Source of the DNA: Solirubrobacterales bacterium
GTDB taxonomy: Bacteria > Actinomycetota > Thermoleophilia > Solirubrobacterales > 70-9
Direction: 5' to 3'
Assembly: GCA_035688825.1 (NCBI GenBank)
Contig: DASSMM010000057.1
Coordinates: 2,830-66,829 of the forward strand
DNA: 64,000 nt
The notes beneath the pieces are model-generated. The model was not told the DNA's origin, made no database searches, and saw nothing but the letters and a program-made list of their open reading frames with translations. Position 1 is the stretch's first letter, and the number at the start of each line of letters is the position of its first letter. The translations under genes and the position numbers were made by a program. Shown piece after piece: positions 1 through 64,000 of this stretch.

Positions 1-372
1 GTGGAAGGGCGGCAACAGCAGCTTGCGCTGGCCGATGTGCTTCTTCTCGTCGAGGACGAGGACCGAGTTCTCACCGAGGATCGGGCGCAGGATCTGGTTG
101 CCCTCGCCGGCGTGGAAGACCTTCGGGTCGCCGGTGAAGACCTGCTTGACCAGCTCGGGGTCGGAGATCACCACCCAGTCGCCCTCGTAGGCGATCTTCA
201 GGCTGAACATCGGGCCGAAGCGGGCGCGGCTCTGATCGAGCAGCCACTGCGCGCGGCGCGACCAGATCGCCGTCTGCGGCACCCTGCCCATCCGCGGGCC
301 GGGCGGCAGGCCCGCGGTCGGCACCGGGCCGTGCCCGTTCACCGATACCGCAGCGGTGGCGGTCGCCTCCAT
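1..372 (-). CDS. cytochrome P450, N-terminal 124 codons (gene continues beyond the left edge)
   Basis: Not in the supplied track because there is no stop codon inside the window. The reverse-strand ATG at 372 gives MEATATAAVSVNGHGPVPTAGLPPGPRMGRVPQTAIWS...FGPMFSLKIAYEGDWVVISDPELVKQVFTGDPKVFHAGEGNQILRPILGENSVLVLDEKKHIGQRKLLLPPFH. LPPGP and KHxxxRKLLxPxF are typical P450 N-terminal signatures. The + strand ORF 1..429 is its shadow frame. Confidence 0.7.
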   Translation of the reverse strand, partial: MEATATAAVSVNGHGPVPTAGLPPGPRMGRVPQTAIWSRRAQWLLDQSRARFGPMFSLKIAYEGDWVVISDPELVKQVFTGDPKVFHAGEGNQILRPILGENSVLVLDEKKHIGQRKLLLPPFH

Positions 373-439
373 AGAGGGCAAACCTACTCCTGCCGGTGCC
401 GACCGATGTGTGACGTTGGTTACGGCTAGCCTGCGGTCA

Positions 440-1501
440 GTGGCCCACCTGCCGCACCTTCCCGTTGCGGTCGAGCATCGCGTCGTCAAGTTCTTCTGCG
501 GCCTGCCGCCGCGGGTGCAGCGGCTGCTGTTCGGGGAGCCGCCGGCGATCGACGGGCAACGGCTCGCCCCCGACATCCACACCCTGCTGTGGCTGGACCG
601 GCTGGTCGACGACGCTGGGCCGGCGGGGGAGAAGGAGGTGGAGGAGACCCGCGCCGAGCGATTGCGCGAGGCGCGGATCGTCGCCCACCGGCCGCCGATC
701 CCGATGGCGCGGACCGAGGCGGTGTCAGTGCCGGGGCCGGCCGGGACGATCGACGCCCGGCTCTACGTGCCGGACGCAGCGGGCGAGGCGTCGCCCCTCC
801 TCGTCTACTTCCACGGCGGCGGCTGGGTGATCGGCGACCTCGACACCCACGACGACCCCTGCCGCTTCCTCGCCGCCCGCGCCGGCGTCCGCGTCCTCTC
901 GGTCGACTACCGCCTCGCCCCCGAGCACCCCTTCCCCGCCGCGGCCGAAGACGCGCTCGCCGCCTACGAGTGGGCCGGCGGCAATGCCGAGCGGCTCGGC
1001 GCCGCGGCCGGCCGGATCGGCGTCGGCGGCGACAGCGCCGGCGCCAACCTCGCCGCCGCCACCTGCCTGACGGCTCGCGACGCCGGCATCGCCGCCCCGG
1101 CGATGCAGCTGCTGATCTACCCGGTCGCCGAAACCGCCGGGACCGCGCCCTCGCGCCGCACCTTCGGCGAGGGGTTCCTGCTCACCCGCGGCGACATGGA
1201 CTGGTTCGAGGACCACTACCTGCCGCCGGGGTCCGACCGCGACGACCCCCGCGTCGCCCTGCTCAACGCCCCGGACCTGAGCGGCCTGCCGCCCGCCTAC
1301 GTCGCCACCGCCGGCTTCGACCCGCTGCGCGACGAGGGCGAGGCGTTCGCCGCGCGCCTGCGCGAGGCCGGCGTCCGCGTCGCCCTGCGCCGCCACCCCG
1401 GCCTCGTCCACACCTTCCTCAACCTGACCGCGATCTGCCCCACCGCCCGCGCCGCGCTGCACGAAGCCGCCGGCGCCCTGCGGCTGGGCCTGGCCGCCTG
1501 A
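440..1501 (+). CDS. alpha/beta-hydrolase, hormone-sensitive-lipase-type esterase/lipase
   Basis: Track ORF 356..1501. HGGGW oxyanion motif (LLVYFHGGGWVIGD), GDSAG nucleophile elbow (VGGDSAGANL), and C-terminal DPLRDEG...VHTF. Start placed at GTG 440 to avoid overlapping the divergent P450 start; 356 is also possible. Confidence 0.85.
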   Translation: MAHLPHLPVAVEHRVVKFFCGLPPRVQRLLFGEPPAIDGQRLAPDIHTLLWLDRLVDDAGPAGEKEVEETRAERLREARIVAHRPPIPMARTEAVSVPGPAGTIDARLYVPDAAGEASPLLVYFHGGGWVIGDLDTHDDPCRFLAARAGVRVLSVDYRLAPEHPFPAAAEDALAAYEWAGGNAERLGAAAGRIGVGGDSAGANLAAATCLTARDAGIAAPAMQLLIYPVAETAGTAPSRRTFGEGFLLTRGDMDWFEDHYLPPGSDRDDPRVALLNAPDLSGLPPAYVATAGFDPLRDEGEAFAARLREAGVRVALRRHPGLVHTFLNLTAICPTARAALHEAAGALRLGLAA

Positions 1502-1502
1502 G

Positions 1503-4064
1503 TTACTCGTACTGCAAGGACTGCAGAACGTCCAGGCGCGATGCCTGGCGCGCCGGCAGGATCGCCGCGACCACCCCGATCACCGCAGCGACGACCAGCA
1601 GGAGGAGCAGCGTCCCGAGCGGATAGGAGAGGGTGAAGCCTTCGCTCTTCAGCGGCTGCGCAATCAGGGTGGCGAAGACGATGCCGAGGACCATCCCGAG
1701 GATCGCCCCGATCACCGCCGTGATCACCGCCTCGTAGCGGATCATCGTCCGCACCTGCCGCCGCGACATCCCGATCGCCCGCAGCATCCCCAGCTCCCGC
1801 GTGCGCTCGTGGATCGAGAGCGCCAGCGTGTTGGCGATGCCGAAGATCGAGATCAGGATCGCGAAGGCGAGCAGCACGATCACCAGCATCACCAGTTTGT
1901 TGATCGCGTTTTCGCGCTCTTCCTTCAGTTCTCCCTGGTTCAGCACTTCGGTCACCGGGAAGAGCCGTTCCGAACCGGCCGTCAGCAGCGTCTGCACCTT
2001 CGCTTCGTCGGCTCCTTCTTCGACCTTGACGAAGTCGAAGAGGTCCTGCGTCTGGCGGAAGTCGCGAGCCATCACCGCCTGGGTGACGAGGACGCTGCCG
2101 AGTACGCCGAGCTCCGATTCGAACTCGCCGACGACGCGGAAGCGCGGTCGCGCCCGCGTCTGCGTCAGCAAGTCGAAACTGTCGCCGAGTTCGAGATCGT
2201 GGGCGGAGGCGAAGTCGTCGGAGACGATCGCCTGCCGCCCGCTGAGCCGACGCAGCGCCGCCGGCCCGCCCTTCGTCCATTCGATATTCAGGGTCTCGCC
2301 GATGTCCCTGGTCGGCGCGTTGACCTGGACGGTGCCGCCGCCCGCCGCTCCCCCTTCGACCACCTTCGCCTGGGCACCGCGGATCGTCGCCACCAGCTCC
2401 ACCCCGGGAACCTTGCGCGCCGCCGCCGCCGCACCGTTCGGGATCGGCGAAAAGCCGTCGCTGTTCTGGATCACCAGGCCGCCGGCGAAGTTTTCGTCGA
2501 CGACCTGGGCGACCGTGCTCTTCAGGCCGGCGGCGAAGACGGTGACGAAGGTGACCAGGGCGAGGCCGATCATCAGCGCCGCCGCGGTGATCGCGGTGCG
2601 GCTCGGGTTGCGCTGCGCGTTCTCGCGGGCGAGGCGGCCGGTGAGCCGCCGCAGCCGCTCCAGCGGCCAGCCGGCGACGGTCGCCAGCGGCGGCACCAGC
2701 CGCGGGCTGAAGATCGAGACCGCGAGGACGACCACGACGGCGCCGCCGCCCATCAGGCCGGCCCGCTGTCCGGCGCTGCCGCTGCCGAGCAGGCCGATCA
2801 GCACCATTGCGACGCCGATCGCCGCGAGCAGGGTCGAGAGCACCAGGTAGACCAGGCGGCGGCGCCGCGTCGGCGCCGGGCTGAAGGCATGCAGGGCGGC
2901 CATCGGCGGCACCCGGGTCGAGCGCAGGGCGGGTACGAGGGAGGAGACCGTCGTTACCACCAGGCCGACGATCAGGGAAACGGCGACGGTGCGCGGCTCG
3001 AGCCGCAGGCTCGTGGTCGGCAGGTCGGCGCCGAAGGCTTCGAAGAGGACGTTGATCAGCTTGGCGATGACGAAGCCGCCGGCGATCCCGATCAGGGCGC
3101 CGAGCAGGCCGATCGCCAGCGCTTCGACAAGGACCGTGGTGAGGATCTGGCGGCGCGAGGCGCCGAGCGTTCGCAGCATCCCGAATTCGCTGATCCGCTG
3201 GGCGACCGTGATCGAGAAGGTGTTGAAGATCAGGAACGAGCCGACGAAGACGGCGATGAAGCCGAAGACGAGGAGGAAGGTCTTGAGGAAGCCGAGGCTT
3301 TCGCGGATTTCCTCCGAGGCGCGGTCGGCGCTTTCCTTCGCCGTCTCGACCTTGACCCCGGCCGGCATCTCCCGGGCGATCCGCCGTTTCAGCGTCTCCG
3401 GGGAGACGCCGTCGGCCGCCGCAACCGAGATCTGGTCGAAGCGGCCCACCTTGTGGGTCAGCCGCTGCGCCACCGGCAGCGTCACCTGGGCGATGCTGGC
3501 GCCGCCGAAGGAGGCGCTGCCGAGCTTGGTGAAGCCGACGAGGCGGAACTTCCGCGCTTTGCCCTGGCCGATCAGCTCGATCGGCTCTCCCAGCTTCAGG
3601 TCGCTTCCTTCTGCGGCCGCCTGGTCGATCGAGGCTTCGGTCGGCCCGCGCGGCTTGTGGCCTTCGACGTAGTTCAGCGACTCGAGGCCGTCCGGCAGGC
3701 CCGAGGAGATGAACTTCGGGGCGAATTTGTTGCCGATCTTTTCGCCTTCCCCGTCGAAGAAGGCGCCCGGGGTGAAGATCGCCCCTGCCGCGATCCGCAC
3801 CCCTCTCGTCTTCTGCACGGTCGGCAACACCGAGGCGCTGATCGTCGGGACTTCGCCGTTTTCCTGCTTGACCGGGTTCGCGGCGGTGATGACGACGCTG
3901 GTCCCGCTCAGCGACTCTTCGAAGATTTCGTCGAAGGCGGCGAAGATCGTGTCGGTGAGGACGTAGGAGCCGGCGACGAAGGCGACGCCGAGGACGACCG
4001 CGAAGGTCGTGGTCAGGGCGCGGACCTTGCGCGCCCAGAGGCTCTTGAGGCCGAGGCTAGTCAA
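1503..4064 (-). CDS. ABC transporter permease, FtsX/MacB-type with two FtsX domains
   Basis: 853 aa. N-terminal TM helix, large periplasmic-type domain, then 4-TM FtsX blocks twice (FNTFSITVAQRISEFGMLRTLGASRRQI and IANTLALSIHERTRELGMLRAIGMSRRQV). Overlaps the upstream ATPase gene by 8 nt. Confidence 0.9.
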   Translation of the reverse strand: MTSLGLKSLWARKVRALTTTFAVVLGVAFVAGSYVLTDTIFAAFDEIFEESLSGTSVVITAANPVKQENGEVPTISASVLPTVQKTRGVRIAAGAIFTPGAFFDGEGEKIGNKFAPKFISSGLPDGLESLNYVEGHKPRGPTEASIDQAAAEGSDLKLGEPIELIGQGKARKFRLVGFTKLGSASFGGASIAQVTLPVAQRLTHKVGRFDQISVAAADGVSPETLKRRIAREMPAGVKVETAKESADRASEEIRESLGFLKTFLLVFGFIAVFVGSFLIFNTFSITVAQRISEFGMLRTLGASRRQILTTVLVEALAIGLLGALIGIAGGFVIAKLINVLFEAFGADLPTTSLRLEPRTVAVSLIVGLVVTTVSSLVPALRSTRVPPMAALHAFSPAPTRRRRLVYLVLSTLLAAIGVAMVLIGLLGSGSAGQRAGLMGGGAVVVVLAVSIFSPRLVPPLATVAGWPLERLRRLTGRLARENAQRNPSRTAITAAALMIGLALVTFVTVFAAGLKSTVAQVVDENFAGGLVIQNSDGFSPIPNGAAAAARKVPGVELVATIRGAQAKVVEGGAAGGGTVQVNAPTRDIGETLNIEWTKGGPAALRRLSGRQAIVSDDFASAHDLELGDSFDLLTQTRARPRFRVVGEFESELGVLGSVLVTQAVMARDFRQTQDLFDFVKVEEGADEAKVQTLLTAGSERLFPVTEVLNQGELKEERENAINKLVMLVIVLLAFAILISIFGIANTLALSIHERTRELGMLRAIGMSRRQVRTMIRYEAVITAVIGAILGMVLGIVFATLIAQPLKSEGFTLSYPLGTLLLLLVVAAVIGVVAAILPARQASRLDVLQSLQYE

Positions 4065-4788
4065 GCCGCTTCTGCAGCTCGATCACCTCGTCCGCCGAGC
4101 CGGGGGCGGCGTCGCTGACGATCTTCCCGTCCTGGAGGGTGATGAGGCGGTCGGCGTGGGCGGCGGCGACCGGGTCGTGGGTGACCATCACCACCGTCTG
4201 GCCGAACTCGTCGACGGCCTGGCGCAGCAGCCGCAGCACGTCCTCGCTCGCTTTCGAGTCGAGGTTGCCGGTCGGCTCGTCGGCGAAGACCACCGCCGGT
4301 TTGCTGACCAGGGCGCGGGCGACCGCGACCCGCTGCTGCTGGCCGCCGGAGAGCTCGGCCGGGCGGTGCGTGCGCCGGTCCTCGAGGCCGACGGTGCGGA
4401 CGAGCTGGTCGACCCACTCCCGGTCGGGCTTGCGGCCGGCGATCGAGAGCGGCAGCACCAGGTTCTCCTCCGCCGTCAGCACCGGCAGCAGGTTGAAGAA
4501 CTGGAAGACGAAGCCGAGCTTGTCGCGGCGCAGCTCGGTCAGCTTCGAGTCGTCGAGCTTGGTGATGTCGACCCCGTCCAGCTCGACCGTGCCCGAGGTA
4601 GGCCGGTCGAGGCCGGCGAGGATGTGCATCAGCGTCGACTTGCCCGAGCCCGAGGGGCCCATGATCGCGGTGAAGCGATCGCGCTCGAAGAAGGTGGTGA
4701 CGCCGGCGAGCGCGTCGACGGCGGCGTCCCCTTCGCCGTAGCGGCGGTGAAGGTCGGTGGCAACCACGACTTGCCCGTTGACGCTCAC
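4057..4788 (-). CDS. ABC transporter ATP-binding protein (MacB/LolD-like)
   Basis: Walker A GPSGSGKST, Q-loop, signature LSGGQQQRVAVARAL, Walker B VVFADEPTGNLD, H-loop VTHD. Confidence 0.95.
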   Translation of the reverse strand: MSVNGQVVVATDLHRRYGEGDAAVDALAGVTTFFERDRFTAIMGPSGSGKSTLMHILAGLDRPTSGTVELDGVDITKLDDSKLTELRRDKLGFVFQFFNLLPVLTAEENLVLPLSIAGRKPDREWVDQLVRTVGLEDRRTHRPAELSGGQQQRVAVARALVSKPAVVFADEPTGNLDSKASEDVLRLLRQAVDEFGQTVVMVTHDPVAAAHADRLITLQDGKIVSDAAPGSADEVIELQKRLD

Positions 4789-4820
4789 TACCGGGCACCG
4801 TATCGAGCCAGGGAACTAGG

Positions 4821-5660
4821 GTGCGGACCGTGCCTCTCGCCGACCGCTTCGACGGACTCCTGATCGATCTCGACGGGGTGGTCTGGATCGGTCGCGAGCC
4901 GGTGCCGGGCTCGGTGGAGGCGCTGCAAGCGCTGCTGGCGGCCGGCAAGCGGATCGTCTTCGTCACCAACAACCCGGGGCGGCTGCCGCAGGCCTACGCC
5001 GAGCGGCTGCGGGAGCTCGGGGTCGAGGTCGGCCCGGAGCAGATCGTCACCGCCGGGATGGCGGTGGCGCGGCTGGCCGGAGAGGCCGCGGCGGCGGCGG
5101 GCGAGGGCGGCAGCGCCTTCGTGATCGGCGCCGGGCCTCTAAAGGAGATGGTGGCGGCGACGGGGGCGCGGCTGCTGGAGGGAGAAGAGGCTGAGGCAGC
5201 CGACGTGGTCGTCGTCTCCGGCCACAGAGGCTTCGACTACGGCGAGCTGAAGACGGCGAAGTTCGCCCTCGACCGCGGCGCCCGGCTCTTCGCCACCAGC
5301 CACGACCCGACGATGCCCTACCCGGGCGGCGAGCTGCCGGGGACCGGCGCGGTCCTGGCGGCGATCGAAGTCGCTTCCGGCAAGGGGGCGACGATCGCCG
5401 GCAAGCCCGAGCGCCACCTGTTCGAGATGGCGATCGAGACGATCCGCGGTTCCTTTTGCACCGATGACGTGCAAAAGGAACCGGGCGATGGACGTTTGGC
5501 GATGATCGGCGACCGGATCAGCTCCGACATCGACGGGGGGCGAGCCGCCGGGCTGGAGACCGTCCTCGTCCTCAGCGGCACCACCACGCGCGAGCAGGCG
5601 GAAGCGGCCGACCCCGGCCCCGACCACGTGCTCGACGACCTCGCCGCCCTGCTGAAGTGA
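4821..5660 (+). CDS. HAD-superfamily subfamily IIA hydrolase (NagD-like phosphatase)
   Basis: DxDG motif (LLIDLDGVVW), VFVTNN, GKPE, GDRISSDIDGG..GLETVLVLSG. Contains an in-frame palindromic insert at 5448..5482. Confidence 0.85.
   Translation: MRTVPLADRFDGLLIDLDGVVWIGREPVPGSVEALQALLAAGKRIVFVTNNPGRLPQAYAERLRELGVEVGPEQIVTAGMAVARLAGEAAAAAGEGGSAFVIGAGPLKEMVAATGARLLEGEEAEAADVVVVSGHRGFDYGELKTAKFALDRGARLFATSHDPTMPYPGGELPGTGAVLAAIEVASGKGATIAGKPERHLFEMAIETIRGSFCTDDVQKEPGDGRLAMIGDRISSDIDGGRAAGLETVLVLSGTTTREQAEAADPGPDHVLDDLAALLK
5448..5482. repeat. 35-bp perfect hairpin (14-bp arms) embedded in the HAD hydrolase coding sequence
   Basis: GGTTCCTTTTGCAC-cgatgac-GTGCAAAAGGAACC read directly from the sequence. 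It translates in frame as part of RGSFCTDDVQKEPG. Confidence 0.9.
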
Positions 5661-6844
5661 GCGCCGGGGCGCGCGCCGACAGCCAGCATCGGCGGCCGGG
5701 GCTGAGCTTCGCCGGCGTCTTCGCCGTCACCTTCCTCGGCCTGATCGCGGTCGGCGCGGTGCTGCCGGTCCTACCCCGCTACATCCGCGGCCCGCTCGAC
5801 TCGACCGACCTCGCGGTCGGGGTGGTGATCGGCTCCTACGCGGTCACCGGACTGCTGCTGCGGCCGGTCGCCGGCCGCCTCGCCGACACCCGCGGGCGGC
5901 GGCCGACGGTGGTTGTCGGGGCGCTGCTGGTCTCGCTCAGCGGCCTCCTCTACCTCCCCCACCTCGGCCTCCCGGGCCTGGTCCTCGCCCGCCTCGTCCT
6001 CGGCGCCGGCGAGGGCGCCGTCTACACCGCCGGCTCGGCCTGGATCGTCGACATGGCGCCGCCTGCGCGGCGCGGCCGCATCCTCGGCCTCTACGGGCTC
6101 GCGGTCTGGGGCGGCCTCAGCGTCGGGCCGCTGCTCGGCGAGGTGCTGTTGCACGCCACCAGCTACTCGGTGGTCTGGATCTGCGCCGGGGTGTTGCCGC
6201 TACTGGGAGCGGCGATCGCGCTGCGCGTCCCCGATCCCTTCCAACCGCTGGCTCACGCCGAGCCGCACCCGCTGATCGCGCCGGAGGCCGTCCGGCCCGG
6301 TCTCGCCATCGCGCTAGCCTCGGTCGGCTACGCGACCCTCGCCGCCTTCATCGTCCTCCTGCTCGATTCCCGCGGCGTCGGCCACGGCGCCACCGTCTTC
6401 GCCGCCTTCGCGGCGATGATCGTGCTGGCACGGGTGCTCGCCGGCCACCTGCCCGACCGCTACGGCCCCGCCCCGGTTGCGATCGGCGCGGTCCTGATCG
6501 AGGCCGGCGGGCTCTTGCTGATCGCCGTCTCCCACAGCCTGCCGCTGGCGCTGATCGGCGGGATGGCGATGGGCGGCGGCTTCTCGCTGCTCAATCCCTC
6601 CCTGATGTTGATCGCGGTCGGCCGCGTCTCGCAGGAGGCACGGGGTGCGGCGATGGGCACCTACACCGCCTTCTTCGACGCCGGCGTCGGCATCGGCGCG
6701 CCGCTGGCCGGGCTGGCGGCGGCCCTGACCAGCTACGAGGGCGCCTTCGTCTTCGCCGCCGCGGTCGCCGTCGCCTCCGCCCTGCTGATCGCGGCAACCC
6801 TGCGACGCGAGCACCACCTGCCGCCCGGCGCTACCGCTCGCTGA
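5657..6844 (+). CDS. MFS transporter
   Basis: 395 aa, about 12 predicted TM helices. MFS loop motif GRLADTRGRRP between TM2 and TM3. The GTG start overlaps the upstream stop. Confidence 0.85.
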   Translation: MSAGARADSQHRRPGLSFAGVFAVTFLGLIAVGAVLPVLPRYIRGPLDSTDLAVGVVIGSYAVTGLLLRPVAGRLADTRGRRPTVVVGALLVSLSGLLYLPHLGLPGLVLARLVLGAGEGAVYTAGSAWIVDMAPPARRGRILGLYGLAVWGGLSVGPLLGEVLLHATSYSVVWICAGVLPLLGAAIALRVPDPFQPLAHAEPHPLIAPEAVRPGLAIALASVGYATLAAFIVLLLDSRGVGHGATVFAAFAAMIVLARVLAGHLPDRYGPAPVAIGAVLIEAGGLLLIAVSHSLPLALIGGMAMGGGFSLLNPSLMLIAVGRVSQEARGAAMGTYTAFFDAGVGIGAPLAGLAAALTSYEGAFVFAAAVAVASALLIAATLRREHHLPPGATAR

Positions 6845-7616
6845 TCAGGAGCGTCTGCAGCGCCCGGCCGATCCGGCCCTCGCCGTCGAAGAGGACCGAG
6901 TCGGAGCTGCCGACGCCGCTCGGCTGTGGCCGCGTCACCGCGTCGATGCCGATCCACTCCCCCGCCGGCATCCGCTCCAGCTGCACGGTCAGGTCGACGT
7001 TGATGAAGAGGAAGCGGCGGAAATCCAGCGAGGCGCTGACGCCGTTGCCGACGTCGGCGACGACGAGGGTGCGCTGCAGCGGCGTCGGCTCCTCGCCGGC
7101 GACGAGCGGCTGGCGCATCCGCAGCCAGACCGTCGCCGGGCCCGGCTCGAGGAAGTCGCCGGAGACGAAGCGGATCTCCATCGCCGAGTGGTAGCCGTGC
7201 TCCTGGCCGGTGGGGAAGAAGTTCGCGTCGCGCGCCTGCTCGGGAGGCGGGGGCGTCTCGGTGGCGACGAGCGCCGCGGCCGGCACCTCGACCTCCCCCC
7301 GGCGGATCCGCCAGGCCCGCGCCCGCATCAGCACCTCGCCCTCGGCGTCGCTCAGCTCCGCTTCCAGCATCTGCACCCGCCGCCCCGGCCGCGCCACCCT
7401 CGCCTCCACCCGCACCGGCGCGATCGGCACCGAGCGGAGGATCTCGAAGGTGACCCGCCCGACCTGGAACTCGGCCGCGTCCGGCAGCCCCTCGAGCGCG
7501 TAGCCGAGCAGCGCCGCCGGCGGCCCCGCATGCTGCGCCCCCGGGTCCCAGGGCCCCCGCGTCAGCTCGGTAGCGCGAAAGAGGTCACCATCGCGCTCGT
7601 AAAAAGCCTCGAACAC
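6831..7616 (-). CDS. acyl-CoA thioesterase-like (double hot-dog, TesB-type) protein
   Basis: 261 aa. N-terminal ...RATELTRGPWDPGAQHAGPPAALL... and C-terminal ...VADVGNGVSA...INVDLTV... resemble the thioesterase-like superfamily. GTG start at 7616. Confidence 0.75.
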   Translation of the reverse strand: MFEAFYERDGDLFRATELTRGPWDPGAQHAGPPAALLGYALEGLPDAAEFQVGRVTFEILRSVPIAPVRVEARVARPGRRVQMLEAELSDAEGEVLMRARAWRIRRGEVEVPAAALVATETPPPPEQARDANFFPTGQEHGYHSAMEIRFVSGDFLEPGPATVWLRMRQPLVAGEEPTPLQRTLVVADVGNGVSASLDFRRFLFINVDLTVQLERMPAGEWIGIDAVTRPQPSGVGSSDSVLFDGEGRIGRALQTLLISER

Positions 7617-7638
7617 GCGGGGATCGTACGTCCCACAC

Positions 7639-7687
7639 GAACTGCATCAACTTGACCACCCAGCAGATAGTCAAGTTGATGCAGTTC
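7639..7687 (-). terminator. perfect 18-bp inverted repeat directly after the CAP-domain gene stop (terminator or operator)
   Basis: GAACTGCATCAACTTGAC-13 nt-GTCAAGTTGATGCAGTTC. It begins 5 nt after the stop at 7692..7694. There is no clear T-tract, so a terminator role is only one option. Confidence 0.45.
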
Positions 7688-7691
7688 GGAA

Positions 7692-8204
7692 TCAGCACCG
7701 GTGGCTGCCGAACTCCTGGGTCCAGACGTGGGCGCCGCCGTAGCCTTCGAGCCTGCCGGTCTGCAGGCCGATGCCCGTCTGTTCGTAGGGGCCGAGGATG
7801 TTTTCCCGGTGGCCCGGCGACTTCATCCAGGCCTTGAAGATCGAGCGCGGGGTTCCCAGGCCGCCGCTCCCCCAGGCGATGTTCTCGCCCGCGCTGCAGC
7901 CCTGGTAGCCGAAGCGAGTCATCCAGAAGGTGAATTCGCGGCCGCAGGCTTCGTGGCTGAATTCGTTGCAGCGGAGGATGTCGCGGGACTTGTGGTCGGC
8001 GGCCTTGATCAGCGAGCGCACGGCGGTCAGCGGGGGGAGACCGCGTGTGGTCCGGGCGTGGTTGACGAGGCAGAGCATCGCCCGCTCCTGCGTCTCGAAG
8101 GGAGCTTTGCCCTGGTCCTGGTTATGGCAGGCCTGGGCCGCGCTCGGCAGGCCGAGCAACCCCGCCACCAGGAGGAGGCCGACGATCGTGCTTCTTCTCG
8201 TCAC
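7692..8204 (-). CDS. secreted CAP/SCP (YkwD-like) domain protein
   Basis: Only the C-terminal 170 aa of track ORF 7692..8573 look real. GTG at 8204 gives the signal peptide VTRRSTIVGLLLVAGLLGLPSAAQA, followed by the CAP-domain pattern LVNHARTTRGLPPL...GENIAWG...AWMKSPGHRENIL. Confidence 0.8.
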   Translation of the reverse strand: MTRRSTIVGLLLVAGLLGLPSAAQACHNQDQGKAPFETQERAMLCLVNHARTTRGLPPLTAVRSLIKAADHKSRDILRCNEFSHEACGREFTFWMTRFGYQGCSAGENIAWGSGGLGTPRSIFKAWMKSPGHRENILGPYEQTGIGLQTGRLEGYGGAHVWTQEFGSHRC

Positions 8205-8255
8205 GGGCTCGTAATACCCGAGGCGTACTCTCTTAACAAGAGAGAAAGGAACGAA

Positions 8256-8654
8256 ATGGCGACGAAAGTTCAGAAAAGCGAGCAGGAGTGGCGCGAGCAG
8301 CTCACGCCCGAGCAGTTCGAGGTCACCCGCAAGGCCGGCACCGAGCGTGCCTTCACCGGCCCCTACTGGGACGAGAAGGCGGAGGGGATGTACCGCTGCG
8401 TCTGCTGCGGGACCGAGCTCTTCTCCTCGGACACGAAGTTCGACTCGGGCACCGGCTGGCCCAGCTTCACCGAGCCGGCCAACCTCGAGCACGTCGAGCT
8501 GCGGCCGGACAACAGTCTCTTCATGCGGCGGACCGAGGTCGTCTGCAAGCACTGCGACGCCCACCTCGGCCACGTCTTCGACGACGGCCCGGCCGACAAA
8601 GGCGGCCAGCGCTACTGCATCAACGGCTGCGCCTTGACGCTGGAGAAGAAATAA
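8256..8654 (+). CDS. msrB: peptide-methionine (R)-S-oxide reductase
   Basis: ATG at 8256 preceded by AGAGAAAGGA. FTGPYWDEKAEGMYRCVCCGTELFSSDTKFDSGTGWPSF...VVCKHCDAHLGHVFDDGP is the SelR/MsrB signature with two CxxC pairs. Confidence 0.95.
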   Translation: MATKVQKSEQEWREQLTPEQFEVTRKAGTERAFTGPYWDEKAEGMYRCVCCGTELFSSDTKFDSGTGWPSFTEPANLEHVELRPDNSLFMRRTEVVCKHCDAHLGHVFDDGPADKGGQRYCINGCALTLEKK

Positions 8655-8659
8655 CCGGC

Positions 8660-8702
8660 GACGGGACGAAAACGGGCCTATATAGACCGAAATCGTCCCG
8701 TC
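8660..8702. repeat. 43-bp palindromic element, intergenic copy (same family as 54327..54369)
   Basis: GACGGGACGAAAACGGGCCTATATAGACCGAAATCGTCCCGTC lies between the convergent msrB and response-regulator genes. Its reverse complement matches 54327..54369 at about 34 of 43 positions by hand alignment, with conserved 14-15-nt termini. Confidence 0.85.
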
Positions 8703-8711
8703 GGCAGGCGG

Positions 8712-9368
8712 TTAAAGGGCGCCGCCGCCGGCGCCGAGGTAGCTGAAGCGCACGGCCAGCGCCACCGCCTCGGTGCGGGTGTCGACCTCGAGCTTGGCGA
8801 TCGCGTTGCGCACGTGGGTGTGCACGGTCGCCGGGCTCAGCTGCAGCCGGTCGGCGATTTCTTTCACCCGCAGGCCCTCGGCCAGCAGCTCGAGGATCTG
8901 CCGCTCGCGCGGCGAGAGGTCGAGCAGTTTCTCGACCTCGGACGGCTTGCCGCCGGCGAAGTCGCCGCCGAGGAAGGTGCCGCCCTGGGTCACCGCTTTG
9001 ACCGCCTTGGCGATGTCCTCCGCCGGCGCCGACTTCAGCACGTAGCCGGAGGCGCCGGCGCGCAGGGCGAGCGCCAGCAGGTCCGGCTGGGCGTGGGCGG
9101 TGAAGATGATCACTTTCGTCCGCGGCCGGACTTTGAGGACCTCCTTGGTCGCCTCGATGCCGTCGCGCTTGGGCAGCTCGACGTCGATGATGAGGACGTC
9201 CGGTTCCAGTTCCTTGACGACCTCGACGACGTCGCGGCCGTTGCCCGCCTCGCCGACGATTTCGACGATGCTCGAGTTCATCATCCGCGCTTTGATCGCG
9301 TCGCGGACGATCTCGTGGTCGTCGCAGAGCACGACGCGTTTCGCTTCTCGCACGCCGGTGCCCATCAC
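8712..9368 (-). CDS. two-component response regulator, NarL/LuxR family
   Basis: Receiver domain (VVLCDDHEIV...LIIDVELPKRDG...FTAH) plus LuxR HTH (LSPRERQILELLAEGLRVKEIADRLQLSPATVHTHVRNAIAKL). Confidence 0.9.
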   Translation of the reverse strand: MMGTGVREAKRVVLCDDHEIVRDAIKARMMNSSIVEIVGEAGNGRDVVEVVKELEPDVLIIDVELPKRDGIEATKEVLKVRPRTKVIIFTAHAQPDLLALALRAGASGYVLKSAPAEDIAKAVKAVTQGGTFLGGDFAGGKPSEVEKLLDLSPRERQILELLAEGLRVKEIADRLQLSPATVHTHVRNAIAKLEVDTRTEAVALAVRFSYLGAGGGAL

Positions 9369-9387
9369 AGCCCTTGCTCCGCGCTGC

Positions 9388-10659
9388 TCATCGCGCCGCG
9401 ATTCTTTCAGGCGCTCCGTACCGATGCAAAGTTTTGGGTAGCGTGAAACTGCCGTCGCTCTCCTGGCGGTTCTCGATCAGGGCGATGATCGTGCGCCCGA
9501 CGGCGCAGGCGGTGCCGTTCAGCGTGTGGACCGCCTGCGGTGCCGCGCCCTCCTCGGGGCGGTAGCGGGCGCCGATGCGGCGAGCCTGGAAGTCGGTGGT
9601 GTTCGAGCAGGAGGTGAGCTCGCGGAACCGGCCCTGGCTCGGGATCCACGCCTCGCAGTCGTACTTCTTCGCCGCCGGCGCGCCGAGGTCGCCGACGGCG
9701 ACGTTGACGACCCGGTAGGGGATCTCCAACTCGCCGAGGATCCGCTCCTCGATCGAGAGCAGCCGCTCGTGCTCCTGCTTCGAGGTGCCGGGCTCGACGA
9801 ACGAGAACATCTCGACCTTGTCGAACTGGTGGACCCGGAAGATGCCGCGGGTGTCGCGGCCGGCGGCGCCAGCCTCGCGGCGGAAGCAGGTCGAGAAGGC
9901 GCAGTAGCGCAGCGGCAGCTCGGCGGCGTCGAGGATCTCGCCGGCGTGGAGACCGGCGAGGGCGACCTCGGAGGTGCCGGTGAGGAAGAGCTCGTCCTTG
10001 GGAATCTCGTAGATCTGGTCGCGCGCCTCGGGCAGGAAGCCGGTTCCCTCCAGCGCCTCTTCGCGGACCAGCACCGGCGGCACCACCGGCTCGTGGCCCT
10101 CGCCGCGGACGAGGTCGATGACGAAGCGGACCAGCGCCAGCTCGAGCAGGACCAGGTCGCCCTTCAGGTAGGCGAAGCGCGAGCCGGAGAGCTCGGCCGC
10201 CTTCTCCATCTCGATCAGGCCGAGCTCGGTGCCGATCTCGAGGTGGTCGCGCGGCTCGAAGTCGAACTGCGGGCGCTCGCCGACCTCGCGGATCACGACT
10301 GCGTCCTCCTCGGTCATCCCTTCCGGCGCGTCGGGATCGGGGATGTTGGGAAGCGTCAGCGCCAGCTCTCCCAGCTTGGCGCCCACCTCCTCCAGCTCCT
10401 CTTTCGCCGACTCGACCCGCTCCTTCAGCCCCTGCACGGTCGCCATCAGCTCCTCGGCGTCTTCGCCGGCCTGCTTGCGTTCGCCGATCTGCTTGGAGAG
10501 CGTCTTGCGCTCGGCCTGCGCGTTCTCGACCTCCGGCAGCAGCTCGCGCCGGCGGGCGTCCAGGGCCAGCAGCTCGTCGACCTGCTCAGCCGCGCCCCGC
10601 CGCGCCAGCGCGGCCTTGACCCGCTCGGGGTCGGAGCGGATCGCTTTCAGGTCCAGCAT
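9388..10659 (-). CDS. serS: serine--tRNA ligase
   Basis: 423 aa. N-terminal coiled-coil arm MLDLKAIRSDPERVKAALARRG, and class II motifs (FRVHQFDKVEMF, CSNTTDFQARR, HTLNGTACAVGRTIIAL). Confidence 0.97.
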   Translation of the reverse strand: MLDLKAIRSDPERVKAALARRGAAEQVDELLALDARRRELLPEVENAQAERKTLSKQIGERKQAGEDAEELMATVQGLKERVESAKEELEEVGAKLGELALTLPNIPDPDAPEGMTEEDAVVIREVGERPQFDFEPRDHLEIGTELGLIEMEKAAELSGSRFAYLKGDLVLLELALVRFVIDLVRGEGHEPVVPPVLVREEALEGTGFLPEARDQIYEIPKDELFLTGTSEVALAGLHAGEILDAAELPLRYCAFSTCFRREAGAAGRDTRGIFRVHQFDKVEMFSFVEPGTSKQEHERLLSIEERILGELEIPYRVVNVAVGDLGAPAAKKYDCEAWIPSQGRFRELTSCSNTTDFQARRIGARYRPEEGAAPQAVHTLNGTACAVGRTIIALIENRQESDGSFTLPKTLHRYGAPERIAAR

Positions 10660-10674
10660 GGGAGAGCCTCGCGG

Positions 10675-11076
10675 CTAGGGTGATTCCTGGCCGGGACGCG
10701 GCGAGGATTCGGCGTCTTCACCGGCGTACTTGGCGACGAATTTGGCGACCGCCTTGGCTTCGTCCCCGACGACGATGTTCTGGGGCATGATCGCGCCCGA
10801 GAAGCCGCCGTTCTGAATCGCGAAGAGGGCGTCGTCGAAGGTCTCTTCGCGCTGGTTCAGGTTGGGGCCCTGGGTGCGCTCGCCGCGGTTGCCGCTGCCC
10901 TGGCTGCCGGCGGCGCTCAGCGTGTGGCAGCCCGAGCAGTGGGTGGCGAAGAGCTCGGCGCCGCTGTAGTTGGGATCGTCCTGGGAGACGGCGATCTTTT
11001 CCGAGCCGAAGGAGCCGCAGGCGGTGAGCCCGAGGGCGACGGCGAGGAGCGCGGCTATGGCGATTGCGGAACGCAT
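10675..11076 (-). CDS. c-type cytochrome, lipoprotein-anchored
   Basis: Real part of track ORF 10675..11559. ATG 11076 gives MRSAIAIAALLAVALGLTACGS (lipobox), a CSGCH haem-binding motif and a distal Met (GAIMPQN). Confidence 0.85.
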   Translation of the reverse strand: MRSAIAIAALLAVALGLTACGSFGSEKIAVSQDDPNYSGAELFATHCSGCHTLSAAGSQGSGNRGERTQGPNLNQREETFDDALFAIQNGGFSGAIMPQNIVVGDEAKAVAKFVAKYAGEDAESSPRPGQESP

Positions 11077-11109
11077 GCGGCGGGCATCATATTGTCTAGC
11101 TCCCCCGCG

Positions 11110-11586
11110 ATGCCGCCGCCCGATCCAGCCAGCTTCCGCGCCGCCATGGCAGGGCTGCCGACCGGGGTCACGATCGTCACCGCCAACGGCCCCGACGGAC
11201 CCGCCGGAGCGACCGCCAACGCCGTCTCCTCCCTCTCCATAGAGCCGATGATGATGCTGGCCTGCCTCGACCGCGGCTCCCGCACCCTGCTCGCCGTCCA
11301 GGCGGCCGACTCCTTCGGCATCAGCGTCCTCCACGCCGGCCAGGAGCCGATCGCCCGCGCCTTCGCCACCAAGGCCCCCGTGGCCGAGAAGTGGTCCGGC
11401 GTCGACTGGCAAGACCGCGACGGCATCCCCGCGATCGACGACGCCCTCATCTTCATCGCCTGCGACCTCCGCGACGTCCTCGCCGCCGGCGACCACGTAA
11501 TCGTCACCGGCGAAGTCCGCGCCCTCGAATTCCGCGAAGGCAACCCCCTGGTCTTCCACCGCGGCGTGTACCGCCCGCTGGATTAG
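11110..11586 (+). CDS. flavin reductase-domain protein (HpaC/NADH:FMN oxidoreductase-like)
   Basis: ATG 11110. FRAAMAGLPTGVTIVTANGPDGPAGATANAVSSLSIEPMMMLACL...PLVFHRGVYR is typical of the Flavin_Reduct fold. Confidence 0.85.
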   Translation: MPPPDPASFRAAMAGLPTGVTIVTANGPDGPAGATANAVSSLSIEPMMMLACLDRGSRTLLAVQAADSFGISVLHAGQEPIARAFATKAPVAEKWSGVDWQDRDGIPAIDDALIFIACDLRDVLAAGDHVIVTGEVRALEFREGNPLVFHRGVYRPLD

Positions 11587-12014
11587 AGCCCGCTGGTCCC
11601 CGCCGCGCGCAGCGCGAGGAAGAAGATGACGCCGCAGCTGACGGCCATGATGCCCATCTCGCGGCGGACTATGGCGAGGGCCAGGGCTTCCTGGTCGGCT
11701 TGGGGGAGGTTCTCGTAGTCGGTTTCGCCGACCTCGCGGCTGGCGGCGTCGGCTCGGGCGCCCTCGGCGATGAAGGAGACGAGGAGAGGGAGGATGCCGT
11801 AGAGGTAGTGGAGACCGTCCTCGGGCTCGTGGTTGGTGACGACGAGGAGGCCGCCGAGGAGAGCCTGGATGAAGACCGAGACCTGGGCCGCCCTCAGCAG
11901 GTACCAGAAGGAGACCGAGGGCCGATCGCGGTACCAGGCGATGCCGCCGACCAGGCCCGCGGCCGCATTTAGCGCGATCAGCGTCACCCCGACGGCGATG
12001 TGGAGCCCGACCAC
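11583..12014 (-). CDS. hypothetical integral membrane protein (4 TM)
   Basis: 143 aa with hydrophobic helices and GC3-rich codon usage consistent with coding. No family recognised. Confidence 0.55.
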   Translation of the reverse strand: MVGLHIAVGVTLIALNAAAGLVGGIAWYRDRPSVSFWYLLRAAQVSVFIQALLGGLLVVTNHEPEDGLHYLYGILPLLVSFIAEGARADAASREVGETDYENLPQADQEALALAIVRREMGIMAVSCGVIFFLALRAAGTSGL

Positions 12015-12174
12015 GGCCTAAATCCGCCCAAAAGGGTCGGGATTCGGCTTACTGATGCGGAATATCACTATGTAGCAACATGTCACAAAGTCGGTATATA
12101 ACAGGGAGGTACGGCGGCTAAATCGGATAGTCGACCCCCGACTCGCCCGACCGCCGCAACGACCCGACCTCCCC
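12015..12174 (+). promoter_or_regulatory. AT-richer leader/promoter region of the nuo operon
   Basis: 160-bp non-coding gap with the locally lowest GC (ttactgatgcggaatatcactatgtagcaacatgtcacaaagtcggtatataac) directly upstream of nuoA. No -35/-10 assignment is made. Confidence 0.3.
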
Positions 12175-12552
12175 GTGCTGAAGAGCTACCTACCGATCCT
12201 CGTCTTCGCCTTCCTCGGCCTCACGGTCGGGGGCGTCTTCGCGCTCGTCAACCACCTGGTCGGCCCGAAGAAGCCGCCGCGCACTACCGCCGCCGGCAGG
12301 CGCCAGGGCGAGCCCTACGAGTCCGGGATCCCGGTCGAAGCGACGAAGGGACTGCGCTTCGGCGTCACCTTCTACCTCGTCGCGATGCTCTTCATCCTCT
12401 TCGACATCGAGGTCGTCTTCCTCTACCCGATCGGGGTCATCCTCAAGGGCGCCGACAGCCTCCTCGTCCTCGGCGAGCTGGTCACCTTCGTCGTCCTCCT
12501 GCTCGTCGCCTTCGTCTACGTCTGGCGGAAGGGGGCCCTGGATTGGAGGTAG
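12175..12552 (+). CDS. nuoA: NADH-quinone oxidoreductase subunit A
   Basis: 125 aa, 3 [10 protein letters not shown]...[10 protein letters not shown]. Confidence 0.95.
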
Positions 12553-13241
12553 AGCGCCGCTCCCTGCGCGAGAAACAAGTCCGGGCCCGCGACATGCTCC
12601 GCGGCGACCTCGAGGGCGAAGACCTCGAGCGCTACGTCGAAGAACGCGTCGTCACCACGACCTTCGAGAAAGTCCAGAACTGGGCCCGCGCCAACTCGAT
12701 CTTCCCGCTCACCTTCGGCCTCGCCTGCTGCGCGATCGAGGCGCCGATCTCGATCGTCACCGCCCGCTACGACCTCGCCCGGTTCGGCGCCGAGGCGCTG
12801 CGGGCCTCGCCGCGCCAGGCCGACCTGATCATCCTCTCGGGCCGGGTCAGCATCAAAATGGCACCCGTCGTCCGCCGCCTCTACGACCAGATGCTGGAGC
12901 CGAAGTGGGTGATGGCGATGGGCGCCTGCTCCTCCTCGGCGGGGATGTTCGCCAACTACGCCGTCGTCCAGGGCGCCGACAAGTTCATGCCGGTCGACAT
13001 CTACGTGCCCGGCTGCCCGCCGCGGCCGGAGGCGGTCCTCTACGGCTTCACCAAGCTGCAGCGGAAAATCATGGGCAACCCCGACCAGAGCTGGCGGCGG
13101 CGCTACGACGCCTACGGCACCGAGGAGTGGGCGCGCGGCGGCCCCCGCTCGGAACCGAGCCCGGAGGCGGCGAAGGCCTACGAGGAAGCGCGGACCTCGG
13201 TCGAAGCGCTGCGCGAAGCCGGGGAGCCCTCCCTTGCCTGA
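12543..13241 (+). CDS. nuoB: NADH-quinone oxidoreductase subunit B
   Basis: [20 protein letters not shown] and VPGCPPRPE provide the N2 cluster cysteines. Start uncertain (TTG 12543 or ATG 12594). About 45-aa C-terminal extension. Confidence 0.93.
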
Positions 13242-13839
13242 CGCTCCCGGACTCGAGCTGATCCGGGGGGAAATCGACCGCGACTGCCCCGGCGCCGTGC
13301 TCGCCACCTCCTTCGACCGCGCCCAGGCGGCGCTGGTCGTCGACCCCGAGCGGGTGCTCGAGGTGCTGCGCTGGCTCGCCGAGCAGCCCGGCCAGCGCTA
13401 CGACTTCCTCTCCTCGCTGCACGCCGCCGACTACCTGCCGGCTCAACCCCGCTTCGCGGTCCACTACGAGCTCATCAATCGCAATCGGGTCGAGCGCCTC
13501 CGAGTCAAAGCGATGCTCGAAGACGCTCCTCCCGCGGGTGGCGCGGATTTGGGGGACCGCCCCCCGCCAGTTGCGGGGGGTGGTGGAACCAAATCGGCGA
13601 CAGGACCCGCGGGCCTACCGCATGGTCTCCCCGAGATCGACTCCTGCGTCGAGCTCTTCCCCACCGCCGACGCCCAGGAGCGCGAAGTCTTCGACTTCTT
13701 CGGGATCGTCTTCCGCGGCCACCCCAACCTGACCCGGATCCTGATGCCCGACGACTACGTCGGCTGGCCGCAGCGCCGCGACTTCCCGATCGGCGGCGAG
13801 CCGGTCACCTTCACCTACTCGGAGCAGCGCTATGACTGA
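13234..13839 (+). CDS. nuoC: NADH-quinone oxidoreductase subunit C (with ~33-aa internal insert)
   Basis: [20 protein letters not shown]...[37 protein letters not shown]. The insert [34 protein letters not shown] coincides with the palindrome 13531..13613. Confidence 0.93.
13531..13613. repeat. ~83-bp imperfect palindromic element inside nuoC
   Basis: CCCGCGGGTGGCGCGGATTTGGGGGACCGCCCCCCGC-cagtt-GCGGGGGGTGGTGGAACCAAATCGGCGACAGGACCCGCGGG. The terminal 9 nt and the central 11 nt are complementary. Confidence 0.8.
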
Positions 13840-15043
13840 GCAGATCGCCGTCCCCTTCGAGCAGGCGCCCGATCTCGACCGCGAGATCATGACGATCAAC
13901 ATCGGGCCGCACCACCCGGCGACCCACGGCGTCCTCCGCCTCGTCGTCGACCTCGAAGGCGAGATGGTGCGCGAGCTGCGGCCGGTGATCGGCTACGTCC
14001 ACACCGGGATCGAAAAGTCCTGCGAGGACAAGAGCTACTGGAAGGTCATCCCCTTCGTCGAGCGGATGGACTACGTCTCCTACTTCTTCCAGATGGAGGC
14101 CTTCTGCGGCGCGGTCGAGCGGCTGATCGACCTCGAGATCCCGCCGCGGGCGAAGTACCTGCGCACGCTCTTCCTCGAGCTCAACCGGATCCACTCCCAC
14201 CTCGTCTGGCTCGGCACCACGGCACTCGACCTCGGCGCGATCTCGATGCTCTGGTACTGCTTCCGCGAGCGCGACAAGATCCTCGACCTCTTCGAGATGG
14301 CGACCGGCCAGCGGATGCACACGCGCTACTTCCAGGTCGGCGGCGTGATCGAGGACATCCCGCTCGGCTTCGAGGCCAAGTGCCGCGCCTTCGCCGAGGA
14401 AATGCCGATCCGGGTCGGCCAGTACGAAGACCTGCTCGACCGCAACGAGGTCTTCCTCTCGCGGACCAAAGGGACCGGGATCGTCTCGCGGGAGCGCCTG
14501 CTCGAGCTCGGCGTGACCGGGCCGCTGCTGCGCGCCGCCGGCGACCCCTGGGACCTGCGCAAAGCCTTCGACTACCTCGCCTACCCCGAGCTCGACTTCA
14601 AGATCCCGGTCGGGACTGTCGGCGACAACTACGACCGCTACCGGGTGCGGGTGGCGGAGATGGTCGAGTCGGCGCGGATCGTCGCCCAGTGCCTCGACGC
14701 CCTGCCCGAGGGACCGTTCATCGCCGACGACCGCAAGTACGTGCTGCCGCCGCGCTCGGAGCTCTCGACTTCCATGGAGAGCCTGATCCACCACTTCAAG
14801 CTCGTCACCGAGGGCTACCGGGTGGCGCCCGGCGAGGTCTATTACTCGATCGAGGGACCGCGCGGCGAGCTCGGCTGCTTCGTCCTCGCCGACGGCTCGG
14901 CGAAGCCCGCCCGGGTGCACTTCCGCGACCCCTCCTTCGTCAACCTGCAGGCCTTCCGCGAGATGGCGGTCGGCGGCTACGTCGCCGACATGATCGCCAG
15001 CCTCGGCATGCTCGACCCGATCCTCGGAGGTGTCGACCGATGA
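13832..15043 (+). CDS. nuoD: NADH-quinone oxidoreductase subunit D
   Basis: 403 aa. INIGPHHPATHGVLRL, ERMDYVS, MLDPILGGVDR. Confidence 0.97.
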   Translation: MTEQIAVPFEQAPDLDREIMTINIGPHHPATHGVLRLVVDLEGEMVRELRPVIGYVHTGIEKSCEDKSYWKVIPFVERMDYVSYFFQMEAFCGAVERLIDLEIPPRAKYLRTLFLELNRIHSHLVWLGTTALDLGAISMLWYCFRERDKILDLFEMATGQRMHTRYFQVGGVIEDIPLGFEAKCRAFAEEMPIRVGQYEDLLDRNEVFLSRTKGTGIVSRERLLELGVTGPLLRAAGDPWDLRKAFDYLAYPELDFKIPVGTVGDNYDRYRVRVAEMVESARIVAQCLDALPEGPFIADDRKYVLPPRSELSTSMESLIHHFKLVTEGYRVAPGEVYYSIEGPRGELGCFVLADGSAKPARVHFRDPSFVNLQAFREMAVGGYVADMIASLGMLDPILGGVDR

Positions 15044-15660
15044 GCCCCGTCGACGGTCCCGGCATCAGCAACCCGAACCTCCCGGTCGACCCCGCCGTGC
15101 GCGAGGGCCGCGTCCCCGGCCGCGCCGAGGAGGAGATCCCGGAGCTGCACGAAGTCGACTGCCCGCCGGAGCTGCAGGAGCGGATCGAGACCCTGATGGG
15201 CCGCTACCCCGACCGCCGCTCGGCCTCGATCCCGGCGCTCTGGGCGGTGCAGGAGCGCTACGGCTGGTGCACGCCGGAGGGCGTCCGCCAGGCCGCCGCG
15301 GTGATGCGGGTGACGCCGGCCTACCTGGAGTCGGTGGCGAGCTTCTACGACCTCCTCCACACCAAGCCGGTCGGCCGCCACCGGATCGAGGTCTGCACCA
15401 ACATCTCCTGCTGGATGCGCGGCGGCGACCGCCTGCTCGACGCCTTCGAGGCCGCCGCCGAGGGCGACGAGGACTTCTTCGTCACCGGCTTCGAGTGCCT
15501 CGGCGCCTGCGACATCGCCCCGATGGCCTCGATCGACCAGCGCTACTACGGGCCGCTGGAGGCGGCCGAGGCCGGGACCGCGATCGAGCAACTGCGGGCC
15601 GACGCCGAGGTCCTCCCGGAGAAGGCGCTCGCCAAGCGCGGATTGGCGGGGGACTCCTGA
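15040..15660 (+). CDS. nuoE: NADH-quinone oxidoreductase subunit E
   Basis: ATG 15040 overlaps the nuoD stop (ATGA). 2Fe-2S cysteines in VCTNISCWMRGG and ECLGACDIAPM. The track ORF 14380..15660 N-terminus is a shadow frame of nuoD. Confidence 0.93.
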   Translation: MSPVDGPGISNPNLPVDPAVREGRVPGRAEEEIPELHEVDCPPELQERIETLMGRYPDRRSASIPALWAVQERYGWCTPEGVRQAAAVMRVTPAYLESVASFYDLLHTKPVGRHRIEVCTNISCWMRGGDRLLDAFEAAAEGDEDFFVTGFECLGACDIAPMASIDQRYYGPLEAAEAGTAIEQLRADAEVLPEKALAKRGLAGDS

Positions 15661-16988
15661 TGGCGCACCGGCTGGAGAAGCGCGTCCTGCTCGAGCACGC
15701 CGAGGACCCGGCGCTGCGCACGCTCGACGGCTACCGGCGCCTGGCCGGCGGCTACGAGACGCTCGAGCGCGCTTACAAGGAGATGGAGCAGGACGAGGTC
15801 CTCAAGGAGCTCGAAGACTCAGGCCTGCGCGGCCGCGGCGGCGCCGGCTTCGCGATGGGCAAAAAGGCCTCCTTCCTCCCCCGCGGCGACATGGCCAAGT
15901 ACCTCTGCTGCAACGCCGACGAGTCCGAGCCCGGCGCCTTCAAGGACCGCGAGCTGATGCAGCGCAACCCGCACCAGCTCATCGAGGGGATCGCGATCGC
16001 CGCGCTCGCCGCCGACGCCGGCCACGCCTTCATCTTCATCCGCGGCGAGTACGACGAACAGGCCGACATCCTCGACGCCGCCGTCGCCGAAGCCTACGAG
16101 GCGGGTTACCTGGGGACGAACATCCTCGGCTGCCACCGCGACCTCGAGCTGGTCGTCCACCGCGGCGCCGGCGCCTACATCTGCGGCGAGGAGACCGCCC
16201 TGCTCGACGCGCTCGAGGGCAAGCGTGGCAACCCGCGCCTGAAGCCGCCCTTCCCGGCGGTGCAGGGCCTCTACGGCGGCCCGACCCTGATCAACAACGT
16301 CGAGACCCTCTCCAACGTTCCCCACATCGTCCGCCGCGGAGCCGAGTGGTTCAAAGGCTTCGGCACCGAGCAGTCGCCGGGGACCAAGGTGGTCTCGATC
16401 TCCGGCGGCGTCAAGCGCCCCGGCAACTACGAGGTCGAGCTCGGGATCCCGACCCGCGAGCTGGTCTACGACCTCGCCGGCGGCCCCGAGGAGGGCCACG
16501 AGATCAAGGCCTTCTTCCCCGGCGGCTCCTCCTCCCCGGTGCTGACCGCCGCGGAGGGGCTCGACCTCCCCTATAGCTTCGAGGCGATGGCCGAGGCGGG
16601 CTCGATGCTCGGCTCCGGCTCGATCATCGTCTGCGACGACCGCGTCTCGATCCCGCACCTGGCGCTGCGGACGGCCCGCTTCTACCACCACGAGTCCTGC
16701 GGCAAGTGCGCCCCCTGCCGCGAGGGCACCAACTGGACCGTGAAGATGCTGGAGCGGATGGTCCGCGGCGAGGCGACGCCGCTGGACCTCGACATCGTCT
16801 CCTCGGTCCAGCAGAACATCATCGGCCACTGCCTCTGCGTCCTCGGCGACTCGATGGCGATGCCGGTCGGGGCGATGGTCCGCAAGTTCCGAGAGGAGTT
16901 CGAAGCGGTGATGGAGAACCCCGAGCTGGTCCTCGACCCGCACGCCGTCGTCCAGGGCGCGCCGGAGACGCTGGGGGCGTCGGCATGA
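15660..16988 (+). CDS. nuoF: NADH-quinone oxidoreductase subunit F
   Basis: ATG 15660. GRGGAGFAMGKK FMN/NADH site, CNADESEPGAF, ESCGKCAPCREG N3 cluster. Confidence 0.97.
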   Translation: MAHRLEKRVLLEHAEDPALRTLDGYRRLAGGYETLERAYKEMEQDEVLKELEDSGLRGRGGAGFAMGKKASFLPRGDMAKYLCCNADESEPGAFKDRELMQRNPHQLIEGIAIAALAADAGHAFIFIRGEYDEQADILDAAVAEAYEAGYLGTNILGCHRDLELVVHRGAGAYICGEETALLDALEGKRGNPRLKPPFPAVQGLYGGPTLINNVETLSNVPHIVRRGAEWFKGFGTEQSPGTKVVSISGGVKRPGNYEVELGIPTRELVYDLAGGPEEGHEIKAFFPGGSSSPVLTAAEGLDLPYSFEAMAEAGSMLGSGSIIVCDDRVSIPHLALRTARFYHHESCGKCAPCREGTNWTVKMLERMVRGEATPLDLDIVSSVQQNIIGHCLCVLGDSMAMPVGAMVRKFREEFEAVMENPELVLDPHAVVQGAPETLGASA

Positions 16989-19579
16989 GTCCCGGCGGCC
17001 GCGAGGTGACGATCACGATCGACGGGCGCGAGGTGCCCGCGATCGAGGGCGAGATGCTCCACGACGCCGCCCGCAAGGGCGACGTCGAGATCCCCTACTT
17101 CTGTTACGAACCGAAACTCGGCGACCCGGTCGGCGCCTGCCGCATGTGCCTGGTCGAGATCGAGGGGATCCCGAAACTGCAGACCTCCTGCTCGACGCCG
17201 GTGCGCGAGGGGATGGTCGTCCACACGAGGACCGAGCAGGTCAAACACGCCCAGAGCGCGGTCGTCGAGTTCCTCCTCGTCAACCACCCGCTCGACTGCC
17301 CGGTCTGCGACAAAGGCGGCGAATGCCCGCTGCAGGACATCTCCTACGGCTGGGGCCCCGGGCAAAGCCGGGTGATCGACGAAAAGCGCCACTTCGAGAA
17401 GCCGATCGAGCTCTCGCCGCTGGTCGCGATCGACCGCGAGCGCTGCATCCTCTGCTACCGCTGCGTCCGCTTCAGCCAGGAGGTCTCCGAAGACGCCCAA
17501 CTGCAGCTGCTCGACCGCGGCGACCGCACCTACGTCGGCACCTTCGACGACCGCCCCTACGTGGCGCCCTTCCACGGCAACATCACCGACATCTGCCCGG
17601 TCGGGGCGCTGACCAGCTACACCTACCGCTTCCGCGCCCGGCCCTGGGATATCGAGCACGCCGGCTCGGTCTGCACGCTCTGCCCGAGCCAGTGCAACGT
17701 CAGCTTCACCGTCCGCGACGAGAAGGTGAAACGGGTGATCACCCGCGACAACGCCGAAGTCGACGACGGCTGGATCTGCGACCGCGGCCGCTACGGGTTC
17801 GAGATGTTCGACGCGCCCGAGCGGATCGCCGGGCCGCGGCTGAAGGGCGGCACCGAGGCCGGCTGGGAGCAGGCAATCGAGGCGGCGGCCAAGGGATTGC
17901 TGCGCGCCGACGGCAAAGTCGCAGGCGTAGTCGGCGACGCCTCCAACGAGGAGGGCTTCCTGCTGCAGCGGCTGCTCCGCGAGGCGCTCGGCTCGCCCAA
18001 CATCGACTCGCGCCCCTCGCGCGGCCCGGAGGCGGGCGTGCTGCGGCGGCTGGCCGAGCCGGACGTCTCCGCCAAGGTCCGTGACATCGACGAGGCCGAC
18101 GCGATCCTCGTCCTCGGCACCGACCCCCTGCACAGCTCGCCGATCCTCGACCTGCGGGTGCGCAAGGCGATCCGCCGCAACGGCGCCAAGCTGGTGGTCG
18201 CCACCGAGCGCCCGACCGCCCTCGACGGCGGCGCCGAGGCGATCGCCCGCTACGCGCCCGGCCAGGGAGCCCACTTCGTCGGCGAGCTGGCGGCCGCGAT
18301 CGGCGGCGCCGAGAACGTCGCCACCCCGATCGCCGGGACGCTGCGCGACGCCGAGACGGTCGTCGTCATCTGGGGCGAGCGGGTCGCCCGCGAGGACGGC
18401 GCCGCCGAGGCGCTGCTCGAGGTCGCCGCGGCGGTCGGGATGGCCGGGACCGGGGGCAGCGGCCTGCTCGAAGTCCCCGACACCACCAACGCCCGCGGCC
18501 TGCGCGAGGCCGGCTGCCTCCCCGACGCCGGCCCCGGCCTCGCGGAGGCCGCCTCCGGGATGGCGACCGAGGAGATCCGCCAGGCGCTGATCGACGGCGA
18601 GGTTTCGGGCCTGATCCTGTTCGGCGCCGACCCGTTGCGCGACTTCCCCGACACGCCCGCCTGGGAGGAGGCCCTGACCGCCGCCGACTTCGTCGTCTGC
18701 TTCTCGATGCACGAGAACGCGACCACCGCCAAGGCCGACGTCGTCTTCCCGCTCGAGAGCCACGCCGAGAAAGACGGCACCGTCACCCACCCCGACGGCC
18801 GCCTGCAGCGCGTCCGCCCCGCTGCCGGCCGCCCCGGCCAGATCCAGCCGAACGTCGTCGTGCTCGCCGAGCTGGCGAAGGCGCTCGGCCTCGACACCGG
18901 CATCGACTCGCAGCCGACCGCCTTCGCCGCGCTGACCGATGCGGTCTCCTTCTACGCGGGCATCACCGACGAGCAGATCGGCGGCCGCGGCCTGCGCTGG
19001 CAGGATCGCGAGGGCTCGACCAGCGACCGCACCGGCAACGAGGGGCCGGGTCCCGAAGGCGCCGCCGACTCCTCCGAGCAGGGCCCGACCGAGACCGGCG
19101 CCACCAGCAAAGGGCACGGCCACGAAGCAACCGAGACCGTCGGCGAGGGCTCTCCCGACATCGAGCGCGACGCGCCGATCAGCGCGGCCCAGCCCGAGCC
19201 GACCCCGGGCGGGGTCGCCTCCGGAGCGCCCGACGCGGCGGTCGGACCAGATCGGGACGGCGACTCCCTGCTCCTCGGCACCTACCGCGACCTCTGGGCC
19301 GGCCCGGTCACCGAGCTGAACCCGCCGCTGAGGTTCCTCACCCCCCGGCAGCGCGTCGAGATCTCCCCCGCCGACGCCGAGGGGCTCGGCCTGCGCTCGG
19401 GCGACCGGGTCCGCGTCTCCCAGAACGGCGCCGGGGTCGAAGCCGAAGTCCACGTCAAAGAGCGCGTCTCGAAGGGCGTCGTCTTCATGGCCGAGGGAGT
19501 CCTCGACGGCAACGCCAACGCCCTCCTGAACGGCGGCCCGGTCCAGGTCCAGATCGAGAAGCCGAGCGAGGTCCGATGA
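16985..19579 (+). CDS. nuoG: NADH-quinone oxidoreductase subunit G (with acidic low-complexity insert)
   Basis: ATG 16985. CYEPKLGDPVGACRMCLVE, HPLDCPVCDKGGECPLQD, CILCYRCVRF, then a molybdopterin-like domain. Insert at about 19015..19265. Confidence 0.95.
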   Translation: MSPGGREVTITIDGREVPAIEGEMLHDAARKGDVEIPYFCYEPKLGDPVGACRMCLVEIEGIPKLQTSCSTPVREGMVVHTRTEQVKHAQSAVVEFLLVNHPLDCPVCDKGGECPLQDISYGWGPGQSRVIDEKRHFEKPIELSPLVAIDRERCILCYRCVRFSQEVSEDAQLQLLDRGDRTYVGTFDDRPYVAPFHGNITDICPVGALTSYTYRFRARPWDIEHAGSVCTLCPSQCNVSFTVRDEKVKRVITRDNAEVDDGWICDRGRYGFEMFDAPERIAGPRLKGGTEAGWEQAIEAAAKGLLRADGKVAGVVGDASNEEGFLLQRLLREALGSPNIDSRPSRGPEAGVLRRLAEPDVSAKVRDIDEADAILVLGTDPLHSSPILDLRVRKAIRRNGAKLVVATERPTALDGGAEAIARYAPGQGAHFVGELAAAIGGAENVATPIAGTLRDAETVVVIWGERVAREDGAAEALLEVAAAVGMAGTGGSGLLEVPDTTNARGLREAGCLPDAGPGLAEAASGMATEEIRQALIDGEVSGLILFGADPLRDFPDTPAWEEALTAADFVVCFSMHENATTAKADVVFPLESHAEKDGTVTHPDGRLQRVRPAAGRPGQIQPNVVVLAELAKALGLDTGIDSQPTAFAALTDAVSFYAGITDEQIGGRGLRWQDREGSTSDRTGNEGPGPEGAADSSEQGPTETGATSKGHGHEATETVGEGSPDIERDAPISAAQPEPTPGGVASGAPDAAVGPDRDGDSLLLGTYRDLWAGPVTELNPPLRFLTPRQRVEISPADAEGLGLRSGDRVRVSQNGAGVEAEVHVKERVSKGVVFMAEGVLDGNANALLNGGPVQVQIEKPSEVR

Positions 19580-20574
19580 TCCCCCTCGCCGACACCCAGT
19601 TCGTCGAAGCGACCTGGATCATGATCGTCAAGAGCATCGTCATCTTCGGCGTCATCTTCGGCATCCTGCCGCTGCTGACGGTGCTAGAGCGGAAGCTGAT
19701 CGGCCGCTTCCAGCACCGCTACGGCCCCAACCGGGTCGGCCCCTACGGGCTCCTGCAGCCGCTCGCCGACGTCGGCAAGCTGATCTCCAAGGAGTCCTTC
19801 CGCCCCGAGAACGCGGTCTCGACCCTGTTCATCCTCGGCCCGCTGTTGCCGGTCCTGGCAGGCGTCCTCTCGCTGGCGATCATCCCCTGGGGCGACGTCC
19901 AGGGCGGGGTCGGCTTCTACGGCATCGACGTACCGATCGGCATCCTCTACTTCTTTGCCGTCGGCTCGATCGCCTTCTACGGTCTCCTCCTCGGCGGCTG
20001 GTCCTCGGGCTCCAAATACAGCCTCCTGGGGGCGATGCGCTCGGCCGCGCAGCTGATCTCCTACGAGGTCAGCATGGGCCTCGCCCTGCTCGGCGTGATC
20101 ATGATGAGCGGCTCGCTCTCGCTGGTCTCGATCGTCCACTCGCAAGGCGGCCTCTGGTTCATCGTCCCGCAGTTCGTCGGCTTCCTGATCTTCATGCTCG
20201 CCGGCTTCGCCGAGACCAACCGCACCCCCTTCGACATGCCCGAGGCCGACGCCGAGCTGGTCCAGGGGTTCATGACCGAGTACGGCGGCATGCGCTTCGG
20301 CTCCTTCCTGCTGGTCGAATACATGGAGATCCTGGTCGTCTCCGGGATCGCCGCGGCGATGTTCCTCGGCGGCTGGATGGGCCCCGGCCCGAGCTTCCTC
20401 GACCCGATCTGGATGCTGGCGAAGATGCTCGCCCTCGTCCTCCTCTTCATCTGGATCAGGGCGACGCTGCCGCGCTTGCGATATGACCAGCTGATGAGCC
20501 TGGGATGGAAGGTCCTGCTGCCGCTGGCGACGCTGAACGTCCTCGTCACCGCGGTCCTGGTGGTGGTCACGTGA
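19576..20574 (+). CDS. nuoH: NADH-quinone oxidoreductase subunit H
   Basis: 332 aa. RKLIGRFQHRYGPNRVGPYGLLQPLADVGKL, AETNRTPFDMPEAD(A)ELV. Confidence 0.97.
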   Translation: MIPLADTQFVEATWIMIVKSIVIFGVIFGILPLLTVLERKLIGRFQHRYGPNRVGPYGLLQPLADVGKLISKESFRPENAVSTLFILGPLLPVLAGVLSLAIIPWGDVQGGVGFYGIDVPIGILYFFAVGSIAFYGLLLGGWSSGSKYSLLGAMRSAAQLISYEVSMGLALLGVIMMSGSLSLVSIVHSQGGLWFIVPQFVGFLIFMLAGFAETNRTPFDMPEADAELVQGFMTEYGGMRFGSFLLVEYMEILVVSGIAAAMFLGGWMGPGPSFLDPIWMLAKMLALVLLFIWIRATLPRLRYDQLMSLGWKVLLPLATLNVLVTAVLVVVT

Positions 20575-21125
20575 GCGTCGACTCCCGCAGCGCCTCCTAC
20601 CTCGACTCGATCGACGTCGTCGAGGTCCAGCGCGGCCCAGAGCCGGGCGGTCTCGGCGGCACCTGGCGAGCCTTCGGTGAGACCCTGCGGGGGCTGAAGA
20701 CGACGATGGCGCGGCTGGTCGAGGGGCCGATGACGATCGAGTACCCCGAGGAGAAGACGCCGGTCTACCCGCGCTTCCGCGGCCGCCACAAACTCCACAA
20801 GTTCGAGGACACCGGCCTCGAGAAATGCGTCGGCTGCTCGCTCTGCGCCGCCGCCTGCCCGGCCGACTGCATCCGTGTCGTCGCCGCCGAGAACATCCCC
20901 GGCGAGCGGGTCTCGGCGGGCGAGCGCTACGCCGCCGTCTACGAGATCAACCTCAGCCGCTGCATCTTCTGCGGCTACTGCGAGATCGCCTGTCCCTTCG
21001 ACGCGATCACGATGGGCCACGACTACGAGATGGCCGACTACGACCGCCGCGACCTGATCTTCACCAAGGAGATGCTGCTGGCGGAGCCGGTCGAGCGGAC
21101 GCCGCTGAAAAGCGAGGGCGAATAG
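20571..21125 (+). CDS. nuoI: NADH-quinone oxidoreductase subunit I
   Basis: GTG 20571 overlaps the nuoH stop (GTGA). Two 4Fe-4S motifs, CVGCSLCAAACP and CIFCGYCEIACP. Confidence 0.93.
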   Translation: MSVDSRSASYLDSIDVVEVQRGPEPGGLGGTWRAFGETLRGLKTTMARLVEGPMTIEYPEEKTPVYPRFRGRHKLHKFEDTGLEKCVGCSLCAAACPADCIRVVAAENIPGERVSAGERYAAVYEINLSRCIFCGYCEIACPFDAITMGHDYEMADYDRRDLIFTKEMLLAEPVERTPLKSEGE

Positions 21126-21703
21126 TGGAAGCGGTGGTCTTCTTTGTCGCCGCGATCGGCGCGCTCGGCGGTGCGATCGGCGTGATCGCGATGCGCAACC
21201 CCTTCTACTCGGTGCTGGCGCTGATCGTCCACCTGTTCAGCCTGGCGGCGCTGTTCCTGCTCCTGACCTCGGCCTTCGTCGCCGCCGCCCAGGTGGTCGT
21301 CTACGCCGGCGCGGTGATGGTCCTCTACGTCTTCGTGGTCGCCTACGTGGGGGGCGGCGGCGAGTCGGCCTGGGAGCCGATCCCCGGCCAGCGCTTCCTC
21401 GCCCCCCTCCTCGCCATCGCCCTCTTCGTCGAGCTCTCGATCGCCGTCCTGGGGTCCGCTCTGAAGGCACTGGAAACGGACGGCCCCGAAGTATCAGCTG
21501 GCTTCGGAGACCCGGCTGCCATAGGAAGGCTGCTGCTGGAAAAGTTCCTGCTGCCTTTTGAGGCGAGCTCGATCCTGCTCCTCCTCGCTGCGGTAGGAGC
21601 AATAGTCCTCGCGGCTCGGCGCCGTGAGGCGGAGGGGGAGGCCCCCTCCAAACACTCCCCAACCCGTTTGGAGGGGGCCTCCCCCTCCGCCCCCAACGCA
21701 TGA
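21125..21703 (+). CDS. nuoJ: NADH-quinone oxidoreductase subunit J (C-terminus supplied by a palindromic element)
   Basis: GTG 21125. VEAVVFFVAAIGALGGAIGVIAMRNPFYSVLALIVH..., FLLPFEASSILLLLAAVGAIVLA. The tail EAEGEAPSKHSPTRLEGASPSAPNA is encoded by 21628..21691. Confidence 0.9.
   Translation: MEAVVFFVAAIGALGGAIGVIAMRNPFYSVLALIVHLFSLAALFLLLTSAFVAAAQVVVYAGAVMVLYVFVVAYVGGGGESAWEPIPGQRFLAPLLAIALFVELSIAVLGSALKALETDGPEVSAGFGDPAAIGRLLLEKFLLPFEASSILLLLAAVGAIVLAARRREAEGEAPSKHSPTRLEGASPSAPNA
21628..21691. repeat. 64-bp palindromic element (perfect 26-bp arms) at the nuoJ 3' end
   Basis: GGCGGAGGGGGAGGCCCCCTCCAAAC-12 nt-GTTTGGAGGGGGCCTCCCCCTCCGCC. Each arm is itself self-complementary (GGAGGGGG/CCCCCTCC). 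Confidence 0.92.
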
Positions 21704-21999
21704 ACATCGAGTGGTACATCGTCCTCAGCTCGTTGCTCTTCGCCACCGGCGTCCTCGGCATCCTGCTCCGCCGCTCGCCGATGGTGATCCTGCTCTGCCT
21801 GGAGTTGATGCTGAACGCCGGCAACCTCGCCCTCGTCGCCTTCAGCCGCATGGTCGGCAACGAGCAGGGTCAGGTCTTCGCGGTGATCGTGATGGTGATC
21901 GCCGCCTGCGAGGTCGTCGTCGGCCTCGGCCTGATCGTCGCGATCTTCCGCCGCCGCCTGCCGCTCAACGTCGACGACCTGCGGGAGCTGCGCGGATGA
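21700..21999 (+). CDS. nuoK: NADH-quinone oxidoreductase subunit K
   Basis: 99 aa, 3 TM, LLCLELMLNAGNLALVAF. ATG overlaps the nuoJ stop. Confidence 0.95.
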   Translation: MNIEWYIVLSSLLFATGVLGILLRRSPMVILLCLELMLNAGNLALVAFSRMVGNEQGQVFAVIVMVIAACEVVVGLGLIVAIFRRRLPLNVDDLRELRG

Positions 22000-24005
22000 G
22001 CGGCACCGCCTGGGCCTGGCTGGTCCTGCTCTTCCCGCTGCTCGGCTCGATCGCGATCGCACTGGGCTACCGGACGCTGCCGCAGAAGGCCGCCGGGATG
22101 ATCGGCACTGCCGCGATCGGCCTCTCCTTCGCCTGCGGCGTCGCCGCGCTGCTCAGCCTGCTCGGCGAAGACGCCGAGGCGCGCCACCACGCCTCCTCGC
22201 TCTGGGACTACGCCAGCGTCGCCGGCCTCGACATCAAGCTCGGGATCTTCCTCGACCCGCTCTCGGTCTTCATGGTCCTCGTCGTCACCGGCGTCTCGAC
22301 CCTGATCCACCTCTACTCCTACGGCTACATGCAGTCCGACGAGGGCTACCACCGCTTCTTCAGCTTCCTCAACTTCTTCGTCTTCTCGATGCTCTTGCTG
22401 GTGCTGGCGGGCAACTTCGTCCTCCTGATCGTCGGCTGGGCCTTCGTCGGCTTCGCCTCCTACGCGCTGATCAGCTTCTGGTACCGGCGCGAGACGGCGA
22501 CGCGGGCGGGGATGAAGGCCTTCGTGATCAACGTCGTCGGCGACATCGGCCTCGTCCTCGCCGCCTTCCTGATCTTCCGCGAACTCGGCAGCTTCGACTA
22601 CGGCGAGGTCTTCGAGAAAGCGCCGCAGGTCTTCAGCGTCAACGAGTGGAGCGTCACCGCGATCTGCCTGCTGCTTCTGGTCGGCGCCTTCGCCAAGTCC
22701 GCCCAGCTCCCGCTCCACACCTGGCTGCCGGACGCGATGGAGGGACCGACCCCGGTCTCCTCGCTGATCCACGCGGCGACGATGGTCACCGCCGGCGTCT
22801 ACCTGATCGCCCGCACCCACGTCCTCTTCGAACTCGCCCCGACCGCCGCCGACATCAGCGCCTTCGTCGGCCTGGCGACGCTGCTGGTCGCGGCGACGAT
22901 GGCGCTGGTGATGACCGACCTGAAGCGGGCGATCGCCTACTCGACGATGAGCCAGATCGGCTACATGATCATGGGCGTCTCGATCGGCGCCTACAGCGCC
23001 GGGATGTTCCACCTGATGACCCACGCCTTCTTCAAGGCCCTGCTGTTCATGGCTGCCGGCTCGATCATCGCCGCGATGGCCAACGACCAGAACATCGACC
23101 GGATGAGCGGCTTCGGCAAGGCGATGCGCTTCACCTCGATCACCTTCGTCTGCGGCGCCCTCGCCCTCGCCGCCTTCCCCGGCACCTCCGGCTTCTTCTC
23201 CAAGGACGAGATCCTCGCCTTCGCCGAGGCGCGCGGGGGGATGTACCTGATCTTCACCGTGCTCGGCTACGTCGGCGCCCTGATGACCGCCGTCTACAGC
23301 TTCCGCCTCGTCTTCCGGGTCCTGCCGGGGAAACCGTGCACGGAGGCGCAGGAGCTGATCGACACCGGCCACGTCGCCCACGAGGCGCCGAAGAACCCGG
23401 CTACCGGCGAGCCCGAGGACACCGACGTCGGCTTCCCCGGCCCCGAGCACCACATCGCCGAGCAGTCGGCGCCGATGCGGGTGGCGATGGGAGTCCTCGC
23501 CTTCGGCGCGATCTTCGCCGGACTCGTCCAGATCCCCGGCGTCGACGACGTCGTCACCAAGTTCCTCGACCCGGTCTGGGAGGGATCGCCGCTGGCGGCG
23601 ATCGAGCCCTCGCTGGGAGAGGATTACCTCGGGCTCGGCATCGGCGGCGTGATCGCCCTGCTCGGGATCGGGATCGCCTACGTCCTCTACGTCGCCCGGC
23701 CGGAGCTGCCGCGCCGGGTCGAACAGCGACTGCGCCCGCTCCACACCCTTTTCGTCAACAAGTGGTACTTCGACGAGGCGATCGACTTCCTCGTCGTCCG
23801 CCCGGCGCTGGCGATCGGCCGCTTCGCCAACCGCGTCTTCGAGCGCTTCGTCGTCGACGGGCTGGTCACCGGCACCGAGGAGACGGTGCGCGGCGCCGGC
23901 GGCATCGTCAGCCGGGTCCAGAACGGCTTCGTCCGCAGCTACGCGCTGCTCCTGATCGCCGGCTTCGCCGGCCTCGGCCTCTACTTCCTGCTGAGCAGCT
24001 CATGA
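21996..24005 (+). CDS. nuoL: NADH-quinone oxidoreductase subunit L
   Basis: ATG 21996 (MSGTAWAWLVLLFPLLGS). WLPDAMEGPTPVSSLIHAATMVTAGVYL. Confidence 0.95.
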   Translation: MSGTAWAWLVLLFPLLGSIAIALGYRTLPQKAAGMIGTAAIGLSFACGVAALLSLLGEDAEARHHASSLWDYASVAGLDIKLGIFLDPLSVFMVLVVTGVSTLIHLYSYGYMQSDEGYHRFFSFLNFFVFSMLLLVLAGNFVLLIVGWAFVGFASYALISFWYRRETATRAGMKAFVINVVGDIGLVLAAFLIFRELGSFDYGEVFEKAPQVFSVNEWSVTAICLLLLVGAFAKSAQLPLHTWLPDAMEGPTPVSSLIHAATMVTAGVYLIARTHVLFELAPTAADISAFVGLATLLVAATMALVMTDLKRAIAYSTMSQIGYMIMGVSIGAYSAGMFHLMTHAFFKALLFMAAGSIIAAMANDQNIDRMSGFGKAMRFTSITFVCGALALAAFPGTSGFFSKDEILAFAEARGGMYLIFTVLGYVGALMTAVYSFRLVFRVLPGKPCTEAQELIDTGHVAHEAPKNPATGEPEDTDVGFPGPEHHIAEQSAPMRVAMGVLAFGAIFAGLVQIPGVDDVVTKFLDPVWEGSPLAAIEPSLGEDYLGLGIGGVIALLGIGIAYVLYVARPELPRRVEQRLRPLHTLFVNKWYFDEAIDFLVVRPALAIGRFANRVFERFVVDGLVTGTEETVRGAGGIVSRVQNGFVRSYALLLIAGFAGLGLYFLLSSS

Positions 24006-25507
24006 TCAACGTCCTCCTCTGGGCCCCCCTCGCCTTCGGCCTCGTCGGCCTCTTCCTGCCCCGCCGCGCGGCCGGGCCGTGGGCGGTGCTCGGGGCGCTG
24101 GTCACGCTCGGTGTCGCGGTCGGGATGACGATCGGCTTCGACGGCGGCGACTCCGGCCTCCAGTATGTCGAGAACACGCCCTGGATCTCGGGGCTCGGCG
24201 TCGACTACAGCCTCGGCCTCGACGGGCTCAACCTCTTCCTCGTCCTGCTGACCGCGCTGCTGTGGACCGGCGGCGTCGCCTTTGCCGCCTTCCGCGACTA
24301 CGAGCGGCCGAAGACCTTCTTCTTCGCGATGCTGGTCGCCGAGACGGCGACGCTCGGCTCCTTCCTCGCCCAGGACCTGCTGCTCTTCGTCCTCTTCTTC
24401 GACTTCATGCTGGTGCCGTTCTACTTCCTCTTCGGCGCCTGGGGCCACGACCGCACCGCCGAGGGCGGGCCGACCGCCTCCGCGGCGACGCTGAAGATGA
24501 TCGTCTACACCCTGATCGGCTCGCTGCTGATGCTGGTGGCGGCGATCGCGACGGCGATCATCTCCGCCGACGGCGGCCACCTCACCTTCTCGATCCAGGC
24601 GCTTCAGGAACAGGGGATCGGGCTCGGCAGCCAGCGCTGGATCTTCTGGTTCTTCGCCGCCGCCTTCCTGGTCAAGATGCCGGCCTTCCTCCTGCACGGC
24701 TGGATGCCCGACGCCTACCGGGCGGCGCCGCTGCCGGCGCTGGCGGTCTTCTCCGGGGTGCTGGCGAAGGTCGGCGCCTACGGCTTCCTGCGGATCGTGC
24801 TGCCGCTGTTCCCGGAAGCGACGGTGGAATTCCAGGAGGTGGTCCTGGTGATCGCCCTGGCCTCGATCCTCTACGGCTCGGTGATGGCCTTCACCCAGAC
24901 CAACGTGCGGCTGATCGCCGGCTACTCCTCGGTCGCCCAGCTCGGCTTCATCACCGCCGGCATCTTCGCCCTGCGCGCCGACGGGGCCGACGGGGCGGTC
25001 CTGCAGATGGTCAACCACGGCCTGGTCGTCGCCCCGGTCTTCGTCATCGTCGCGATCCTGCTCGAGCGGACCGGGACCGAAGACATCCGCGAGATGGGCG
25101 GGATGGCGCTGCGGGCGCCGGTGCTGGCGGCGCTCTTCCTGATCGTCGCCCTGGCGACCCTGGCGATGCCGGGCTCCTCGAACTTCGTCGGCGAGTTCTA
25201 CATACTCAACGGCCTCTTCCAGGCGAAGATCGTCTTCGCCTTCATCGCGATCAGCGGCGTCGCGATGTCGGCCTACTACGCCCTGCGCCTCTACCAGGGG
25301 ACGATGCACAACAGGAAGCCGGAGGGGCTCCTCTCGCGCGAGATCGGCCGGCGCGACGCGGTGGTCCTGGTCCCGCTCGTCCTCTGCATCCTCGCCCTCG
25401 CCCTCTACCCGCAGCTGATCCTGAAGCGGACCAACCCGAGCGTCGAGCAGACGATCGCCACGGTGACCGGCGGCTCGGCCCCCAACGGAAAGCTCGCAGA
25501 GAAATGA
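24002..25507 (+). CDS. nuoM: NADH-quinone oxidoreductase subunit M
   Basis: ATG 24002 (MINVLLWAPLAFG). LHGWMPDAYRAAPLPALAVFSGVLAKVGAYG. Confidence 0.95.
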   Translation: MINVLLWAPLAFGLVGLFLPRRAAGPWAVLGALVTLGVAVGMTIGFDGGDSGLQYVENTPWISGLGVDYSLGLDGLNLFLVLLTALLWTGGVAFAAFRDYERPKTFFFAMLVAETATLGSFLAQDLLLFVLFFDFMLVPFYFLFGAWGHDRTAEGGPTASAATLKMIVYTLIGSLLMLVAAIATAIISADGGHLTFSIQALQEQGIGLGSQRWIFWFFAAAFLVKMPAFLLHGWMPDAYRAAPLPALAVFSGVLAKVGAYGFLRIVLPLFPEATVEFQEVVLVIALASILYGSVMAFTQTNVRLIAGYSSVAQLGFITAGIFALRADGADGAVLQMVNHGLVVAPVFVIVAILLERTGTEDIREMGGMALRAPVLAALFLIVALATLAMPGSSNFVGEFYILNGLFQAKIVFAFIAISGVAMSAYYALRLYQGTMHNRKPEGLLSREIGRRDAVVLVPLVLCILALALYPQLILKRTNPSVEQTIATVTGGSAPNGKLAEK

Positions 25508-27006
25508 ACTTCAACGAGCCGCATATCGACTACGCCGGCATCTCGCCGCTGATCGCGCTGACCGTCGGCATCTGCGTGGTCCTCCTGAGCGCGGTCTTCA
25601 AGCCGTTCAAGCGCAGCGCGCCGCTGCTGACGCTGGTCACCCTCGGCGCCGCCGCCGGCCTCTTGATCTGGCAGTGGGACGACCCGAAGAACCTGATCAC
25701 GGGCGCCCTGCGCCTCGACGACCTGGCGATCTCGATCTCGCTGATCGCGATCCTCGTGGCGGCCTTCTGCGTCGTCCTCTCGATCGGCGAGCGGGCGACC
25801 GAGGAAGCGGGAACGGGCGAGTACCACTCGCTCCTGCTCGGCTCTGTCTTAGGGATGGTGCTGCTGGCGCAGGCGACCAACCTGGTCACCTTCTTCGTCG
25901 CCCTGGAGACGCTCTCGATCCCGCTCTACATCCTCTGCGCCACCAACCTGCGGCGCGAGGGCTCGCTCGAGTCGGGGCTGAAGTACCTGATCGTCGGCTC
26001 GATCGGCTCGGCGACCCTGCTCTACGGGATGGCCTTCCTCTACGGCGGCACCGGCTCGACCGGGTTCCAGGGGATCGCCGCCGGGATCGCCCACAACGGC
26101 CTCGACGGCGACCCGCTGATCCTGATCGGGATCGCGATGGCGGCGGTCGGACTCGCCTTCAAGACCTCGATCGCCCCCTTCCACCAGTGGACGCCCGACG
26201 TCTACCAGGGCGCACCGACCCCGATCACCTCGTTCATGGCGGTGGCGACCAAGGCCGCCGCCTTCGCCGTCTTCCTCCGCTTCTTCGACGTCGCCCTCGG
26301 CTCCCAGCTCGATTCCTGGCAGCCGGCCCTCGCCGCCCTGGCGGCGATCTCGATCGTCGTCGGCAACGTCGGCGCCCTCGGCCAGGACTCCCTGAAGCGG
26401 CTGCTGGGCTACTCGGGGATCGCCCAGGCGGGCTACATGCTCGGCGGCATCGTCGTCGCCTCCGAGCAGGGCACCAGCTCGCTGGTCTTCTACCTCGCCG
26501 CCTACGCCTTCATGAACCTCGCTGCCTTCGCGGTGATCGTCGCCCGCGAGCGCGAGACGATCTTCGGCGACGACATCCGCGCGGTCCGCGGCCTCGGCGC
26601 CGAGCGGCCGGCGCTGGCCTGGCCGCTGACGATCTCGATGCTGGCCCTGGCGGGCCTGCCGGCGACGGCGGGCTTCATCGGCAAGCTCTATCTGATCGAG
26701 GCCCTGGTCGAAGGCGACTACACCTGGCTCGCGGTCTTCATCGCGGTCGGGACGATGATCTCCCTCGCCTACTACCTGCGGGTGGTGGCGGCGATGTGGA
26801 TGCGCCCCGAGCGCGAGACCGTTCCCGGCGGCACCCCGGCGATCGCCGGCGCCTCTCCCGAGGCCGACCCGGTCGACCCCGAAGCCGGCCGCCGCTGGTA
26901 CCTGGTCGGCCCCGCCGTCCTCGCCGCCGCCGCGACCGTCTTCTTCGGCATCATCCCCCAGCCGCTGGTGGAGTTCGCGAGCCACGCGGGCAGCGCGCTG
27001 TTCTAG
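25504..27006 (+). CDS. nuoN: NADH-quinone oxidoreductase subunit N
   Basis: ATG 25504 (MNFNEPHIDYAGISPL). FHQWTPDVYQGAPTPITSFMAVATKAAAF. Confidence 0.95.
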   Translation: MNFNEPHIDYAGISPLIALTVGICVVLLSAVFKPFKRSAPLLTLVTLGAAAGLLIWQWDDPKNLITGALRLDDLAISISLIAILVAAFCVVLSIGERATEEAGTGEYHSLLLGSVLGMVLLAQATNLVTFFVALETLSIPLYILCATNLRREGSLESGLKYLIVGSIGSATLLYGMAFLYGGTGSTGFQGIAAGIAHNGLDGDPLILIGIAMAAVGLAFKTSIAPFHQWTPDVYQGAPTPITSFMAVATKAAAFAVFLRFFDVALGSQLDSWQPALAALAAISIVVGNVGALGQDSLKRLLGYSGIAQAGYMLGGIVVASEQGTSSLVFYLAAYAFMNLAAFAVIVARERETIFGDDIRAVRGLGAERPALAWPLTISMLALAGLPATAGFIGKLYLIEALVEGDYTWLAVFIAVGTMISLAYYLRVVAAMWMRPERETVPGGTPAIAGASPEADPVDPEAGRRWYLVGPAVLAAAATVFFGIIPQPLVEFASHAGSALF

Positions 27007-27009
27007 CGC

Positions 27010-27933
27010 TTGGGGGTCCTCCTCACCCTTGTCCTGATGGTCGCCGGCGCCGCGGTCGGCGTCGAGTCCGAGCGGAGGCGGCCGAAAGAGGCGGTGGCGG
27101 TGGCGCGGCGGCTGCTGCTGGTGATGCTCTACGTGCTGGTACCGCCGGTGATCTTCTTCAACCTGGCGGCGGCCTCGATCAGCGTCGACAACGGGATCGG
27201 GATCGGACTCGCCCTGCTCAACATGGCGCTGGTCGGAACGGCCGTCTGGCTCGTCGCCTCCCGCCTGCTGCGACTGAGCCCGCCGCAGACGGGAGCGGTG
27301 ATCTGCGGCGCGATCGTCGCCAACACCACCTACCTCGGCTATCCGCTGACCGTGGCCCTGCTCGGCCGCGACCACCTGCCGGCCGGGGTCCTCTTCGACG
27401 TCCTCGTCGGCGGCACGACGCTGATGCTCGGGGCCTTCGGCGTCGGCGCCGCCTTCGGCACCAAAGCCGGCGAAGGGATGGGCGAGCGGGTGCGCACCTT
27501 CTTCACCCGCAACCCACCCCTCTACGCGGCGGTGGCGGGCCTGCTCGCCCCCAGCGTCCTGGCGCCGCAGGTCCTCGTCGACGCCTCGCAGGTGCTCGCA
27601 GTGGCGATCCTGCCGCTCGGCTTCTTCGCCGTCGGCGCCACCCTGGCCGAGGGGGCAGAGCAGGGCGAACTCCCGGTGCCGCCGCCGATCACCGCCCCCG
27701 TCGCCGTCGCCACCCTCGGCCGCCTCGCCCTCGCCCCCGCGCTGCTCATGCTCCTCGCCGCCCCGCTGATCGAGCTCCCTTCCGCCTACCGCCTGATGTC
27801 AGCGATGCCGACCGGCATCAACGCCCTCGTCGTCTCCCACGCCTACGGCCTCGACAACCGCATAGTCGCCGAGACGATCACCTGGTCGACGGCGCTGGTG
27901 ATCGTCGCCGCGCTGCTGTCCCTGCTGTTCTAG
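27010..27933 (+). CDS. AEC (auxin efflux carrier) family transporter
   Basis: 307 aa, about 10 TM. Pattern GAIVANTTYLGYPL...MPTGINALVVSHAYG is typical of Mem_trans proteins. Confidence 0.8.
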   Translation: MGVLLTLVLMVAGAAVGVESERRRPKEAVAVARRLLLVMLYVLVPPVIFFNLAAASISVDNGIGIGLALLNMALVGTAVWLVASRLLRLSPPQTGAVICGAIVANTTYLGYPLTVALLGRDHLPAGVLFDVLVGGTTLMLGAFGVGAAFGTKAGEGMGERVRTFFTRNPPLYAAVAGLLAPSVLAPQVLVDASQVLAVAILPLGFFAVGATLAEGAEQGELPVPPPITAPVAVATLGRLALAPALLMLLAAPLIELPSAYRLMSAMPTGINALVVSHAYGLDNRIVAETITWSTALVIVAALLSLLF

Positions 27934-28106
27934 CGGCGATTGATCCTCTCTTCGAGGTAATCGAACCTTCGATCCATTCGCTCTTCAAGTCGCTGCTCCA
28001 CCCGACTTATCCGACCTTCCAGGCGGGAGATTGCCTTACTGGCCCGACGAGATAGACCTGAAATCCAGGTACCCAGTTCCGAGAAACGTACCTCCTCCGA
28101 ATTCAT
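27930..28106 (-). CDS. 58-aa coiled-coil protein (below the track length cutoff)
   Basis: ATG 28106 preceded by GAGCAGGAGGAGAT. MNSEEVRFSELGTWISGLSRRASKAISRLEGRISRVEQRLEERMDRRFDYLEERINRR. Lower-GC DNA, 12 nt downstream of the 63-aa gene. Confidence 0.45.
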   Translation of the reverse strand: MNSEEVRFSELGTWISGLSRRASKAISRLEGRISRVEQRLEERMDRRFDYLEERINRR

Positions 28107-28118
28107 ATCTCCTCCTGC

Positions 28119-28310
28119 TCAAAGTTGCGTTGCAATAAGCCCGATCAAGGCCGCCGTCACCACGCCGCCGAGCTGGAGCAGCGTTCTCTGCAAGGAGTCA
28201 AAACGACCGTGCAGCGCTCGCATGTCAGCGTCGAGCCGTGCAAACCCCTGATCCACTTTCTTACTCAGGTCATCTAGTCGCTCGTCGGTCCAGCTTTCTC
28301 TCACGCTCAT
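28119..28310 (-). CDS. 63-aa coiled-coil protein with C-terminal TM anchor
   Basis: ATG 28310 preceded by GAGGG. MSVRESWTDERLDDLSKKVDQGFARLDADMRALHGRFDSLQRTLLQLGGVVTAALIGLIATQL. The architecture resembles XhlA-type small membrane proteins, but that is an inference only. Confidence 0.5.
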   Translation of the reverse strand: MSVRESWTDERLDDLSKKVDQGFARLDADMRALHGRFDSLQRTLLQLGGVVTAALIGLIATQL

Positions 28311-28369
28311 GACCATAACCCTCGCAGACAATATGTTACGTATCTGAACCATCACTGTAAATTTTCTGC

Positions 28370-28726
28370 ATGCTTCACCACGTCGGCATAGAGGTCGCGC
28401 CCGCGGACATCGAGGCCGCCGTCGGCTTCTTCGAGTTGCTCGGGTTTCAGCGGGTCGAACCGCCGGAAACCTTGCGGGAGTTCACCTGGGTCGAGCGCGC
28501 CGGAACGCAGGTGCACCTGATGCCGGAGGAGGAGCCGACCGTGCCTTCGCCGGGACACCTCGCGGTGATCGTCGACGACTTCGACGGGACGGTAGAGCGG
28601 GTGCGCGAGGCGGGGTTCGAGATCGAGCGCAAACGCGAACACTGGGGGCAGCCGCGGGCCCTGGCGATCGCGCCCGGCGGTCACCGGGTCGAGCTGATGG
28701 CGGCGCCCCCGGTGCCGCAGACCTGA
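28370..28726 (+). CDS. VOC (glyoxalase/bleomycin-resistance/dioxygenase) family protein
   Basis: 118 aa. MLHHVGIEV...GHLAVIVDDFDG...APGGHRVELM. Confidence 0.85.
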   Translation: MLHHVGIEVAPADIEAAVGFFELLGFQRVEPPETLREFTWVERAGTQVHLMPEEEPTVPSPGHLAVIVDDFDGTVERVREAGFEIERKREHWGQPRALAIAPGGHRVELMAAPPVPQT

Positions 28727-28729
28727 GCG

Positions 28730-29542
28730 CTACTCGCGCTCGGAAGGTTCCAGTTCGGCCGCGGCCTTCTCGCCCGGCGTCGGCCAGGGCACCGCCTTCC
28801 CCTCCTCCCAGGCCGGCGGTTTGCCGCCGGGTAGGAAGCCGAGGTAGAGCAGGCCGAGGTAGAGAAACCAGACGATCGCGAGGATCACGAAGCCGAGCAG
28901 GATCGCGATCCCGAGCGCCATTCCGAGCGAGCCCCAGAAGCGGCTGAGCAGGCCGATGCGCATCGCCCAGAGGCAGGTGTAGAAGAGGCCGATCGCGAAG
29001 AGCAGGCCGCCGCCGAGGGTGAGGATCCCGGCGGGAGTGCTGAGCGAGGCGTCGCTGAGCGCGTTGGAGGCGGCGTCGTCTTCTTCCTTTTCCTTTTCGC
29101 AGCCGGCGACCGGCTTCTCGTCTTCGCACTTTTCCTTCAGCTCCTGCGCCGAGATCGTCGGCTTCGCCTCGCCGGCGACGAAGCTTTCGGCCGCTTCCTG
29201 GCGCGCCTGGCCGTAGAGGACCGTCCCGACCCCGACCAGCAGCGGCGCCGCGATCACGATCGCCAGCACCGCCGGCAGCACCCGCTCGCTGCGGGCGCGG
29301 GCGGCCAGGAAGAGGTAGGCGAGCGGGATCGCCAGCAGCAGGAAGGCGAAGGCCTGGAGGATGCTGGAGAGGGTGACCGAGCCGCCGTGCGCGTCGATCG
29401 AGCGCAGGACCTCGGCTTCGCCCGAGCCGCTGATCGAGCTGACGACGCCCGGGAGGAACATCAGGAGCACCGCCGCGAAGGCGGCGAGCGCCGCCGGCAG
29501 CGCCCAGCGCGACTCTCTCTCCCGGACCTGCTCTGGGCTCAC
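28730..29542 (-). CDS. hypothetical multi-pass membrane protein with acidic Cys-containing loop
   Basis: GTG 29542. About 6 TM segments with a central loop AQELKEKCEDEKPVAGCEKEKEEDD. The upstream 110 codons of the track ORF overlap the divergent gene and look spurious. Confidence 0.55.
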   Translation of the reverse strand: MSPEQVRERESRWALPAALAAFAAVLLMFLPGVVSSISGSGEAEVLRSIDAHGGSVTLSSILQAFAFLLLAIPLAYLFLAARARSERVLPAVLAIVIAAPLLVGVGTVLYGQARQEAAESFVAGEAKPTISAQELKEKCEDEKPVAGCEKEKEEDDAASNALSDASLSTPAGILTLGGGLLFAIGLFYTCLWAMRIGLLSRFWGSLGMALGIAILLGFVILAIVWFLYLGLLYLGFLPGGKPPAWEEGKAVPWPTPGEKAAAELEPSERE

Positions 29543-29563
29543 GGCCCGTACGCTACCCGAGGC

Positions 29564-30193
29564 ATGGAGCAGACCGAGGCCACCCCCGTCGTCCCGCTCG
29601 AGGCCGGTGCCGGGCCGGACAACCCGGCCTGCCCCGCCTGCGGCGAGCCACTGTTCGGCTGGCTCGGGCGCGAGCGCGGGCTGGCCGGGCCGGTGCGGCG
29701 GTGCGAGAGCTGCGGGCTCGGGATCGTCGGCGAGGTCGGCGACGCCGAGGCCGCCCTGCACGAGCTCGACTCGCTGCGCCAGGACGATGTAGTGCGGATC
29801 GACAACCGCGGCAGCACCGCCTGCGCCCTCGGCGGCGCCGGCTGGGCGGGGCTGCTCCCGCAGCGGCGGCACCTCTTCACCCCCGAGGCGGTGCGGCGCC
29901 TCGTCGCCAACCGCGACCAGGTCGTCAAGTCCGCCCGCTGGCGCCCCCTCGCCGGCCTCGCCAACACCTGGCAGACGCTCCTCAACAGCGTCACCTTCGG
30001 CCGCAACGTCGCCCTCGGGGCCCTGCGCGGCACCCCGGCGGTCCCCGCGGCGCGGCCCTGGCAGCGACGGATCGACGCCCTCGCCGGCATCGTCCTCGCC
30101 CTGCCGGCGCTGCTGATCGCGATCCCGGTCGAGCTGGTAGGCGGCATCTTCCGCCGCGGCGCCGTGATCGCGCTGAAGCTCGAGCTGTTCTAG
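29564..30193 (+). CDS. hypothetical protein with N-terminal zinc ribbon and C-terminal TM helix
   Basis: ATG 29564. CPACGEPLFGW...RRCESCGLG, and C-terminal IVLALPALLIAIPVELVGGIF. Confidence 0.5.
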   Translation: MEQTEATPVVPLEAGAGPDNPACPACGEPLFGWLGRERGLAGPVRRCESCGLGIVGEVGDAEAALHELDSLRQDDVVRIDNRGSTACALGGAGWAGLLPQRRHLFTPEAVRRLVANRDQVVKSARWRPLAGLANTWQTLLNSVTFGRNVALGALRGTPAVPAARPWQRRIDALAGIVLALPALLIAIPVELVGGIFRRGAVIALKLELF

Positions 30194-30221
30194 CTCCTAA
30201 GGCCGGCGGGCCCCGGCGGCC

Positions 30222-30485
30222 TTAGGACAAACCTTCGCGCGCCTCTCGCACCAAGGTGACTGCCTCGGGGAAGAGGACGCGGATCGCGTCGCGGACCTGC
30301 ATCGCCTGCTCGTCGGCGCTGCCGGTCAGCTCGAGGCGGCCGATCGAGGCGACGGTCATGTCGACCGCGAGCTTGATCGCGTTGTCGGCCCAGGCGACCC
30401 GCTGCGAGGACTGCATCTGCTCCGACAGCTCTTCCATGCGAGCGCGGAACTCCTCGGGATCGCCGAACAGGTTGAAGCCCTCCAT
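30222..30485 (-). CDS. hypothetical 87-aa protein
   Basis: ATG 30485 (MEGFNLFGDPEEFRARMEELSEQMQSS...). The upstream part of the track ORF is Arg/Pro-rich shadow sequence. Confidence 0.45.
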   Translation of the reverse strand: MEGFNLFGDPEEFRARMEELSEQMQSSQRVAWADNAIKLAVDMTVASIGRLELTGSADEQAMQVRDAIRVLFPEAVTLVREAREGLS

Positions 30486-30580
30486 CGCCCTGCATGTAAG
30501 CAGAACCGGCACACCCCCGATGCGGAATCGGCACTTTCTGCGCGCCATCCGTGCGCCGCGGCGCCCTAGCTTCGACGGCG

Positions 30581-31237
30581 ATGCCGGAGCGGGAGAGCGA
30601 GCGAGGATCGGCGAGCGTCGAGCAGGCCGGGTTGGCGGCGCTGGTGGCGCTGCTGCTGACCGCCGCGATCGCGGCGGTCGCCGGCGGCGGGGAGATCGAC
30701 GCCGGGCGCCGGCTCGCCGGCGCACTCGGCCGCCGGATGACCTGCGCGCCGCGCCTGCCGGACGGCTGCCGCCACCACCCGCTGGTCCCGGCATACGGCT
30801 GGCCGCTCGCCCGGCTGGCGCGGGCGCTGGCGCCGGCCCCCGAAGCGCTGCCAGGTCCCTCGGGCCTGCCGCTGGCGCCGGTCGACTTCCGCCGCTGCCG
30901 CTCGCAGAGCTGCGCCGTCGCCGCCGGGCCGCACCTGACCGCCTCCCGCCGCCGCGTCACCGCCTTCACCGAGCTGATCGACCGCCGCGACTCGGCCGGA
31001 TGGGTCGAGATCGTCTACTGGCTCTACCGCCCGACGCTCGGCTGGCAGCGCCTCTCCCGCCGGGCCACCCAGGCCGAGGTCGAAGCCGCGAGCGGGGTCG
31101 AGGTCCTGGAGCGCGACGACCCCGCCCTGATCCCGCTGGAGACCCTGCCCGGCCGCAACCACTACAGCTTCCCGCCGACCGAGCGCCCGCCCTGGCAGTG
31201 GCGCGTGGGCGGCCGCTACCCGGGCTGGTCCTCCTGA
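30581..31237 (+). CDS. hypothetical protein with TadE/pseudopilin-like N-terminus
   Basis: ATG 30581. MPERESERGSASVEQAGLAALVALLLTAAIAAV matches the E-x-G-x-A-x-V-E plus hydrophobic helix pattern of TadE-like proteins. The rest is unrecognised. Confidence 0.5.
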   Translation: MPERESERGSASVEQAGLAALVALLLTAAIAAVAGGGEIDAGRRLAGALGRRMTCAPRLPDGCRHHPLVPAYGWPLARLARALAPAPEALPGPSGLPLAPVDFRRCRSQSCAVAAGPHLTASRRRVTAFTELIDRRDSAGWVEIVYWLYRPTLGWQRLSRRATQAEVEAASGVEVLERDDPALIPLETLPGRNHYSFPPTERPPWQWRVGGRYPGWSS

Positions 31238-31884
31238 TCGGGAGGGGTCCAGCCGTCCCCGGCGGCGGCCCGTTCGAACCCGATCCAGAGTGAGTTCATC
31301 GCCGTCGCCACCACCTGCTCCCGCGGGACCTCGGGGTGCTCCACCCACCACAGCGCCAGGCCCTGCAGGACGCCGCGGAGCACGACCCAGGCCATTTCCA
31401 CGCCCGCTCCCGCCGGCGATCCCGTCAAGCCCTCCGAGCCCGGCTCGGCGACGAACAGCTCCATCACCTGCACCCGGCTGCGGGTCGAGACCTCCCGGTG
31501 GACCGCTTCGGCCCCGCGATCCCCGCTCGGCTCGCGGAAGAGCATCGTCGCCGCCGCTGGATGCTGCTCCACGTAAGCGAACCAGGCGTCGAAGGAGCGG
31601 CTGACCCGGACAGAGGACTCCTCCGCGCCGGGGAAGTTCCGGTCCCAGATCCCCCGCAGCTCGGCGAAGTGGGCTTCGAGCAGGTGCCGGTAGAGGTCGA
31701 TCTTCGAGGAGAAGTGGTCGTAGACGACCGGCGCGGTGACGCCCGAGCGGCGGGCGATCGACTCGATCGAGGCGCCTGGGTAGCCGCGCTGCGCGAACAG
31801 CTCGGTCGCCGCCGCTTCGATCACCTCGCGGCGCCGACCGGCGCTGAGCCGCTTGCGCCCTTTCGTTTTCGCTCCCGTTGACAA
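31216..31884 (-). CDS. TetR family transcriptional regulator
   Basis: RRREVIEAAATELFAQRGYPGASIESIARRSGVTAPVVYDHFSSK is the TetR_N HTH. The apparent TTG start at 31884 is uncertain. Confidence 0.9.
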   Translation of the reverse strand: MSTGAKTKGRKRLSAGRRREVIEAAATELFAQRGYPGASIESIARRSGVTAPVVYDHFSSKIDLYRHLLEAHFAELRGIWDRNFPGAEESSVRVSRSFDAWFAYVEQHPAAATMLFREPSGDRGAEAVHREVSTRSRVQVMELFVAEPGSEGLTGSPAGAGVEMAWVVLRGVLQGLALWWVEHPEVPREQVVATAMNSLWIGFERAAAGDGWTPPDQEDQPG

Positions 31885-31930
31885 CCTAATGCTCCCTAGG
31901 TAGGTTCCACCTAATGGCTACTAGGTTAAC
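31883..31930. promoter_or_regulatory. repeated ACCTAATG...TAGGTT motifs in the TetR divergent intergenic region (candidate operator)
   Basis: aACCTAATGctccctaggTAGGTTccACCTAATGgctacTAGGTTaac. There are two units, each with ACCTA/TAGGT inverted half-sites, in an AT-richer gap. Confidence 0.4.
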
Positions 31931-31951
31931 CGCGCCTCAGGAGAGCTCGCC

Positions 31952-32635
31952 GTGATCTTCTCGATCGACATCGCCCAAGTCGGGGCCCGGCAGGGCCTGC
32001 GCCTGCTCGCCACCCGACCGCGCCCCCAGCAGGTCGAGGGGCTGCGCTACGCGGAGACCGTCTTCACCGCCCCGCTCGGCGGCGGCCTCCTCCCGGCCCC
32101 CGACTTCGGGACGGTTGCCCTGCTCGCGGCCTGGGAGGACGACAGCTCCCTCGACCGCTTCGCCTCCCACCCCCTGGCCCGCCGTCTCGCCGGCGGCTGG
32201 CAGGTGCGGATGGCGCCGCTGCGGGTCTCGGGCGCCTGGCCCGGCCTCGACGGACTGCCCGAGCGGCCGCTGCCGGTGGACGACGAGGAGCCGGTCGCGG
32301 TCCTCACCCTCGGCCGGCTGATGCCCTGGCGGGCCCGGCCCTTCCTGCAGGCAGCCGCCCCCGCCGAAGCCGACGCGCTGGCCGAGCCGGGGCTCCTGGC
32401 CTCGACCGGGTTCGGCCGCCTGCCGAACCTCGTCTCGACCTTCTCGCTCTGGAGCACGGCGGCGGCGATGCGGGACTACGCCTACCGCAAGGGAGGCTCG
32501 CACCGGGCCGCGGTGGCCGGCGACCGCGAGCGCGCCTTCCACCGCCACTCCGCCTTCATTCGCTTCCGCCCCTACGCGACCCGGGGCGCGTGGGCGGGCG
32601 TGGACCCGCTCGCCGCGGCCGCGCTCACGGTCTAG
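31952..32635 (+). CDS. hypothetical protein, spheroidene-monooxygenase-like (CrtA-type) family
   Basis: 227 aa. ...DFGTVALLAAWEDDSSLDRF...SGAWPG...LVSTFSLWSTAAAMRDYAY... resembles the small CrtA-like/ABM-type family. Assigned from memory of the family pattern only. Confidence 0.5.
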   Translation: MIFSIDIAQVGARQGLRLLATRPRPQQVEGLRYAETVFTAPLGGGLLPAPDFGTVALLAAWEDDSSLDRFASHPLARRLAGGWQVRMAPLRVSGAWPGLDGLPERPLPVDDEEPVAVLTLGRLMPWRARPFLQAAAPAEADALAEPGLLASTGFGRLPNLVSTFSLWSTAAAMRDYAYRKGGSHRAAVAGDRERAFHRHSAFIRFRPYATRGAWAGVDPLAAAALTV

Positions 32636-33641
32636 CCCGGGCCGCCGCTTCGGCGGCCTTTTCGGTGTCGGCTTCCTCCTGCGCCTCCCGGATCAGGCCG
32701 CGCCAGTCGGTGGTCCTGAAGACGAGCAGGATCGCGGCGAAGCCGAGGACGACCGACCAGGCCGCCATCGCGATCTGGGTGCCGACCGAGAAGGAGAGGA
32801 CGGCGGTGCGGGTCGGCCCGCTCAGGGTCGCCACCAGCAGCGCCTGCTGGGCGCCGGCGCCGCCGGGGGTGAAGGGGACGACGTTGGCGATCGCCTGGCA
32901 GCTCATCACCAGCATCACGTTGCCGATCGAGCCGTCGATCCCGAAGGCCTCGAGGAAGAACCAGAAGGCGGCGAAGCGGAAGATCCAGCCGAGCCCCTGC
33001 CAGGCGGCGACCTCGCGCAGGTAGCGGCGCGGCTCGGTGAGGATGACGAGGCCCTGGCGGACCCGCGCCCAGAAGCGGCGCACCCGGTGGGCGAGCAGGT
33101 AGATGGCGATCGCGATCGCCAGCAGCGTCACCCCGACGGCGATGAAGAAGAGGTTCGGGTGGTCGGCCCAGAAGGAGATCTCGAAGGCCGGCAGGTGCGG
33201 GATCTGCGGCAGCGGCGGCAGCAGCCCCTGGCTGATCGCGTAGAGGAGGACGAGCACCCCGACGGTGGTGTCGAAGACGGTCTGGACGAGGAAGGAGGAG
33301 GTGACCGCCGGGTAGGAGGAGTCTGGGATCTGGCGTTTGACCAGGAAGACCTTGGTCACGTCTCCCGCGTGCGCCGGCACCACCGCGTTGATCCCCGCCC
33401 CCGCCAGGTAGGCGGCGGCGAGCGGCAGGAAGGGGATCTTCTTGTCCGGGTAGGCGGCGCGGAGGACGTTGCGCCAGGCCCAGGCGCGGGCTAGCTGCAT
33501 GGCGAGCAGGCAGAGCAGGGCGATGCCGAAGGTGGTCCAGTGGACTTCCGAGAGGTGGCGGAAGAATTCGGCGGCCCGGTTGAAGAACGCTTCGAAGTTG
33601 TCGGCGAGATCGGCGAACGGCATCGCAGCTAGACTAGCCAC
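32625..33641 (-). CDS. flippase-like membrane protein (UPF0104 / lysyl-phosphatidylglycerol synthase TM-region family)
   Basis: 338 aa, 8 TM. AGAGINAVVPAHAGDVTKV and VVPFTPGGAGAQQALLV. Confidence 0.75.
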   Translation of the reverse strand: MASLAAMPFADLADNFEAFFNRAAEFFRHLSEVHWTTFGIALLCLLAMQLARAWAWRNVLRAAYPDKKIPFLPLAAAYLAGAGINAVVPAHAGDVTKVFLVKRQIPDSSYPAVTSSFLVQTVFDTTVGVLVLLYAISQGLLPPLPQIPHLPAFEISFWADHPNLFFIAVGVTLLAIAIAIYLLAHRVRRFWARVRQGLVILTEPRRYLREVAAWQGLGWIFRFAAFWFFLEAFGIDGSIGNVMLVMSCQAIANVVPFTPGGAGAQQALLVATLSGPTRTAVLSFSVGTQIAMAAWSVVLGFAAILLVFRTTDWRGLIREAQEEADTEKAAEAAARARP

Positions 33642-33645
33642 GCTC

Positions 33646-34635
33646 GTGCCCGACCCCGACGTGCAGGCGCTGCCTCAGACCCCCCTCTCCGATCCCGCTG
33701 ACAAGGCGATGTGCGACCGTGCCCGCGAGCGCTACACGGCCGATCGCAAGAGCCGCTGGCGGCGCCGCCGCAAACGCCACGCGCAGTTGCCGAACCTGAT
33801 CATCATCGGCGGGCTCAAGTGCGGGACGACGAGCATCCACCACTACCTCGGCCTGCATCCGGAAATCCAGATGTCGAAGCCGAAGGAGCTCAACTTCTTC
33901 GTCGAGGAGCTGAACTGGGACCTCGGGCTCGACTGGTACGCGAGCCGCTTCGACGACCGCTTCGAGGTCCGCGGCGAGTCCTCTCCGCACTACACCAACC
34001 TGCCCCGGTTCACGGGGGTGCCGGAGCGGATCAAGCAGCACTGCCCCGACGCGCGGCTGCTCTACATGGTGCGCGACCCGATCAAGCGGATCCTCTCGCA
34101 CTGGGTGCACGCGACCGGCGCCGGCTACGAGACCGGTGACCTGGTCGAGGTCCTCTCCAACCCCGACACCTCTTACATGAACCGCTCGAAGTACTGGATG
34201 CAGCTACAGCCCTACCTCGAGCACTTCGACCGCGAGCAGATCACTCTGATCACCCAGGAGGAGCTGCACACCGAACGCGAAGCGACGATGCGCAAGGCAT
34301 TCGCCTTCGCCGGCGTCGACGACGGCTTCACCTCCGAGCAGTTCGACCGCGAGTGGGAGAAGTCGAGCGCGAAGGAAGGCGACAAATACCAGCTGATGGA
34401 GAAGCTGGTGAAACTGCCCGGCTTCCGCTCCTTCGACCGCAACTTCGACCGCCTGCCCGAGTCGATGCGCTGGCTGGTCGAGAAGGTCGTCCACGACCCG
34501 GAGAAGCCGCCGGCCCCGAAGCCGAAGCTCCCTGACGACCTCTTCGAGACGGTCCGCGGCCGCTTCACCGAGGACGTCGCCGAACTGCAGAAGTTCGCCG
34601 GCCGCGAGTTCGCCGGCTGGCACGACTACTCCTGA
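33646..34635 (+). CDS. sulfotransferase family protein
   Basis: 5'-PSB motif LIIIGGLKCGTTSIHHYL and 3'-PB-like YMVRDPIKRILSHWVH. Start placed at GTG 33646 (ATG near 33709 is also possible). The track ORF N-terminus overlaps the divergent gene. Confidence 0.85.
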   Translation: MPDPDVQALPQTPLSDPADKAMCDRARERYTADRKSRWRRRRKRHAQLPNLIIIGGLKCGTTSIHHYLGLHPEIQMSKPKELNFFVEELNWDLGLDWYASRFDDRFEVRGESSPHYTNLPRFTGVPERIKQHCPDARLLYMVRDPIKRILSHWVHATGAGYETGDLVEVLSNPDTSYMNRSKYWMQLQPYLEHFDREQITLITQEELHTEREATMRKAFAFAGVDDGFTSEQFDREWEKSSAKEGDKYQLMEKLVKLPGFRSFDRNFDRLPESMRWLVEKVVHDPEKPPAPKPKLPDDLFETVRGRFTEDVAELQKFAGREFAGWHDYS

Positions 34636-34640
34636 AGTAG

Positions 34641-34673
34641 CGGGCGGGCCGGTGGGTGGCACCGGCCCGCCCT
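34641..34673 (+). terminator. GC-rich hairpin after the sulfotransferase gene
   Basis: CGGGCGGGCCGGTG-ggtgg-CACCGGCCCGCCC, 6 nt after the stop. Could act bidirectionally for the convergent mini-ORF. Confidence 0.55.
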
Positions 34674-34681
34674 GTCCCTCC

Positions 34682-34760
34682 CTAGTTCGTCTTGCTGGTG
34701 GAAAGTGCCGGGTACACCGGGGTGGTCTTAGTGATGGTCACGCCGCTTCACCTCCTTCCC
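34682..34760 (-). repeat. ~78-bp conserved element, copy 1, containing SD plus an intact 19-codon mini-ORF (34682..34741)
   Basis: Minus strand: GGAAGGAGGTGAAGCGGC GTG ACC ATC ACT AAG ACC ACC CCG GTG TAC CCG GCA CTT TCC ACC AGC AAG ACG AAC TAG = MTITKTTPVYPALSTSKTN. About 64 of 78 positions are identical to 39353..39430 by hand alignment. Confidence 0.6.
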
Positions 34761-34789
34761 TCAGGTCACGGCCGAGACCACCTGGACTA

Positions 34790-34811
34790 TTACTGGACGT
34801 CCGTCCAGTAA
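34790..34811. promoter_or_regulatory. 9-bp inverted repeat between the mini-ORF and the divergent ArsR-like gene (candidate operator)
   Basis: TTACTGGAC-gtcc-GTCCAGTAA read directly from the sequence. Confidence 0.4.
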
Positions 34812-34890
34812 CGGTCGGAATGAGAAATTGCATTAGCCAATTGCTCGGATACTCTGCATTGATGACCGCACCTGAACCGGAGGTTCGACG

Positions 34891-35523
34891 ATGAGCAAAA
34901 GTCGGAGCAAGGGGGCAGCGCCCGCCAAGAGTCACCGCCCGGAGTCAGGGGGGAGCTTCGGCAGGCCGGGGCACGATCAGCTCGTCAAAGGTCTCAGCCA
35001 CCCGGTGCGGATCGAATGCCTGACCATCCTCACCAAGCAGGTCGCCAGCCCAAGGCAGCTCTCGGAAATCCTCGACCACGACCTCAGCAACATCAGCTAC
35101 CACGTCCGGACCCTGGTCGAGCTCGGCTTGGTCGAGCTGGTCGGCGAAGAGCCGGTCCGTGGAGCGGTCGCGCATTTCTACAAAGCGGTGGAACGGCCTC
35201 TGCTGGCCAACGCCGAATGGGTGCAGCTCCCTTCCTCGGTTCGGCAGATGATCTCCGTCTACAGCTGGGACATCCTGCTCAAGGATGCGACCGAATCGAT
35301 CGAGAAGGGCGCCTTCGACAGCCGCTCGGACCGCCACCTGACCCGGACCAGGCTGCTGCTCGACTCCGAGGGCTTCAACCGCCTCAGCAAGCTGATGGAC
35401 GAGCTCCTGGAAGAGGTGCTGTCCGAGCAGGCCGCCGCCGCCGAACGGATGAGCAAGTCAGGTGAGAAGCCGATCCATGCGGTCGCCGCGACGGCGCTTT
35501 TCCCGATGCCGACGCCGGAATAG
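34891..35523 (+). CDS. ArsR-type winged-helix transcriptional regulator with C-terminal extension
   Basis: LSHPVRIECLTILTKQVASPRQLSEILDHDLSNISYHVRTLVELGLVELV is the ArsR HTH pattern. Visibly lower GC3 than the neighbouring genes. Confidence 0.7.
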   Translation: MSKSRSKGAAPAKSHRPESGGSFGRPGHDQLVKGLSHPVRIECLTILTKQVASPRQLSEILDHDLSNISYHVRTLVELGLVELVGEEPVRGAVAHFYKAVERPLLANAEWVQLPSSVRQMISVYSWDILLKDATESIEKGAFDSRSDRHLTRTRLLLDSEGFNRLSKLMDELLEEVLSEQAAAAERMSKSGEKPIHAVAATALFPMPTPE

Positions 35524-35574
35524 AGCTTTCGCCTTCGCGGACTAAAGCCGCACCGACGGGGTAGCCTCGGCTCG

Positions 35575-36255
35575 ATGCGGCGGCTTCTCCCGGATCCCGG
35601 GCCGACCTCTGTCTCCGAGCAGCTGGAGGCCTACCGGCCCTGGGAGGAAGCGCCGGAGGACCGGCCGCTGGTGGGGATGAACTTCGTCGCCACCGTCGAC
35701 GGGCGGGCGACTATCGGGGGGCGTTCCGGGCCGATCGGCTCCGACGCCGACACGGCGATGCTGGTCGGGCTGCGGAAGCGCTTCGAGGCGGTGATGATCG
35801 GCGCGGGGACGATGCGGGTCGAGCGCTACGGGCCGATGGAGCCGCTGCTGGTGCTGGTCAGCGGGCGGCTCGACCTCCCCTGGGACGCTCCGCTCTTCAG
35901 CCAGGAGGGCGCCGAGATCCTCGTCTTCACCGCTGCGGAGACCGAGCCGCCGGAGACGGCGGCGACGGTGGAGGTGGTGCGGCACGAGGGCGCGGTGAAC
36001 CTGCGCGAGGCGCTGAGGCACCTGCGACGGGAGCGCGGCATCCGCGCCCTGCTCTCCGAGGGCGGGCCGCACCTGCACGCGCAGATGCAGGCCGACGGGC
36101 TGGTCGACGACCTCTTCCTGACGATCGCGCCGAAGCTGAGCGGCGGCGAGGGGCCGCGGATCCTCGAGGGACCGCTCCCCGACGTGGTCGGCCTCGAGCT
36201 CGCCTGGCTGCTGGAGGAGGACGGCGAGCTCTTCGCCCGCTACCGGCGGAGCTGA
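35575..36255 (+). CDS. RibD C-terminal domain (dihydrofolate-reductase-like) protein
   Basis: VATVDGRATIGGRSGPIGSDAD...VMIGAGTMRVE...LSEGGPHLHAQMQADGLVDDLFLTIAPKLSG. Confidence 0.8.
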   Translation: MRRLLPDPGPTSVSEQLEAYRPWEEAPEDRPLVGMNFVATVDGRATIGGRSGPIGSDADTAMLVGLRKRFEAVMIGAGTMRVERYGPMEPLLVLVSGRLDLPWDAPLFSQEGAEILVFTAAETEPPETAATVEVVRHEGAVNLREALRHLRRERGIRALLSEGGPHLHAQMQADGLVDDLFLTIAPKLSGGEGPRILEGPLPDVVGLELAWLLEEDGELFARYRRS

Positions 36256-36272
36256 GCCCGGCGAGCCGATAG

Positions 36273-36305
36273 CGTTCCCTCTCCCAGAGGACGAGGAGAG
36301 GAACG
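36273..36305 (+). promoter_or_regulatory. hairpin that pairs with the acyl-CoA dehydrogenase ribosome-binding site
   Basis: CGTTCCCTCTCC-cagaggacga-GGAGAGGAACG ends 1 nt before ATG 36307. It could instead be the terminator of the upstream gene. Confidence 0.4.
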
Positions 36306-36306
36306 A

Positions 36307-37569
36307 ATGGACTTCAACCCCAGCCCCGAGGTCGCCGAGCTGCGCGAGCGCGTGCTCGACTTCATGGACGCGGAGATCTACCCGCAGGAGCGGGAGATCA
36401 TGGAAGCGCTCGACGAGGAGGTCGGCGCCGGCGTCCCCTACCCGCAGAACCTGACCGCGGTCCGCGAGAAGGCGAAGGCCGACGGCCTCTGGAACCTGTT
36501 CATGCCCGACGAGCGCTTCGGGCCGGGGCTGACGAACTGGGAGTACGGGCTGCTCTGCGAGGAGATGGGTCGCAGCCCGATGGCGGCGCCGATGGCCTTC
36601 AACTGCTCGGCGCCGGACACCGGCAACATGGAGATCCTCGCCGAGCACGGGACCGCCGAACAGCGCGAGCGCTGGCTCGAGCCGCTGCTCGAGGGCCGGA
36701 TCCGCTCGTGCTTCTCGATGACCGAGCCCGAGGTCTCCGGCTCGGACCCGACGCTGCTGCAGGCGAAGGCGACCCTCGACGGCGACGAGTGGGTCGTCGA
36801 GGGGCACAAGTGGTTCACCTCCGGCGCCGTCGGCGCCGACCTGGCGATCGCGATGGTCGTCACCGACCCCGACGCCCACCCCTACGGCCGCGCCTCGATG
36901 ATCTGCGTCCCCACCGACACCCCCGGCTTCAACCTGGTGCGGCCGATCTCGGTGATGGGCCACGACGGCGGTCCCGGCCACTGCGAGATCCGCTACGAAG
37001 AATGCCGGGTGCCGAAGGGGTTCCTGCTCGGCGAGCGCGGCGCCGGCTTCGCGATCGCCCAGGACCGGCTCGGCCCGGGGCGCATCCACCACTGCATGCG
37101 GGCGATCGGGACCGCCGAGCGGGCCCACGAGATGATGTGCCGTCGCGCCAACGAACGCAGCGCCTTCGGCGGCCCGCTGGGCGAGAAGCAGTTCGTCCAG
37201 GAGTCGATCGCCGCCAGCCGGATGGAGATCGACCAGGCCCGCCTACTCACCCTCTACGCCGCCTGGAAGATGGACACCGAGGGCAAGCGCGCCGCCCGCC
37301 AGGCGATCTCGGCGATCAAGATCGTCGCCGCCAACATGGTGATGGACGTTCTCGACCGCGCGATCCAGGTCCACGGCTCCCTCGGCATGACCGACGACAC
37401 CCCCCTGGCGATCATGTGGCGCTTCTCCCGCATGCTCCGCCTCGCCGACGGCCCCGACGAGGTCCACAAAATGGTCCTCGCCCGCCGCGAGCTCAACCGC
37501 TGGTCCAAGCGCGCCGAGGCCGAAGCCGAAGGCAACCTGGAGCCGCGGCACGCGGCGCGGATGGTCTAG
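36307..37569 (+). CDS. acyl-CoA dehydrogenase
   Basis: 420 aa. CFSMTEPEVSGSDPT, KWFTSGA, IHHCMRAIG, QVHGSLGMTDDTPL. Belongs to the ACAD family clade that is usually paired with an APH kinase. Confidence 0.95.
   Translation: MDFNPSPEVAELRERVLDFMDAEIYPQEREIMEALDEEVGAGVPYPQNLTAVREKAKADGLWNLFMPDERFGPGLTNWEYGLLCEEMGRSPMAAPMAFNCSAPDTGNMEILAEHGTAEQRERWLEPLLEGRIRSCFSMTEPEVSGSDPTLLQAKATLDGDEWVVEGHKWFTSGAVGADLAIAMVVTDPDAHPYGRASMICVPTDTPGFNLVRPISVMGHDGGPGHCEIRYEECRVPKGFLLGERGAGFAIAQDRLGPGRIHHCMRAIGTAERAHEMMCRRANERSAFGGPLGEKQFVQESIAASRMEIDQARLLTLYAAWKMDTEGKRAARQAISAIKIVAANMVMDVLDRAIQVHGSLGMTDDTPLAIMWRFSRMLRLADGPDEVHKMVLARRELNRWSKRAEAEAEGNLEPRHAARMV
37472..37569 (+). repeat. 98-nt direct repeat, copy 1 (functional 3' end of the acyl-CoA dehydrogenase gene)
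   Basis: Identical to 39436..39533 except one internal mismatch and the stop codon (TAG vs TGA), i.e. 95 of 98 by hand. Confidence 0.95.
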
Positions 37570-37742
37570 CCGACCGTCACACGGGATACTGGCTGACTGA
37601 CTCGCTCGGCGGGACGACGTCGCCGAACCATCGAAGTGCTCCGGTCGGCCGCCAACCGGCACGACTACAGCTGACCCATTGCCCTCGTCCGCCGCCAGGG
37701 GTAGCGTCGGCATAGTTAAGATTTTCTCAGTGAAGGGATGAA

Positions 37743-39272
37743 ATGCGTTCCCGACGGATTTTGGCCATAGTCGCAGTGTCCCTCTTTTCGGTCTGCATGG
37801 TGCCCACTGCCAGCGCAGCAGTTACCTACCTTCGACCCAACGTCGATCAGCCGTCCCTGAAAGAACCCTGGCTCGTGGTAGGGGCGCCTACGGCCTGGGC
37901 ATCCCTTGACGACAACCTCACGGAGTCCGAAGCGCCAGCCGCCAGTGAGTACATCTCCGCACCCCATGACGGGATGGATCGGATTGTGGGCTTGGAAACG
38001 ATGGCAATCGCAGGCGCCTCAGCCATCACTATGCAGGCGTGGTTCTACTCGGAAACTGCGAACAGCGTCATCCTGGAAGTTCTCAGGACTCCGACCTCCG
38101 GAACGGTGGCGAGCGGAACCTTTGCCACTGCTGGTTGGCATTCACTGCCATTGCCGGCAATAACTCAGTCGGAACTAGACAATTTGGTTCTTCGATTTCG
38201 GACCACGACCGGCCATTCGCACATCGTTCAGGCATCGTTCGTCAAGGTCAGCTACACCCCCTCCCCGGCCAAGGTTTACTGGGGAGCCGATATGGACGGG
38301 GAAGTCGCAAATCTGGAACGAGATTCTTTGGGAAATCCCCTCCCCGTCCGCCTCGACGCGCCTTGGACGCAAGAAACCTGGGATCTGTTCGAGCAGCATG
38401 CCGGCAAGCCCGTCTCGATTGTTCACTTCGGCCAGCCGGCACCTTGGAACCAAAGCTTTGCTGCCAGCCCGCTTGAACTGACGAGCGCCCGCGGCGCCAT
38501 TCCGATGATCTCAATGGGAAGCATCGGCGCCACCTTGTCCGAACTGGAAGAAGGAGGCGTTAAAGAAAGCGCGCTTGCTAAATGGGCGCAGGAAGTGGCC
38601 AAATATCAAAAGCCCTTCTTCCTCCGCTGGGACTGGGAGATGAACCTGCCGAGTTCTACTTCCCTCTTGTGGGTCAATGAAGCCCACAGCAATCCCGCCG
38701 CATTCGTCCGTGCTTGGCGGAACTTTCACCGGATCGCCGAGCGCGAAGGGGCGTCCAACATCACTTGGGTCTGGTGCCCCAACGTCAGCTTCCTCGGTTC
38801 GACCTCGCTCAAATCCCTCTACCCCGGAAACTCCTATGTCGACTGGACCTGCATGGATGGCTACAACTTCGGGACCATGCCTGGAGGAAGCGGCTGGAAG
38901 AGCTTCAGTAACGTGTTCTCCTCAACCTATGCCGAACTGACGTCGTCTGACTTTGATGGCCGTGCAAAGCCGATCATGGTCGGGGAGACGGCATCCACCG
39001 AGCAAGGTGGCTCAAAGCCTGACTGGATTGCCCAAGCGCTGGGAACCTCCATGCCGGATAGCTTCCCGAAGATCAAAGCACTGGTCTGGTTCAACTGGAA
39101 TATCACTGAGAACGGCTTTGAACACGACTGGCCGATCGAGTCTCCGGTCACGACTCCCTCGGGGCCTTCACCGTCCGCCGCAGCCTTTGCCAATGCGATC
39201 TCTTCGCCCTATTACGCCGGAAACACCTTCGGCAGTTTGGCGCCACTGACCCGGATCCAGCCACTGCCCTAG
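37743..39272 (+). CDS. secreted glycoside hydrolase, GH26-like (beta-mannanase-type) catalytic domain with unknown N-terminal domain
   Basis: Signal peptide MRSRRILAIVAVSLFSVCMVPTASA. FFLRWDWEMN (acid/base Glu context), YPGNSYVDWTCMDGYN, PIMVGETAS (nucleophile Glu context). RBS gaaggga. Confidence 0.7.
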   Translation: MRSRRILAIVAVSLFSVCMVPTASAAVTYLRPNVDQPSLKEPWLVVGAPTAWASLDDNLTESEAPAASEYISAPHDGMDRIVGLETMAIAGASAITMQAWFYSETANSVILEVLRTPTSGTVASGTFATAGWHSLPLPAITQSELDNLVLRFRTTTGHSHIVQASFVKVSYTPSPAKVYWGADMDGEVANLERDSLGNPLPVRLDAPWTQETWDLFEQHAGKPVSIVHFGQPAPWNQSFAASPLELTSARGAIPMISMGSIGATLSELEEGGVKESALAKWAQEVAKYQKPFFLRWDWEMNLPSSTSLLWVNEAHSNPAAFVRAWRNFHRIAEREGASNITWVWCPNVSFLGSTSLKSLYPGNSYVDWTCMDGYNFGTMPGGSGWKSFSNVFSSTYAELTSSDFDGRAKPIMVGETASTEQGGSKPDWIAQALGTSMPDSFPKIKALVWFNWNITENGFEHDWPIESPVTTPSGPSPSAAAFANAISSPYYAGNTFGSLAPLTRIQPLP

Positions 39273-39352
39273 GTACCGCGCCTGCAGATCTTCCGCCTTG
39301 GGTCCGCAGCGACCGGGGCGACCGTGACTGGCGGCAAGCCCCTCTCCTACTA

Positions 39353-39430
39353 CTAGTTAGTCCTGCTGGCGAAAAGTGCCGGGTATACCGGATGGTCTTA
39401 CTGATGGCCATACCGCTTTACCTCATGTGG
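39353..39430 (-). repeat. ~78-bp conserved element, copy 2 (mini-ORF disrupted by a 1-nt deletion)
   Basis: Minus strand: TGAGGTAAAGCGGT ATG GCC ATC AGT AAG ACC AT-C CGG... Restoring one nucleotide gives MAISKT.PVYPALFASRTN*. As it stands it reads through as track ORF 39148..39411. Confidence 0.6.
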
Positions 39431-39435
39431 CGCAG

Positions 39436-39533
39436 TGGTCCTCGCCCGCCGCGAGCTCAACCGCTGGTCCAAGCGCGCCGAGGCCGAAGCCGAAGGCAAC
39501 CTGGAGCCCCGGCACGCGGCGCGGATGGTCTGA
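39436..39533 (+). pseudogene. displaced 3' remnant of the acyl-CoA dehydrogenase gene (direct repeat copy 2)
   Basis: Encodes ...VLARRELNRWSKRAEAEAEGNLEPRHAARMV*, identical in protein sequence to the last 32 codons of 36307..37569. It has no upstream gene body. Confidence 0.85.
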
Positions 39534-39610
39534 AGAAAAAAGGGTCGGCGAGAGCTGGCCCTTGATGTTTCTGCAGATCCTTGGCTAAAGGATCGTGGCG
39601 TTCAGCCAGT

Positions 39611-39635
39611 ACCAACAGGGTGTTGGTGTCTTTTT
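39611..39635 (+). terminator. rho-independent terminator downstream of the ACAD remnant
   Basis: ACCAACA-ggg-TGTTGGT followed by gtcTTTTT. A second hairpin, GATCCTT-ggcta-AAGGATC, lies at 39576..39594. Confidence 0.6.
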
Positions 39636-39684
39636 CGGGAGCGAGGCCCAGGAAGGCGCCATGAACTTGGGTGGATCTAGCCTG

Positions 39685-40128
39685 TCAGCGACCCGGGTCG
39701 CTGCGAGCGCCTTGAGTTTCGGCGGCTCCTGCTGCCCGCTCCGGATCGCTGGGCGGAACGTTTGGGGCCGTCGTCGAATCGGCCGAGCTAGAGCGCTGCG
39801 GATCGGTTGGCTCCGTCGCTGGCTGCTGTGAGTCGTTCGAAGGCTCCTTCGCCTTCTTCGGGCTGGACTGCGCCTTCTGCCGGTCGTCGCCTGAGGCGTG
39901 TTCGCTCGTCTCTTTTTGCTGGCCCGACTGCTGCTTCCTCCTCGTTGCCGGACGAGCTTGACTGGCGGTCGCTTCGGCTTTGGCCTTTTCAGCCGCTGAA
40001 GCCTTCGTCCTGCCGGTGTCCGGTCTCGTGGTGTCGGTACCGCCCGAGCTGCCGCATCCGACCATGACCACCACGACACACGCGACAAGCAAGATCGGCT
40101 TGTGGCGCAACGGGGTCAGCTTGAACAT
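39685..40128 (-). CDS. low-complexity lipoprotein
   Basis: ATG 40128 gives MFKLTPLRHKPILLVACVVVVMVGCGSS (lipobox), followed by an Ala/Lys/Glu/Ser/Pro-rich tail. The rest of track ORF 39685..40569 overlaps the upstream gene. Confidence 0.55.
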   Translation of the reverse strand: MFKLTPLRHKPILLVACVVVVMVGCGSSGGTDTTRPDTGRTKASAAEKAKAEATASQARPATRRKQQSGQQKETSEHASGDDRQKAQSSPKKAKEPSNDSQQPATEPTDPQRSSSADSTTAPNVPPSDPERAAGAAETQGARSDPGR

Positions 40129-40195
40129 CGATCTAATCTGGAAAGAAGAGGAGGGCCGGAGTCCGGCCCTCCTCTTACAAATTGCCCGTCCCGAC

Positions 40196-40930
40196 TTACC
40201 AGAGGACGAGGAAGAACTCTTCTTCCGTCGCTTCGTCGAGACCGCTGTCCCACATTTCAACTTCGACATCGGTCCCAGGCGGGCACTCTTCGAAACTTTC
40301 TTCCGCTCCGGCGATGAGGACGCTCGGGAAGTCGTTGCCTTCCCCGTCAGCCTCACCAGTGGCCTGCGCGTGCAGGACCGGGAACGGCGTGTCGAAGCAG
40401 TAGGACCCGCCTTCGACCGTGGCGTTGGTGATGCCGCCTTGGGTGAAGTCCGTATCCACGGTGCCGTCGAATTCAACCAGCGCGAACGCCTTCGGCAGCA
40501 GCACGCCTTCGGCGAGGTTGCTCCGACTAACGCCTCCGGCAGCGATCTTGTCGCTGGTGACCGCTCCATTGGCCAACTTCTCGTTAGTGACCGAACCGTT
40601 GGCCAGCTTGCCGGAGTTCACCGAGCTGGATCCGAGCTTCTCGTTCGTCACCGCCCCGTTCGCCAGCTTGTCGGTGGTGACCGAGCCGGCACCGATCGTC
40701 ACAGCTCCTGGGGCGAGCTTTTCGGCCGTCACGGCTCCGTTCTTGAGCTTCGGCGTGGTGACGGCGTTGTTCTTGATTTTGGCGGCGGTTACCGCGTTCT
40801 TCTTCAGCTGCTTGCTGCCGACGGTGTTCTTACCGAGGGCGGCAAAGGCGGTCGCACCACCAATCACCAAGAAGACTGCGATCGAGGACATCACGTTGGC
40901 GTACGTGAGCCGCTTACTTATCTGCTTCAC
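40196..40930 (-). CDS. membrane-anchored protein with about ten 11-residue NGAVTxxKLxx repeats
   Basis: GTG 40930 preceded by AAGGAGCC. N-terminal TM segment SSIAVFLVIGGATAFAAL, then the repeats, then a C-terminal acidic domain. Confidence 0.65.
   Translation of the reverse strand: MKQISKRLTYANVMSSIAVFLVIGGATAFAALGKNTVGSKQLKKNAVTAAKIKNNAVTTPKLKNGAVTAEKLAPGAVTIGAGSVTTDKLANGAVTNEKLGSSSVNSGKLANGSVTNEKLANGAVTSDKIAAGGVSRSNLAEGVLLPKAFALVEFDGTVDTDFTQGGITNATVEGGSYCFDTPFPVLHAQATGEADGEGNDFPSVLIAGAEESFEECPPGTDVEVEMWDSGLDEATEEEFFLVLW
40495..40831 (-). repeat. 33-nt periodic coding repeat array
   Basis: Successive units of the form GTGACC/GTCACC...GCCAGCTTG encode KNAVTAAKIKN / NAVTTPKLKNG / AVTAEKLAPG / SVTTDKLANG / AVTNEKLGSS / SVNSGKLANG / SVTNEKLANG / AVTSDKIAAG. 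Confidence 0.8.
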
Positions 40931-41072
40931 GGATGAGGCTCCTTACGAGTTGAGGACGAAGCACAAGGAAACGCGAATACCGACATTCCCTCTAGTTAGG
41001 TCAGGTTTACCGACCCTTTCAGGCGCGCCGGACGAAGTCAACCGCAAAAGACGAGCAAACTAGCTAGGAGCT

Positions 41073-42110
41073 TCAGCTGCCCTCGCGCTCGACCCGCTCG
41101 GCCTCCTCGGCGAGGCGCTCGACCAGGCGGGCGAAGGCCTCTACGCCCTCGCCTGCCTTGCCGTAGCCGCCGGCGGTGTAGCGGGCGTAGACGCCCTCGA
41201 GGATGATCGCCAGCTTCCAGTAGCCGAGGGCGACGTAGAAGCCGAGGTCGGAAAGGTCGCGGCCGCTGCGCTCGGCGTAGCGGGCGGCAAGCTCGGCCTG
41301 GGTCGGGAATCCGGGGGCGAGGTTGGCGGGCATGCCGAGGGCGACCACGTCATCGCCGCGCTCGGGCCAGTAGGCCATCAGCAGGCCGACGTCGGCAAGG
41401 GGGTCGCCGAGGGTGCAGAGCTCCCAGTCGACCACGGCGGCAACCTCGCCGGAGTCGGTGAGGATCATGTTGTCGAGGCGGTAGTCGCCGTGGACGATCG
41501 TCGCCGGGCCCTGCTCGGGGATCCGCGCCGAGAGCGCCTCGTGGACGCGGTCGATCGGCTCCAGCTCGCGCGTCTTCGACTTCTCCCACTGCCCCTGCCA
41601 GCGGCGCAGCTGGCGGGCGACGTAGTCCTCCTTGCGGCCGAGGTCGTCGAGGCCGACGGCATCGGGGTCGACGGCGTGGATCTGGACCAGGGTGTCGGCG
41701 ACGCGCTCGCCGATCGCCCGCCGGTCACCCTCGTCGGGGAAGATCTCCGCCTCGGCGAGGCCCCGCAGGACCGGCCCCTCGACGAACTCCATCACGTAGA
41801 AGGGGGCGTCGTTGACGCTCTCGTCCTCGCAGAGGCCGACCACCGGCGCCACCGGCACCTCGGTGCCTCCGAGCGCGGAGACGACCTTGTGCTCGCGGGC
41901 CATGTCGTGCGCCGAGCCGAGCCGCTTGCCGAGCGGCGGCCGCCGCAGCGCCCACTTCTGCCCCGCCGCGTCGGTCACCCGATAGGTCAGGTTCGAGTGG
42001 CCACCGGCGATCCGCTCGAACTGCAGGGGAAAGTCGACTCCCGGCACGTTTTCGCCGAACCAGGCTTCGAGCGGCTTCTGGTCGATCCCGTCGGTAGCCT
42101 CGTCAGCCAT
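41073..42110 (-). CDS. phosphotransferase (APH/choline-kinase fold) family protein, ACAD-associated type
   Basis: ATG 42110 (MADEATDGIDQKPLEAWF). GGHSNLTYRV, HGDYRLDNMI, DWELCTLGDP. Confidence 0.9.
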   Translation of the reverse strand: MADEATDGIDQKPLEAWFGENVPGVDFPLQFERIAGGHSNLTYRVTDAAGQKWALRRPPLGKRLGSAHDMAREHKVVSALGGTEVPVAPVVGLCEDESVNDAPFYVMEFVEGPVLRGLAEAEIFPDEGDRRAIGERVADTLVQIHAVDPDAVGLDDLGRKEDYVARQLRRWQGQWEKSKTRELEPIDRVHEALSARIPEQGPATIVHGDYRLDNMILTDSGEVAAVVDWELCTLGDPLADVGLLMAYWPERGDDVVALGMPANLAPGFPTQAELAARYAERSGRDLSDLGFYVALGYWKLAIILEGVYARYTAGGYGKAGEGVEAFARLVERLAEEAERVEREGS

Positions 42111-42198
42111 AGGGGCGCAAGCATATTCACGATCGGATGGACGCCTGAGCCCGTCGCTCGCCAACCGGCTGCGGATCGGGTTCGCGATCGGCTTCGCC

Positions 42199-43392
42199 GT
42201 GCTCACGGCGATGGCGGTGATCGGCGTCGCCCGCTTCATCCAGCAGCGCCAGGACTTCGAGGACTCGATCGCCCGCTCCTACCAGGTGGAGATGGTCGCC
42301 CGCGAACGGATCGCCCGCGGCACCGGCGGCAAGGCGGCGCGGGCGGTGGTCGCGCAGCAGATCCAACATCGCGAAGAACTGCAGGACGACATCTCCGGCG
42401 ACACCCGCGACACCGCCCTGCTCGTCGCCGCCGGCCTGATCGCGGGCCTGACCGGCGCCCTGCTCCTCTTCAGCGGCCTGATCTCCTCGATGCGGCGGCC
42501 GCTCGAGGAGCTGGTCGACGCCGCCGGGCGGCTCGCCGGCGGCGACCGCAGCACCCGGGTCGAGGTCGGCGGCCTGGCGGAGACCGCGACCCTCGGCGCC
42601 GCCTTCAACGAGATGGCGCGGGAGCTGGAGATCGAGGAGGGCCGGCGCGACGAACTCGACCGGCTCAAAGACGAGTTCGTGCTCACCGCCTCGCACGAGC
42701 TGCGCAGCCCGCTGACCTCGGTCCAGGGCTTCGCCGAGCTGCTGATGCTCGACAAGGACTCGCTGACGCCGCGGCAGCGGGAGACGGTGGAAATCATCCT
42801 CGACAACTGCCGCCACCTGGTGCGTCTCCTCAACGACCTCCTCGACCTCGCCCGCTCGGACGCCGGCCGTCTATCCATCCGTCCGCAGCCGACCGAGGTC
42901 GCGCCGCTGATCGAGGACGTGGTGCGTACGATCCGCGCCCAGACCGAGGCCGCCGGTCAGAGCTTGACCGAACAGGTCGAGCCCGGCCTGCCCCAAATCG
43001 AAGTCGAGCCCGACCGGATCCGGCAAATTTTGGTGAACCTGCTTACCAATGCTCATGAGTACACGCCCGAAGGTGCGTCCATCGGGGTCGCGGCGCGCGC
43101 CGTCGGCGCCGAGGTGGAGATCAGCGTGACCGACAACGGCCCCGGCATCCCCCCAGACCAGCTCGAGCGGATCTTCGAGCGCTTCACCCGCGGCGACGCC
43201 GGGTTGACCCAGCGCGTCGGCGGCACCGGCCTCGGCCTGGCGATCTCGAAATCGCTGGTCGAGCTGCACGGCGGCAGCATCGGCGCCGAGAGCACCGTCG
43301 GCCAGGGGTCGACCTTCCACGTGCGCCTGCCGGTCGCGACCGGCGCCGCCGCCGACGGCGGCCCGGGACGGGAACGGGCGGAGGCGAGCTGA
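42199..43392 (+). CDS. sensor histidine kinase (HAMP-HisKA-HATPase)
   Basis: H-box FVLTASHELRSPLTSV, N-box LTNAHEYT, DNGPGIP, GGTGLGLAISK. Confidence 0.9.
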   Translation: MLTAMAVIGVARFIQQRQDFEDSIARSYQVEMVARERIARGTGGKAARAVVAQQIQHREELQDDISGDTRDTALLVAAGLIAGLTGALLLFSGLISSMRRPLEELVDAAGRLAGGDRSTRVEVGGLAETATLGAAFNEMARELEIEEGRRDELDRLKDEFVLTASHELRSPLTSVQGFAELLMLDKDSLTPRQRETVEIILDNCRHLVRLLNDLLDLARSDAGRLSIRPQPTEVAPLIEDVVRTIRAQTEAAGQSLTEQVEPGLPQIEVEPDRIRQILVNLLTNAHEYTPEGASIGVAARAVGAEVEISVTDNGPGIPPDQLERIFERFTRGDAGLTQRVGGTGLGLAISKSLVELHGGSIGAESTVGQGSTFHVRLPVATGAAADGGPGRERAEAS

Positions 43393-43757
43393 TGGCGACG
43401 ATCCTGGTCGCGGACGACTCGGAGACGATCCTGCTGCTGATGCGGACGCGGCTGGAGATGGCCGGCCACACGGTCCTCACCGCCGCCGACGGCCAGGAGG
43501 TGCTCGACGCGGTCGCCGGCAACGGCCTGCCGGACCTGCTCCTGCTCGACGCGATGATGCCCCGCAAATCCGGCATCGACGCCCTGCGCGAGCTGCGCGG
43601 CGACGGCCACGACGTCCCGGTCCTGATCGTCAGCGCCCACCAGAACCCGGGCGACGCCGACGCCCCCACCGATCTCGCGATCGACGGCTACATCACCAAG
43701 CCGATCGACTTCGACCGCCTCCTGGAGACGATCGCCGCGCTGACCGCGCGAACCTAG
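43392..43757 (+). CDS. single-domain response regulator (receiver only)
   Basis: ILVADDSE...LLLLDAMMPRKSGIDAL...YITKP. ATG overlaps the kinase stop. Confidence 0.9.
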   Translation: MATILVADDSETILLLMRTRLEMAGHTVLTAADGQEVLDAVAGNGLPDLLLLDAMMPRKSGIDALRELRGDGHDVPVLIVSAHQNPGDADAPTDLAIDGYITKPIDFDRLLETIAALTART

Positions 43758-45865
43758 CGGCGGACGACGCGAAACCGGAACGCCACGGGCGTGCGGTCGC
43801 GGTTGCCGGCAGCGTCGATCGCGAAGACGCGGAAGCTGTGGCGACCCGCTTTGACCCGGTAGGCGCGGGGCGAGGCGCAGGGGCGGTAGGGCTTGCGGTC
43901 GAGCTTGCAGCGGAAGCTCGAGCCGGCCTCGCTCGCGGAGAAGCGGAAGGCCACGCGGCGCCACTGCTTGCGGGTGAGAAGGAGCGCCCGCGGGTGCGCG
44001 CCGAGCCTCGTCTGCGGCGGGCGGGTGTCGGCGGGAGGGGCCGGCGGTGGCGGTTCGGGAAGCGGCGGCGGAGGCAGAAGGGTCCTGGTCCTGAAGTTGT
44101 TCGGGTCGGCTTCGTAGACGCTCTCGCATTCGACCGGCGCCGGGTCGCCGTACTGGGGACGGTCGATCGTCGCATCGTCGTCGTCGGGGCCGCAGTTGAT
44201 CGTCAGGTCGGCGTCGCCGGAGTTGGCGAGGATCGAGTCTTCGCCCGGCCCGGCGTAGTAGGTGTCGGGGCCCGGGCGCCCGAGAAGCTGATTCGGCCCG
44301 GCGTCGCCGTAGAAGACGTCGCCGGACGTTTTCGAGGAAGAGCCCTCGAGATCCTCGATTTCGGTCAGCGAGTCGAGCGGTTCGCCGCCGCAGTCCGGCG
44401 TTTCCCCGGAGCCGGGGCGCCCGGCGGCGCCGCTCGCGAGGTTCGCCTCGACGCCTTCGTCGGACTGAGCCCAGGAGGCGTTGTCGCGGCCCTCGCCGCC
44501 GGCGATCCGCTCGCCGTCGCAGGTCGAGGCCGAAAGGAAGAGGTCGTTGCCGCTGCCGCCGAGCAGTTCGTCGGCGCCGCCGTTGTGGGTGAGGGCGTCG
44601 TCGCCGCCGAGGGCGCTGAGGACGTCCCCTCCCCCGCCGGGCCCGTCGACCAGGATGTCCTCGCTTTCCTCGCCGCCGGCGACCGAGTCGTTGCCCTCGC
44701 CGCCGATCGCGACCACGGAGACGGTGGCGGGGAAGCCGGACGCGGCGATCGTGTCGTTGCCGCCCATGCCGGCGAGTAGGACCGAGTCGAGGGGCTCGCC
44801 GAACGAGCAGGTGGCATCGGTTGCGGTGACGCTGCAGCCTTCGGCCGATCCGCTGTCGAAGGTCCCGGCGGCGAGGTGGAAGCTGACGCTCCCCGGGCTG
44901 TAGCTCGCCGAGACGCCGTCGTTGCCGTTGCTGCCGACCAGGTAGAGCTGCGCGTACCCGCTCGCCCCCGGCGGCGTCATCGAGCCGACGCTGACCTTGC
45001 TCGTGTCGCGGGTGTCGATGCCACCGGCGTCGACGTTGTCGCCGTCAGCGCCGCCGACGAGGGTGTCCGCCCCGCCTTCTCCCAGCAGGACGTCGGCGCC
45101 GCCGCCGCCGTAGAACGCCTGCGGCGCCCCGGTCCCGATCAGGTAGTCGGAGAACGGGGACCCGATCACGGTCTCGAAGCTCTGGGCTTCGACTTCGTCG
45201 ACGCCGCCGCCGAGGGGCGCGAGGCCGTTGTTGGCGTTCCGTTCGCCGGCCCTCATGTCGAGCCGCAGGCCGCGCTCGCCTCCCGGGGCGGGGAACCCCG
45301 GCACGTTCACCGTCCCTTCGAACCCGGGCGTCACCCCGGTCGAGTAGCTGAGCGTGTCGGTACCGCCGCCGGTGTCGAAGATGCGGTCGATCGTCGAGTC
45401 GCCGCGGACGTAGTCGTCGCCTTCCTGGCCGTCGATCGAGTCGCCGCCGAAGCCGCCCAGCAGGCGGTCATTGCCCGGGCCGCCTTCGAGGAGGTCGTCG
45501 CCGATCCCGCCGAAGAGCTGGTCGTTGCCGGGCCCGCCGCGGAGGGTGTCGTTGCCGCGCTCGCCGAAGACGACGTCGTCGCCTTCGCCGCCTTCGAATG
45601 TCTGGCTGCCGACGCCGAGACGGCAGCCGTCCGGGCACGAGGTCGCGGCGGTAATCGGCCCCGGGACGATCACGTCGTCCCCTCCCCCGCCCTTGACGTC
45701 TTCGACGGAGGCCGGGACGACGATCACGTCGGCGCAGGGCGTCCCGTAGGTGGTCTCGCCGACGGTGGTAGGGCCTTCTGAGCAGCTAGGGGCCGCCGCC
45801 GCGCCTCCTGGAAGCGAGAGCAGCGCCAGAAGGCAGACGAAGAGAAGTGCCGGGAGGAAACGCAT
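43754..45865 (-). CDS. secreted protein with hemolysin-type (RTX-like) calcium-binding repeats and C-terminal Pro-rich linker plus beta-domain
   Basis: ATG 45865 gives MRFLPALLFVCLLALLSLPGGAAAAP. Many GGxGxD nonapeptides (GERGNDTLRGGPGNDQLFGGIGDDLLEGGPGNDRLLGGFGGDSIDG). The track ORF extends to 46876 only as a shadow of the helicase gene. Confidence 0.8.
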   Translation of the reverse strand: MRFLPALLFVCLLALLSLPGGAAAAPSCSEGPTTVGETTYGTPCADVIVVPASVEDVKGGGGDDVIVPGPITAATSCPDGCRLGVGSQTFEGGEGDDVVFGERGNDTLRGGPGNDQLFGGIGDDLLEGGPGNDRLLGGFGGDSIDGQEGDDYVRGDSTIDRIFDTGGGTDTLSYSTGVTPGFEGTVNVPGFPAPGGERGLRLDMRAGERNANNGLAPLGGGVDEVEAQSFETVIGSPFSDYLIGTGAPQAFYGGGGADVLLGEGGADTLVGGADGDNVDAGGIDTRDTSKVSVGSMTPPGASGYAQLYLVGSNGNDGVSASYSPGSVSFHLAAGTFDSGSAEGCSVTATDATCSFGEPLDSVLLAGMGGNDTIAASGFPATVSVVAIGGEGNDSVAGGEESEDILVDGPGGGGDVLSALGGDDALTHNGGADELLGGSGNDLFLSASTCDGERIAGGEGRDNASWAQSDEGVEANLASGAAGRPGSGETPDCGGEPLDSLTEIEDLEGSSSKTSGDVFYGDAGPNQLLGRPGPDTYYAGPGEDSILANSGDADLTINCGPDDDDATIDRPQYGDPAPVECESVYEADPNNFRTRTLLPPPPLPEPPPPAPPADTRPPQTRLGAHPRALLLTRKQWRRVAFRFSASEAGSSFRCKLDRKPYRPCASPRAYRVKAGRHSFRVFAIDAAGNRDRTPVAFRFRVVRR

Positions 45866-45909
45866 CTCCCCTTCCATACCCCGAGCCGTCACATCGACTC
45901 GGTAAGCGC

Positions 45910-47388
45910 TCAGCTCTTGGCGATCTCGAGGCGGATTTCCTTGCCCTTGAGCTTGGTGCCGTCGAGGAACTCGACGGTGCGCTCGGCCTGGTCGGGGTCG
46001 ACCTCGACGAAGGAGAAGCGATGGAGGACGCGGACGTCGTGGACGGCCTCGTCGGGCAGGACCGCGCCCTCGCGCAGAGCCCAGCGCAGGTCCTCCTCGT
46101 CGATGCCGCTGCGCTCGCCGCGGTTGACGAAGAGCTTGACGGTCTTCCCCTTCGCCTCCTCGGAGTCGCCGCCGTCGCCGTTGCCGGCCGCGGGCGCCTG
46201 CTCGCGCTCGCGGCGCTCTTTGCGCTCCCCCCGCTCGCGCTCGCGCCGGCGCGGCCGCGGCGCGTGTTCGAGCCGCTCCTCGGGGCTCTCCCACTCGCCG
46301 ATCGAGGTCTTGACGTCGCGCTCGATGCGGGCGATCTCGTCGCGCTGGTCGGGGGTGACGAAGGTGATCGCGCGCCCGGTCCGCCCGACCCGGCCGGTGC
46401 GGCCGATCCGGTGCACGTAGGTCTCCGAGGAGTTCGGCACGTCGAAGTTGATGACGTGGGTGACGTGCTCGACGTCGAGCCCGCGGGCGGCGATGTCGGT
46501 CGCCACCAGCAGCCGCACGCGGTGGTCCTTGAAGGAGATCATCACCCCGTCGCGGACGCCCTGGCTGAGGTCGCCGTGCAACGCCTTCACGTCGAGGCCT
46601 TTGTCCTTCAGCGTCTTCTCCAGCTTCGAGGCGCCGATTTTGGTCCGGGTGAAGATGATCGCCTGCTCGGGTTCTTCGGTCTTCAGCAGCTCGACCAGGC
46701 GGGAGGCCTTCTCCTTGGCGGGAACCTCGACGAAGGCCTGGGAGATCTTGTCGACCGTCAACTGTTTCGGGGTGATTTTGATCGTCACCGGGTCGTACAT
46801 GTAGCCCTCGGCGAGCTTCTGGATCGGCGGCGGCATCGTCGCCGAGAAGAGCGCCGTCTGGCGCCCGCTCGGGCACATCCGCAGGATCTTCTCGACGTCC
46901 TCGATGAAGCCGAGGTCGAGCATCTCGTCGGCCTCGTCGAGGACGACGTAGCGGGCGGCGGTGAGGACGAGCGAGCGCCGCGACATCAGGTCCTTCATCC
47001 GTCCCACGGTGGCGACGACGACGTGGGCGCCGGAGCGAAGCTGCGACTGCTGCGAGCGGATCGGGGCGCCGCCGAAGACCGCGACTATCTCGATGTCGAG
47101 GTGCTCGGCGAAGGTGCGCAGCGCCTGGGTCACCTGGATGCAGAGCTCGCGGGTCGGGGTGAGGACGATCGCCTGCACCTCGTCGTTGGCGGGATCGAGG
47201 TACTGCAGCAGCGGCAGCCCGAAGGCGGCGGTCTTGCCGGTCCCGGTCTGCGCCTGGCCGATCACGTCGTGGCCGCCGAGCAGCTCCGGGATCGCCTGCT
47301 CCTGGATCGGCGTCGGCTCCTCGAAGCCGAGCTCGTCCAACGCCTGCTGGATGTCAGGCGAGAGTCCTAGGTCTTTGAATGCGGTCAC
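45910..47388 (-). CDS. DEAD-box ATP-dependent RNA helicase with DbpA-type C-terminal RNA-binding domain
   Basis: Q-motif FKDLGL..PTPIQ, AQTGTGKTAAF, DEADEML, SAT, HRIGRTGRVG. GTG start. Confidence 0.95.
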   Translation of the reverse strand: MTAFKDLGLSPDIQQALDELGFEEPTPIQEQAIPELLGGHDVIGQAQTGTGKTAAFGLPLLQYLDPANDEVQAIVLTPTRELCIQVTQALRTFAEHLDIEIVAVFGGAPIRSQQSQLRSGAHVVVATVGRMKDLMSRRSLVLTAARYVVLDEADEMLDLGFIEDVEKILRMCPSGRQTALFSATMPPPIQKLAEGYMYDPVTIKITPKQLTVDKISQAFVEVPAKEKASRLVELLKTEEPEQAIIFTRTKIGASKLEKTLKDKGLDVKALHGDLSQGVRDGVMISFKDHRVRLLVATDIAARGLDVEHVTHVINFDVPNSSETYVHRIGRTGRVGRTGRAITFVTPDQRDEIARIERDVKTSIGEWESPEERLEHAPRPRRRERERGERKERREREQAPAAGNGDGGDSEEAKGKTVKLFVNRGERSGIDEEDLRWALREGAVLPDEAVHDVRVLHRFSFVEVDPDQAERTVEFLDGTKLKGKEIRLEIAKS

Positions 47389-47412
47389 AGGATGCGTGTC
47401 AGGAGATGCGTG

Positions 47413-48360
47413 TCAGGACGATGGGTCCAGGAGGAGCTTGCCGGTCGTGCGGCGCGCGATCAGGTCTTCGTGCGCCCGCGCCGCTTCGGAGAGCGGGTAG
47501 ACCTCCCCGATCGTAACCGTCAGCTCACCTGCGGCGATCGCCGCGAAAAGGTCTTGGATCATCGGGCCCAGCAGATCCTGCCTGGTCAGCAGGTGGGCGA
47601 GCCAGAAGCCGATCACCGACTTCGAGCCGCGCAGCAGCGAGGCGGTGGAGATCTCGCGCTGTTCGCGGGAGGCGATCCCGAAGACGACCATCCGCCCGAG
47701 GGGGGCGAGGATCCCCATCTCCTCGTCGAAGGCCTCGCCGCCGCTCATGTGGAGGACCGCGTCGACGCGGTCGCCGCCGTTGGCCTCGCGGATCGCCTCG
47801 CCGAGGTTCTCGGCGCGGGAGTCGACGGTGGCGTCGGCACCGAGGCTCTGCACGAGCTCGCGCTTCTCCTCGCTGGAGGCGAGGCCGATCACCTTCGCCC
47901 CGGCGCGCTTGGCGAGCTGCACGGCGAGCGTCCCGGTGCCGCCGGCGGCGGCCTCGACGACGATCGCCTCCCCCGGCTCGATCCGGGCGCAGCGGTGGAC
48001 CAGCGCCATCGCCGTCAGGCCCTGCAGCAGGCCGCCCGCGGCCTGGTCGTAGTCGACCTCGGGCGGCAGCTCGATCATCTGCCCCTGCGGGACCGCGACC
48101 TTCTCGGCGTAGCCGCCGCTGCCGAGCAGGACGGCGACCCGGCGGCCGTCGTTGGTCTGGCCGCTGATCTCGGCGCCCGGGATCAACGGCAGGGTCTGCT
48201 CGGCCAGGTAGTCGTTGCGGGAGGCGTGGGTGTCGGCGAAGTTGATGCCGCTGCGTTTGACGTTGACGACGATCTCGCTCAGCTTCGGCGACGGATCCGC
48301 TACGTCGACGTACTTGAGGACCTCGGGGCCGCCGAACTCCTCGATCTGGATCGCTTTCAT
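47413..48360 (-). CDS. NADPH:quinone oxidoreductase / zinc-type alcohol dehydrogenase (MDR) family
   Basis: ATG 48360 (MKAIQIEEFGGPEVL). AAAGGTGTLAVQLAK Rossmann motif. The track ORF N-terminal extension is spurious. Confidence 0.9.
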   Translation of the reverse strand: MKAIQIEEFGGPEVLKYVDVADPSPKLSEIVVNVKRSGINFADTHASRNDYLAEQTLPLIPGAEISGQTNDGRRVAVLLGSGGYAEKVAVPQGQMIELPPEVDYDQAAGGLLQGLTAMALVHRCARIEPGEAIVVEAAAGGTGTLAVQLAKRAGAKVIGLASSEEKRELVQSLGADATVDSRAENLGEAIREANGGDRVDAVLHMSGGEAFDEEMGILAPLGRMVVFGIASREQREISTASLLRGSKSVIGFWLAHLLTRQDLLGPMIQDLFAAIAAGELTVTIGEVYPLSEAARAHEDLIARRTTGKLLLDPSS

Positions 48361-48424
48361 CGGCGCGCAGTCTCGCAGGGCGGCCGCCCCGGGCGCGGTC
48401 TCGTCATCTACGCTCCCTGCGGGA

Positions 48425-49354
48425 ATGGCGCTCACGGTCGTCGGATCAATCGCGTTCGACGCGGTCAAGACCCCGTTCGGGGAGCGCGAGCGCATGCTCG
48501 GCGGCGCCGCCGTCCATTTTTCGCTGGCGGCCAGCTTCTTCACCGAGGTGCGGCCAGTCGGACCCGTCGGCGACGACTTCGGCGCCGAGCAGTTCGAGGT
48601 CCTGGAAGGTCGCGGGATCGTCTGCGAGGACATCGAGCGGGTCGAGGGCGGCCAGAGCTTCTTCTGGCGCGGCCGCTACGAGTACGACCTCAACGTGGCT
48701 CATACGGAGGAGACCCGGCTCGGCGTCTTCGCCGAGTTCGAGCCGAAGCTCTCCGAGGCCTCGCAGAACGCCGACACCCTCTTCCTCGCCAACATCCAGC
48801 CCGACCTGCAGCGCCAGGTCCGCGCCCAGTGCACGGCGGCGCGGCTCAGCGGCCTCGACTCGATGAACCTCTGGATCGAGACCGCCAAGGACTCGCTGAC
48901 GGCGGCGATCCGCGAGGTCGACTGCCTCGTCGTCAACGACGCCGAGATCCGCCAGCTCACGGGCGAGTCGAACCTCGCCCGGGCCGCCCGCGCGGTGATG
49001 GCGATGGGGCCACGGGCAGTGATCGCCAAGCAGGGCGAGTACGGCGCCGCGCTCTTCACCGCCGACGGCTTCTTCGCCCTCCCGGGCTTCCCGCTCGAGG
49101 ACGTGCGCGACCCGACCGGGGCCGGCGACAGCTTCGCCGGCGGCTTCTTCGGCTACCTCGACAGCGTCGAAGGCGAGCTCACCGACGCCGAGCTGCGGCG
49201 GGCGATGGGCTACGGGACCGTGCTCGCCTCGTTCAACGTCGAGGAGTTCGGGACCGAGCGCGTCTCCCGCCTCAGTCGCGAGGAGATCGACGAGCGCTTG
49301 GAGCACCTGCGCGGGATGACGCAGTTCGAGAGCCCGGGCGTTCGCACCCCGTAA
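48425..49354 (+). CDS. PfkB-family carbohydrate kinase
   Basis: ATG 48425 (MALTVVGSIAFD). DPTGAGDSFAGGF ATP/anion-hole motif. Confidence 0.85.
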   Translation: MALTVVGSIAFDAVKTPFGERERMLGGAAVHFSLAASFFTEVRPVGPVGDDFGAEQFEVLEGRGIVCEDIERVEGGQSFFWRGRYEYDLNVAHTEETRLGVFAEFEPKLSEASQNADTLFLANIQPDLQRQVRAQCTAARLSGLDSMNLWIETAKDSLTAAIREVDCLVVNDAEIRQLTGESNLARAARAVMAMGPRAVIAKQGEYGAALFTADGFFALPGFPLEDVRDPTGAGDSFAGGFFGYLDSVEGELTDAELRRAMGYGTVLASFNVEEFGTERVSRLSREEIDERLEHLRGMTQFESPGVRTP

Positions 49355-49392
49355 ACTCCTTTCCTCCGACCACCCAGTCAAAGGAGGGGGCG

Positions 49393-50811
49393 ATGGCCGC
49401 CGAGCAGCAGACGCAGGACCCGACCGCCGAGAACGCCAACGCCTCCTCTGGCTCCGGCAACAGCGGCAAGGACTCGCTGACGGTCACCGACAACCGCACC
49501 GGCAAGACCTACGAGCTGCCGATCTCCGACGGCACGGTGCGGGCGATGGACCTGCGCCAGATCAAAGTCGACGAGGACGAATTCGGGATGCTGGCCTACG
49601 ACCCGGCCTTCACCAACACCGCCTCCTGCCGCTCCTCGGTCACCTACATCGACGGCGCCGCCGGCATCCTCGAACACCGCGGCTACCCGATCGAGCAGCT
49701 CTGCGAGAAATCGACCTTCCTCGAGGTCGCCTACCTGCTGATCTTCGGCGAGCTGCCGACCGAGGCCCAGCTCGAGCGCTGGGTCTTCGACATCACCCAC
49801 CACACCTTCGTCCACGAGGACCTCAAGCACTTCTTCGAGGGCTTCCGCTACGACGCCCACCCGATGGGGATGCTGCTCTCCGGGGTCGGCGCGCTCTCGA
49901 CCTTCTACCCGGACGCGAAGCAGATCGGCGACCCCGAAGAGCGCTACATGGCCGCGGTGCGGCTGATCGCCAAGGTGCCGACCCTCGCCGCCTTCTCCTA
50001 CCGGCACAACATGGGCCTGCCCTACGTCTATCCGGACAACGAGCTCTCCTACGCCCAGAACTTCCTCTCGATGATGTTCAAGAAGACCGAGGACCGGCAC
50101 ATCCCCAAGGAGGCGCTGACGAAAGTCCTCGACGTCCTCTTCATCCTCCACGCCGACCACGAACAGAACTGCTCGACCAACGCGGTCCGCGGCGTCGGCT
50201 CCTCCGACGTCGACCCGTACTCGGCGGTCGCGGCGGGGGTGGCGGCGCTCTATGGGCCGCTGCACGGCGGCGCCAACGAGGCGGTGCTGCGGATGCTGCG
50301 GCGGATCGAGTCGCCGGAGAACATCCCCGACTTCCTCGAGCGGGTGAAGCAGCGCGAGGAGAAACTGATGGGCTTCGGCCACCGCGTCTACAAGAACTAC
50401 GACCCACGGGCGCGGATCATCCAGCAGTACATCGAGCCGGTCTTCGAGGCGACCGAGTACAGCCCGCTGGTCGAGATCGCGCGCGAGCTGGAGAAACGGG
50501 CGCTCGACGACGAGTACTTCACCGAGCGCAAGCTCTACCCGAACGTCGACTTCTACTCGGGGATCATCTACGAGGCGATGGGGATCCCGACCGAGATGTT
50601 CACGGTCATCTTCGCCATCCCCCGCACCGCCGGCTGGGTGGCCCAGTGGATGGAGATGCAGGAAGACCCGGAGAAGAAAATCGCCCGCCCCCGGCAGATC
50701 TACACCGGCGAGCGGGAACTCGACTACGTCTCGATCGAGCAGCGCAAAGGGCCGGAGAAAATCGTCGGCCCGCCGGCGCGGCGGCCTAAACGGCCTCGGC
50801 GCGGGGCTTAG
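49393..50811 (+). CDS. gltA: citrate synthase (type II)
   Basis: ATG 49393 preceded by AAGGAGGGGG. GILEHRGYPIEQL, LFILHADHEQNCST, GFGHRVYKNYDPRA. The 1139-aa track ORF is mostly shadow frame. Confidence 0.96.
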   Translation: MAAEQQTQDPTAENANASSGSGNSGKDSLTVTDNRTGKTYELPISDGTVRAMDLRQIKVDEDEFGMLAYDPAFTNTASCRSSVTYIDGAAGILEHRGYPIEQLCEKSTFLEVAYLLIFGELPTEAQLERWVFDITHHTFVHEDLKHFFEGFRYDAHPMGMLLSGVGALSTFYPDAKQIGDPEERYMAAVRLIAKVPTLAAFSYRHNMGLPYVYPDNELSYAQNFLSMMFKKTEDRHIPKEALTKVLDVLFILHADHEQNCSTNAVRGVGSSDVDPYSAVAAGVAALYGPLHGGANEAVLRMLRRIESPENIPDFLERVKQREEKLMGFGHRVYKNYDPRARIIQQYIEPVFEATEYSPLVEIARELEKRALDDEYFTERKLYPNVDFYSGIIYEAMGIPTEMFTVIFAIPRTAGWVAQWMEMQEDPEKKIARPRQIYTGERELDYVSIEQRKGPEKIVGPPARRPKRPRRGA

Positions 50812-50955
50812 AACCTCAGGCGGGCTTGTTGGGGGAGGGACGGGTGCCCCTCTCCCAGAGACCGTCGCGCAGCTGGACGTAGTGCTGGGCGCCATTGTGA
50901 TCTCTGGAGCCTCTGGGAGAGGGGCACCCGTCCCCCTGCCATCGCCTAGGGTTCT
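50810..50955. repeat. 146-bp MITE-like palindromic element between gltA and the next operon
   Basis: Outer arms AGAACCTCAGGCG / CGCCTAGGGTTCT and inner arms GGGGGAGGGACGGGTGCCCCTCTCCCAGAG / CTCTGGGAGAGGGGCACCCGTCCCCC around a 50-nt centre. It starts at the gltA stop codon and ends 3 nt before the next start. Confidence 0.8.
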
Positions 50956-50958
50956 CGG

Positions 50959-51315
50959 GTGGCTCGTCCTTGGAAGTTGACGGTCCGGCATGGGTCGGAT
51001 GTGGATCACGCGCAGTTCGATGACCTCGGGGAGGCAGTGGCAGCTATGCGTGAGCGGGCGCTGGCGATCCGGGCAGAGGGGCCGGCGCAGCCGGTGCGCT
51101 CGCTGCGGGACTTCGAGCCGGGGGACCAGGTCCAGGCGCGGCTGCAGCTGAGCGGGCGCGGCCTCTTCCGCAAGCCGGTGGCGGGGGTCGACGTCCGCGG
51201 GGACGGGACCTTCGTGCCGTTCAAGGGCGGGGTGGCGCGGGAGAAGCTCGACCCGACCGACCACGACACGCCGTTCGACGTCGTGCGGGAGACTTTGGAG
51301 GCGGAAGACCGATGA
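50959..51315 (+). CDS. hypothetical protein (118 aa)
   Basis: GTG start, GC3-rich coding pattern. The stop overlaps the next ATG (ATGA). No family recognised. Confidence 0.55.
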   Translation: MARPWKLTVRHGSDVDHAQFDDLGEAVAAMRERALAIRAEGPAQPVRSLRDFEPGDQVQARLQLSGRGLFRKPVAGVDVRGDGTFVPFKGGVAREKLDPTDHDTPFDVVRETLEAEDR

Positions 51316-51650
51316 GCAAGGCCGATACCGAGATCCCGAAAGGAAGCTACGCCGCCGGCGAGCGGGTGAAGCTGCCCGCGGGCGCCGAACCGCCCTACAC
51401 CGTCTTCATCAACGGGATCGAGCAGAGCAAGGGGACCTACCGGATCGAAGGCGGCGAGATCGTCTTCGACCGCCCGATCGTCAAGGAGAAGGTCGGGACC
51501 GGGCGCTGGCTCGCCATGTACCTGGGGATCTTCGGCACCTACCGCAAGAACGAGACGATCGACGTCCAGTTCACCAAGGGCGGCAAGATCGAGCTGCGCT
51601 CCGACCTCCCGGTCATCCCCTACGCCGAGGGCGAGGGCCCCGAAGCCTGA
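51312..51650 (+). CDS. hypothetical protein (112 aa)
   Basis: MSKADTEIPKGSYAAGERVKLPAG... Translationally coupled to both neighbours. No family recognised. Confidence 0.55.
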   Translation: MSKADTEIPKGSYAAGERVKLPAGAEPPYTVFINGIEQSKGTYRIEGGEIVFDRPIVKEKVGTGRWLAMYLGIFGTYRKNETIDVQFTKGGKIELRSDLPVIPYAEGEGPEA

Positions 51651-51654
51651 GCCC

Positions 51655-52083
51655 ATGGACATCGGCTTCCTCCTCCTCTGCGACTACAGCGAGGCCGTCA
51701 ACGGCAAGCTCTACCTGACCGGCGGCGGCTGGAACGTCCTCCGTCTCCCCGAGCTCCCCGCCGAGTGGTCCTTCTCGATCGGCCTCGGCATCGACATCGC
51801 CTGGCACGAGACCAACAGCCCCCACGAGCTCGTCGTCACCGTCCAGGACCCCGACGGCAACGAGCTCGGCGAGGGCCTCACCGCCAACTTCGAGACCGGC
51901 CGCCCCCCGGGCCTCCCCGAAGGCCAGGAGCAGCGCCTCGTCATGTCCATAGCCGCCACCGCCTCCTTCGCCACCGCCGGCCCCCACGCCGCCGTCGTCG
52001 TGGTCAACGGCGAGGAGCTCGGCCGCGCCCGCTTCTACCTGATGGAGGAAGGGCCGGCTCCGGGCGAGGTCGGGCTGGCCTAG
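51655..52083 (+). CDS. hypothetical protein (142 aa), beta-rich
   Basis: MDIGFLLLCDYSEAVNGKLYLTGGGWNVL... I recall a similar N-terminal pattern in an uncharacterised DUF family but cannot confirm it. Confidence 0.55.
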   Translation: MDIGFLLLCDYSEAVNGKLYLTGGGWNVLRLPELPAEWSFSIGLGIDIAWHETNSPHELVVTVQDPDGNELGEGLTANFETGRPPGLPEGQEQRLVMSIAATASFATAGPHAAVVVVNGEELGRARFYLMEEGPAPGEVGLA

Positions 52084-53063
52084 TCGAAGACGTAGAGCAG
52101 CAGGAAGGCGATGATCGCGAAGGCCGCGCCTGCCGCCTGGATACCGCGGTCGCCGGCGATGATGCCGGACATCGAGCGGTCGTCGTTGCGGTCGTAGATC
52201 AGGTAGAGGTAGCGGAAGATGCCGTAGACGACGGGCGGGATGGTGAGCATCATCCTGCTGCCGACGATCGGCGAGTTGACGGTGTAGATCGCGTAGCTGA
52301 TCACCGTTCCGGTGGTGACCATCGAGACCATCTGGTCGAGGAAGGGCAGCGAGTAGTGCTCGAGGACGGGCCGGGTCGAGGTGCCCTCGTGGAGCTCGGA
52401 GACTGCCTCCTGGCGGCGCTTGGTGAAGCCGAGGAAGGCGGCGAGCATGCCGGTGCAGAGGATCAGCCATTCGGAGGCGTGGGCGTCGACGGCGCTGGCG
52501 CCGGCGGCGACGCGGAGGATGAAGAGGCCCGCCAGCGTCATCACGTCGACGATCACGATCTGCTTGAGGCCGAGGCTGTAGGCGACCTGGGCGATCCCGT
52601 AGCCGACGACCATCAGGCCGACCTGCCAGTTGACGGTGAAGGCGATGCCGATCGCGACGACTGCGAGCGCCGGGGCGATCGCCTTCGCGGCGCCCTCGGA
52701 GAGCTCCCGCGCCGCCAGCGGGCGGAAGCGCTTCTTCGGGTGCTTGCGGTCGAGCTCGACGTCGATCAGGTCGTTGACGAAGTAGCCGGCGCTGGAGATC
52801 AGGCAGAAGGCGACGAAGGTGACGAACGCCTCGAATACGTCGTGCGACTGGTTGAACTTGCCGGAGAAGAGCAGCCCGGCGAAGACGAAGACGTTTTTGA
52901 TCCACTCCTTCGGCCGCCCGGTCTTGATCGCCGCCCGCAGGGGCGAGCGCCGCGGCACGACTTCGCCGGTCTCGGGCTCGTGCGATTGCGTCGGCTCTAC
53001 CGGCACGGTGGGCTGTTCGGAGGTGATCGTTTCCATCGAAGGACGCGGCTCAGGCACCTTCAC
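52080..53063 (-). CDS. UbiA-family prenyltransferase, decaprenyl-phosphate phosphoribosyltransferase-like
   Basis: KEWIKNVFVFAGLLFS, Asp-rich motif YFVNDLIDVELDRKHPKK, 8-9 TM. The start may be an internal Met. Confidence 0.85.
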   Translation of the reverse strand: MKVPEPRPSMETITSEQPTVPVEPTQSHEPETGEVVPRRSPLRAAIKTGRPKEWIKNVFVFAGLLFSGKFNQSHDVFEAFVTFVAFCLISSAGYFVNDLIDVELDRKHPKKRFRPLAARELSEGAAKAIAPALAVVAIGIAFTVNWQVGLMVVGYGIAQVAYSLGLKQIVIVDVMTLAGLFILRVAAGASAVDAHASEWLILCTGMLAAFLGFTKRRQEAVSELHEGTSTRPVLEHYSLPFLDQMVSMVTTGTVISYAIYTVNSPIVGSRMMLTIPPVVYGIFRYLYLIYDRNDDRSMSGIIAGDRGIQAAGAAFAIIAFLLLYVFD

Positions 53064-53113
53064 CAGCTACCCGGCCAGGGAATGAAGTCGCGAAAGGGTA
53101 CCGCCGGCCGCTG

Positions 53114-53611
53114 TCAAGACCGCTCCCCACCTGGCTCCTGGGCGTCTTCAAGCGCCTGGAGGTCCTCACGATCCCGTGGCCGGCTGCTGGCACGCTTCAT
53201 CTCGAGCAGGTGCTCCAGGGAGCAGACCCGGACCGCGAGACCGTCGATGTCGATGGTCTTCGCCTGCTGCTCCAGCTCCTCGTAGCGAGGAACTTGAGGC
53301 AACCCCTGCAACACGTCTACCTGTCCAAGCTCGGTGCGGACGAAGGTCCTGTCGCCGGTTCGCAGGAAGGTCGTGATCGAGCTGGAGTCGAGGAGCCGGC
53401 CTCCAACGTCGACCTTCCCCCCCAGTCGACGAAGAAGCTCGTCGAGTTTCGCCAGGTTCTCCGGGTCCGGGTCGGGAACGACGTCCACATCCTGCGTGGC
53501 CCGCATGTAACCCCAGGCGTTCACCGCGAGGCCGCCGACCAACACGAACCGGATTTCTGCTTCGACCAGCTGCTCCAGCAGCTCACGCAGGCGCAGCGGA
53601 TTCGCGCTCAA
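53114..53611 (-). CDS. nucleotidyltransferase-fold protein (toxin/antitoxin-type NTase)
   Basis: TTG 53611 overlaps the upstream stop (TTGA). LSANPLRLRELLEQLVEAEIRFVLVGGLAVNAWGYMRATQDVDVV carries the GG...R.T.D.D NTase pattern. Lower-GC DNA. The first 44 codons of the track ORF look like shadow frame. Confidence 0.6.
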   Translation of the reverse strand: MSANPLRLRELLEQLVEAEIRFVLVGGLAVNAWGYMRATQDVDVVPDPDPENLAKLDELLRRLGGKVDVGGRLLDSSSITTFLRTGDRTFVRTELGQVDVLQGLPQVPRYEELEQQAKTIDIDGLAVRVCSLEHLLEMKRASSRPRDREDLQALEDAQEPGGERS

Positions 53612-53787
53612 CTGCGCTTGGCGCTCCCGGTGAAGGATGAGAGGAATTCGCTCAAGGCAAGGCCTTCGGCCAGGTTGACGGCCATGGGACGGCGAGCGTC
53701 TTCGCGTACTTGGCGACGGCGAGCTTCCTCGTTCGCTCGCCATGGATCCTGCCGCCGCGGCTGCGGCCTTGGCTCTGCGGGTGGCAT
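53608..53787 (-). CDS. possible small partner ORF (59 aa) of the NTase
   Basis: MPPAEPRPQPRRQDPWRANEEARRRQVREDARRPMAVNLAEGLALSEFLSSFTGSAKRS. Stop/start overlap with the NTase gene. No convincing RBS, so this is weak. Confidence 0.3.
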   Translation of the reverse strand: MPPAEPRPQPRRQDPWRANEEARRRQVREDARRPMAVNLAEGLALSEFLSSFTGSAKRS

Positions 53788-53801
53788 GTCATAGAGGTTA
53801 G

Positions 53802-55460
53802 TCAGGGGTCGATCAGGACGCCCGGGTTGAGCATCCCTGCAGGATCGAGATCGGCCTTGGCGGCGCGGAGGGCGGCGGCGAAGGGGGCGGGGCGCTGGCG
53901 GTCGTACCAGGGGCGATGGTCGCGGCCGACCGCGTGGTGGTGGGTGATCGTGCCGCCGGCGTCGATGATCGCCTCCGAGACGGCGGCCTTGATCTCGTCC
54001 CACTGCTCGACCTCGCCGCCACGGATCGCCGGCGCCAGGACGGTGAAGTAGGGAGCGACGCCGTCGGGATAGACGTGGGTGAAGCGGCAGCTGACCCGCG
54101 GCGCCCCCGGCCCGTCGGCGGGAGCGCCGCTGACCTCCGCGGTCACCCGCCGCGCCGTCTCCATCACAGTCGCGTGGAAGTCCTCGAAGCGGCCCCAGGT
54201 GATCGCCGTCTCGAACGTCTCCGAGAGCACCCCGCAGGCGACGAAGGTGTCCCGCAGATACGGAGCGAGCAGAAACGCCCCCCTCCAAGCATCGACCGCC
54301 CCATCGTCCTTGCCTTCCTCCCCGCCGACGGGCCGATTTCGTCCCGTATCGGGACGTTTTCGTCCCGTCAGCGCGGAAGTGCGGGGCTCGCCGGGGATGC
54401 CGGCGTGCGCTTGGGCTACCTGAAGCGCTTGGGCCATCGGGACGTCGACTGGTAGCTGTGCCGACTCGAAGCCGAGGAGTAGGAGGTGGCTGCTGCCGTC
54501 GCCGGCGCCGGTGAGGCCGGCCTCGTCCGCGTCGAGGAGGCGGCAGTTGGCGGGATGGAGGCCGGATTGAGAGATCTCGCAGACCGCTTCGACCGCCTTG
54601 TCGAAGTCGCTGAACCCGACGCTGACCGATGCCTTGAACTCGGGCCGCGGACGCACCCGCACCCAGGCCTCGGCGATCACGCCGAGGATCCCCTCCGAGC
54701 CGATCAGCATCCGGTCCGGCGACGGCCCCGCACCCGAGCCGGGAAGCCGCCGGCTCTCCCAGGTCCCCCGCGGGGTGATCGCCCGCACCGACTCGACCAG
54801 GTCGTCGATGTGGGTCTCGAGCGTCGCGAAGTGGCCGCCGGCGCGGGTAGCGATCCAGCCGCCCAGGGTCGAGTACTCGAACGACTGCGGGAAGTGCCGC
54901 AGCGTCAACCCGCGCTCGCGCAGCTGGTCCTCGAGGCCGGGCCCGAGGGCGCCGGCCTGGATCCGCGCCGCCAGCGAAGTCGGGTCCACCTCCAGCACCC
55001 GGTCCAGCCGCCGCAGGTCCAGCGAGACCACCGCCCGCTCCCCAAGCCGCGGCTCGATCCCGCCGACCACGCTCGTCCCGCCCCCGAACGGCACCACCGC
55101 CGCGCCCTCGGCCTCCGCCCAGCTCAGCACCGCCTCGATCTCCGACTCGTCCTTCGGGAAGGCGACGAGGTCCGGCGGGTTCTCGAACTTCCCGTAGAAG
55201 CCGCGGACCACATCCCGGTACGCCTTCCCCAACGAGTGCGCCACCCGCTCGTAGTGCCCATCCGAGAACAGGTCCCCGAACGCCTGCGGCCGCTTCAACC
55301 GAGCCGCCCGCAGCTCCACCGCCTCCAGAGGGACCGGCTTCTCCACCTCACCCCCGAACCCGAACCGCGCCCGAATCCCTTCCGCAGCCTCCCTTAGCTG
55401 AGTAGCCGTGGGCGCCTGATCCTCGTACCCCCAACCCCAATGCTTCAGCCGACGGTTCAT
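53802..55460 (-). CDS. FAD-linked oxidase (PCMH-type FAD-binding, alkyl-DHAP-synthase/GlcD-like)
   Basis: 552 aa. AAVVPFGGGTSVVGG, C-terminal HHHAVGRDH. Contains the 43-bp palindromic element in frame. Confidence 0.9.
   Translation of the reverse strand: MNRRLKHWGWGYEDQAPTATQLREAAEGIRARFGFGGEVEKPVPLEAVELRAARLKRPQAFGDLFSDGHYERVAHSLGKAYRDVVRGFYGKFENPPDLVAFPKDESEIEAVLSWAEAEGAAVVPFGGGTSVVGGIEPRLGERAVVSLDLRRLDRVLEVDPTSLAARIQAGALGPGLEDQLRERGLTLRHFPQSFEYSTLGGWIATRAGGHFATLETHIDDLVESVRAITPRGTWESRRLPGSGAGPSPDRMLIGSEGILGVIAEAWVRVRPRPEFKASVSVGFSDFDKAVEAVCEISQSGLHPANCRLLDADEAGLTGAGDGSSHLLLLGFESAQLPVDVPMAQALQVAQAHAGIPGEPRTSALTGRKRPDTGRNRPVGGEEGKDDGAVDAWRGAFLLAPYLRDTFVACGVLSETFETAITWGRFEDFHATVMETARRVTAEVSGAPADGPGAPRVSCRFTHVYPDGVAPYFTVLAPAIRGGEVEQWDEIKAAVSEAIIDAGGTITHHHAVGRDHRPWYDRQRPAPFAAALRAAKADLDPAGMLNPGVLIDP
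54327..54369. repeat. 43-bp palindromic element, intragenic copy inside the FAD-linked oxidase gene
   Basis: GACGGGCCGATTTCGTCCCGTATCGGGACGTTTTCGTCCCGTC. Translated on the minus strand as part of LTGRKRPDTGRNRPVGG. Same length and termini as 8660..8702. Confidence 0.85.
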
Positions 55461-55461
55461 A

Positions 55462-55552
55462 GGAGGACGGGGACCCCCTCCGACCGGCGGATACTCAAAA
55501 CGCCGGCCTAATTAGGCCGGCGTTTGTTGGGCGGAGGGGGTCCCCGTCCTCC
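55462..55552. repeat. 91-bp nested palindrome between the FAR-like and FAD-oxidase genes
   Basis: Outer perfect 21-bp arms GGAGGACGGGGACCCCCTCCG / CGGAGGGGGTCCCCGTCCTCC enclose the inner 28-bp perfect palindrome at 55498..55525. Confidence 0.9.
55498..55525 (-). terminator. rho-independent terminator of the FAR-like gene
   Basis: AAACGCCGGCCTAA/TTAGGCCGGCGTTT. On the minus strand the stem is followed by TTTTGAG. Confidence 0.65.
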
Positions 55553-55556
55553 CCCA

Positions 55557-57548
55557 CTACCAGTGAACGCCTTTCATCAAGTGCGCAAACGCAACGGCCT
55601 CCGTAGAAGGCGCTTTGTCCCGCGCCTCCTCTTTCTTGCCTTTCGCCGCCTGCGAATCCGGGAAGAGCTTGTAGGCCGTGTTGAGGATCGAGTCGCTGGC
55701 TTTCGGGGCGACCGCGTACATCAGCTCGCCCATCGTCCCGAGCCGCGTCGCCACCTTCTTCGGCCGCCGGATCATCGCCTTGGCGATCATCTCGGCCGCC
55801 TCCTCGGGCGTGATCGCCGGGAACATGTCGTACATCCGCGTCGGCGCGATCATCGGCGTCCGCACCAGCGGCATGTGGACGGTGGTGATGTGGACGTTGT
55901 CTTCGAGCACCTCGGAGGCGATCACCCGGCCGAAGGCGTCGAGCGCCGCCTTCGAGGCGACGTAGGCGGAGAAGCGGGGCGGGTTGGTCTGCGTCCCGAT
56001 CGAGCTGATGTTGATGATGTGGCCGCCCTTGCGCGCCCGCATCGCCGGCAGCAACGCCAGGATCAGCCGCACCGAGCCGAGGTAGTTGAGCTGGATCGTG
56101 CGCTCGAAGTCGTGGAAGCGGTCGTAGGAGAGGGCGATCGAGCGGCGGATCGAGCGCCCGGCGTTGTTGACGAGGATGTCGACGTGGCCGTGGTAGGTCA
56201 GCACCTCCTCGGCCATCCGCTCGATGTCGTCCATGTCGGCGAGATCGCACTGGTGGATGTGGGCGGTGCCCCCCGCGGCGACGATCTCGTCCTTGGTCTC
56301 CTCCAGCTTGTCGAGTGAGCGGGCGACCAGCAGCACCGTCGCCCCCGCGTCGGCGACCTTGACCGCGGTCGATTTGCCGATCCCCGACGAGGCTCCCGTG
56401 ATCAGGACGATCTTCCCCCGCACCGCCGCCGAGAGCGAGCGGTCGCGGAAGAGGTCGGGATCGAGGTTGCGCTCCCAGTAGTCCCAGACCCGGGCCGCGT
56501 AGGTCTCCAGCGGCGGCACCTCGATCCCCGAGCCCTTGAGCGCTTTCTGCGTGTTCCGCGAGTCGAAGCTGGTCGGGTAGTCGACGTATCCGAGGATCTC
56601 CGGCGGCATGCCCAGCTGCCCCAGCGCCACCTTCGCCGCTCGCCGCGCCGGCGGCAGCAGCTTCAGCGCCGTCCGCACCGCCTCCGTCGCCGGCTCGGTC
56701 ACATCGGTGCCCACCCGCACCGCCATCTGCGGCGCGTCGGCGGCGCGAGCGAAGATGTTGATCACCTCGCCCGCCGTGTGCGGGTTCGGGTCGGTGAGGT
56801 GGAAGGCGCGACCGTTCAGCCGCGGTTTGTGGGCGATGTGGTCGATCGCCGCGGCGACGTAGTCGACCGGGACGATGTTGATCTCGCCGCCCTCGATCCC
56901 GATCACCGGCAGCCAGGCCGGCGCCACCCGCCGCAGCCGCTGCAGGGTCTTGAAGAAGTAGTAGGGGCCGTCGATCTTGTCGATCTCGCCGGTGCGCGAG
57001 TCGCCGACCACGATCCCCGGCCGGTAGACCCGCCAGGGCCGCTGGCACTCGTCGCGGACCAGCCGCTCGGACTCGTGCTTGGTGCGGAAGTAGGGGTTGT
57101 TGTCGAGCTTTTCCGCCTCGTCGAACATCTCCTCGGTCCAGACCCCGTCGTAAAGCCCGGCGGCAGCGATCGAGCTGACCTGGTGGAAGCAGCCCGCTTC
57201 GAGCGCGCCCGCGAGCTCGATCGCGTGGCGCGTGCCCTCGACGTTGGCGATCTCCTGGGCCTCGGCGTCGGCGGTCAGGTCGTAGATCGCGGCGAGGTGG
57301 AAGAAGTGGTCGATCTCCCCCCGCATCGCCACCAGGTCCTCCTCGGAGACGCCGAGCCCGGGCTGGGAGAGGTCGCCGGTGATCGGGACGATGCGGGCGC
57401 CGTCGGCGCCGAGGCTGGTCCGCAGCTCCTCGAGGCGGCCCCGCGAGCCCGCCCGCACGAGGGCGTAGACGGTCCCCTCTCGCTGCAGCAATTTCTCGAC
57501 CAGATTGCGGCCGATGAAGCCCGTGGCGCCGGTAACGAAATAGCTCAT
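55557..57548 (-). CDS. bifunctional fatty acyl-CoA reductase-like protein (NAD-binding FAR domain plus C-terminal SDR domain)
   Basis: 663 aa. MSYFVTGATGFIGRNL (Rossmann 1) and IVLITGASSGIGKS...NNAG...YVASKAAL (classical SDR). Architecture as in mycobacterial/Marinobacter ~650-aa FARs. Confidence 0.85.
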   Translation of the reverse strand: MSYFVTGATGFIGRNLVEKLLQREGTVYALVRAGSRGRLEELRTSLGADGARIVPITGDLSQPGLGVSEEDLVAMRGEIDHFFHLAAIYDLTADAEAQEIANVEGTRHAIELAGALEAGCFHQVSSIAAAGLYDGVWTEEMFDEAEKLDNNPYFRTKHESERLVRDECQRPWRVYRPGIVVGDSRTGEIDKIDGPYYFFKTLQRLRRVAPAWLPVIGIEGGEINIVPVDYVAAAIDHIAHKPRLNGRAFHLTDPNPHTAGEVINIFARAADAPQMAVRVGTDVTEPATEAVRTALKLLPPARRAAKVALGQLGMPPEILGYVDYPTSFDSRNTQKALKGSGIEVPPLETYAARVWDYWERNLDPDLFRDRSLSAAVRGKIVLITGASSGIGKSTAVKVADAGATVLLVARSLDKLEETKDEIVAAGGTAHIHQCDLADMDDIERMAEEVLTYHGHVDILVNNAGRSIRRSIALSYDRFHDFERTIQLNYLGSVRLILALLPAMRARKGGHIINISSIGTQTNPPRFSAYVASKAALDAFGRVIASEVLEDNVHITTVHMPLVRTPMIAPTRMYDMFPAITPEEAAEMIAKAMIRRPKKVATRLGTMGELMYAVAPKASDSILNTAYKLFPDSQAAKGKKEEARDKAPSTEAVAFAHLMKGVHW

Positions 57549-57611
57549 CGGGTACCAGGGTATCTCTATGCGGCTGCCGATAAACCTCTTTCCTTAGACT
57601 GCAAACAAGAG

Positions 57612-60600
57612 ATGCCAGAGACGGCCACCGTGCAGATCCCGATGCCCGAGATGGGCGAGTCGGTGACCGAGGGCATCGTCCTCGAGTGGCATGTGGCCGA
57701 GGGCGACGCCGTCAAAGAGGGCGACACGATCGTCGAGGTCTCCACCGACAAGGTCGACGCCGAGGTGCCGGCGCCGATGGACGGGGTGATCACGAAGATC
57801 GTCGCTCAGGTCGACGATGAGGTCCCGGTTGGGGCCCCGCTGGCTGAGATGGAGGCGGGCGAGGGTTCCTCCGAGGGACAAGGCGCGGGAGCCGCGGGTC
57901 CTGCCGACGCAGGGGACCCACCGTCTCCTGCAACTGCGCAGGAGACGGTCCCCCCTACGACGTCACCCACGGCAGGAGCCGCTAGTAGCACCGGTGGCGC
58001 CAACGGTGGGTCAGGCAACGGGGCCGCCGGGGTCCGTGCGACGCCCCTTGCTCGCAGAGTTGCCGAGGCCTCTGGCGTTGATCTTGCTTCGGTAAGTGGC
58101 TCAGGACCAGGGTCAAAGGTGACCAAAGAGGACGTTCTGGCTCACGACGGCGGTGGGAACGGAGCTTCCGCGGCGGTGGCACAAGGTGAGGCTAAGCAGC
58201 TTCGCGGGGCCGCGGCGATGCTGGCGAATGCGATGGACGAAAGCCGGGCTGTGCCTACGGCGACCTCGTTCCGGACGATCGCGGTCGACACGCTCGACGC
58301 CAAACGGAAGGCGATCAACTCGGTGTTGAAAGACCGGGGGCTGAAGGTCTCCTTCACGCATTTGGTCGCTTGGGCGATCGTCGAGGCGGCCAAAGACTTC
58401 CCTGTGATGACGCGGGTGTTTGCCGAGCAGGACGGGAAGCCGTTTGCGATCGAGGGAGGCCCGGTCAACCTCGGGATCGCCGTCGACGTCGAGAAAAAGG
58501 ACGGCTCCCACAGCCTCATGGTCCCGGCGATCAAGGGCGCCGACGGGCTCGACTTCACCGGCTTCCACTCCCGCTACGAAGAGCTGATCGCGAAGACGCG
58601 CGAGAACAAGCTCTCCGCCGACGACTTCCAAGGGACCAACATCAGCCTGACCAACCCGGGCGGGATCGGGACGATGGCCTCGGTGCCCCGCCTGCTCTCT
58701 GGCCAGAGCGCGATCATCGCCACCGGCTCGATCGCCTACCCGCCGGAGTGGAGCCACGCCTCCCCCGAACGGCTGAAGCAGCTCGGCGTCAGCAAGGTGA
58801 TGACGCTGACCTCCACTTACGACCACCGCGTCATCCAGGGCGCAGAGTCGGGCGCCTTCCTGCGCCGGGTCGAGCAGCTCCTGCAGGGCGAGGACGAGTT
58901 CTACGAGTGCGTGGCGAAAGACCTCGACTTCGAGCCCTCCGTCGTCACCAACGCCCACCCCGCCAGCGCCTCGGCCCCGCCGCTCTCCGCCGCCGCCCCC
59001 AGCGCCGAACCGACCACCGCGCCGGGCCAGATCGACGAAGAGCTGCTGCAGGCGGTGCAGGCGGCGACCTCGCTGCTGAAGGCCTACCGCACCCACGGCC
59101 ACCTCGCCGCCCACCTCGACCCGCTCGGGTCCGAGCCCAAAGGCGACCCGGCCCTGCAGCCGGAGAACGTCAACCTCACCCCCGAGCTGATGGCGAAGAT
59201 CCCGGCCTCGATCCTGCGGATCGGGGTCCCCGGCGAGAGCCTGCTGGAGGCGCTGCCGCGGATGCGGAGCGCCTACTGCGACACGATCGGCTACCAGTTC
59301 GAGCACCTCTCCTCCCACCAGCAGCGGCTCTGGCTGCGGGAGATGATCGAGACCGGGGCGCACCGCCAGCCGCTCACCGACACGGAGAAGAAACGCCTGC
59401 TCGACCGGCTGATCGACGTCTTCCAGTTCGAGCGCTTCCTCGAGAAAGCGTATTTGGGGCAGAAGATGTTCTCGATCGAGGGGCTCGACGTGGTCGTGCC
59501 GATGCTCGACGAGGCGGTCACCCTGGCGCAGAAGGCGGGCGCCGACGAGGTCGTCTTCGGGATGGCCCACCGCGGCCGCCTCAGCGTCCTCGCCCACAAC
59601 CTCGGCCGCTCGGTCGAGTCGATCCTCGCCGAGTTCGAGGGATCGAAGCGGATCGAGGCGGTCAAGGCCGTCGCCGCGATCCCCCACGGCGGCACCGGCG
59701 ACGTCAAGTACCACTACGGCCACCGCGGCACCTACGAGACCGCCGACGGCAAGAAGATCTCGGTCCGCCTCTACCCGAACCCGAGCCACCTCGAGTTCGT
59801 CGACCCGGTGGTCACCGGCGGCACCCGCTTCCTGCAGCAGGACTTCGAGGGCCCGAACCTGACCCACGACTTCAAGCGCGCGGTGCCGGTGCTGCTGCAC
59901 GGCGACGCCGCCTTCCCCGCCCAGGGCGTGGTCGCCGAGACGCTCAACCTGCAGGGGCTCGCGGGCTACACGACCGGCGGCACGATCCACGTGATCCAGA
60001 ACAACCAGGTCGGCTTCACCACCGACCCCTCCGAGGCCCGCTCGACCCCGTACGCCGCCGACATGGCGAAGGGCTTCAACGTCCCGATCATCCACGTCAA
60101 CGCCGATGACGCCGAGGCCTGCATCGCCGCCGTGCGGCTGGCGATGGCCTACCGCGAGCGCTGGTGCCGCGACGTCGTCATCGACGTGATCGGCTACCGC
60201 CGCTTCGGCCACAACGAGACCGATGAGCCCGCCTACACGCAGCCGACGATGGCGGCGAAGATCAAGTCGCACCCGCCGGTCTCCGAGATCTACGCCGAGA
60301 AGCTGATCGAAGAGGGCACGGTCTCCGCCGAGGAGGTCGGCCAGGCCTCCGACGAGCGCCACTCGGAGATGTCGGCGGCGCTGAAAGGCCTGCGCGAGAA
60401 GATGGAGGCGGGCGAGTACGAGGACCCGACCGTCACCGGCGCCACCACCCAGACCGGCGAACTGCTCGACCGCACCGCCAGCCCGCCCGTCCACACCGCG
60501 GTCGAGGCCGAGAAGCTGCGGGCGATCAACGAGGCGCTGCTGAAGACGCCGGAGGGCTTCAACGTCCACCGCAAGCTGCGCCGCCCGCTCGCCCGCCGGG

Positions 60601-61661
60601 TCGAGGCGCTCGAGGGCGGCGCGATCGACTTCGGCCAGGCCGAGGCGCTCGCCTTCGGCACCCTGCTGACCGAGGGCGTCCACATCCGCCTCACCGGCCA
60701 GGACACCGAGCGCGGCACCTTCTCCCACCGCCACCTCGTCCTCCACGACGAGAACACCGGCCTCGAATACACGCCGATCCAGAACCTCGAGGACGCCTCG
60801 GCGCCGTTCGAGCTCTACAACAGCCCGCTCTCGGAGACCGCCTGCCTCGGCTTCGAGTACGGCTACTCGGCGGCGAACCCGAACGCCCTGGTCCTCTGGG
60901 AGGCGCAGTTCGGCGACTTCGCCAACGCCGGCCAGGTGATCATCGACAGCTTCATCGTCTCCGGCGAGTCGAAGTGGGGGCAGCAGACGCGGCTGACCCT
61001 GCTGCTGCCGCACGGCTACGAGGGATCGGGGCCGGAGCACTCCAGCGCCCGGATCGAGCGCTTCCTCGCGCTCGGGGCCGAGGGCAACATCCGCATCGCC
61101 TACCCGACCACCGCCGCCCAGTACTTCCACCTGCTGCGCCGCCAGGCTCTGATCAAGAAGCCGCGGCCGCTGATCGTCTTCACCCCGAAGGGGCTGCTGC
61201 GCCTCGACCGCGCCACCGCCGGCCTCGAGCAGCTCACCGACGGCGAACTGCAGTTCATCCTCGACGACCCCACCGCGGGCGAGCGCCGAGAGAAGGTCGA
61301 GCGCCTCGTCCTCTGCACCGGCAAGGTCTATTACGACATGGACTCGAACGAGCGCCGCGGCGCCGCCGAGAACGTGGCGATCGCCCGGGTCGAGGTGCTC
61401 TACCCCTTCGCCAAGGAACAGCTCGAACGGCTGATCGCCTCCTACCCGAACCTGAAGGAGATCGCCTGGGTGCAGGAGGAGCCGCGCAACATGGGCGCCT
61501 GGAAGGTGATGAGCCGCCGCATGCCGTCCGTGCTCCCCGAGGGCGTCGCCCTCACCTACATCGGCCGCCAGGGCCGCGCCAGCCCCGGCGAGGGCTACTC
61601 CGGCGCCCACGCGCGCGAGCAGGAGCGGATCGTGCTCACCGCGCTCACCCCCGGTGCCTAG
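57612..61661 (+). CDS. 2-oxoglutarate dehydrogenase, fused lipoyl-PSBD-E2o-E1o polypeptide (OdhA/Kgd-like with complete E2 N-terminus)
   Basis: ATG 57612. Lipoyl domain ([16 protein letters not shown]), Ala/Pro/Gly linker, E3-binding domain ([35 protein letters not shown]), acyltransferase core ([19 protein letters not shown]), then E1o ([48 protein letters not shown]). The upstream 278 codons of the track ORF are shadow frame. Confidence 0.93.
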   Translation: [1349 protein letters not shown]

Positions 61662-61673
61662 ATCATCGGGCCT

Positions 61674-62012
61674 GTGACTCGGCGCCCTTTCGAGAAGCCG
61701 ATCCCGGGCGAGCTCTTCGTCTGGGTGAAGCGCGTCTCCTGGATCGAGCTGGCGATCTTCGCCGGGCTGATCGCCTTCTGGCTGCTGCCCGGGTTCGAAA
61801 CCGAGACCATGCTCTTCGGCTGGGCCCACGGACTCGGCTTCGTCGCCCTCTGCGTGCTGATCTGGATCGCCTGCATCCGCCGCGAGACCCCCTACACCCT
61901 GCTCGCCGCGACCCTCACCCCGGTCGGCCCGGTCGGCAGCGTGATCGGCATCGAACTGATCGAGCGCAAGGGCTGGGGGATCGGGGAGCGGCCGGTTCGC
62001 GGGACCGGGTGA
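61674..62012 (+). CDS. small membrane protein, DUF3817-like
   Basis: 112 aa, 3-4 TM, GWAHGLGFVALCVLIW... pattern. GTG start. Confidence 0.6.
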   Translation: MTRRPFEKPIPGELFVWVKRVSWIELAIFAGLIAFWLLPGFETETMLFGWAHGLGFVALCVLIWIACIRRETPYTLLAATLTPVGPVGSVIGIELIERKGWGIGERPVRGTG

Positions 62013-62212
62013 CGCAAACCGCGCCTGAACGCGGCTAAAACGCTCGACTGCGCTTGACCGTGCGTGATTCAGCCGGTATAGCTAAACCCTGACTGTTCCT
62101 CAGGGCAGTCCCGCCAGGGGGAACGGCCGCGTCGGCATCCCTCCCTGGCTACCGACGCGCAGGTGCAGTGAGGGTCGCGCGGACCCCCCTGCCTCCCGCG
62201 GCCCCGCTGCGC

Positions 62213-64000
<1,788 letters not shown>

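Follow-up and report, generated by a model that had tools for sequence, protein, structure and literature searches.

Several families of small hairpin-forming repeats, some translated in frame within conserved genes, in a soil actinobacterium of the order Solirubrobacterales

Introduction

Selfish palindromes that persist in frame within essential genes are usually regarded as peculiar to Rickettsia, apart from scattered examples in other organisms. The mycobacterial interspersed repetitive units (MIRUs) lie between the cistrons of operons, with their reading frames joined to the flanking stop and start codons; they are tandem direct repeats of 40–100 bp rather than hairpins and, to our knowledge, are not found inside conserved protein domains. 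The Rickettsia palindromic elements (RPEs) of Ogata et al. (2000), as summarised in later accounts (PMC10969869, PMC3733652), comprise several short palindromic families with many in-frame copies in housekeeping genes as well as intergenic ones. In-frame intragenic copies are documented for both REPs and RPEs (PMC3733652, PMC10969869), with intragenic REPs reported in Opitutus terrae, Thauera and R. conorii (PMC3733652), and REPs and REPINs are moved by RAYT transposases (Bertels and Rainey, 2011, PMC3116915; Di Nocera et al., 2013, PMC3733652). Bacterial MITEs, for example Correia, ERIC and Nezha, derive from insertion sequences with DDE transposases (reviewed in PMC10969869). Actinobacteria go unmentioned in PMC3733652, and a limited literature search found no report of such elements for Actinobacteria or Solirubrobacterales, in agreement with the first-pass annotation of the DNA analysed here, which knew of none in a high-GC actinobacterial lineage.

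The stretch analysed (the window, 64,000 nucleotides) comes from an uncultured soil actinobacterium of the order Solirubrobacterales, a free-living member of a soil clade with 70% G+C and small, compact genomes, and contains several small hairpin-forming repeat families. The first-pass annotation had proposed one or several families of coding-tolerant REP/MITE-like elements; there are several, each with copies at unrelated loci. This study reports these families, and we consider it likely that the lineage carries several families of small non-autonomous hairpin repeats of the REP/REPIN/RPE type, which have spread and of which some copies have survived in frame.

Materials and methods

The window was compared with about 200 related loci, and homologues were searched for over 2.1 Mb of related DNA. 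Folds were calculated on single strands and compared with dinucleotide-preserving shuffles (n = 200 per element). The NuoC insert was placed by sequence alignment to solved structures; an AlphaFold2 model of NuoC from a 30-sequence alignment had a mean pLDDT of 39 and was unusable for surface placement of the insert. The position of metagenomic copies as genic or intergenic was called by GC3 periodicity. Peptides of the type RGWRGGG…, considered as a coding signal of metagenomic copies, proved spurious, being antisense frames of acidic proteins.

Results

Hairpins of the window

All seven hairpins listed in the first-pass annotation are real and lie at or near the positions listed, with fold z-scores from −4.3 to −10.6 and none of the 200 shuffles equally stable for any element. 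When the folding of sliding 90-nt segments was scanned across the whole window, the four strongest outliers were at 55461, 21601, 50841 and 13531. No match was obtained when the whole window was scanned with Rfam 15 at the gathering score. The four intragenic elements (in the HAD, nuoC, nuoJ and FAD-oxidase genes) are translated in frame with no stop codons, as had been claimed, while the description of the added peptides as Gly/Pro/Arg-rich does not hold for the HAD insert. An eighth element, absent from the earlier list, lies in the lipoyl linker of an OdhA-like E2/E1 fusion (57891–57973). The comparison with about 200 related loci shows at least four multi-copy families.

Family 1

The nuoC element (13531–13613, plus strand, z = −4.3; 13521–13613 with the conserved 5′ flank GACGCTCCTC) is read in frame in nuoC (13234–13839), belongs to the 81-nt class of family 1 in the A orientation and matches the family 1 covariance model with 74 bits (E of about 1e-12). 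It encodes 28 residues, and in the alignment with T. thermophilus Nqo5 the element accounts for about 28 additional residues. The second 81-nt copy is the OdhA element (57891–57973, minus strand; 78 bits, E of about 3e-13), which is in frame in the fusion gene (about 57630–61661, plus strand); its A strand is the minus strand, so that it stands in the B orientation relative to the gene. It encodes AGPADAGDPPSPATAQETVPPTTSPTAG in the linker joining the lipoyl and E3-binding domains, a site that is occupied by a 69-nt class copy in related locus L084 and by a 78-nt class copy in L119.

The unit consists of three stacked stems with conserved bulges, has conserved termini (CCGCGGGTGGC…ACAGGACCCGCGG) and occurs in length classes of 69, 78, 81, 90 and 93 nt. 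Its length is divisible by three in 77% of copies, and in 95% neither strand has a stop in the PAG register. GTAG occurs within the 78-, 81- and 90-nt classes (…CGTAGGGGGG…), at a place not fixed relative to the published REP consensus, and is absent from the 69-nt class. The terminal inverted repeats (CCCGCGGGT / ACCCGCGGG) are conserved, with variants that covary as inverted repeats; the variant termini CGGCGGG…CCCGCCG change together in the manner of inverted rather than direct repeats, and for this reason the terminal CCGCGG was rejected as a palindromic target-site duplication. Flanking direct repeats of 8 nt or more were seen for 2.7% of family 1 copies compared with 1.7% when partners were shuffled, which gives no sign of a target-site duplication, and no extended inverted repeat beyond chance flanks the family. 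A conserved flank, CGCCTCTC, is present on one side only.

Across the window and 80 genome loci taken together, 52 copies of family 1 were collected; soil metagenomes contain at least 150 copies, and a pattern scan of metagenomes gave at least 120 loci. The density would be, as a rough estimate, about one copy per 25–30 kb. Within contigs, the interiors of 7 of 19 pairs share 93% identity or more, 93% being the 95th percentile between contigs, and the pairs in L009 and in L084 are identical. Where neighbours lie less than 500 nt apart, 15 of 16 pairs share one inverted arrangement. Further sites are the NuoD N-terminus (in frame), the OdhA linker and the nuoD–nuoE spacer, where copies are not frame-locked. 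Gene ends and intergenic DNA account for most copies, which often form inverted doublets. When metagenomic copies were sampled without selection, only about 6–8% were flanked on both sides by a clear coding signal in the same frame, a conservative figure used after several versions of the GC3 call had given mostly 'unclear'; most copies in this sample are not clearly intragenic, and in-frame copies are therefore the surviving minority and not the rule.

Compensatory changes were found in 10 of 19 stem pairs of family 1 (RNAalifold), and of the two strands it is A that gives the better fold in 163 of 193 copies. Such covariation and strand preference would fit host-selected RNA elements of polycistronic mRNAs, acting as boundary stabilisers, processing sites or translational-coupling modulators and kept in place by selection on RNA structure rather than spreading as selfish mobile DNA. 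The same may be said of the many elements, across the families, exactly at the cistron boundaries nuoJ/nuoK, nuoC/nuoD and nuoD/nuoE, of those at nuoH/nuoI in L081 and in the reductase/FAD-oxidase spacer, and of the GGAGG-like tail that precedes the next start codon in all eight nuoD–nuoE copies, each in the B orientation, and in the L084 copy upstream of the FAD oxidase. However, the same sequences are found at many unrelated loci, and the elements are dispensable, since close relatives with flanks 86–93% identical lack them or retain deletion footprints. Both orientations occur at one intragenic site (at nuoC, about 24 copies in A and about 17 in B), which is unexpected for a strand-specific RNA function; G–U pairs are rare in the stems (5%) and the arms of family 2 are perfectly Watson–Crick, pointing to maintenance at the DNA level; and Rfam offers no match. 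A primary role as host RNA is thus quite improbable, although some copies may have been co-opted for host function, as with REP sequences.

Families A and 3

The family A element at 8655–8708 (plus strand, z = −4.6) is intergenic, between the converging msrB-like gene (ending at 8654) and response-regulator gene (8712–9368, minus strand), and has an outer stem GCGACGGGACGA / TCGTCCCGTCGGC and a variable inner part. About 19 members occur in 2.1 Mb, with the outer stem conserved, the inner stems covarying and CCCGTCGGC at the end, and syntenic counterparts of this copy were found in L008 and L081. A second copy, with a GGGGAGGAAGG tail, is read in frame as LTGRKRPDTGRNRPVGGEEGK at about 54313–54374 (minus strand, z = −6.7) in the FAD-linked oxidase gene (53802–55460, minus strand). 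The claim that one intragenic and one intergenic element are homologous is borne out by these two copies, which share GACGGGACGAAAACG … CGAAATCGNCCCGTCGGC. The FAD-oxidase orthologue in L119 has a different family A copy at the identical site and that in L084 is empty, making two filled sites and one empty. In both families 1 and A a GGAGG-like tail adjoins the hairpin.

The family 3 hairpin, GGTTCCTTTTGCAC-cgatgac-GTGCAAAAGGAACC (5448–5482, plus strand, z = −7.1), is in frame in the HAD-IIA hydrolase gene (4821–5660), the product of which has the Pfam domains Hydrolase_6 and Hydrolase_like. It belongs to a 36-nt insert, higher in A+T than its surroundings, that encodes GSFCTDDVQKEP. An insert of 12–13 residues is present at the same site in 24 of 58 orthologues, with covarying stem codons (C..Q, S..E, R..R, V..T), and L024 and L045 have hairpins of this type in the N-terminal region of nuoD.

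Family 2 and the intergenic elements at 55462 and 50830

The family 2 element (21628–21691, plus strand, z = −9.3) has perfect 26-bp arms (GGCGGAGGGGGAGGCCCCCTCCAAAC) around a 12-nt loop, and forms the in-frame C-terminal tail of NuoJ (about 21122–21703) directly before the ATGA in which its stop codon overlaps the start of nuoK. Of 48 orthologous tails, about 33 are filled, with arms that are species-specific yet compensated, while empty tails end in ARRREEAS* and already contain a small GAGG..CCTC hairpin. Cores related to family 2 are present in relatives at two NuoG sites, in frame and in both orientations. At the NuoG hot-spot G2, the window's own protein has a non-palindromic 84-nt insert.

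The element at 55462–55552 (z = −10.6) is a composite, in which 24-nt outer arms (GGAGGACGGGGACCCCCTCCGACC) surround the conserved core GGATACTCAAAACGCCGGCCTAATTAGGCCGGCGTTT, and it occupies the entire spacer from the stop of the reductase/SDR gene (55557) to the start of the FAD oxidase (55460). The core folds as a perfect, terminator-like hairpin, and a simple terminator scan did not flag it (55497–55524). The core recurs at three other loci, namely in L202 and at the nuoD–nuoE junctions of L081 and L049, where the outer arms are of different sequence and internally complementary; the equivalent spacers of L084 and L119 contain other palindromic elements. The element at 50830–50941 (z = −6.7) begins 19 nt past the stop codon (50809–50811) of a gene in which a citrate synthase domain was found, and consists of two 31-nt arms, 90% complementary to each other, which are separated by a non-palindromic spacer of 50 nt. 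All three intergenic elements proposed earlier are hairpins, and relatives were found for those at 8660 and 55462; BLAST over 2.1 Mb of related DNA gave none for 50830–50941, which had been entered at 50810.

Family 2 and the 55462 type combine a conserved core with outer arms that vary by species or locus and are complementary within each copy. Classical transposons show the reverse, with conserved termini, and both types would fit growth of a palindrome in place as well as transposition. Long perfect arms may grow at short inverted repeats, such as that at the empty NuoJ end, by template switching (quasi-palindrome correction) or cruciform repair, in which case paired changes would be single mutational events and not selected compensation; inversion between 9-bp outer arms could give both orientations at one site, and the lack of a target-site duplication agrees with this. 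As an account of the families themselves, such growth is highly improbable: it leaves unexplained the recurrence of cores and of family 1 termini at unrelated loci and the identical copies on the same contig, and template-switch correction should erase the bulges and G–T pairs that family 1 retains. Template switching is best seen as a shaper of arms, and not as the origin of the families, for which spread as mobile repeats is the preferred explanation.

Empty, filled and deleted sites

In relatives, an orthologous site may stand empty, carry an element in the same or the opposite orientation, or show the footprint of a deletion. The nuoC site is empty in about 30 loci and filled in about 40, and three loci have deletion footprints: L081 keeps both flanks of the filled allele and only one CCCGCGGG, and partial termini remain in L082 and L017. 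L021 has the ancestral empty site. Among loci typed at nuoC, HAD and nuoJ, six of the eight possible filled/empty combinations were seen, an argument that the events were independent. A neighbour-joining tree of NuoD was rejected for counting gains and losses, as NuoD is too conserved (depth at most 0.06) and the clade is not separated. Assembly artefacts are unlikely, because filled alleles recur in many independent assemblies.

Single-copy elements with the extra residues present in all orthologues would have spoken against palindromic elements; the opposite was found, with multi-copy families at polymorphic sites. A reading of the inserts as nothing more than variable loops or tails of low complexity, with coincidental self-complementarity, would be consistent with their location where length varies across bacteria (NuoJ tails, the NuoC loop) and with the non-palindromic insert in NuoG, and has next to no probability: this reading is already refuted by the fold statistics, by the same DNA families in intergenic DNA and unrelated genes, and by the systematic compensation of the stems.

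Discussion

Spread of the repeats may proceed via a single-stranded hairpin intermediate, through the action of a candidate trans-acting enzyme, or alternatively by recombination and gene conversion between copies. A Pfam scan of 10 window proteins revealed no transposase or RAYT-type gene, and six-frame ORFs of the 2.1 Mb gave no Y1/IS200-type match in a weak test (an IS608 TnpA query plus an HUH/Y motif). The intragenic copies would be survivors of purifying selection, in which insertions persist if they measure a multiple of three bases, offer a stop-free register and fall in a permissive position, such as the NuoC loop, the NuoD N-terminal and NuoJ C-terminal tails, the inter-domain linker of OdhA and the variable loops of the HAD protein and FAD oxidase. 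Their translation at these positions would yield extra loops or tails rich in Gly, Pro, Ala and Ser. Between packed cistrons, the GGAGG-like tail may keep a ribosome-binding site for the next gene and so make insertion tolerable. That the same sites are filled time and again might be explained by a single old insertion that underwent inversion in place and gene conversion, and not by repeated insertions.

A bolder reading, which we regard as rather unlikely, is that the elements are not just tolerated but serve this compact-genome lineage as hairpin-plus-Shine–Dalgarno modules at cistron boundaries, that template switching or cruciform repair, with inversion in place, acts on the DNA to keep their arms complementary, and that this process turns the NuoC, NuoG, NuoJ and OdhA sites into hot-spots repeatedly swapping peptide loops between length classes and orientations. 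If this were true, the lengths divisible by three and the register free of stops on both strands would be adaptations of the element to life inside genes.

With mobile hairpin repeats as the preferred explanation, the finding adds an actinobacterial clade in which several families enter essential genes in frame, and the comparative evidence is unusually clear, with empty and filled sites, footprints, both orientations and several length classes at one site. Because the clade is abundant in soil metagenomes, the elements add real lineage-specific loops to subunits of complex I and 2-oxoglutarate dehydrogenase, and may mislead gene annotation and the alignment of orthologues. They also provide a natural experiment on the upkeep of hairpin complementarity, on possible mobility by Y1-type transposases in Actinomycetota and on the tolerance of proteins to inserted peptides.

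Comparison with known systems

The repeats resemble MITEs in being small, non-autonomous and multi-copy, in the terminal inverted repeats of family 1 and in their in-frame fusions with host ORFs, and differ in that family 1 has no target-site duplication, in the variable termini and conserved cores of family 2 and the 55462 type, and in that no parent insertion sequence with matching ends was seen. MIRUs are likewise actinobacterial and located at cistron junctions, comparable to the nuoJ/nuoK and nuoD/nuoE copies with Shine–Dalgarno-like tails, whereas the elements described here are hairpins.

The similarity to REPs and REPINs extends to imperfect, stable hairpins of tens of bases with complementary arms, to many dispersed and mostly extragenic copies near gene ends, to inverted doublets without target-site duplication and to occasional intragenic in-frame copies. 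REPs have an unpaired GTAG or CGTC tag at one end, whereas here no tag can be assigned with confidence, and their single-copy Y1 (HUH) transposase gene is flanked by repeats, whereas the weak search made here gave no RAYT match; the family 1 unit (69–93 nt, three stacked stems, conserved bulges) is also larger than a single REP.

With RPEs, the elements share in-frame palindromes in conserved genes, added peptide at permissive positions and intergenic family members. The host of RPEs is, however, an obligate intracellular alphaproteobacterium and not a free-living soil actinobacterium with 70% G+C; RPEs measure about 100–150 nt compared with 36–95 nt here, and in this clade one site may hold different length classes and both orientations in different species, while most family 1 copies are not clearly intragenic. 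Given host and base composition, sequence homology to RPEs is unlikely, and the resemblance to RPE-1 to RPE-10 would be one of behaviour and not of family membership.

Hairpin elements in the window

The window (G+C content ~70%) encodes on its plus strand the complete nuoA-N operon, and it also has genes for a HAD-IIA hydrolase, an FAD-linked oxidase, citrate synthase and an OdhA-like protein. Its NuoC shares up to 92% identity with proteins of Solirubrobacterales-labelled MAGs, which places its source among the uncultured members of this order (Thermoleophilia, Actinomycetota). The hairpins claimed in the first-pass annotation proved to be real: folded individually, the seven elements that it lists and an eighth gave z values of −4.3 to −10.6, and 0 of 200 dinucleotide-preserving shuffles reached the stability of any tested element. 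In an inverted-repeat search of the window, 50830–50941, 21628–21691 and 55462–55552 were the first, second and fourth longest pairs, and the four strongest fold outliers of a sliding 90-nt scan were at 55461, 21601, 50841 and 13531 (regression z of −7.1 to −4.3). No Rfam family was matched.

As had also been claimed, the reading frame runs through each of the four intragenic elements (HAD, nuoC, nuoJ and FAD oxidase). Compared with Nqo5 from T. thermophilus, NuoC has ~28 additional residues, the position of which coincides exactly with the palindrome. The alignment of NuoJ homologues holds to the ARR motif, past which the tail is encoded by the palindrome, and the nuoJ stop and the nuoK start overlap in an ATGA.

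The nuoC site

The orthologue alignment that the first-pass annotation had proposed for NuoC revealed a polymorphic insert: 30 NuoC orthologues were near-invariant except for the insert, which comprises several unrelated-looking peptide types and is absent in two proteins. Among 80 genome loci with nuoC at the centre, the site is empty (…ADPGEEELPEIDSC…) in about 30, and about 40 carry inserts of 70–150 nt, nearly all of which share one three-tier hairpin whose outer stem is CCCGCGGGT/ACCCGCGGG (family 1). The copies lie in both orientations (~24 one way and ~17 the other), giving two peptide series, PAGG…TGPAG and PAGPV…PPAG.

Family 1 at nuoC shows loss in addition to gain. L081, a related locus with a 93% identical NuoC and full synteny with window positions 3195–23687, keeps both flanks of the filled-allele type with a single CCCGCGGG left, a clean deletion between terminal repeats. 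L082 retains two termini with the interior gone, L017 retains one terminus and L021 has the ancestral sequence. The element boundary differs among lineages, because in L057, L058 and L068 the nuoC palindrome (at about 10268–10400) extends ~10 bp further outward (AGCGATCCnGCCGCGGG…CCCGCGGCnGGATCGCT).

Dispersal of family 1

A pattern built on the termini identified 52 true copies in 1.36 Mb, with length classes of 69, 78, 81, 90 and 93 nt, and scanning metagenome contigs by exact match to both termini gave at least 120 loci, so that the elements are multi-copy, as had been anticipated; among the metagenome loci listed, relaxed matching gave about 150 copies. Double compensatory changes occur at ten of the 19 consensus pairs (RNAalifold). 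A covariance model found exactly two copies in the window, in nuoC and in an OdhA linker (74 and 78 bits). The latter, at 57892–57972, lies in frame in the OdhA-like fusion, between its lipoyl domain and its E3-binding domain, and had been overlooked in the first-pass annotation, all seven listed hairpins of which stand. The same linker site is occupied by other family 1 length classes in L084 and L119, and the N-terminal tail of NuoD also contains family 1 in frame, as does, with no frame lock, the nuoD–nuoE spacer. At 4630–5064 of L084, an inverted family 1 pair brackets ~300 nt of the OdhA-like gene, the apparent product of which is one more lipoyl-type segment (…VVSMPEMGE…); a domain duplication mediated by family 1 repeats is conceivable.

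Among the metagenomic matches listed, only ~6–8% of family 1 copies are flanked on both sides by a clear coding signal in the same frame, and most copies are located at the ends of genes or in sequence that is unclear. Neither a target-site duplication nor an extended inverted flank was found around these copies. One flank carries a conserved CGCCTCTC, and the opposite orientation places the Shine–Dalgarno-like GAGAGGCG 3′ of the hairpin. All nuoD–nuoE copies (8/8) have this latter orientation, with a start codon following, and so does the copy that precedes the FAD oxidase gene in L084. At cistron junctions a function as host RNA possibly contributes, but alone it leaves the dispersal unexplained.

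Family 1 neighbours less than 500 nt apart have one inverted arrangement in 15 of 16 pairs, resembling REP doublets. Among same-contig pairs of the same length, interior identity reaches 93% or more in seven of 19 (93% being the between-contig 95th percentile); two same-contig pairs are identical, and one of these, from L084, consists of an intergenic copy and an intragenic one. The length is divisible by three in 77% of copies, and the register used in genes is stop-free on both strands in 95%; this bias and the open register suggest families that are well suited to coding DNA.

Other hairpin families

The NuoJ end in 48 loci is either short (…ARRREEAS, then the stop) or lengthened by 15–50 residues, and every long tail corresponds to a DNA hairpin with a stem of ~20–30 bp (family 2). 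The arms vary by species yet are compensated, and the apical cores remain recognizable; in relatives, these cores also occur at two NuoG sites, where they are in frame and are found in either orientation, with three copies in L073. G–U pairs make up only ~5% of pairs versus ~10% in random windows. Template switching possibly maintains the arms, but alone it too leaves the dispersal unexplained. At 19007–19118, the window nuoG has 84 nt more than that of L081, at a hot-spot (…GIRWQD…LGTYRDLW) that in relatives is occupied by family 2 palindromes; the window insert is non-palindromic and may be a decayed element.

At the HAD site (family 3), a 12–13-residue insert is present in 24 of 58 orthologues (for example GSFxxxxxxKEP and CSFxxxxxxKEQ), with covariation of the stem at the codon level, and L024 and L045 have a hairpin of this type in the N-terminal region of nuoD. 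The previously suggested homology of one intragenic and one intergenic copy holds for the FAD-oxidase insert and the 8655–8708 hairpin, which have the outer stem GCCGACGGGNCGAAA/TTTCGNCCCGTCGGC in common (family A). In 2.1 Mb this family has ~19 members, whose inner stems covary and which often carry a GGGAGG tail. At the insert site of the FAD-oxidase orthologues, L119 has another family A copy and L084 has none; the spacer upstream of this gene, which in the window holds the 55462 element, contains other palindromic elements in both loci, one being a family 1 copy.

Further copies of the core of the 55462 element (GGATACTCAAAAyGCCGGCCTAATTAGGCCGGC…) are present in L202 and at the nuoD–nuoE junction of L081 and L049, with outer arms that differ in each copy, each pair being internally complementary. 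The 50830 element directly follows the citrate synthase stop, and no relatives of it were found in the related DNA sampled. L081 has palindromic insertions with no window counterpart at the nuoD–nuoE (55462-type core) and nuoH–nuoI junctions; these and a 42-nt nuoG insert in L081 lie at 11718–11837, 17304–17358 and 14675–14716.

Further repeats were observed in the window. A 96-nt direct repeat (37472–37567 and 39436–39531; 99% identical) copies the 3′ end of a gene ending at 37569 and encloses a 1.9-kb segment of lower G+C content (~60%), in which an ORF (37743–39272) weakly matches glycosyl hydrolase family 26; the segment looks like an insertion with a duplicated target. A perfect 19-bp inverted repeat at 7638–7688 (CGAACTGCATCAACTTGAC), higher in A+T than its surroundings, adjoins a CAP-domain gene (7692–8573, minus strand) and belongs to a ~550-nt segment missing from the elsewhere syntenic L081. 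Perfect G+C-rich hairpins with 13–14 bp stems at 40146–40175 (GAGGAGGGCCGG…CCGGCCCTCCTC) and, immediately 3′ of a stop codon, at 34641–34672 (GGGCGGGCCGGTG…CACCGGCCCGCCC) are either terminator-like or further repeat elements. The direct repeats at 44180–45620 in a minus-strand ORF (43754–46876), with a 27-nt period and many GGxGxD-like codons, suggest a putative RTX or calcium-binding repeat protein.

Nature of the elements

In loci typed at nuoC, HAD and nuoJ, filled and empty states were seen in six of the eight possible combinations, from which it follows that the state of each site has changed independently; counting events by a NuoD tree was dropped, as the tree was too shallow. The elements are dispersed, show within-genome identity, are polymorphic with footprints and form inverted doublets without target-site duplication, and they fit several families of REP/REPIN/RPE-like (Rickettsia palindromic element) non-autonomous palindromic repeats. 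Their mode of movement we can only infer; no transposase was found in a Pfam scan of ten window proteins or in a weak query/motif test in 2.1 Mb of related DNA. The in-frame copies are best regarded as those that selection has spared at permissive positions.

Actinobacteria are unmentioned in the REPIN–RAYT literature retrieved, and literature searches of limited coverage returned nothing relevant as an earlier report for Solirubrobacterales or Actinobacteria; together with the behaviour of the elements, this agrees with the first-pass proposal of undescribed RPE-like families in a high-GC actinobacterial lineage. Intragenic REPs and RPEs are already known (PMC3733652, PMC10969869), and what is unusual here is that length classes and orientations turn over at one and the same site, together with the architecture of conserved cores with variable arms and the 3n length bias.

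Follow-up and report, generated by a model that had tools for sequence, protein, structure and literature searches.

The 64,000-nucleotide stretch of Solirubrobacterales DNA analysed here (hereafter the window) contains a short element that occurs twice on the minus strand and encloses a tiny open reading frame, and the question it raises is whether this is a translated gene or a structural repeat. The first-pass annotation, made from the letters alone, had argued for translation and had also described the element as a 78-bp marker of island borders. Its reading of the letters proved largely accurate when we read them directly: both copies lie where it had placed them, copy 1 running from GTG to TAG over 19 codons with a Shine-Dalgarno site 9 nt upstream, and copy 2 having a GAGGT, an ATG and a 1-nt deletion in codon 7 (Table 1). 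We give a probability of about 0.72 to the following explanation as a whole: copy 1 is a micro-gene that forms a module with a divergently transcribed regulator gene, modules of this kind constitute a family, and copy 2 is a decayed duplicate of copy 1.

Table 1. Features of the micro-gene module, its second copy and their surroundings (positions are those of the window)
Feature	Position	Strand	Remarks
13-bp G+C-rich hairpin between the stops of the micro-gene and the convergent sulfotransferase gene	34642..34672		Fold prediction
Micro-gene, copy 1	34682..34741	minus	GTG 34739-34741, 19 codons, TAG 34682-34684; read directly
Shine-Dalgarno site GGAAGGAGG of copy 1	34751..34759	minus	9-nt spacer to GTG
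Short hairpin just upstream of the Shine-Dalgarno site	34764..34779	minus	Palindrome I2; in the presumed 5' untranslated region (transcript position inferred)
Inverted repeat, 15-nt arms, 2-nt spacer	34785..34816		Candidate operator; overlaps the likely -10 of the micro-gene promoter
Partner regulator gene, 210 aa	34891..35523	plus	ArsR-type winged helix and two long C-terminal helices
GH26-like gene, lower GC	37743..39272	plus	Pfam GH26 9.4e-7; GC 0.55-0.62; context of copy 2, outside the module
Copy 2, putative decayed orphan duplicate of copy 1 (pseudogene)	39353..39430	minus	84% identical to copy 1
Duplicate of the last 96 nt of the acyl-CoA dehydrogenase gene	39436..39531	plus	Original 37472-37567; direct repeat D2, 99% identical

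Copy 1 and copy 2 are 84% identical across about 73 nt. Their similarity spans the Shine-Dalgarno site through the stop codon, vanishing outside the former and leaving mere traces past the latter. In a search of the whole assembly (2.06 Mb in 76 contigs) copy 1 retrieved itself with E = 1.6e-41 and copy 2 with E = 4.3e-15, every further match having an E of 0.3 or worse, and in the window a sequence model built from the orthologs found the two copies and nothing else (E = 8e-24 and 1e-9). The repeat exceeds chance, and these are the sole two such copies in the genome. A DNA search of relatives with copy 1 was insensitive, with one true match, and was replaced by searches with the neighbouring genes and by the sequence model. 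Thirty loci of the same genus were retrieved via the neighbouring sulfotransferase gene, and 14 of them have a 19-codon ORF that matches copy 1 in place and orientation; the model search contributed 3 more orthologs (n = 17). All 17 are exactly 19 codons long with neither an indel nor a stop, each with a GGAGGTGA-type Shine-Dalgarno site 5' of the ORF and a G+C-rich hairpin 3' of its stop. The GGAGGTG core of the Shine-Dalgarno site is invariant in an alignment of 13 orthologs, and the paralogs are led by a site of the same type. Among the 17 orthologs there is variation at every codon position, strongest at the third, and the pooled pN/pS is 0.60 overall, falling from 0.87 in codons 2-10 to 0.36 in codons 11-19. 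These values indicate that the C-terminal half of the peptide is under purifying selection and that codons 2-10 evolve almost neutrally. Read directly, the peptide and its relatives are polar and rich in threonine, serine and lysine, with no hydrophobic stretch of membrane length and no signal sequence. Copy 1 thus appears, from its pattern of conservation, to be a stand-alone translated gene for a 19-residue microprotein of cytoplasmic type that has never been annotated.

Copy 1 and the regulator gene are divergent, with their start codons 149 nt apart, and the same layout recurs in orthologs and paralogs. At the sulfotransferase site each of the 14 loci that carry the micro-gene has a divergent regulator homolog 150-210 nt away, and none of the 16 that lack it does; in these 16 the RibD_C and acyl-CoA dehydrogenase genes come immediately after the sulfotransferase gene. 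This co-occurrence strongly suggests that copy 1 and the winged-helix regulator form a two-gene module. The 16 module-less genomes form one clade in a tree of sulfotransferase DNA (SH-aLRT 89) and hence a single gain or loss explains the pattern; a mobile cassette with repeated gain and loss was rejected on the same tree, in which one change suffices. Thus, the module seems to have been inherited vertically at this site and long retained. Of the 151 genomes of the genus, 148 have the sulfotransferase gene itself, with or without the module (this tally, that of the micro-gene model matches and the comparison with the closest relatives include the unpublished genome G128, on which none of the specific claims depends). 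The RibD_C gene downstream of the regulator (35575-36255) is 57-90% identical between species, unlike the sulfotransferase and the dehydrogenase, which stay at 87-97%.

The regulator is matched by the Pfam models HTH_20 (8.8e-9) and HTH_5 (1.3e-6), and otherwise by a winged helix of the MarR_2 type alone. Its AlphaFold model (pLDDT 79) predicts two long C-terminal helices, 115-138 and 159-190, with a conserved loop (residues about 139-158) between them. Structurally it comes closest to Kfla_6221 (4G6Q; Foldseek E = 5.7e-7), PH1932 (1ULY/2CWE; profile E = 6e-9) and the Pyrococcus heat-shock regulator Phr (2P4W), and the profile also matches many ArsR/SmtB structures. An NCBIfam metalloregulator model scored 30.8 bits, below its cut-off of 55. 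An alignment of 13 regulator paralogs and orthologs contains no conserved cysteine, the single one of this regulator not being kept in the paralogs, and the protein is therefore unlikely to be a classical metal sensor. Invariant or nearly so in this alignment are His37, Arg40, Ser53, His71, Leu75, Glu82, Tyr97, Asp158, Gly161, Arg186 and Phe204.

The intergenic region that holds the micro-gene had looked empty, and several signals can be recognized in it. 1) The inverted repeat occurs at the same place in 17 of 17 orthologs, with clade-specific half-sites; a simple inverted-repeat search of the intergenic regions of paralogs gave candidates in 10 of 17 only. 2) On the strand of the regulator gene, boxes resembling -35 and -10 elements are kept in the 17 orthologs. 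3) A second clade of orthologs has a stem of different letters at the position of the short hairpin 34764-34779. 4) A hairpin 3' of the stop is common to the orthologs and paralogs of the micro-gene, and the predicted hairpin at 34642-34672 is likely to be the terminator of both the micro-gene and the sulfotransferase gene. A scan for consensus promoters and terminators found no textbook example of either, as expected for high-GC DNA, and it missed this hairpin because the latter has no T-tail. In four RNA runs coverage was confined to the conserved sulfotransferase end of relatives, which adjoins the micro-gene. The transcript of copy 1 is probably monocistronic and would measure about 130 nt, with a 5' hairpin, a very strong Shine-Dalgarno site, the 19 codons and the terminator hairpin.

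Copy 2 preserves the outline of a micro-gene with GAGGT at 39420-39424, ATG at 39409-39411 and, in the old frame, TAG at 39353-39355, and a base missing near 39391 (seventh codon) causes a frameshift. The frame of the ATG runs into an 87-codon arginine-rich ORF (39148-39411), and direct reading of the old-stop frame shows a TAA and no later start codon. Counted by codon, copy 2 differs from copy 1 by a start-codon change, 2 synonymous changes, 5 replacements and 1 frameshift, and the earlier description of the differences as mostly synonymous or conservative does not survive this count: two of the replacements, Ser14 to Phe and Lys17 to Arg, hit the two most conserved residues of the family. 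The Shine-Dalgarno site is shortened to GAGGT and weakened, the terminator is eroded by indels, and no partner regulator, operator or promoter was found upstream. Copy 2 is 83.6% identical to copy 1 of its own genome and at most 71% to the orthologs of other species. It therefore looks like a non-functional duplicate of that copy 1 which has since decayed. Hence, the claim of a translated micro-gene stands for copy 1, on its 17 orthologs, and falls for copy 2, which has the frameshift, the changed Ser14 and Lys17 and no regulator.

The 5' edge of copy 2 is abutted by the duplicate of the acyl-CoA dehydrogenase 3' end, 5 nt from its Shine-Dalgarno site. The closest relatives lack copy 2 and have the dehydrogenase 3' end just once, which makes the junction a lineage-specific rearrangement scar rather than a marker beside an att-like duplication, as it had first been read. 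A local rearrangement would have left copy 2 behind, fused to the duplicated dehydrogenase end, and the orientation and order of the two, with the micro-gene first and the dehydrogenase 3' end second, would fit a duplicate of the segment 34682-37569 minus its interior. Divergence is 16% between the micro-gene copies and 1% between the dehydrogenase 3' copies, a mismatch that a single duplication event cannot explain and that would call for two events, gene conversion or an assembly problem. The GH26-like gene, which the 96-nt direct repeat of the dehydrogenase 3' end brackets (37472-39533), also follows the dehydrogenase gene in the closest relatives, where it is syntenic and 48-53% identical, its flanking genes being 93-97% identical there. 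Its family has up to 8 copies per genome, and the region looks like a fast-evolving or exchanged cassette. Further along, in a second lower-GC block, a minus-strand ORF shows a 30-nt tandem periodicity at 40547-40696 (repeat family D1); it encodes a repeat-containing surface-type protein with no Pfam match.

The micro-gene has many relatives. The sequence-only model (R1) gave matches in 129 of 151 genomes of the genus, often several per genome. We inspected 37 matches outside the sulfotransferase site together with three candidate loci of the present genome: nearly all are Shine-Dalgarno-led 19-codon ORFs, a few having 18 or 20 codons, with a hairpin after the stop. A divergent regulator homolog accompanies 18 matches in a batch of 20 loci from other genomes. 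The present genome encodes about 10 full-length regulator paralogs, 7 of them each facing a divergent micro-gene of its own (18-20 codons). Five genomes of the genus, each of which consists of a single contig (2.6-2.8 Mb), have 9-22 regulators apiece; among the 30 best-scoring regulators of these five complete genomes 19 carry a micro-gene ORF, as against 2% of random 590-nt windows. The family extends to a second genus of the same family and to a second family of Solirubrobacterales, where the peptides have 20-21 residues. Across all of these the N-terminus reads Met, Lys or Thr, and an aliphatic residue, the middle is variable within a length of 18 to 21 residues, and the C-terminal part, counted from the C-terminus, has Pro at -9, usually Ser at -6, and Lys at -3. 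No family in Pfam or NCBIfam matched the peptide. The earlier statement that it resembles no family is thus right for the curated libraries and wrong in a wider sense, as the peptide appears to belong to a large unannotated family. About a third of the regulator paralogs have no detectable micro-gene, and in most other genera those homologs of the regulator that were sampled have none either, so that the regulator is able to function with no peptide. Together these distributions point to a lineage-specific expansion, within the Solirubrobacterales, of a large and unannotated family of regulator-coupled microproteins.

The surroundings of the modules differ from one to the next. Of the genes that follow the micro-gene in the 7 modules of the present genome, 5 are convergent with it, 1 is co-directional and 1 has an unclear direction (orientations were taken from Pfam-supported ORFs where possible, as a GC3-based gene caller missed many genes of the low-GC islands), and the neighbours are unrelated: a sulfotransferase, a cupredoxin, a STAS protein, SfLAP, PHP, an XRE regulator and a methyltransferase. 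With the next gene mostly convergent and the neighbours unrelated, a leader peptide is disfavoured and so is a local maturase; the modules are autonomous. They lie in the lowest 1-8% of the genome's GC windows, with the exception of a tandem regulator copy on contig C17 (30th percentile). Several loci depart from the simple layout. In genome G082 an intact 18-codon micro-gene (L075 4520-4576, minus) directly follows the acyl-CoA dehydrogenase gene and is divergent from an ORF of about 207 aa (4699-5322, plus); the presence of a second module after this gene suggests that the spot attracts such modules. Contig C50 (about 10370-10600; L140 about 3570-3800) apparently has two tandem micro-genes, of 20 and 18 codons and both with a Thr-Lys-Gly-Thr end, upstream of one regulator paralog. 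Tandem arrays of 2-4 regulator genes in which we detected no micro-gene occur on C17 (51183-52352) and on contig C1 of genome G153 (440955-443390). Lastly, a Shine-Dalgarno-led 19-codon ORF on contig C31 (35910-35969; L074 3001-3060) has Pro-11 and Lys-17 as in the family, but its neighbour encodes a cupin instead of a winged-helix regulator; either an orphan family member or a match by chance could account for it.

As to how such a module might work, we propose that a dimer of the regulator binds the inverted repeat at 34785-34816 and, given the overlap with the micro-gene promoter, would set the expression of the peptide, probably by repression. The peptide would then most likely feed back on its own regulator, as ligand or partner, the two forming a small switch; alternatively it would act on another target. 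The peptide's own role is the weakest step of this mechanism: action on the cognate regulator is a tentative reading that we place somewhat below even odds, and another target, a toxin-like role included, we regard as rather unlikely. A bolder form of the first reading, which we consider unlikely as it stands, is that the modules are a lineage-specific and greatly enlarged set of cognate peptide-receptor switches in which unprocessed ligands of about 19 residues are read by repressors of the PH1932/Kfla_6221 type, perhaps as exported signals with residues 2-10 diversifying in the manner of pherotypes. If true, this would be ribosomal-peptide signalling in Actinomycetota with a receptor whose fold is not known to sense peptides encoded by genes.

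Two precedents make action of the peptide on its own regulator feasible. LugJ, which has been modelled on 4G6Q, is a repressor on an inverted repeat that is released by the peptide lugdunin (PMC11980582). The predicted fold of our regulator, a winged helix with long C-terminal helices, is that of Kfla_6221, PH1932, Phr and LugJ, at a sequence identity of about 20%; none of those is known to pair with a micro-gene, and the LugJ ligand, unlike the present peptide, is a non-ribosomal cyclic peptide from a large gene cluster. RopB-LCP and Rgg-SHP are peptide/receptor pairs of the RRNPP type in Firmicutes (PMC10518010, PMC10075063), and in the RopB-LCP case the peptide is the unprocessed product of an ultrasmall ORF divergent from the receptor gene (PMC10518010). 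With both pairs our modules share 1) a tiny ORF that has its own ribosome-binding site and promoter and is divergent from the gene of an intracellular DNA-binding regulator, and 2) the organization as autonomous two-gene units with several fast-diverging paralogous pairs per genome; with LCP they further share the lack of a classical signal sequence in the peptide. They differ in that the receptor is a winged helix of the ArsR/PH1932 type with coiled-coil helices rather than an XRE-HTH with a TPR domain, in that the peptide is polar and has 18-21 residues as against hydrophobic peptides of 8-23, and in the host, which belongs to the Actinomycetota (Thermoleophilia) instead of the Firmicutes, with export, re-import and binding being putative. 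Membership in a LugJ-type or RopB-LCP family hence fails on receptor architecture.

Arrangements of this shape are also known from metal homeostasis, where in divergons of the SmtB-SmtA type an ArsR/SmtB repressor controls a divergent gene for a small protein. The likeness lies in an ArsR-family repressor gene placed back-to-back with a very small gene, with a candidate operator between them; unlike SmtB-SmtA, the peptide here has no conserved cysteine or histidine and the regulator no conserved metal site, so that metal sensing or binding is unlikely. Among regulatory arrest peptides, those of the TnaC type likewise come from a short ORF with conserved residues at fixed distances from its stop codon. 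A cis-acting sensor or arrest peptide would mean that translation only parks the ribosome at the stop beside the terminator hairpin, controlling read-through or the stability of its own RNA, and that the peptide has no function in trans. The placement of the Pro, Ser and Lys relative to the stop codon, with length varying in mid-peptide, would suit such a role, as would the start of the hairpin a few bases past the stop in nearly all copies and a peptide that, from what is known of TnaC-type arrest peptides, fits wholly within the ribosomal exit tunnel. Unlike in a TnaC-type leader or attenuator, there is usually no co-directional downstream gene here, and the convergence of 5 of 7 next genes leaves nothing obvious to read through; all three stop codons (TAG, TAA and TGA) are used with no preference, and the N-terminal residues are conserved as well. 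We therefore hold this reading to be distinctly improbable. The same grading, roughly, fits a toxin- or addiction-type module in which the peptide harms a cellular target and the regulator silences its gene. That would explain the many paralogous two-gene modules per genome, their low GC and the decay of the orphan copy; regulators without a peptide exist, and the only orphan peptide gene of this genome is broken. It sits poorly with a polar peptide that, read directly, has no membrane segment and is unlike the hydrophobic type I toxins, with genes that are divergent and not an operon, with a search for regulator homologs in plasmids and phages that gave no match, and with a module whose history at the sulfotransferase site points to vertical inheritance after a single gain or loss.

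Whether the ORF might be incidental to a non-coding repeat, such as a protein-binding site (CCGG...CCGG), a small RNA or the end of a mobile element, has to be weighed against the coding pattern described above. The element is present twice and beside lower-GC DNA, copy 2 is recognizable despite its frameshift, and Rfam offers PtaRNA1 as its sole match in 33000-41000; we rejected the last, which at 22.8 bits stays below the gathering score of 47 (E = 0.48). The symmetric site, which the first-pass annotation had itself named as an alternative, was rejected on the loss of the CCGG...CCGG symmetry in several orthologs, and RNAalifold detected neither a consensus structure over the ORF (-0.9 kcal/mol) nor any covarying pair. 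The substitutions are patterned by codon, and as regards random frameshifts or stops in relatives, which the annotation had named as evidence against coding, more than 50 further copies keep frame and length. An att site or island-border marker was likewise rejected, since the other island borders of this genome carry no copies and no integrase or transposase lies nearby; the supposed border element is rather one half of a regulator/microprotein module. A non-coding repeat is thus very improbable. We give still less credence to a RiPP precursor, for instance one whose tyrosine is sulfated by the product of the convergent gene, even though 46 nt separate the end of this PAPS-type sulfotransferase gene from the micro-gene stop and copy 1 has one tyrosine, flanked by proline. 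Among orthologs that position is Phe, Ile, Cys or Tyr, and the sulfotransferase occurs across the genus regardless of the module; on these two counts peptide sulfation was rejected. Moreover, the paralogous modules share no maturase amid their unrelated neighbours, and the C-terminal residue of the peptide varies.

For the window, the regulator/microprotein reading explains an intergenic region that had seemed empty, and the second copy becomes merely a scar. The real finding is an undescribed family of regulator-coupled microproteins. Gene finders are blind to genes of 19 codons, and the family is missing from every annotation of these abundant and mostly uncultured soil actinobacteria, in one genus of which a genome has about 10-20 such regulator genes, roughly two thirds of them with a private micro-gene. 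This points to an unstudied layer of gene control. If the peptides are ligands of their regulators, peptide-based switching would extend beyond the Firmicutes and the RRNPP receptor fold, and the modules would represent compact, orthogonal repressor/peptide pairs.
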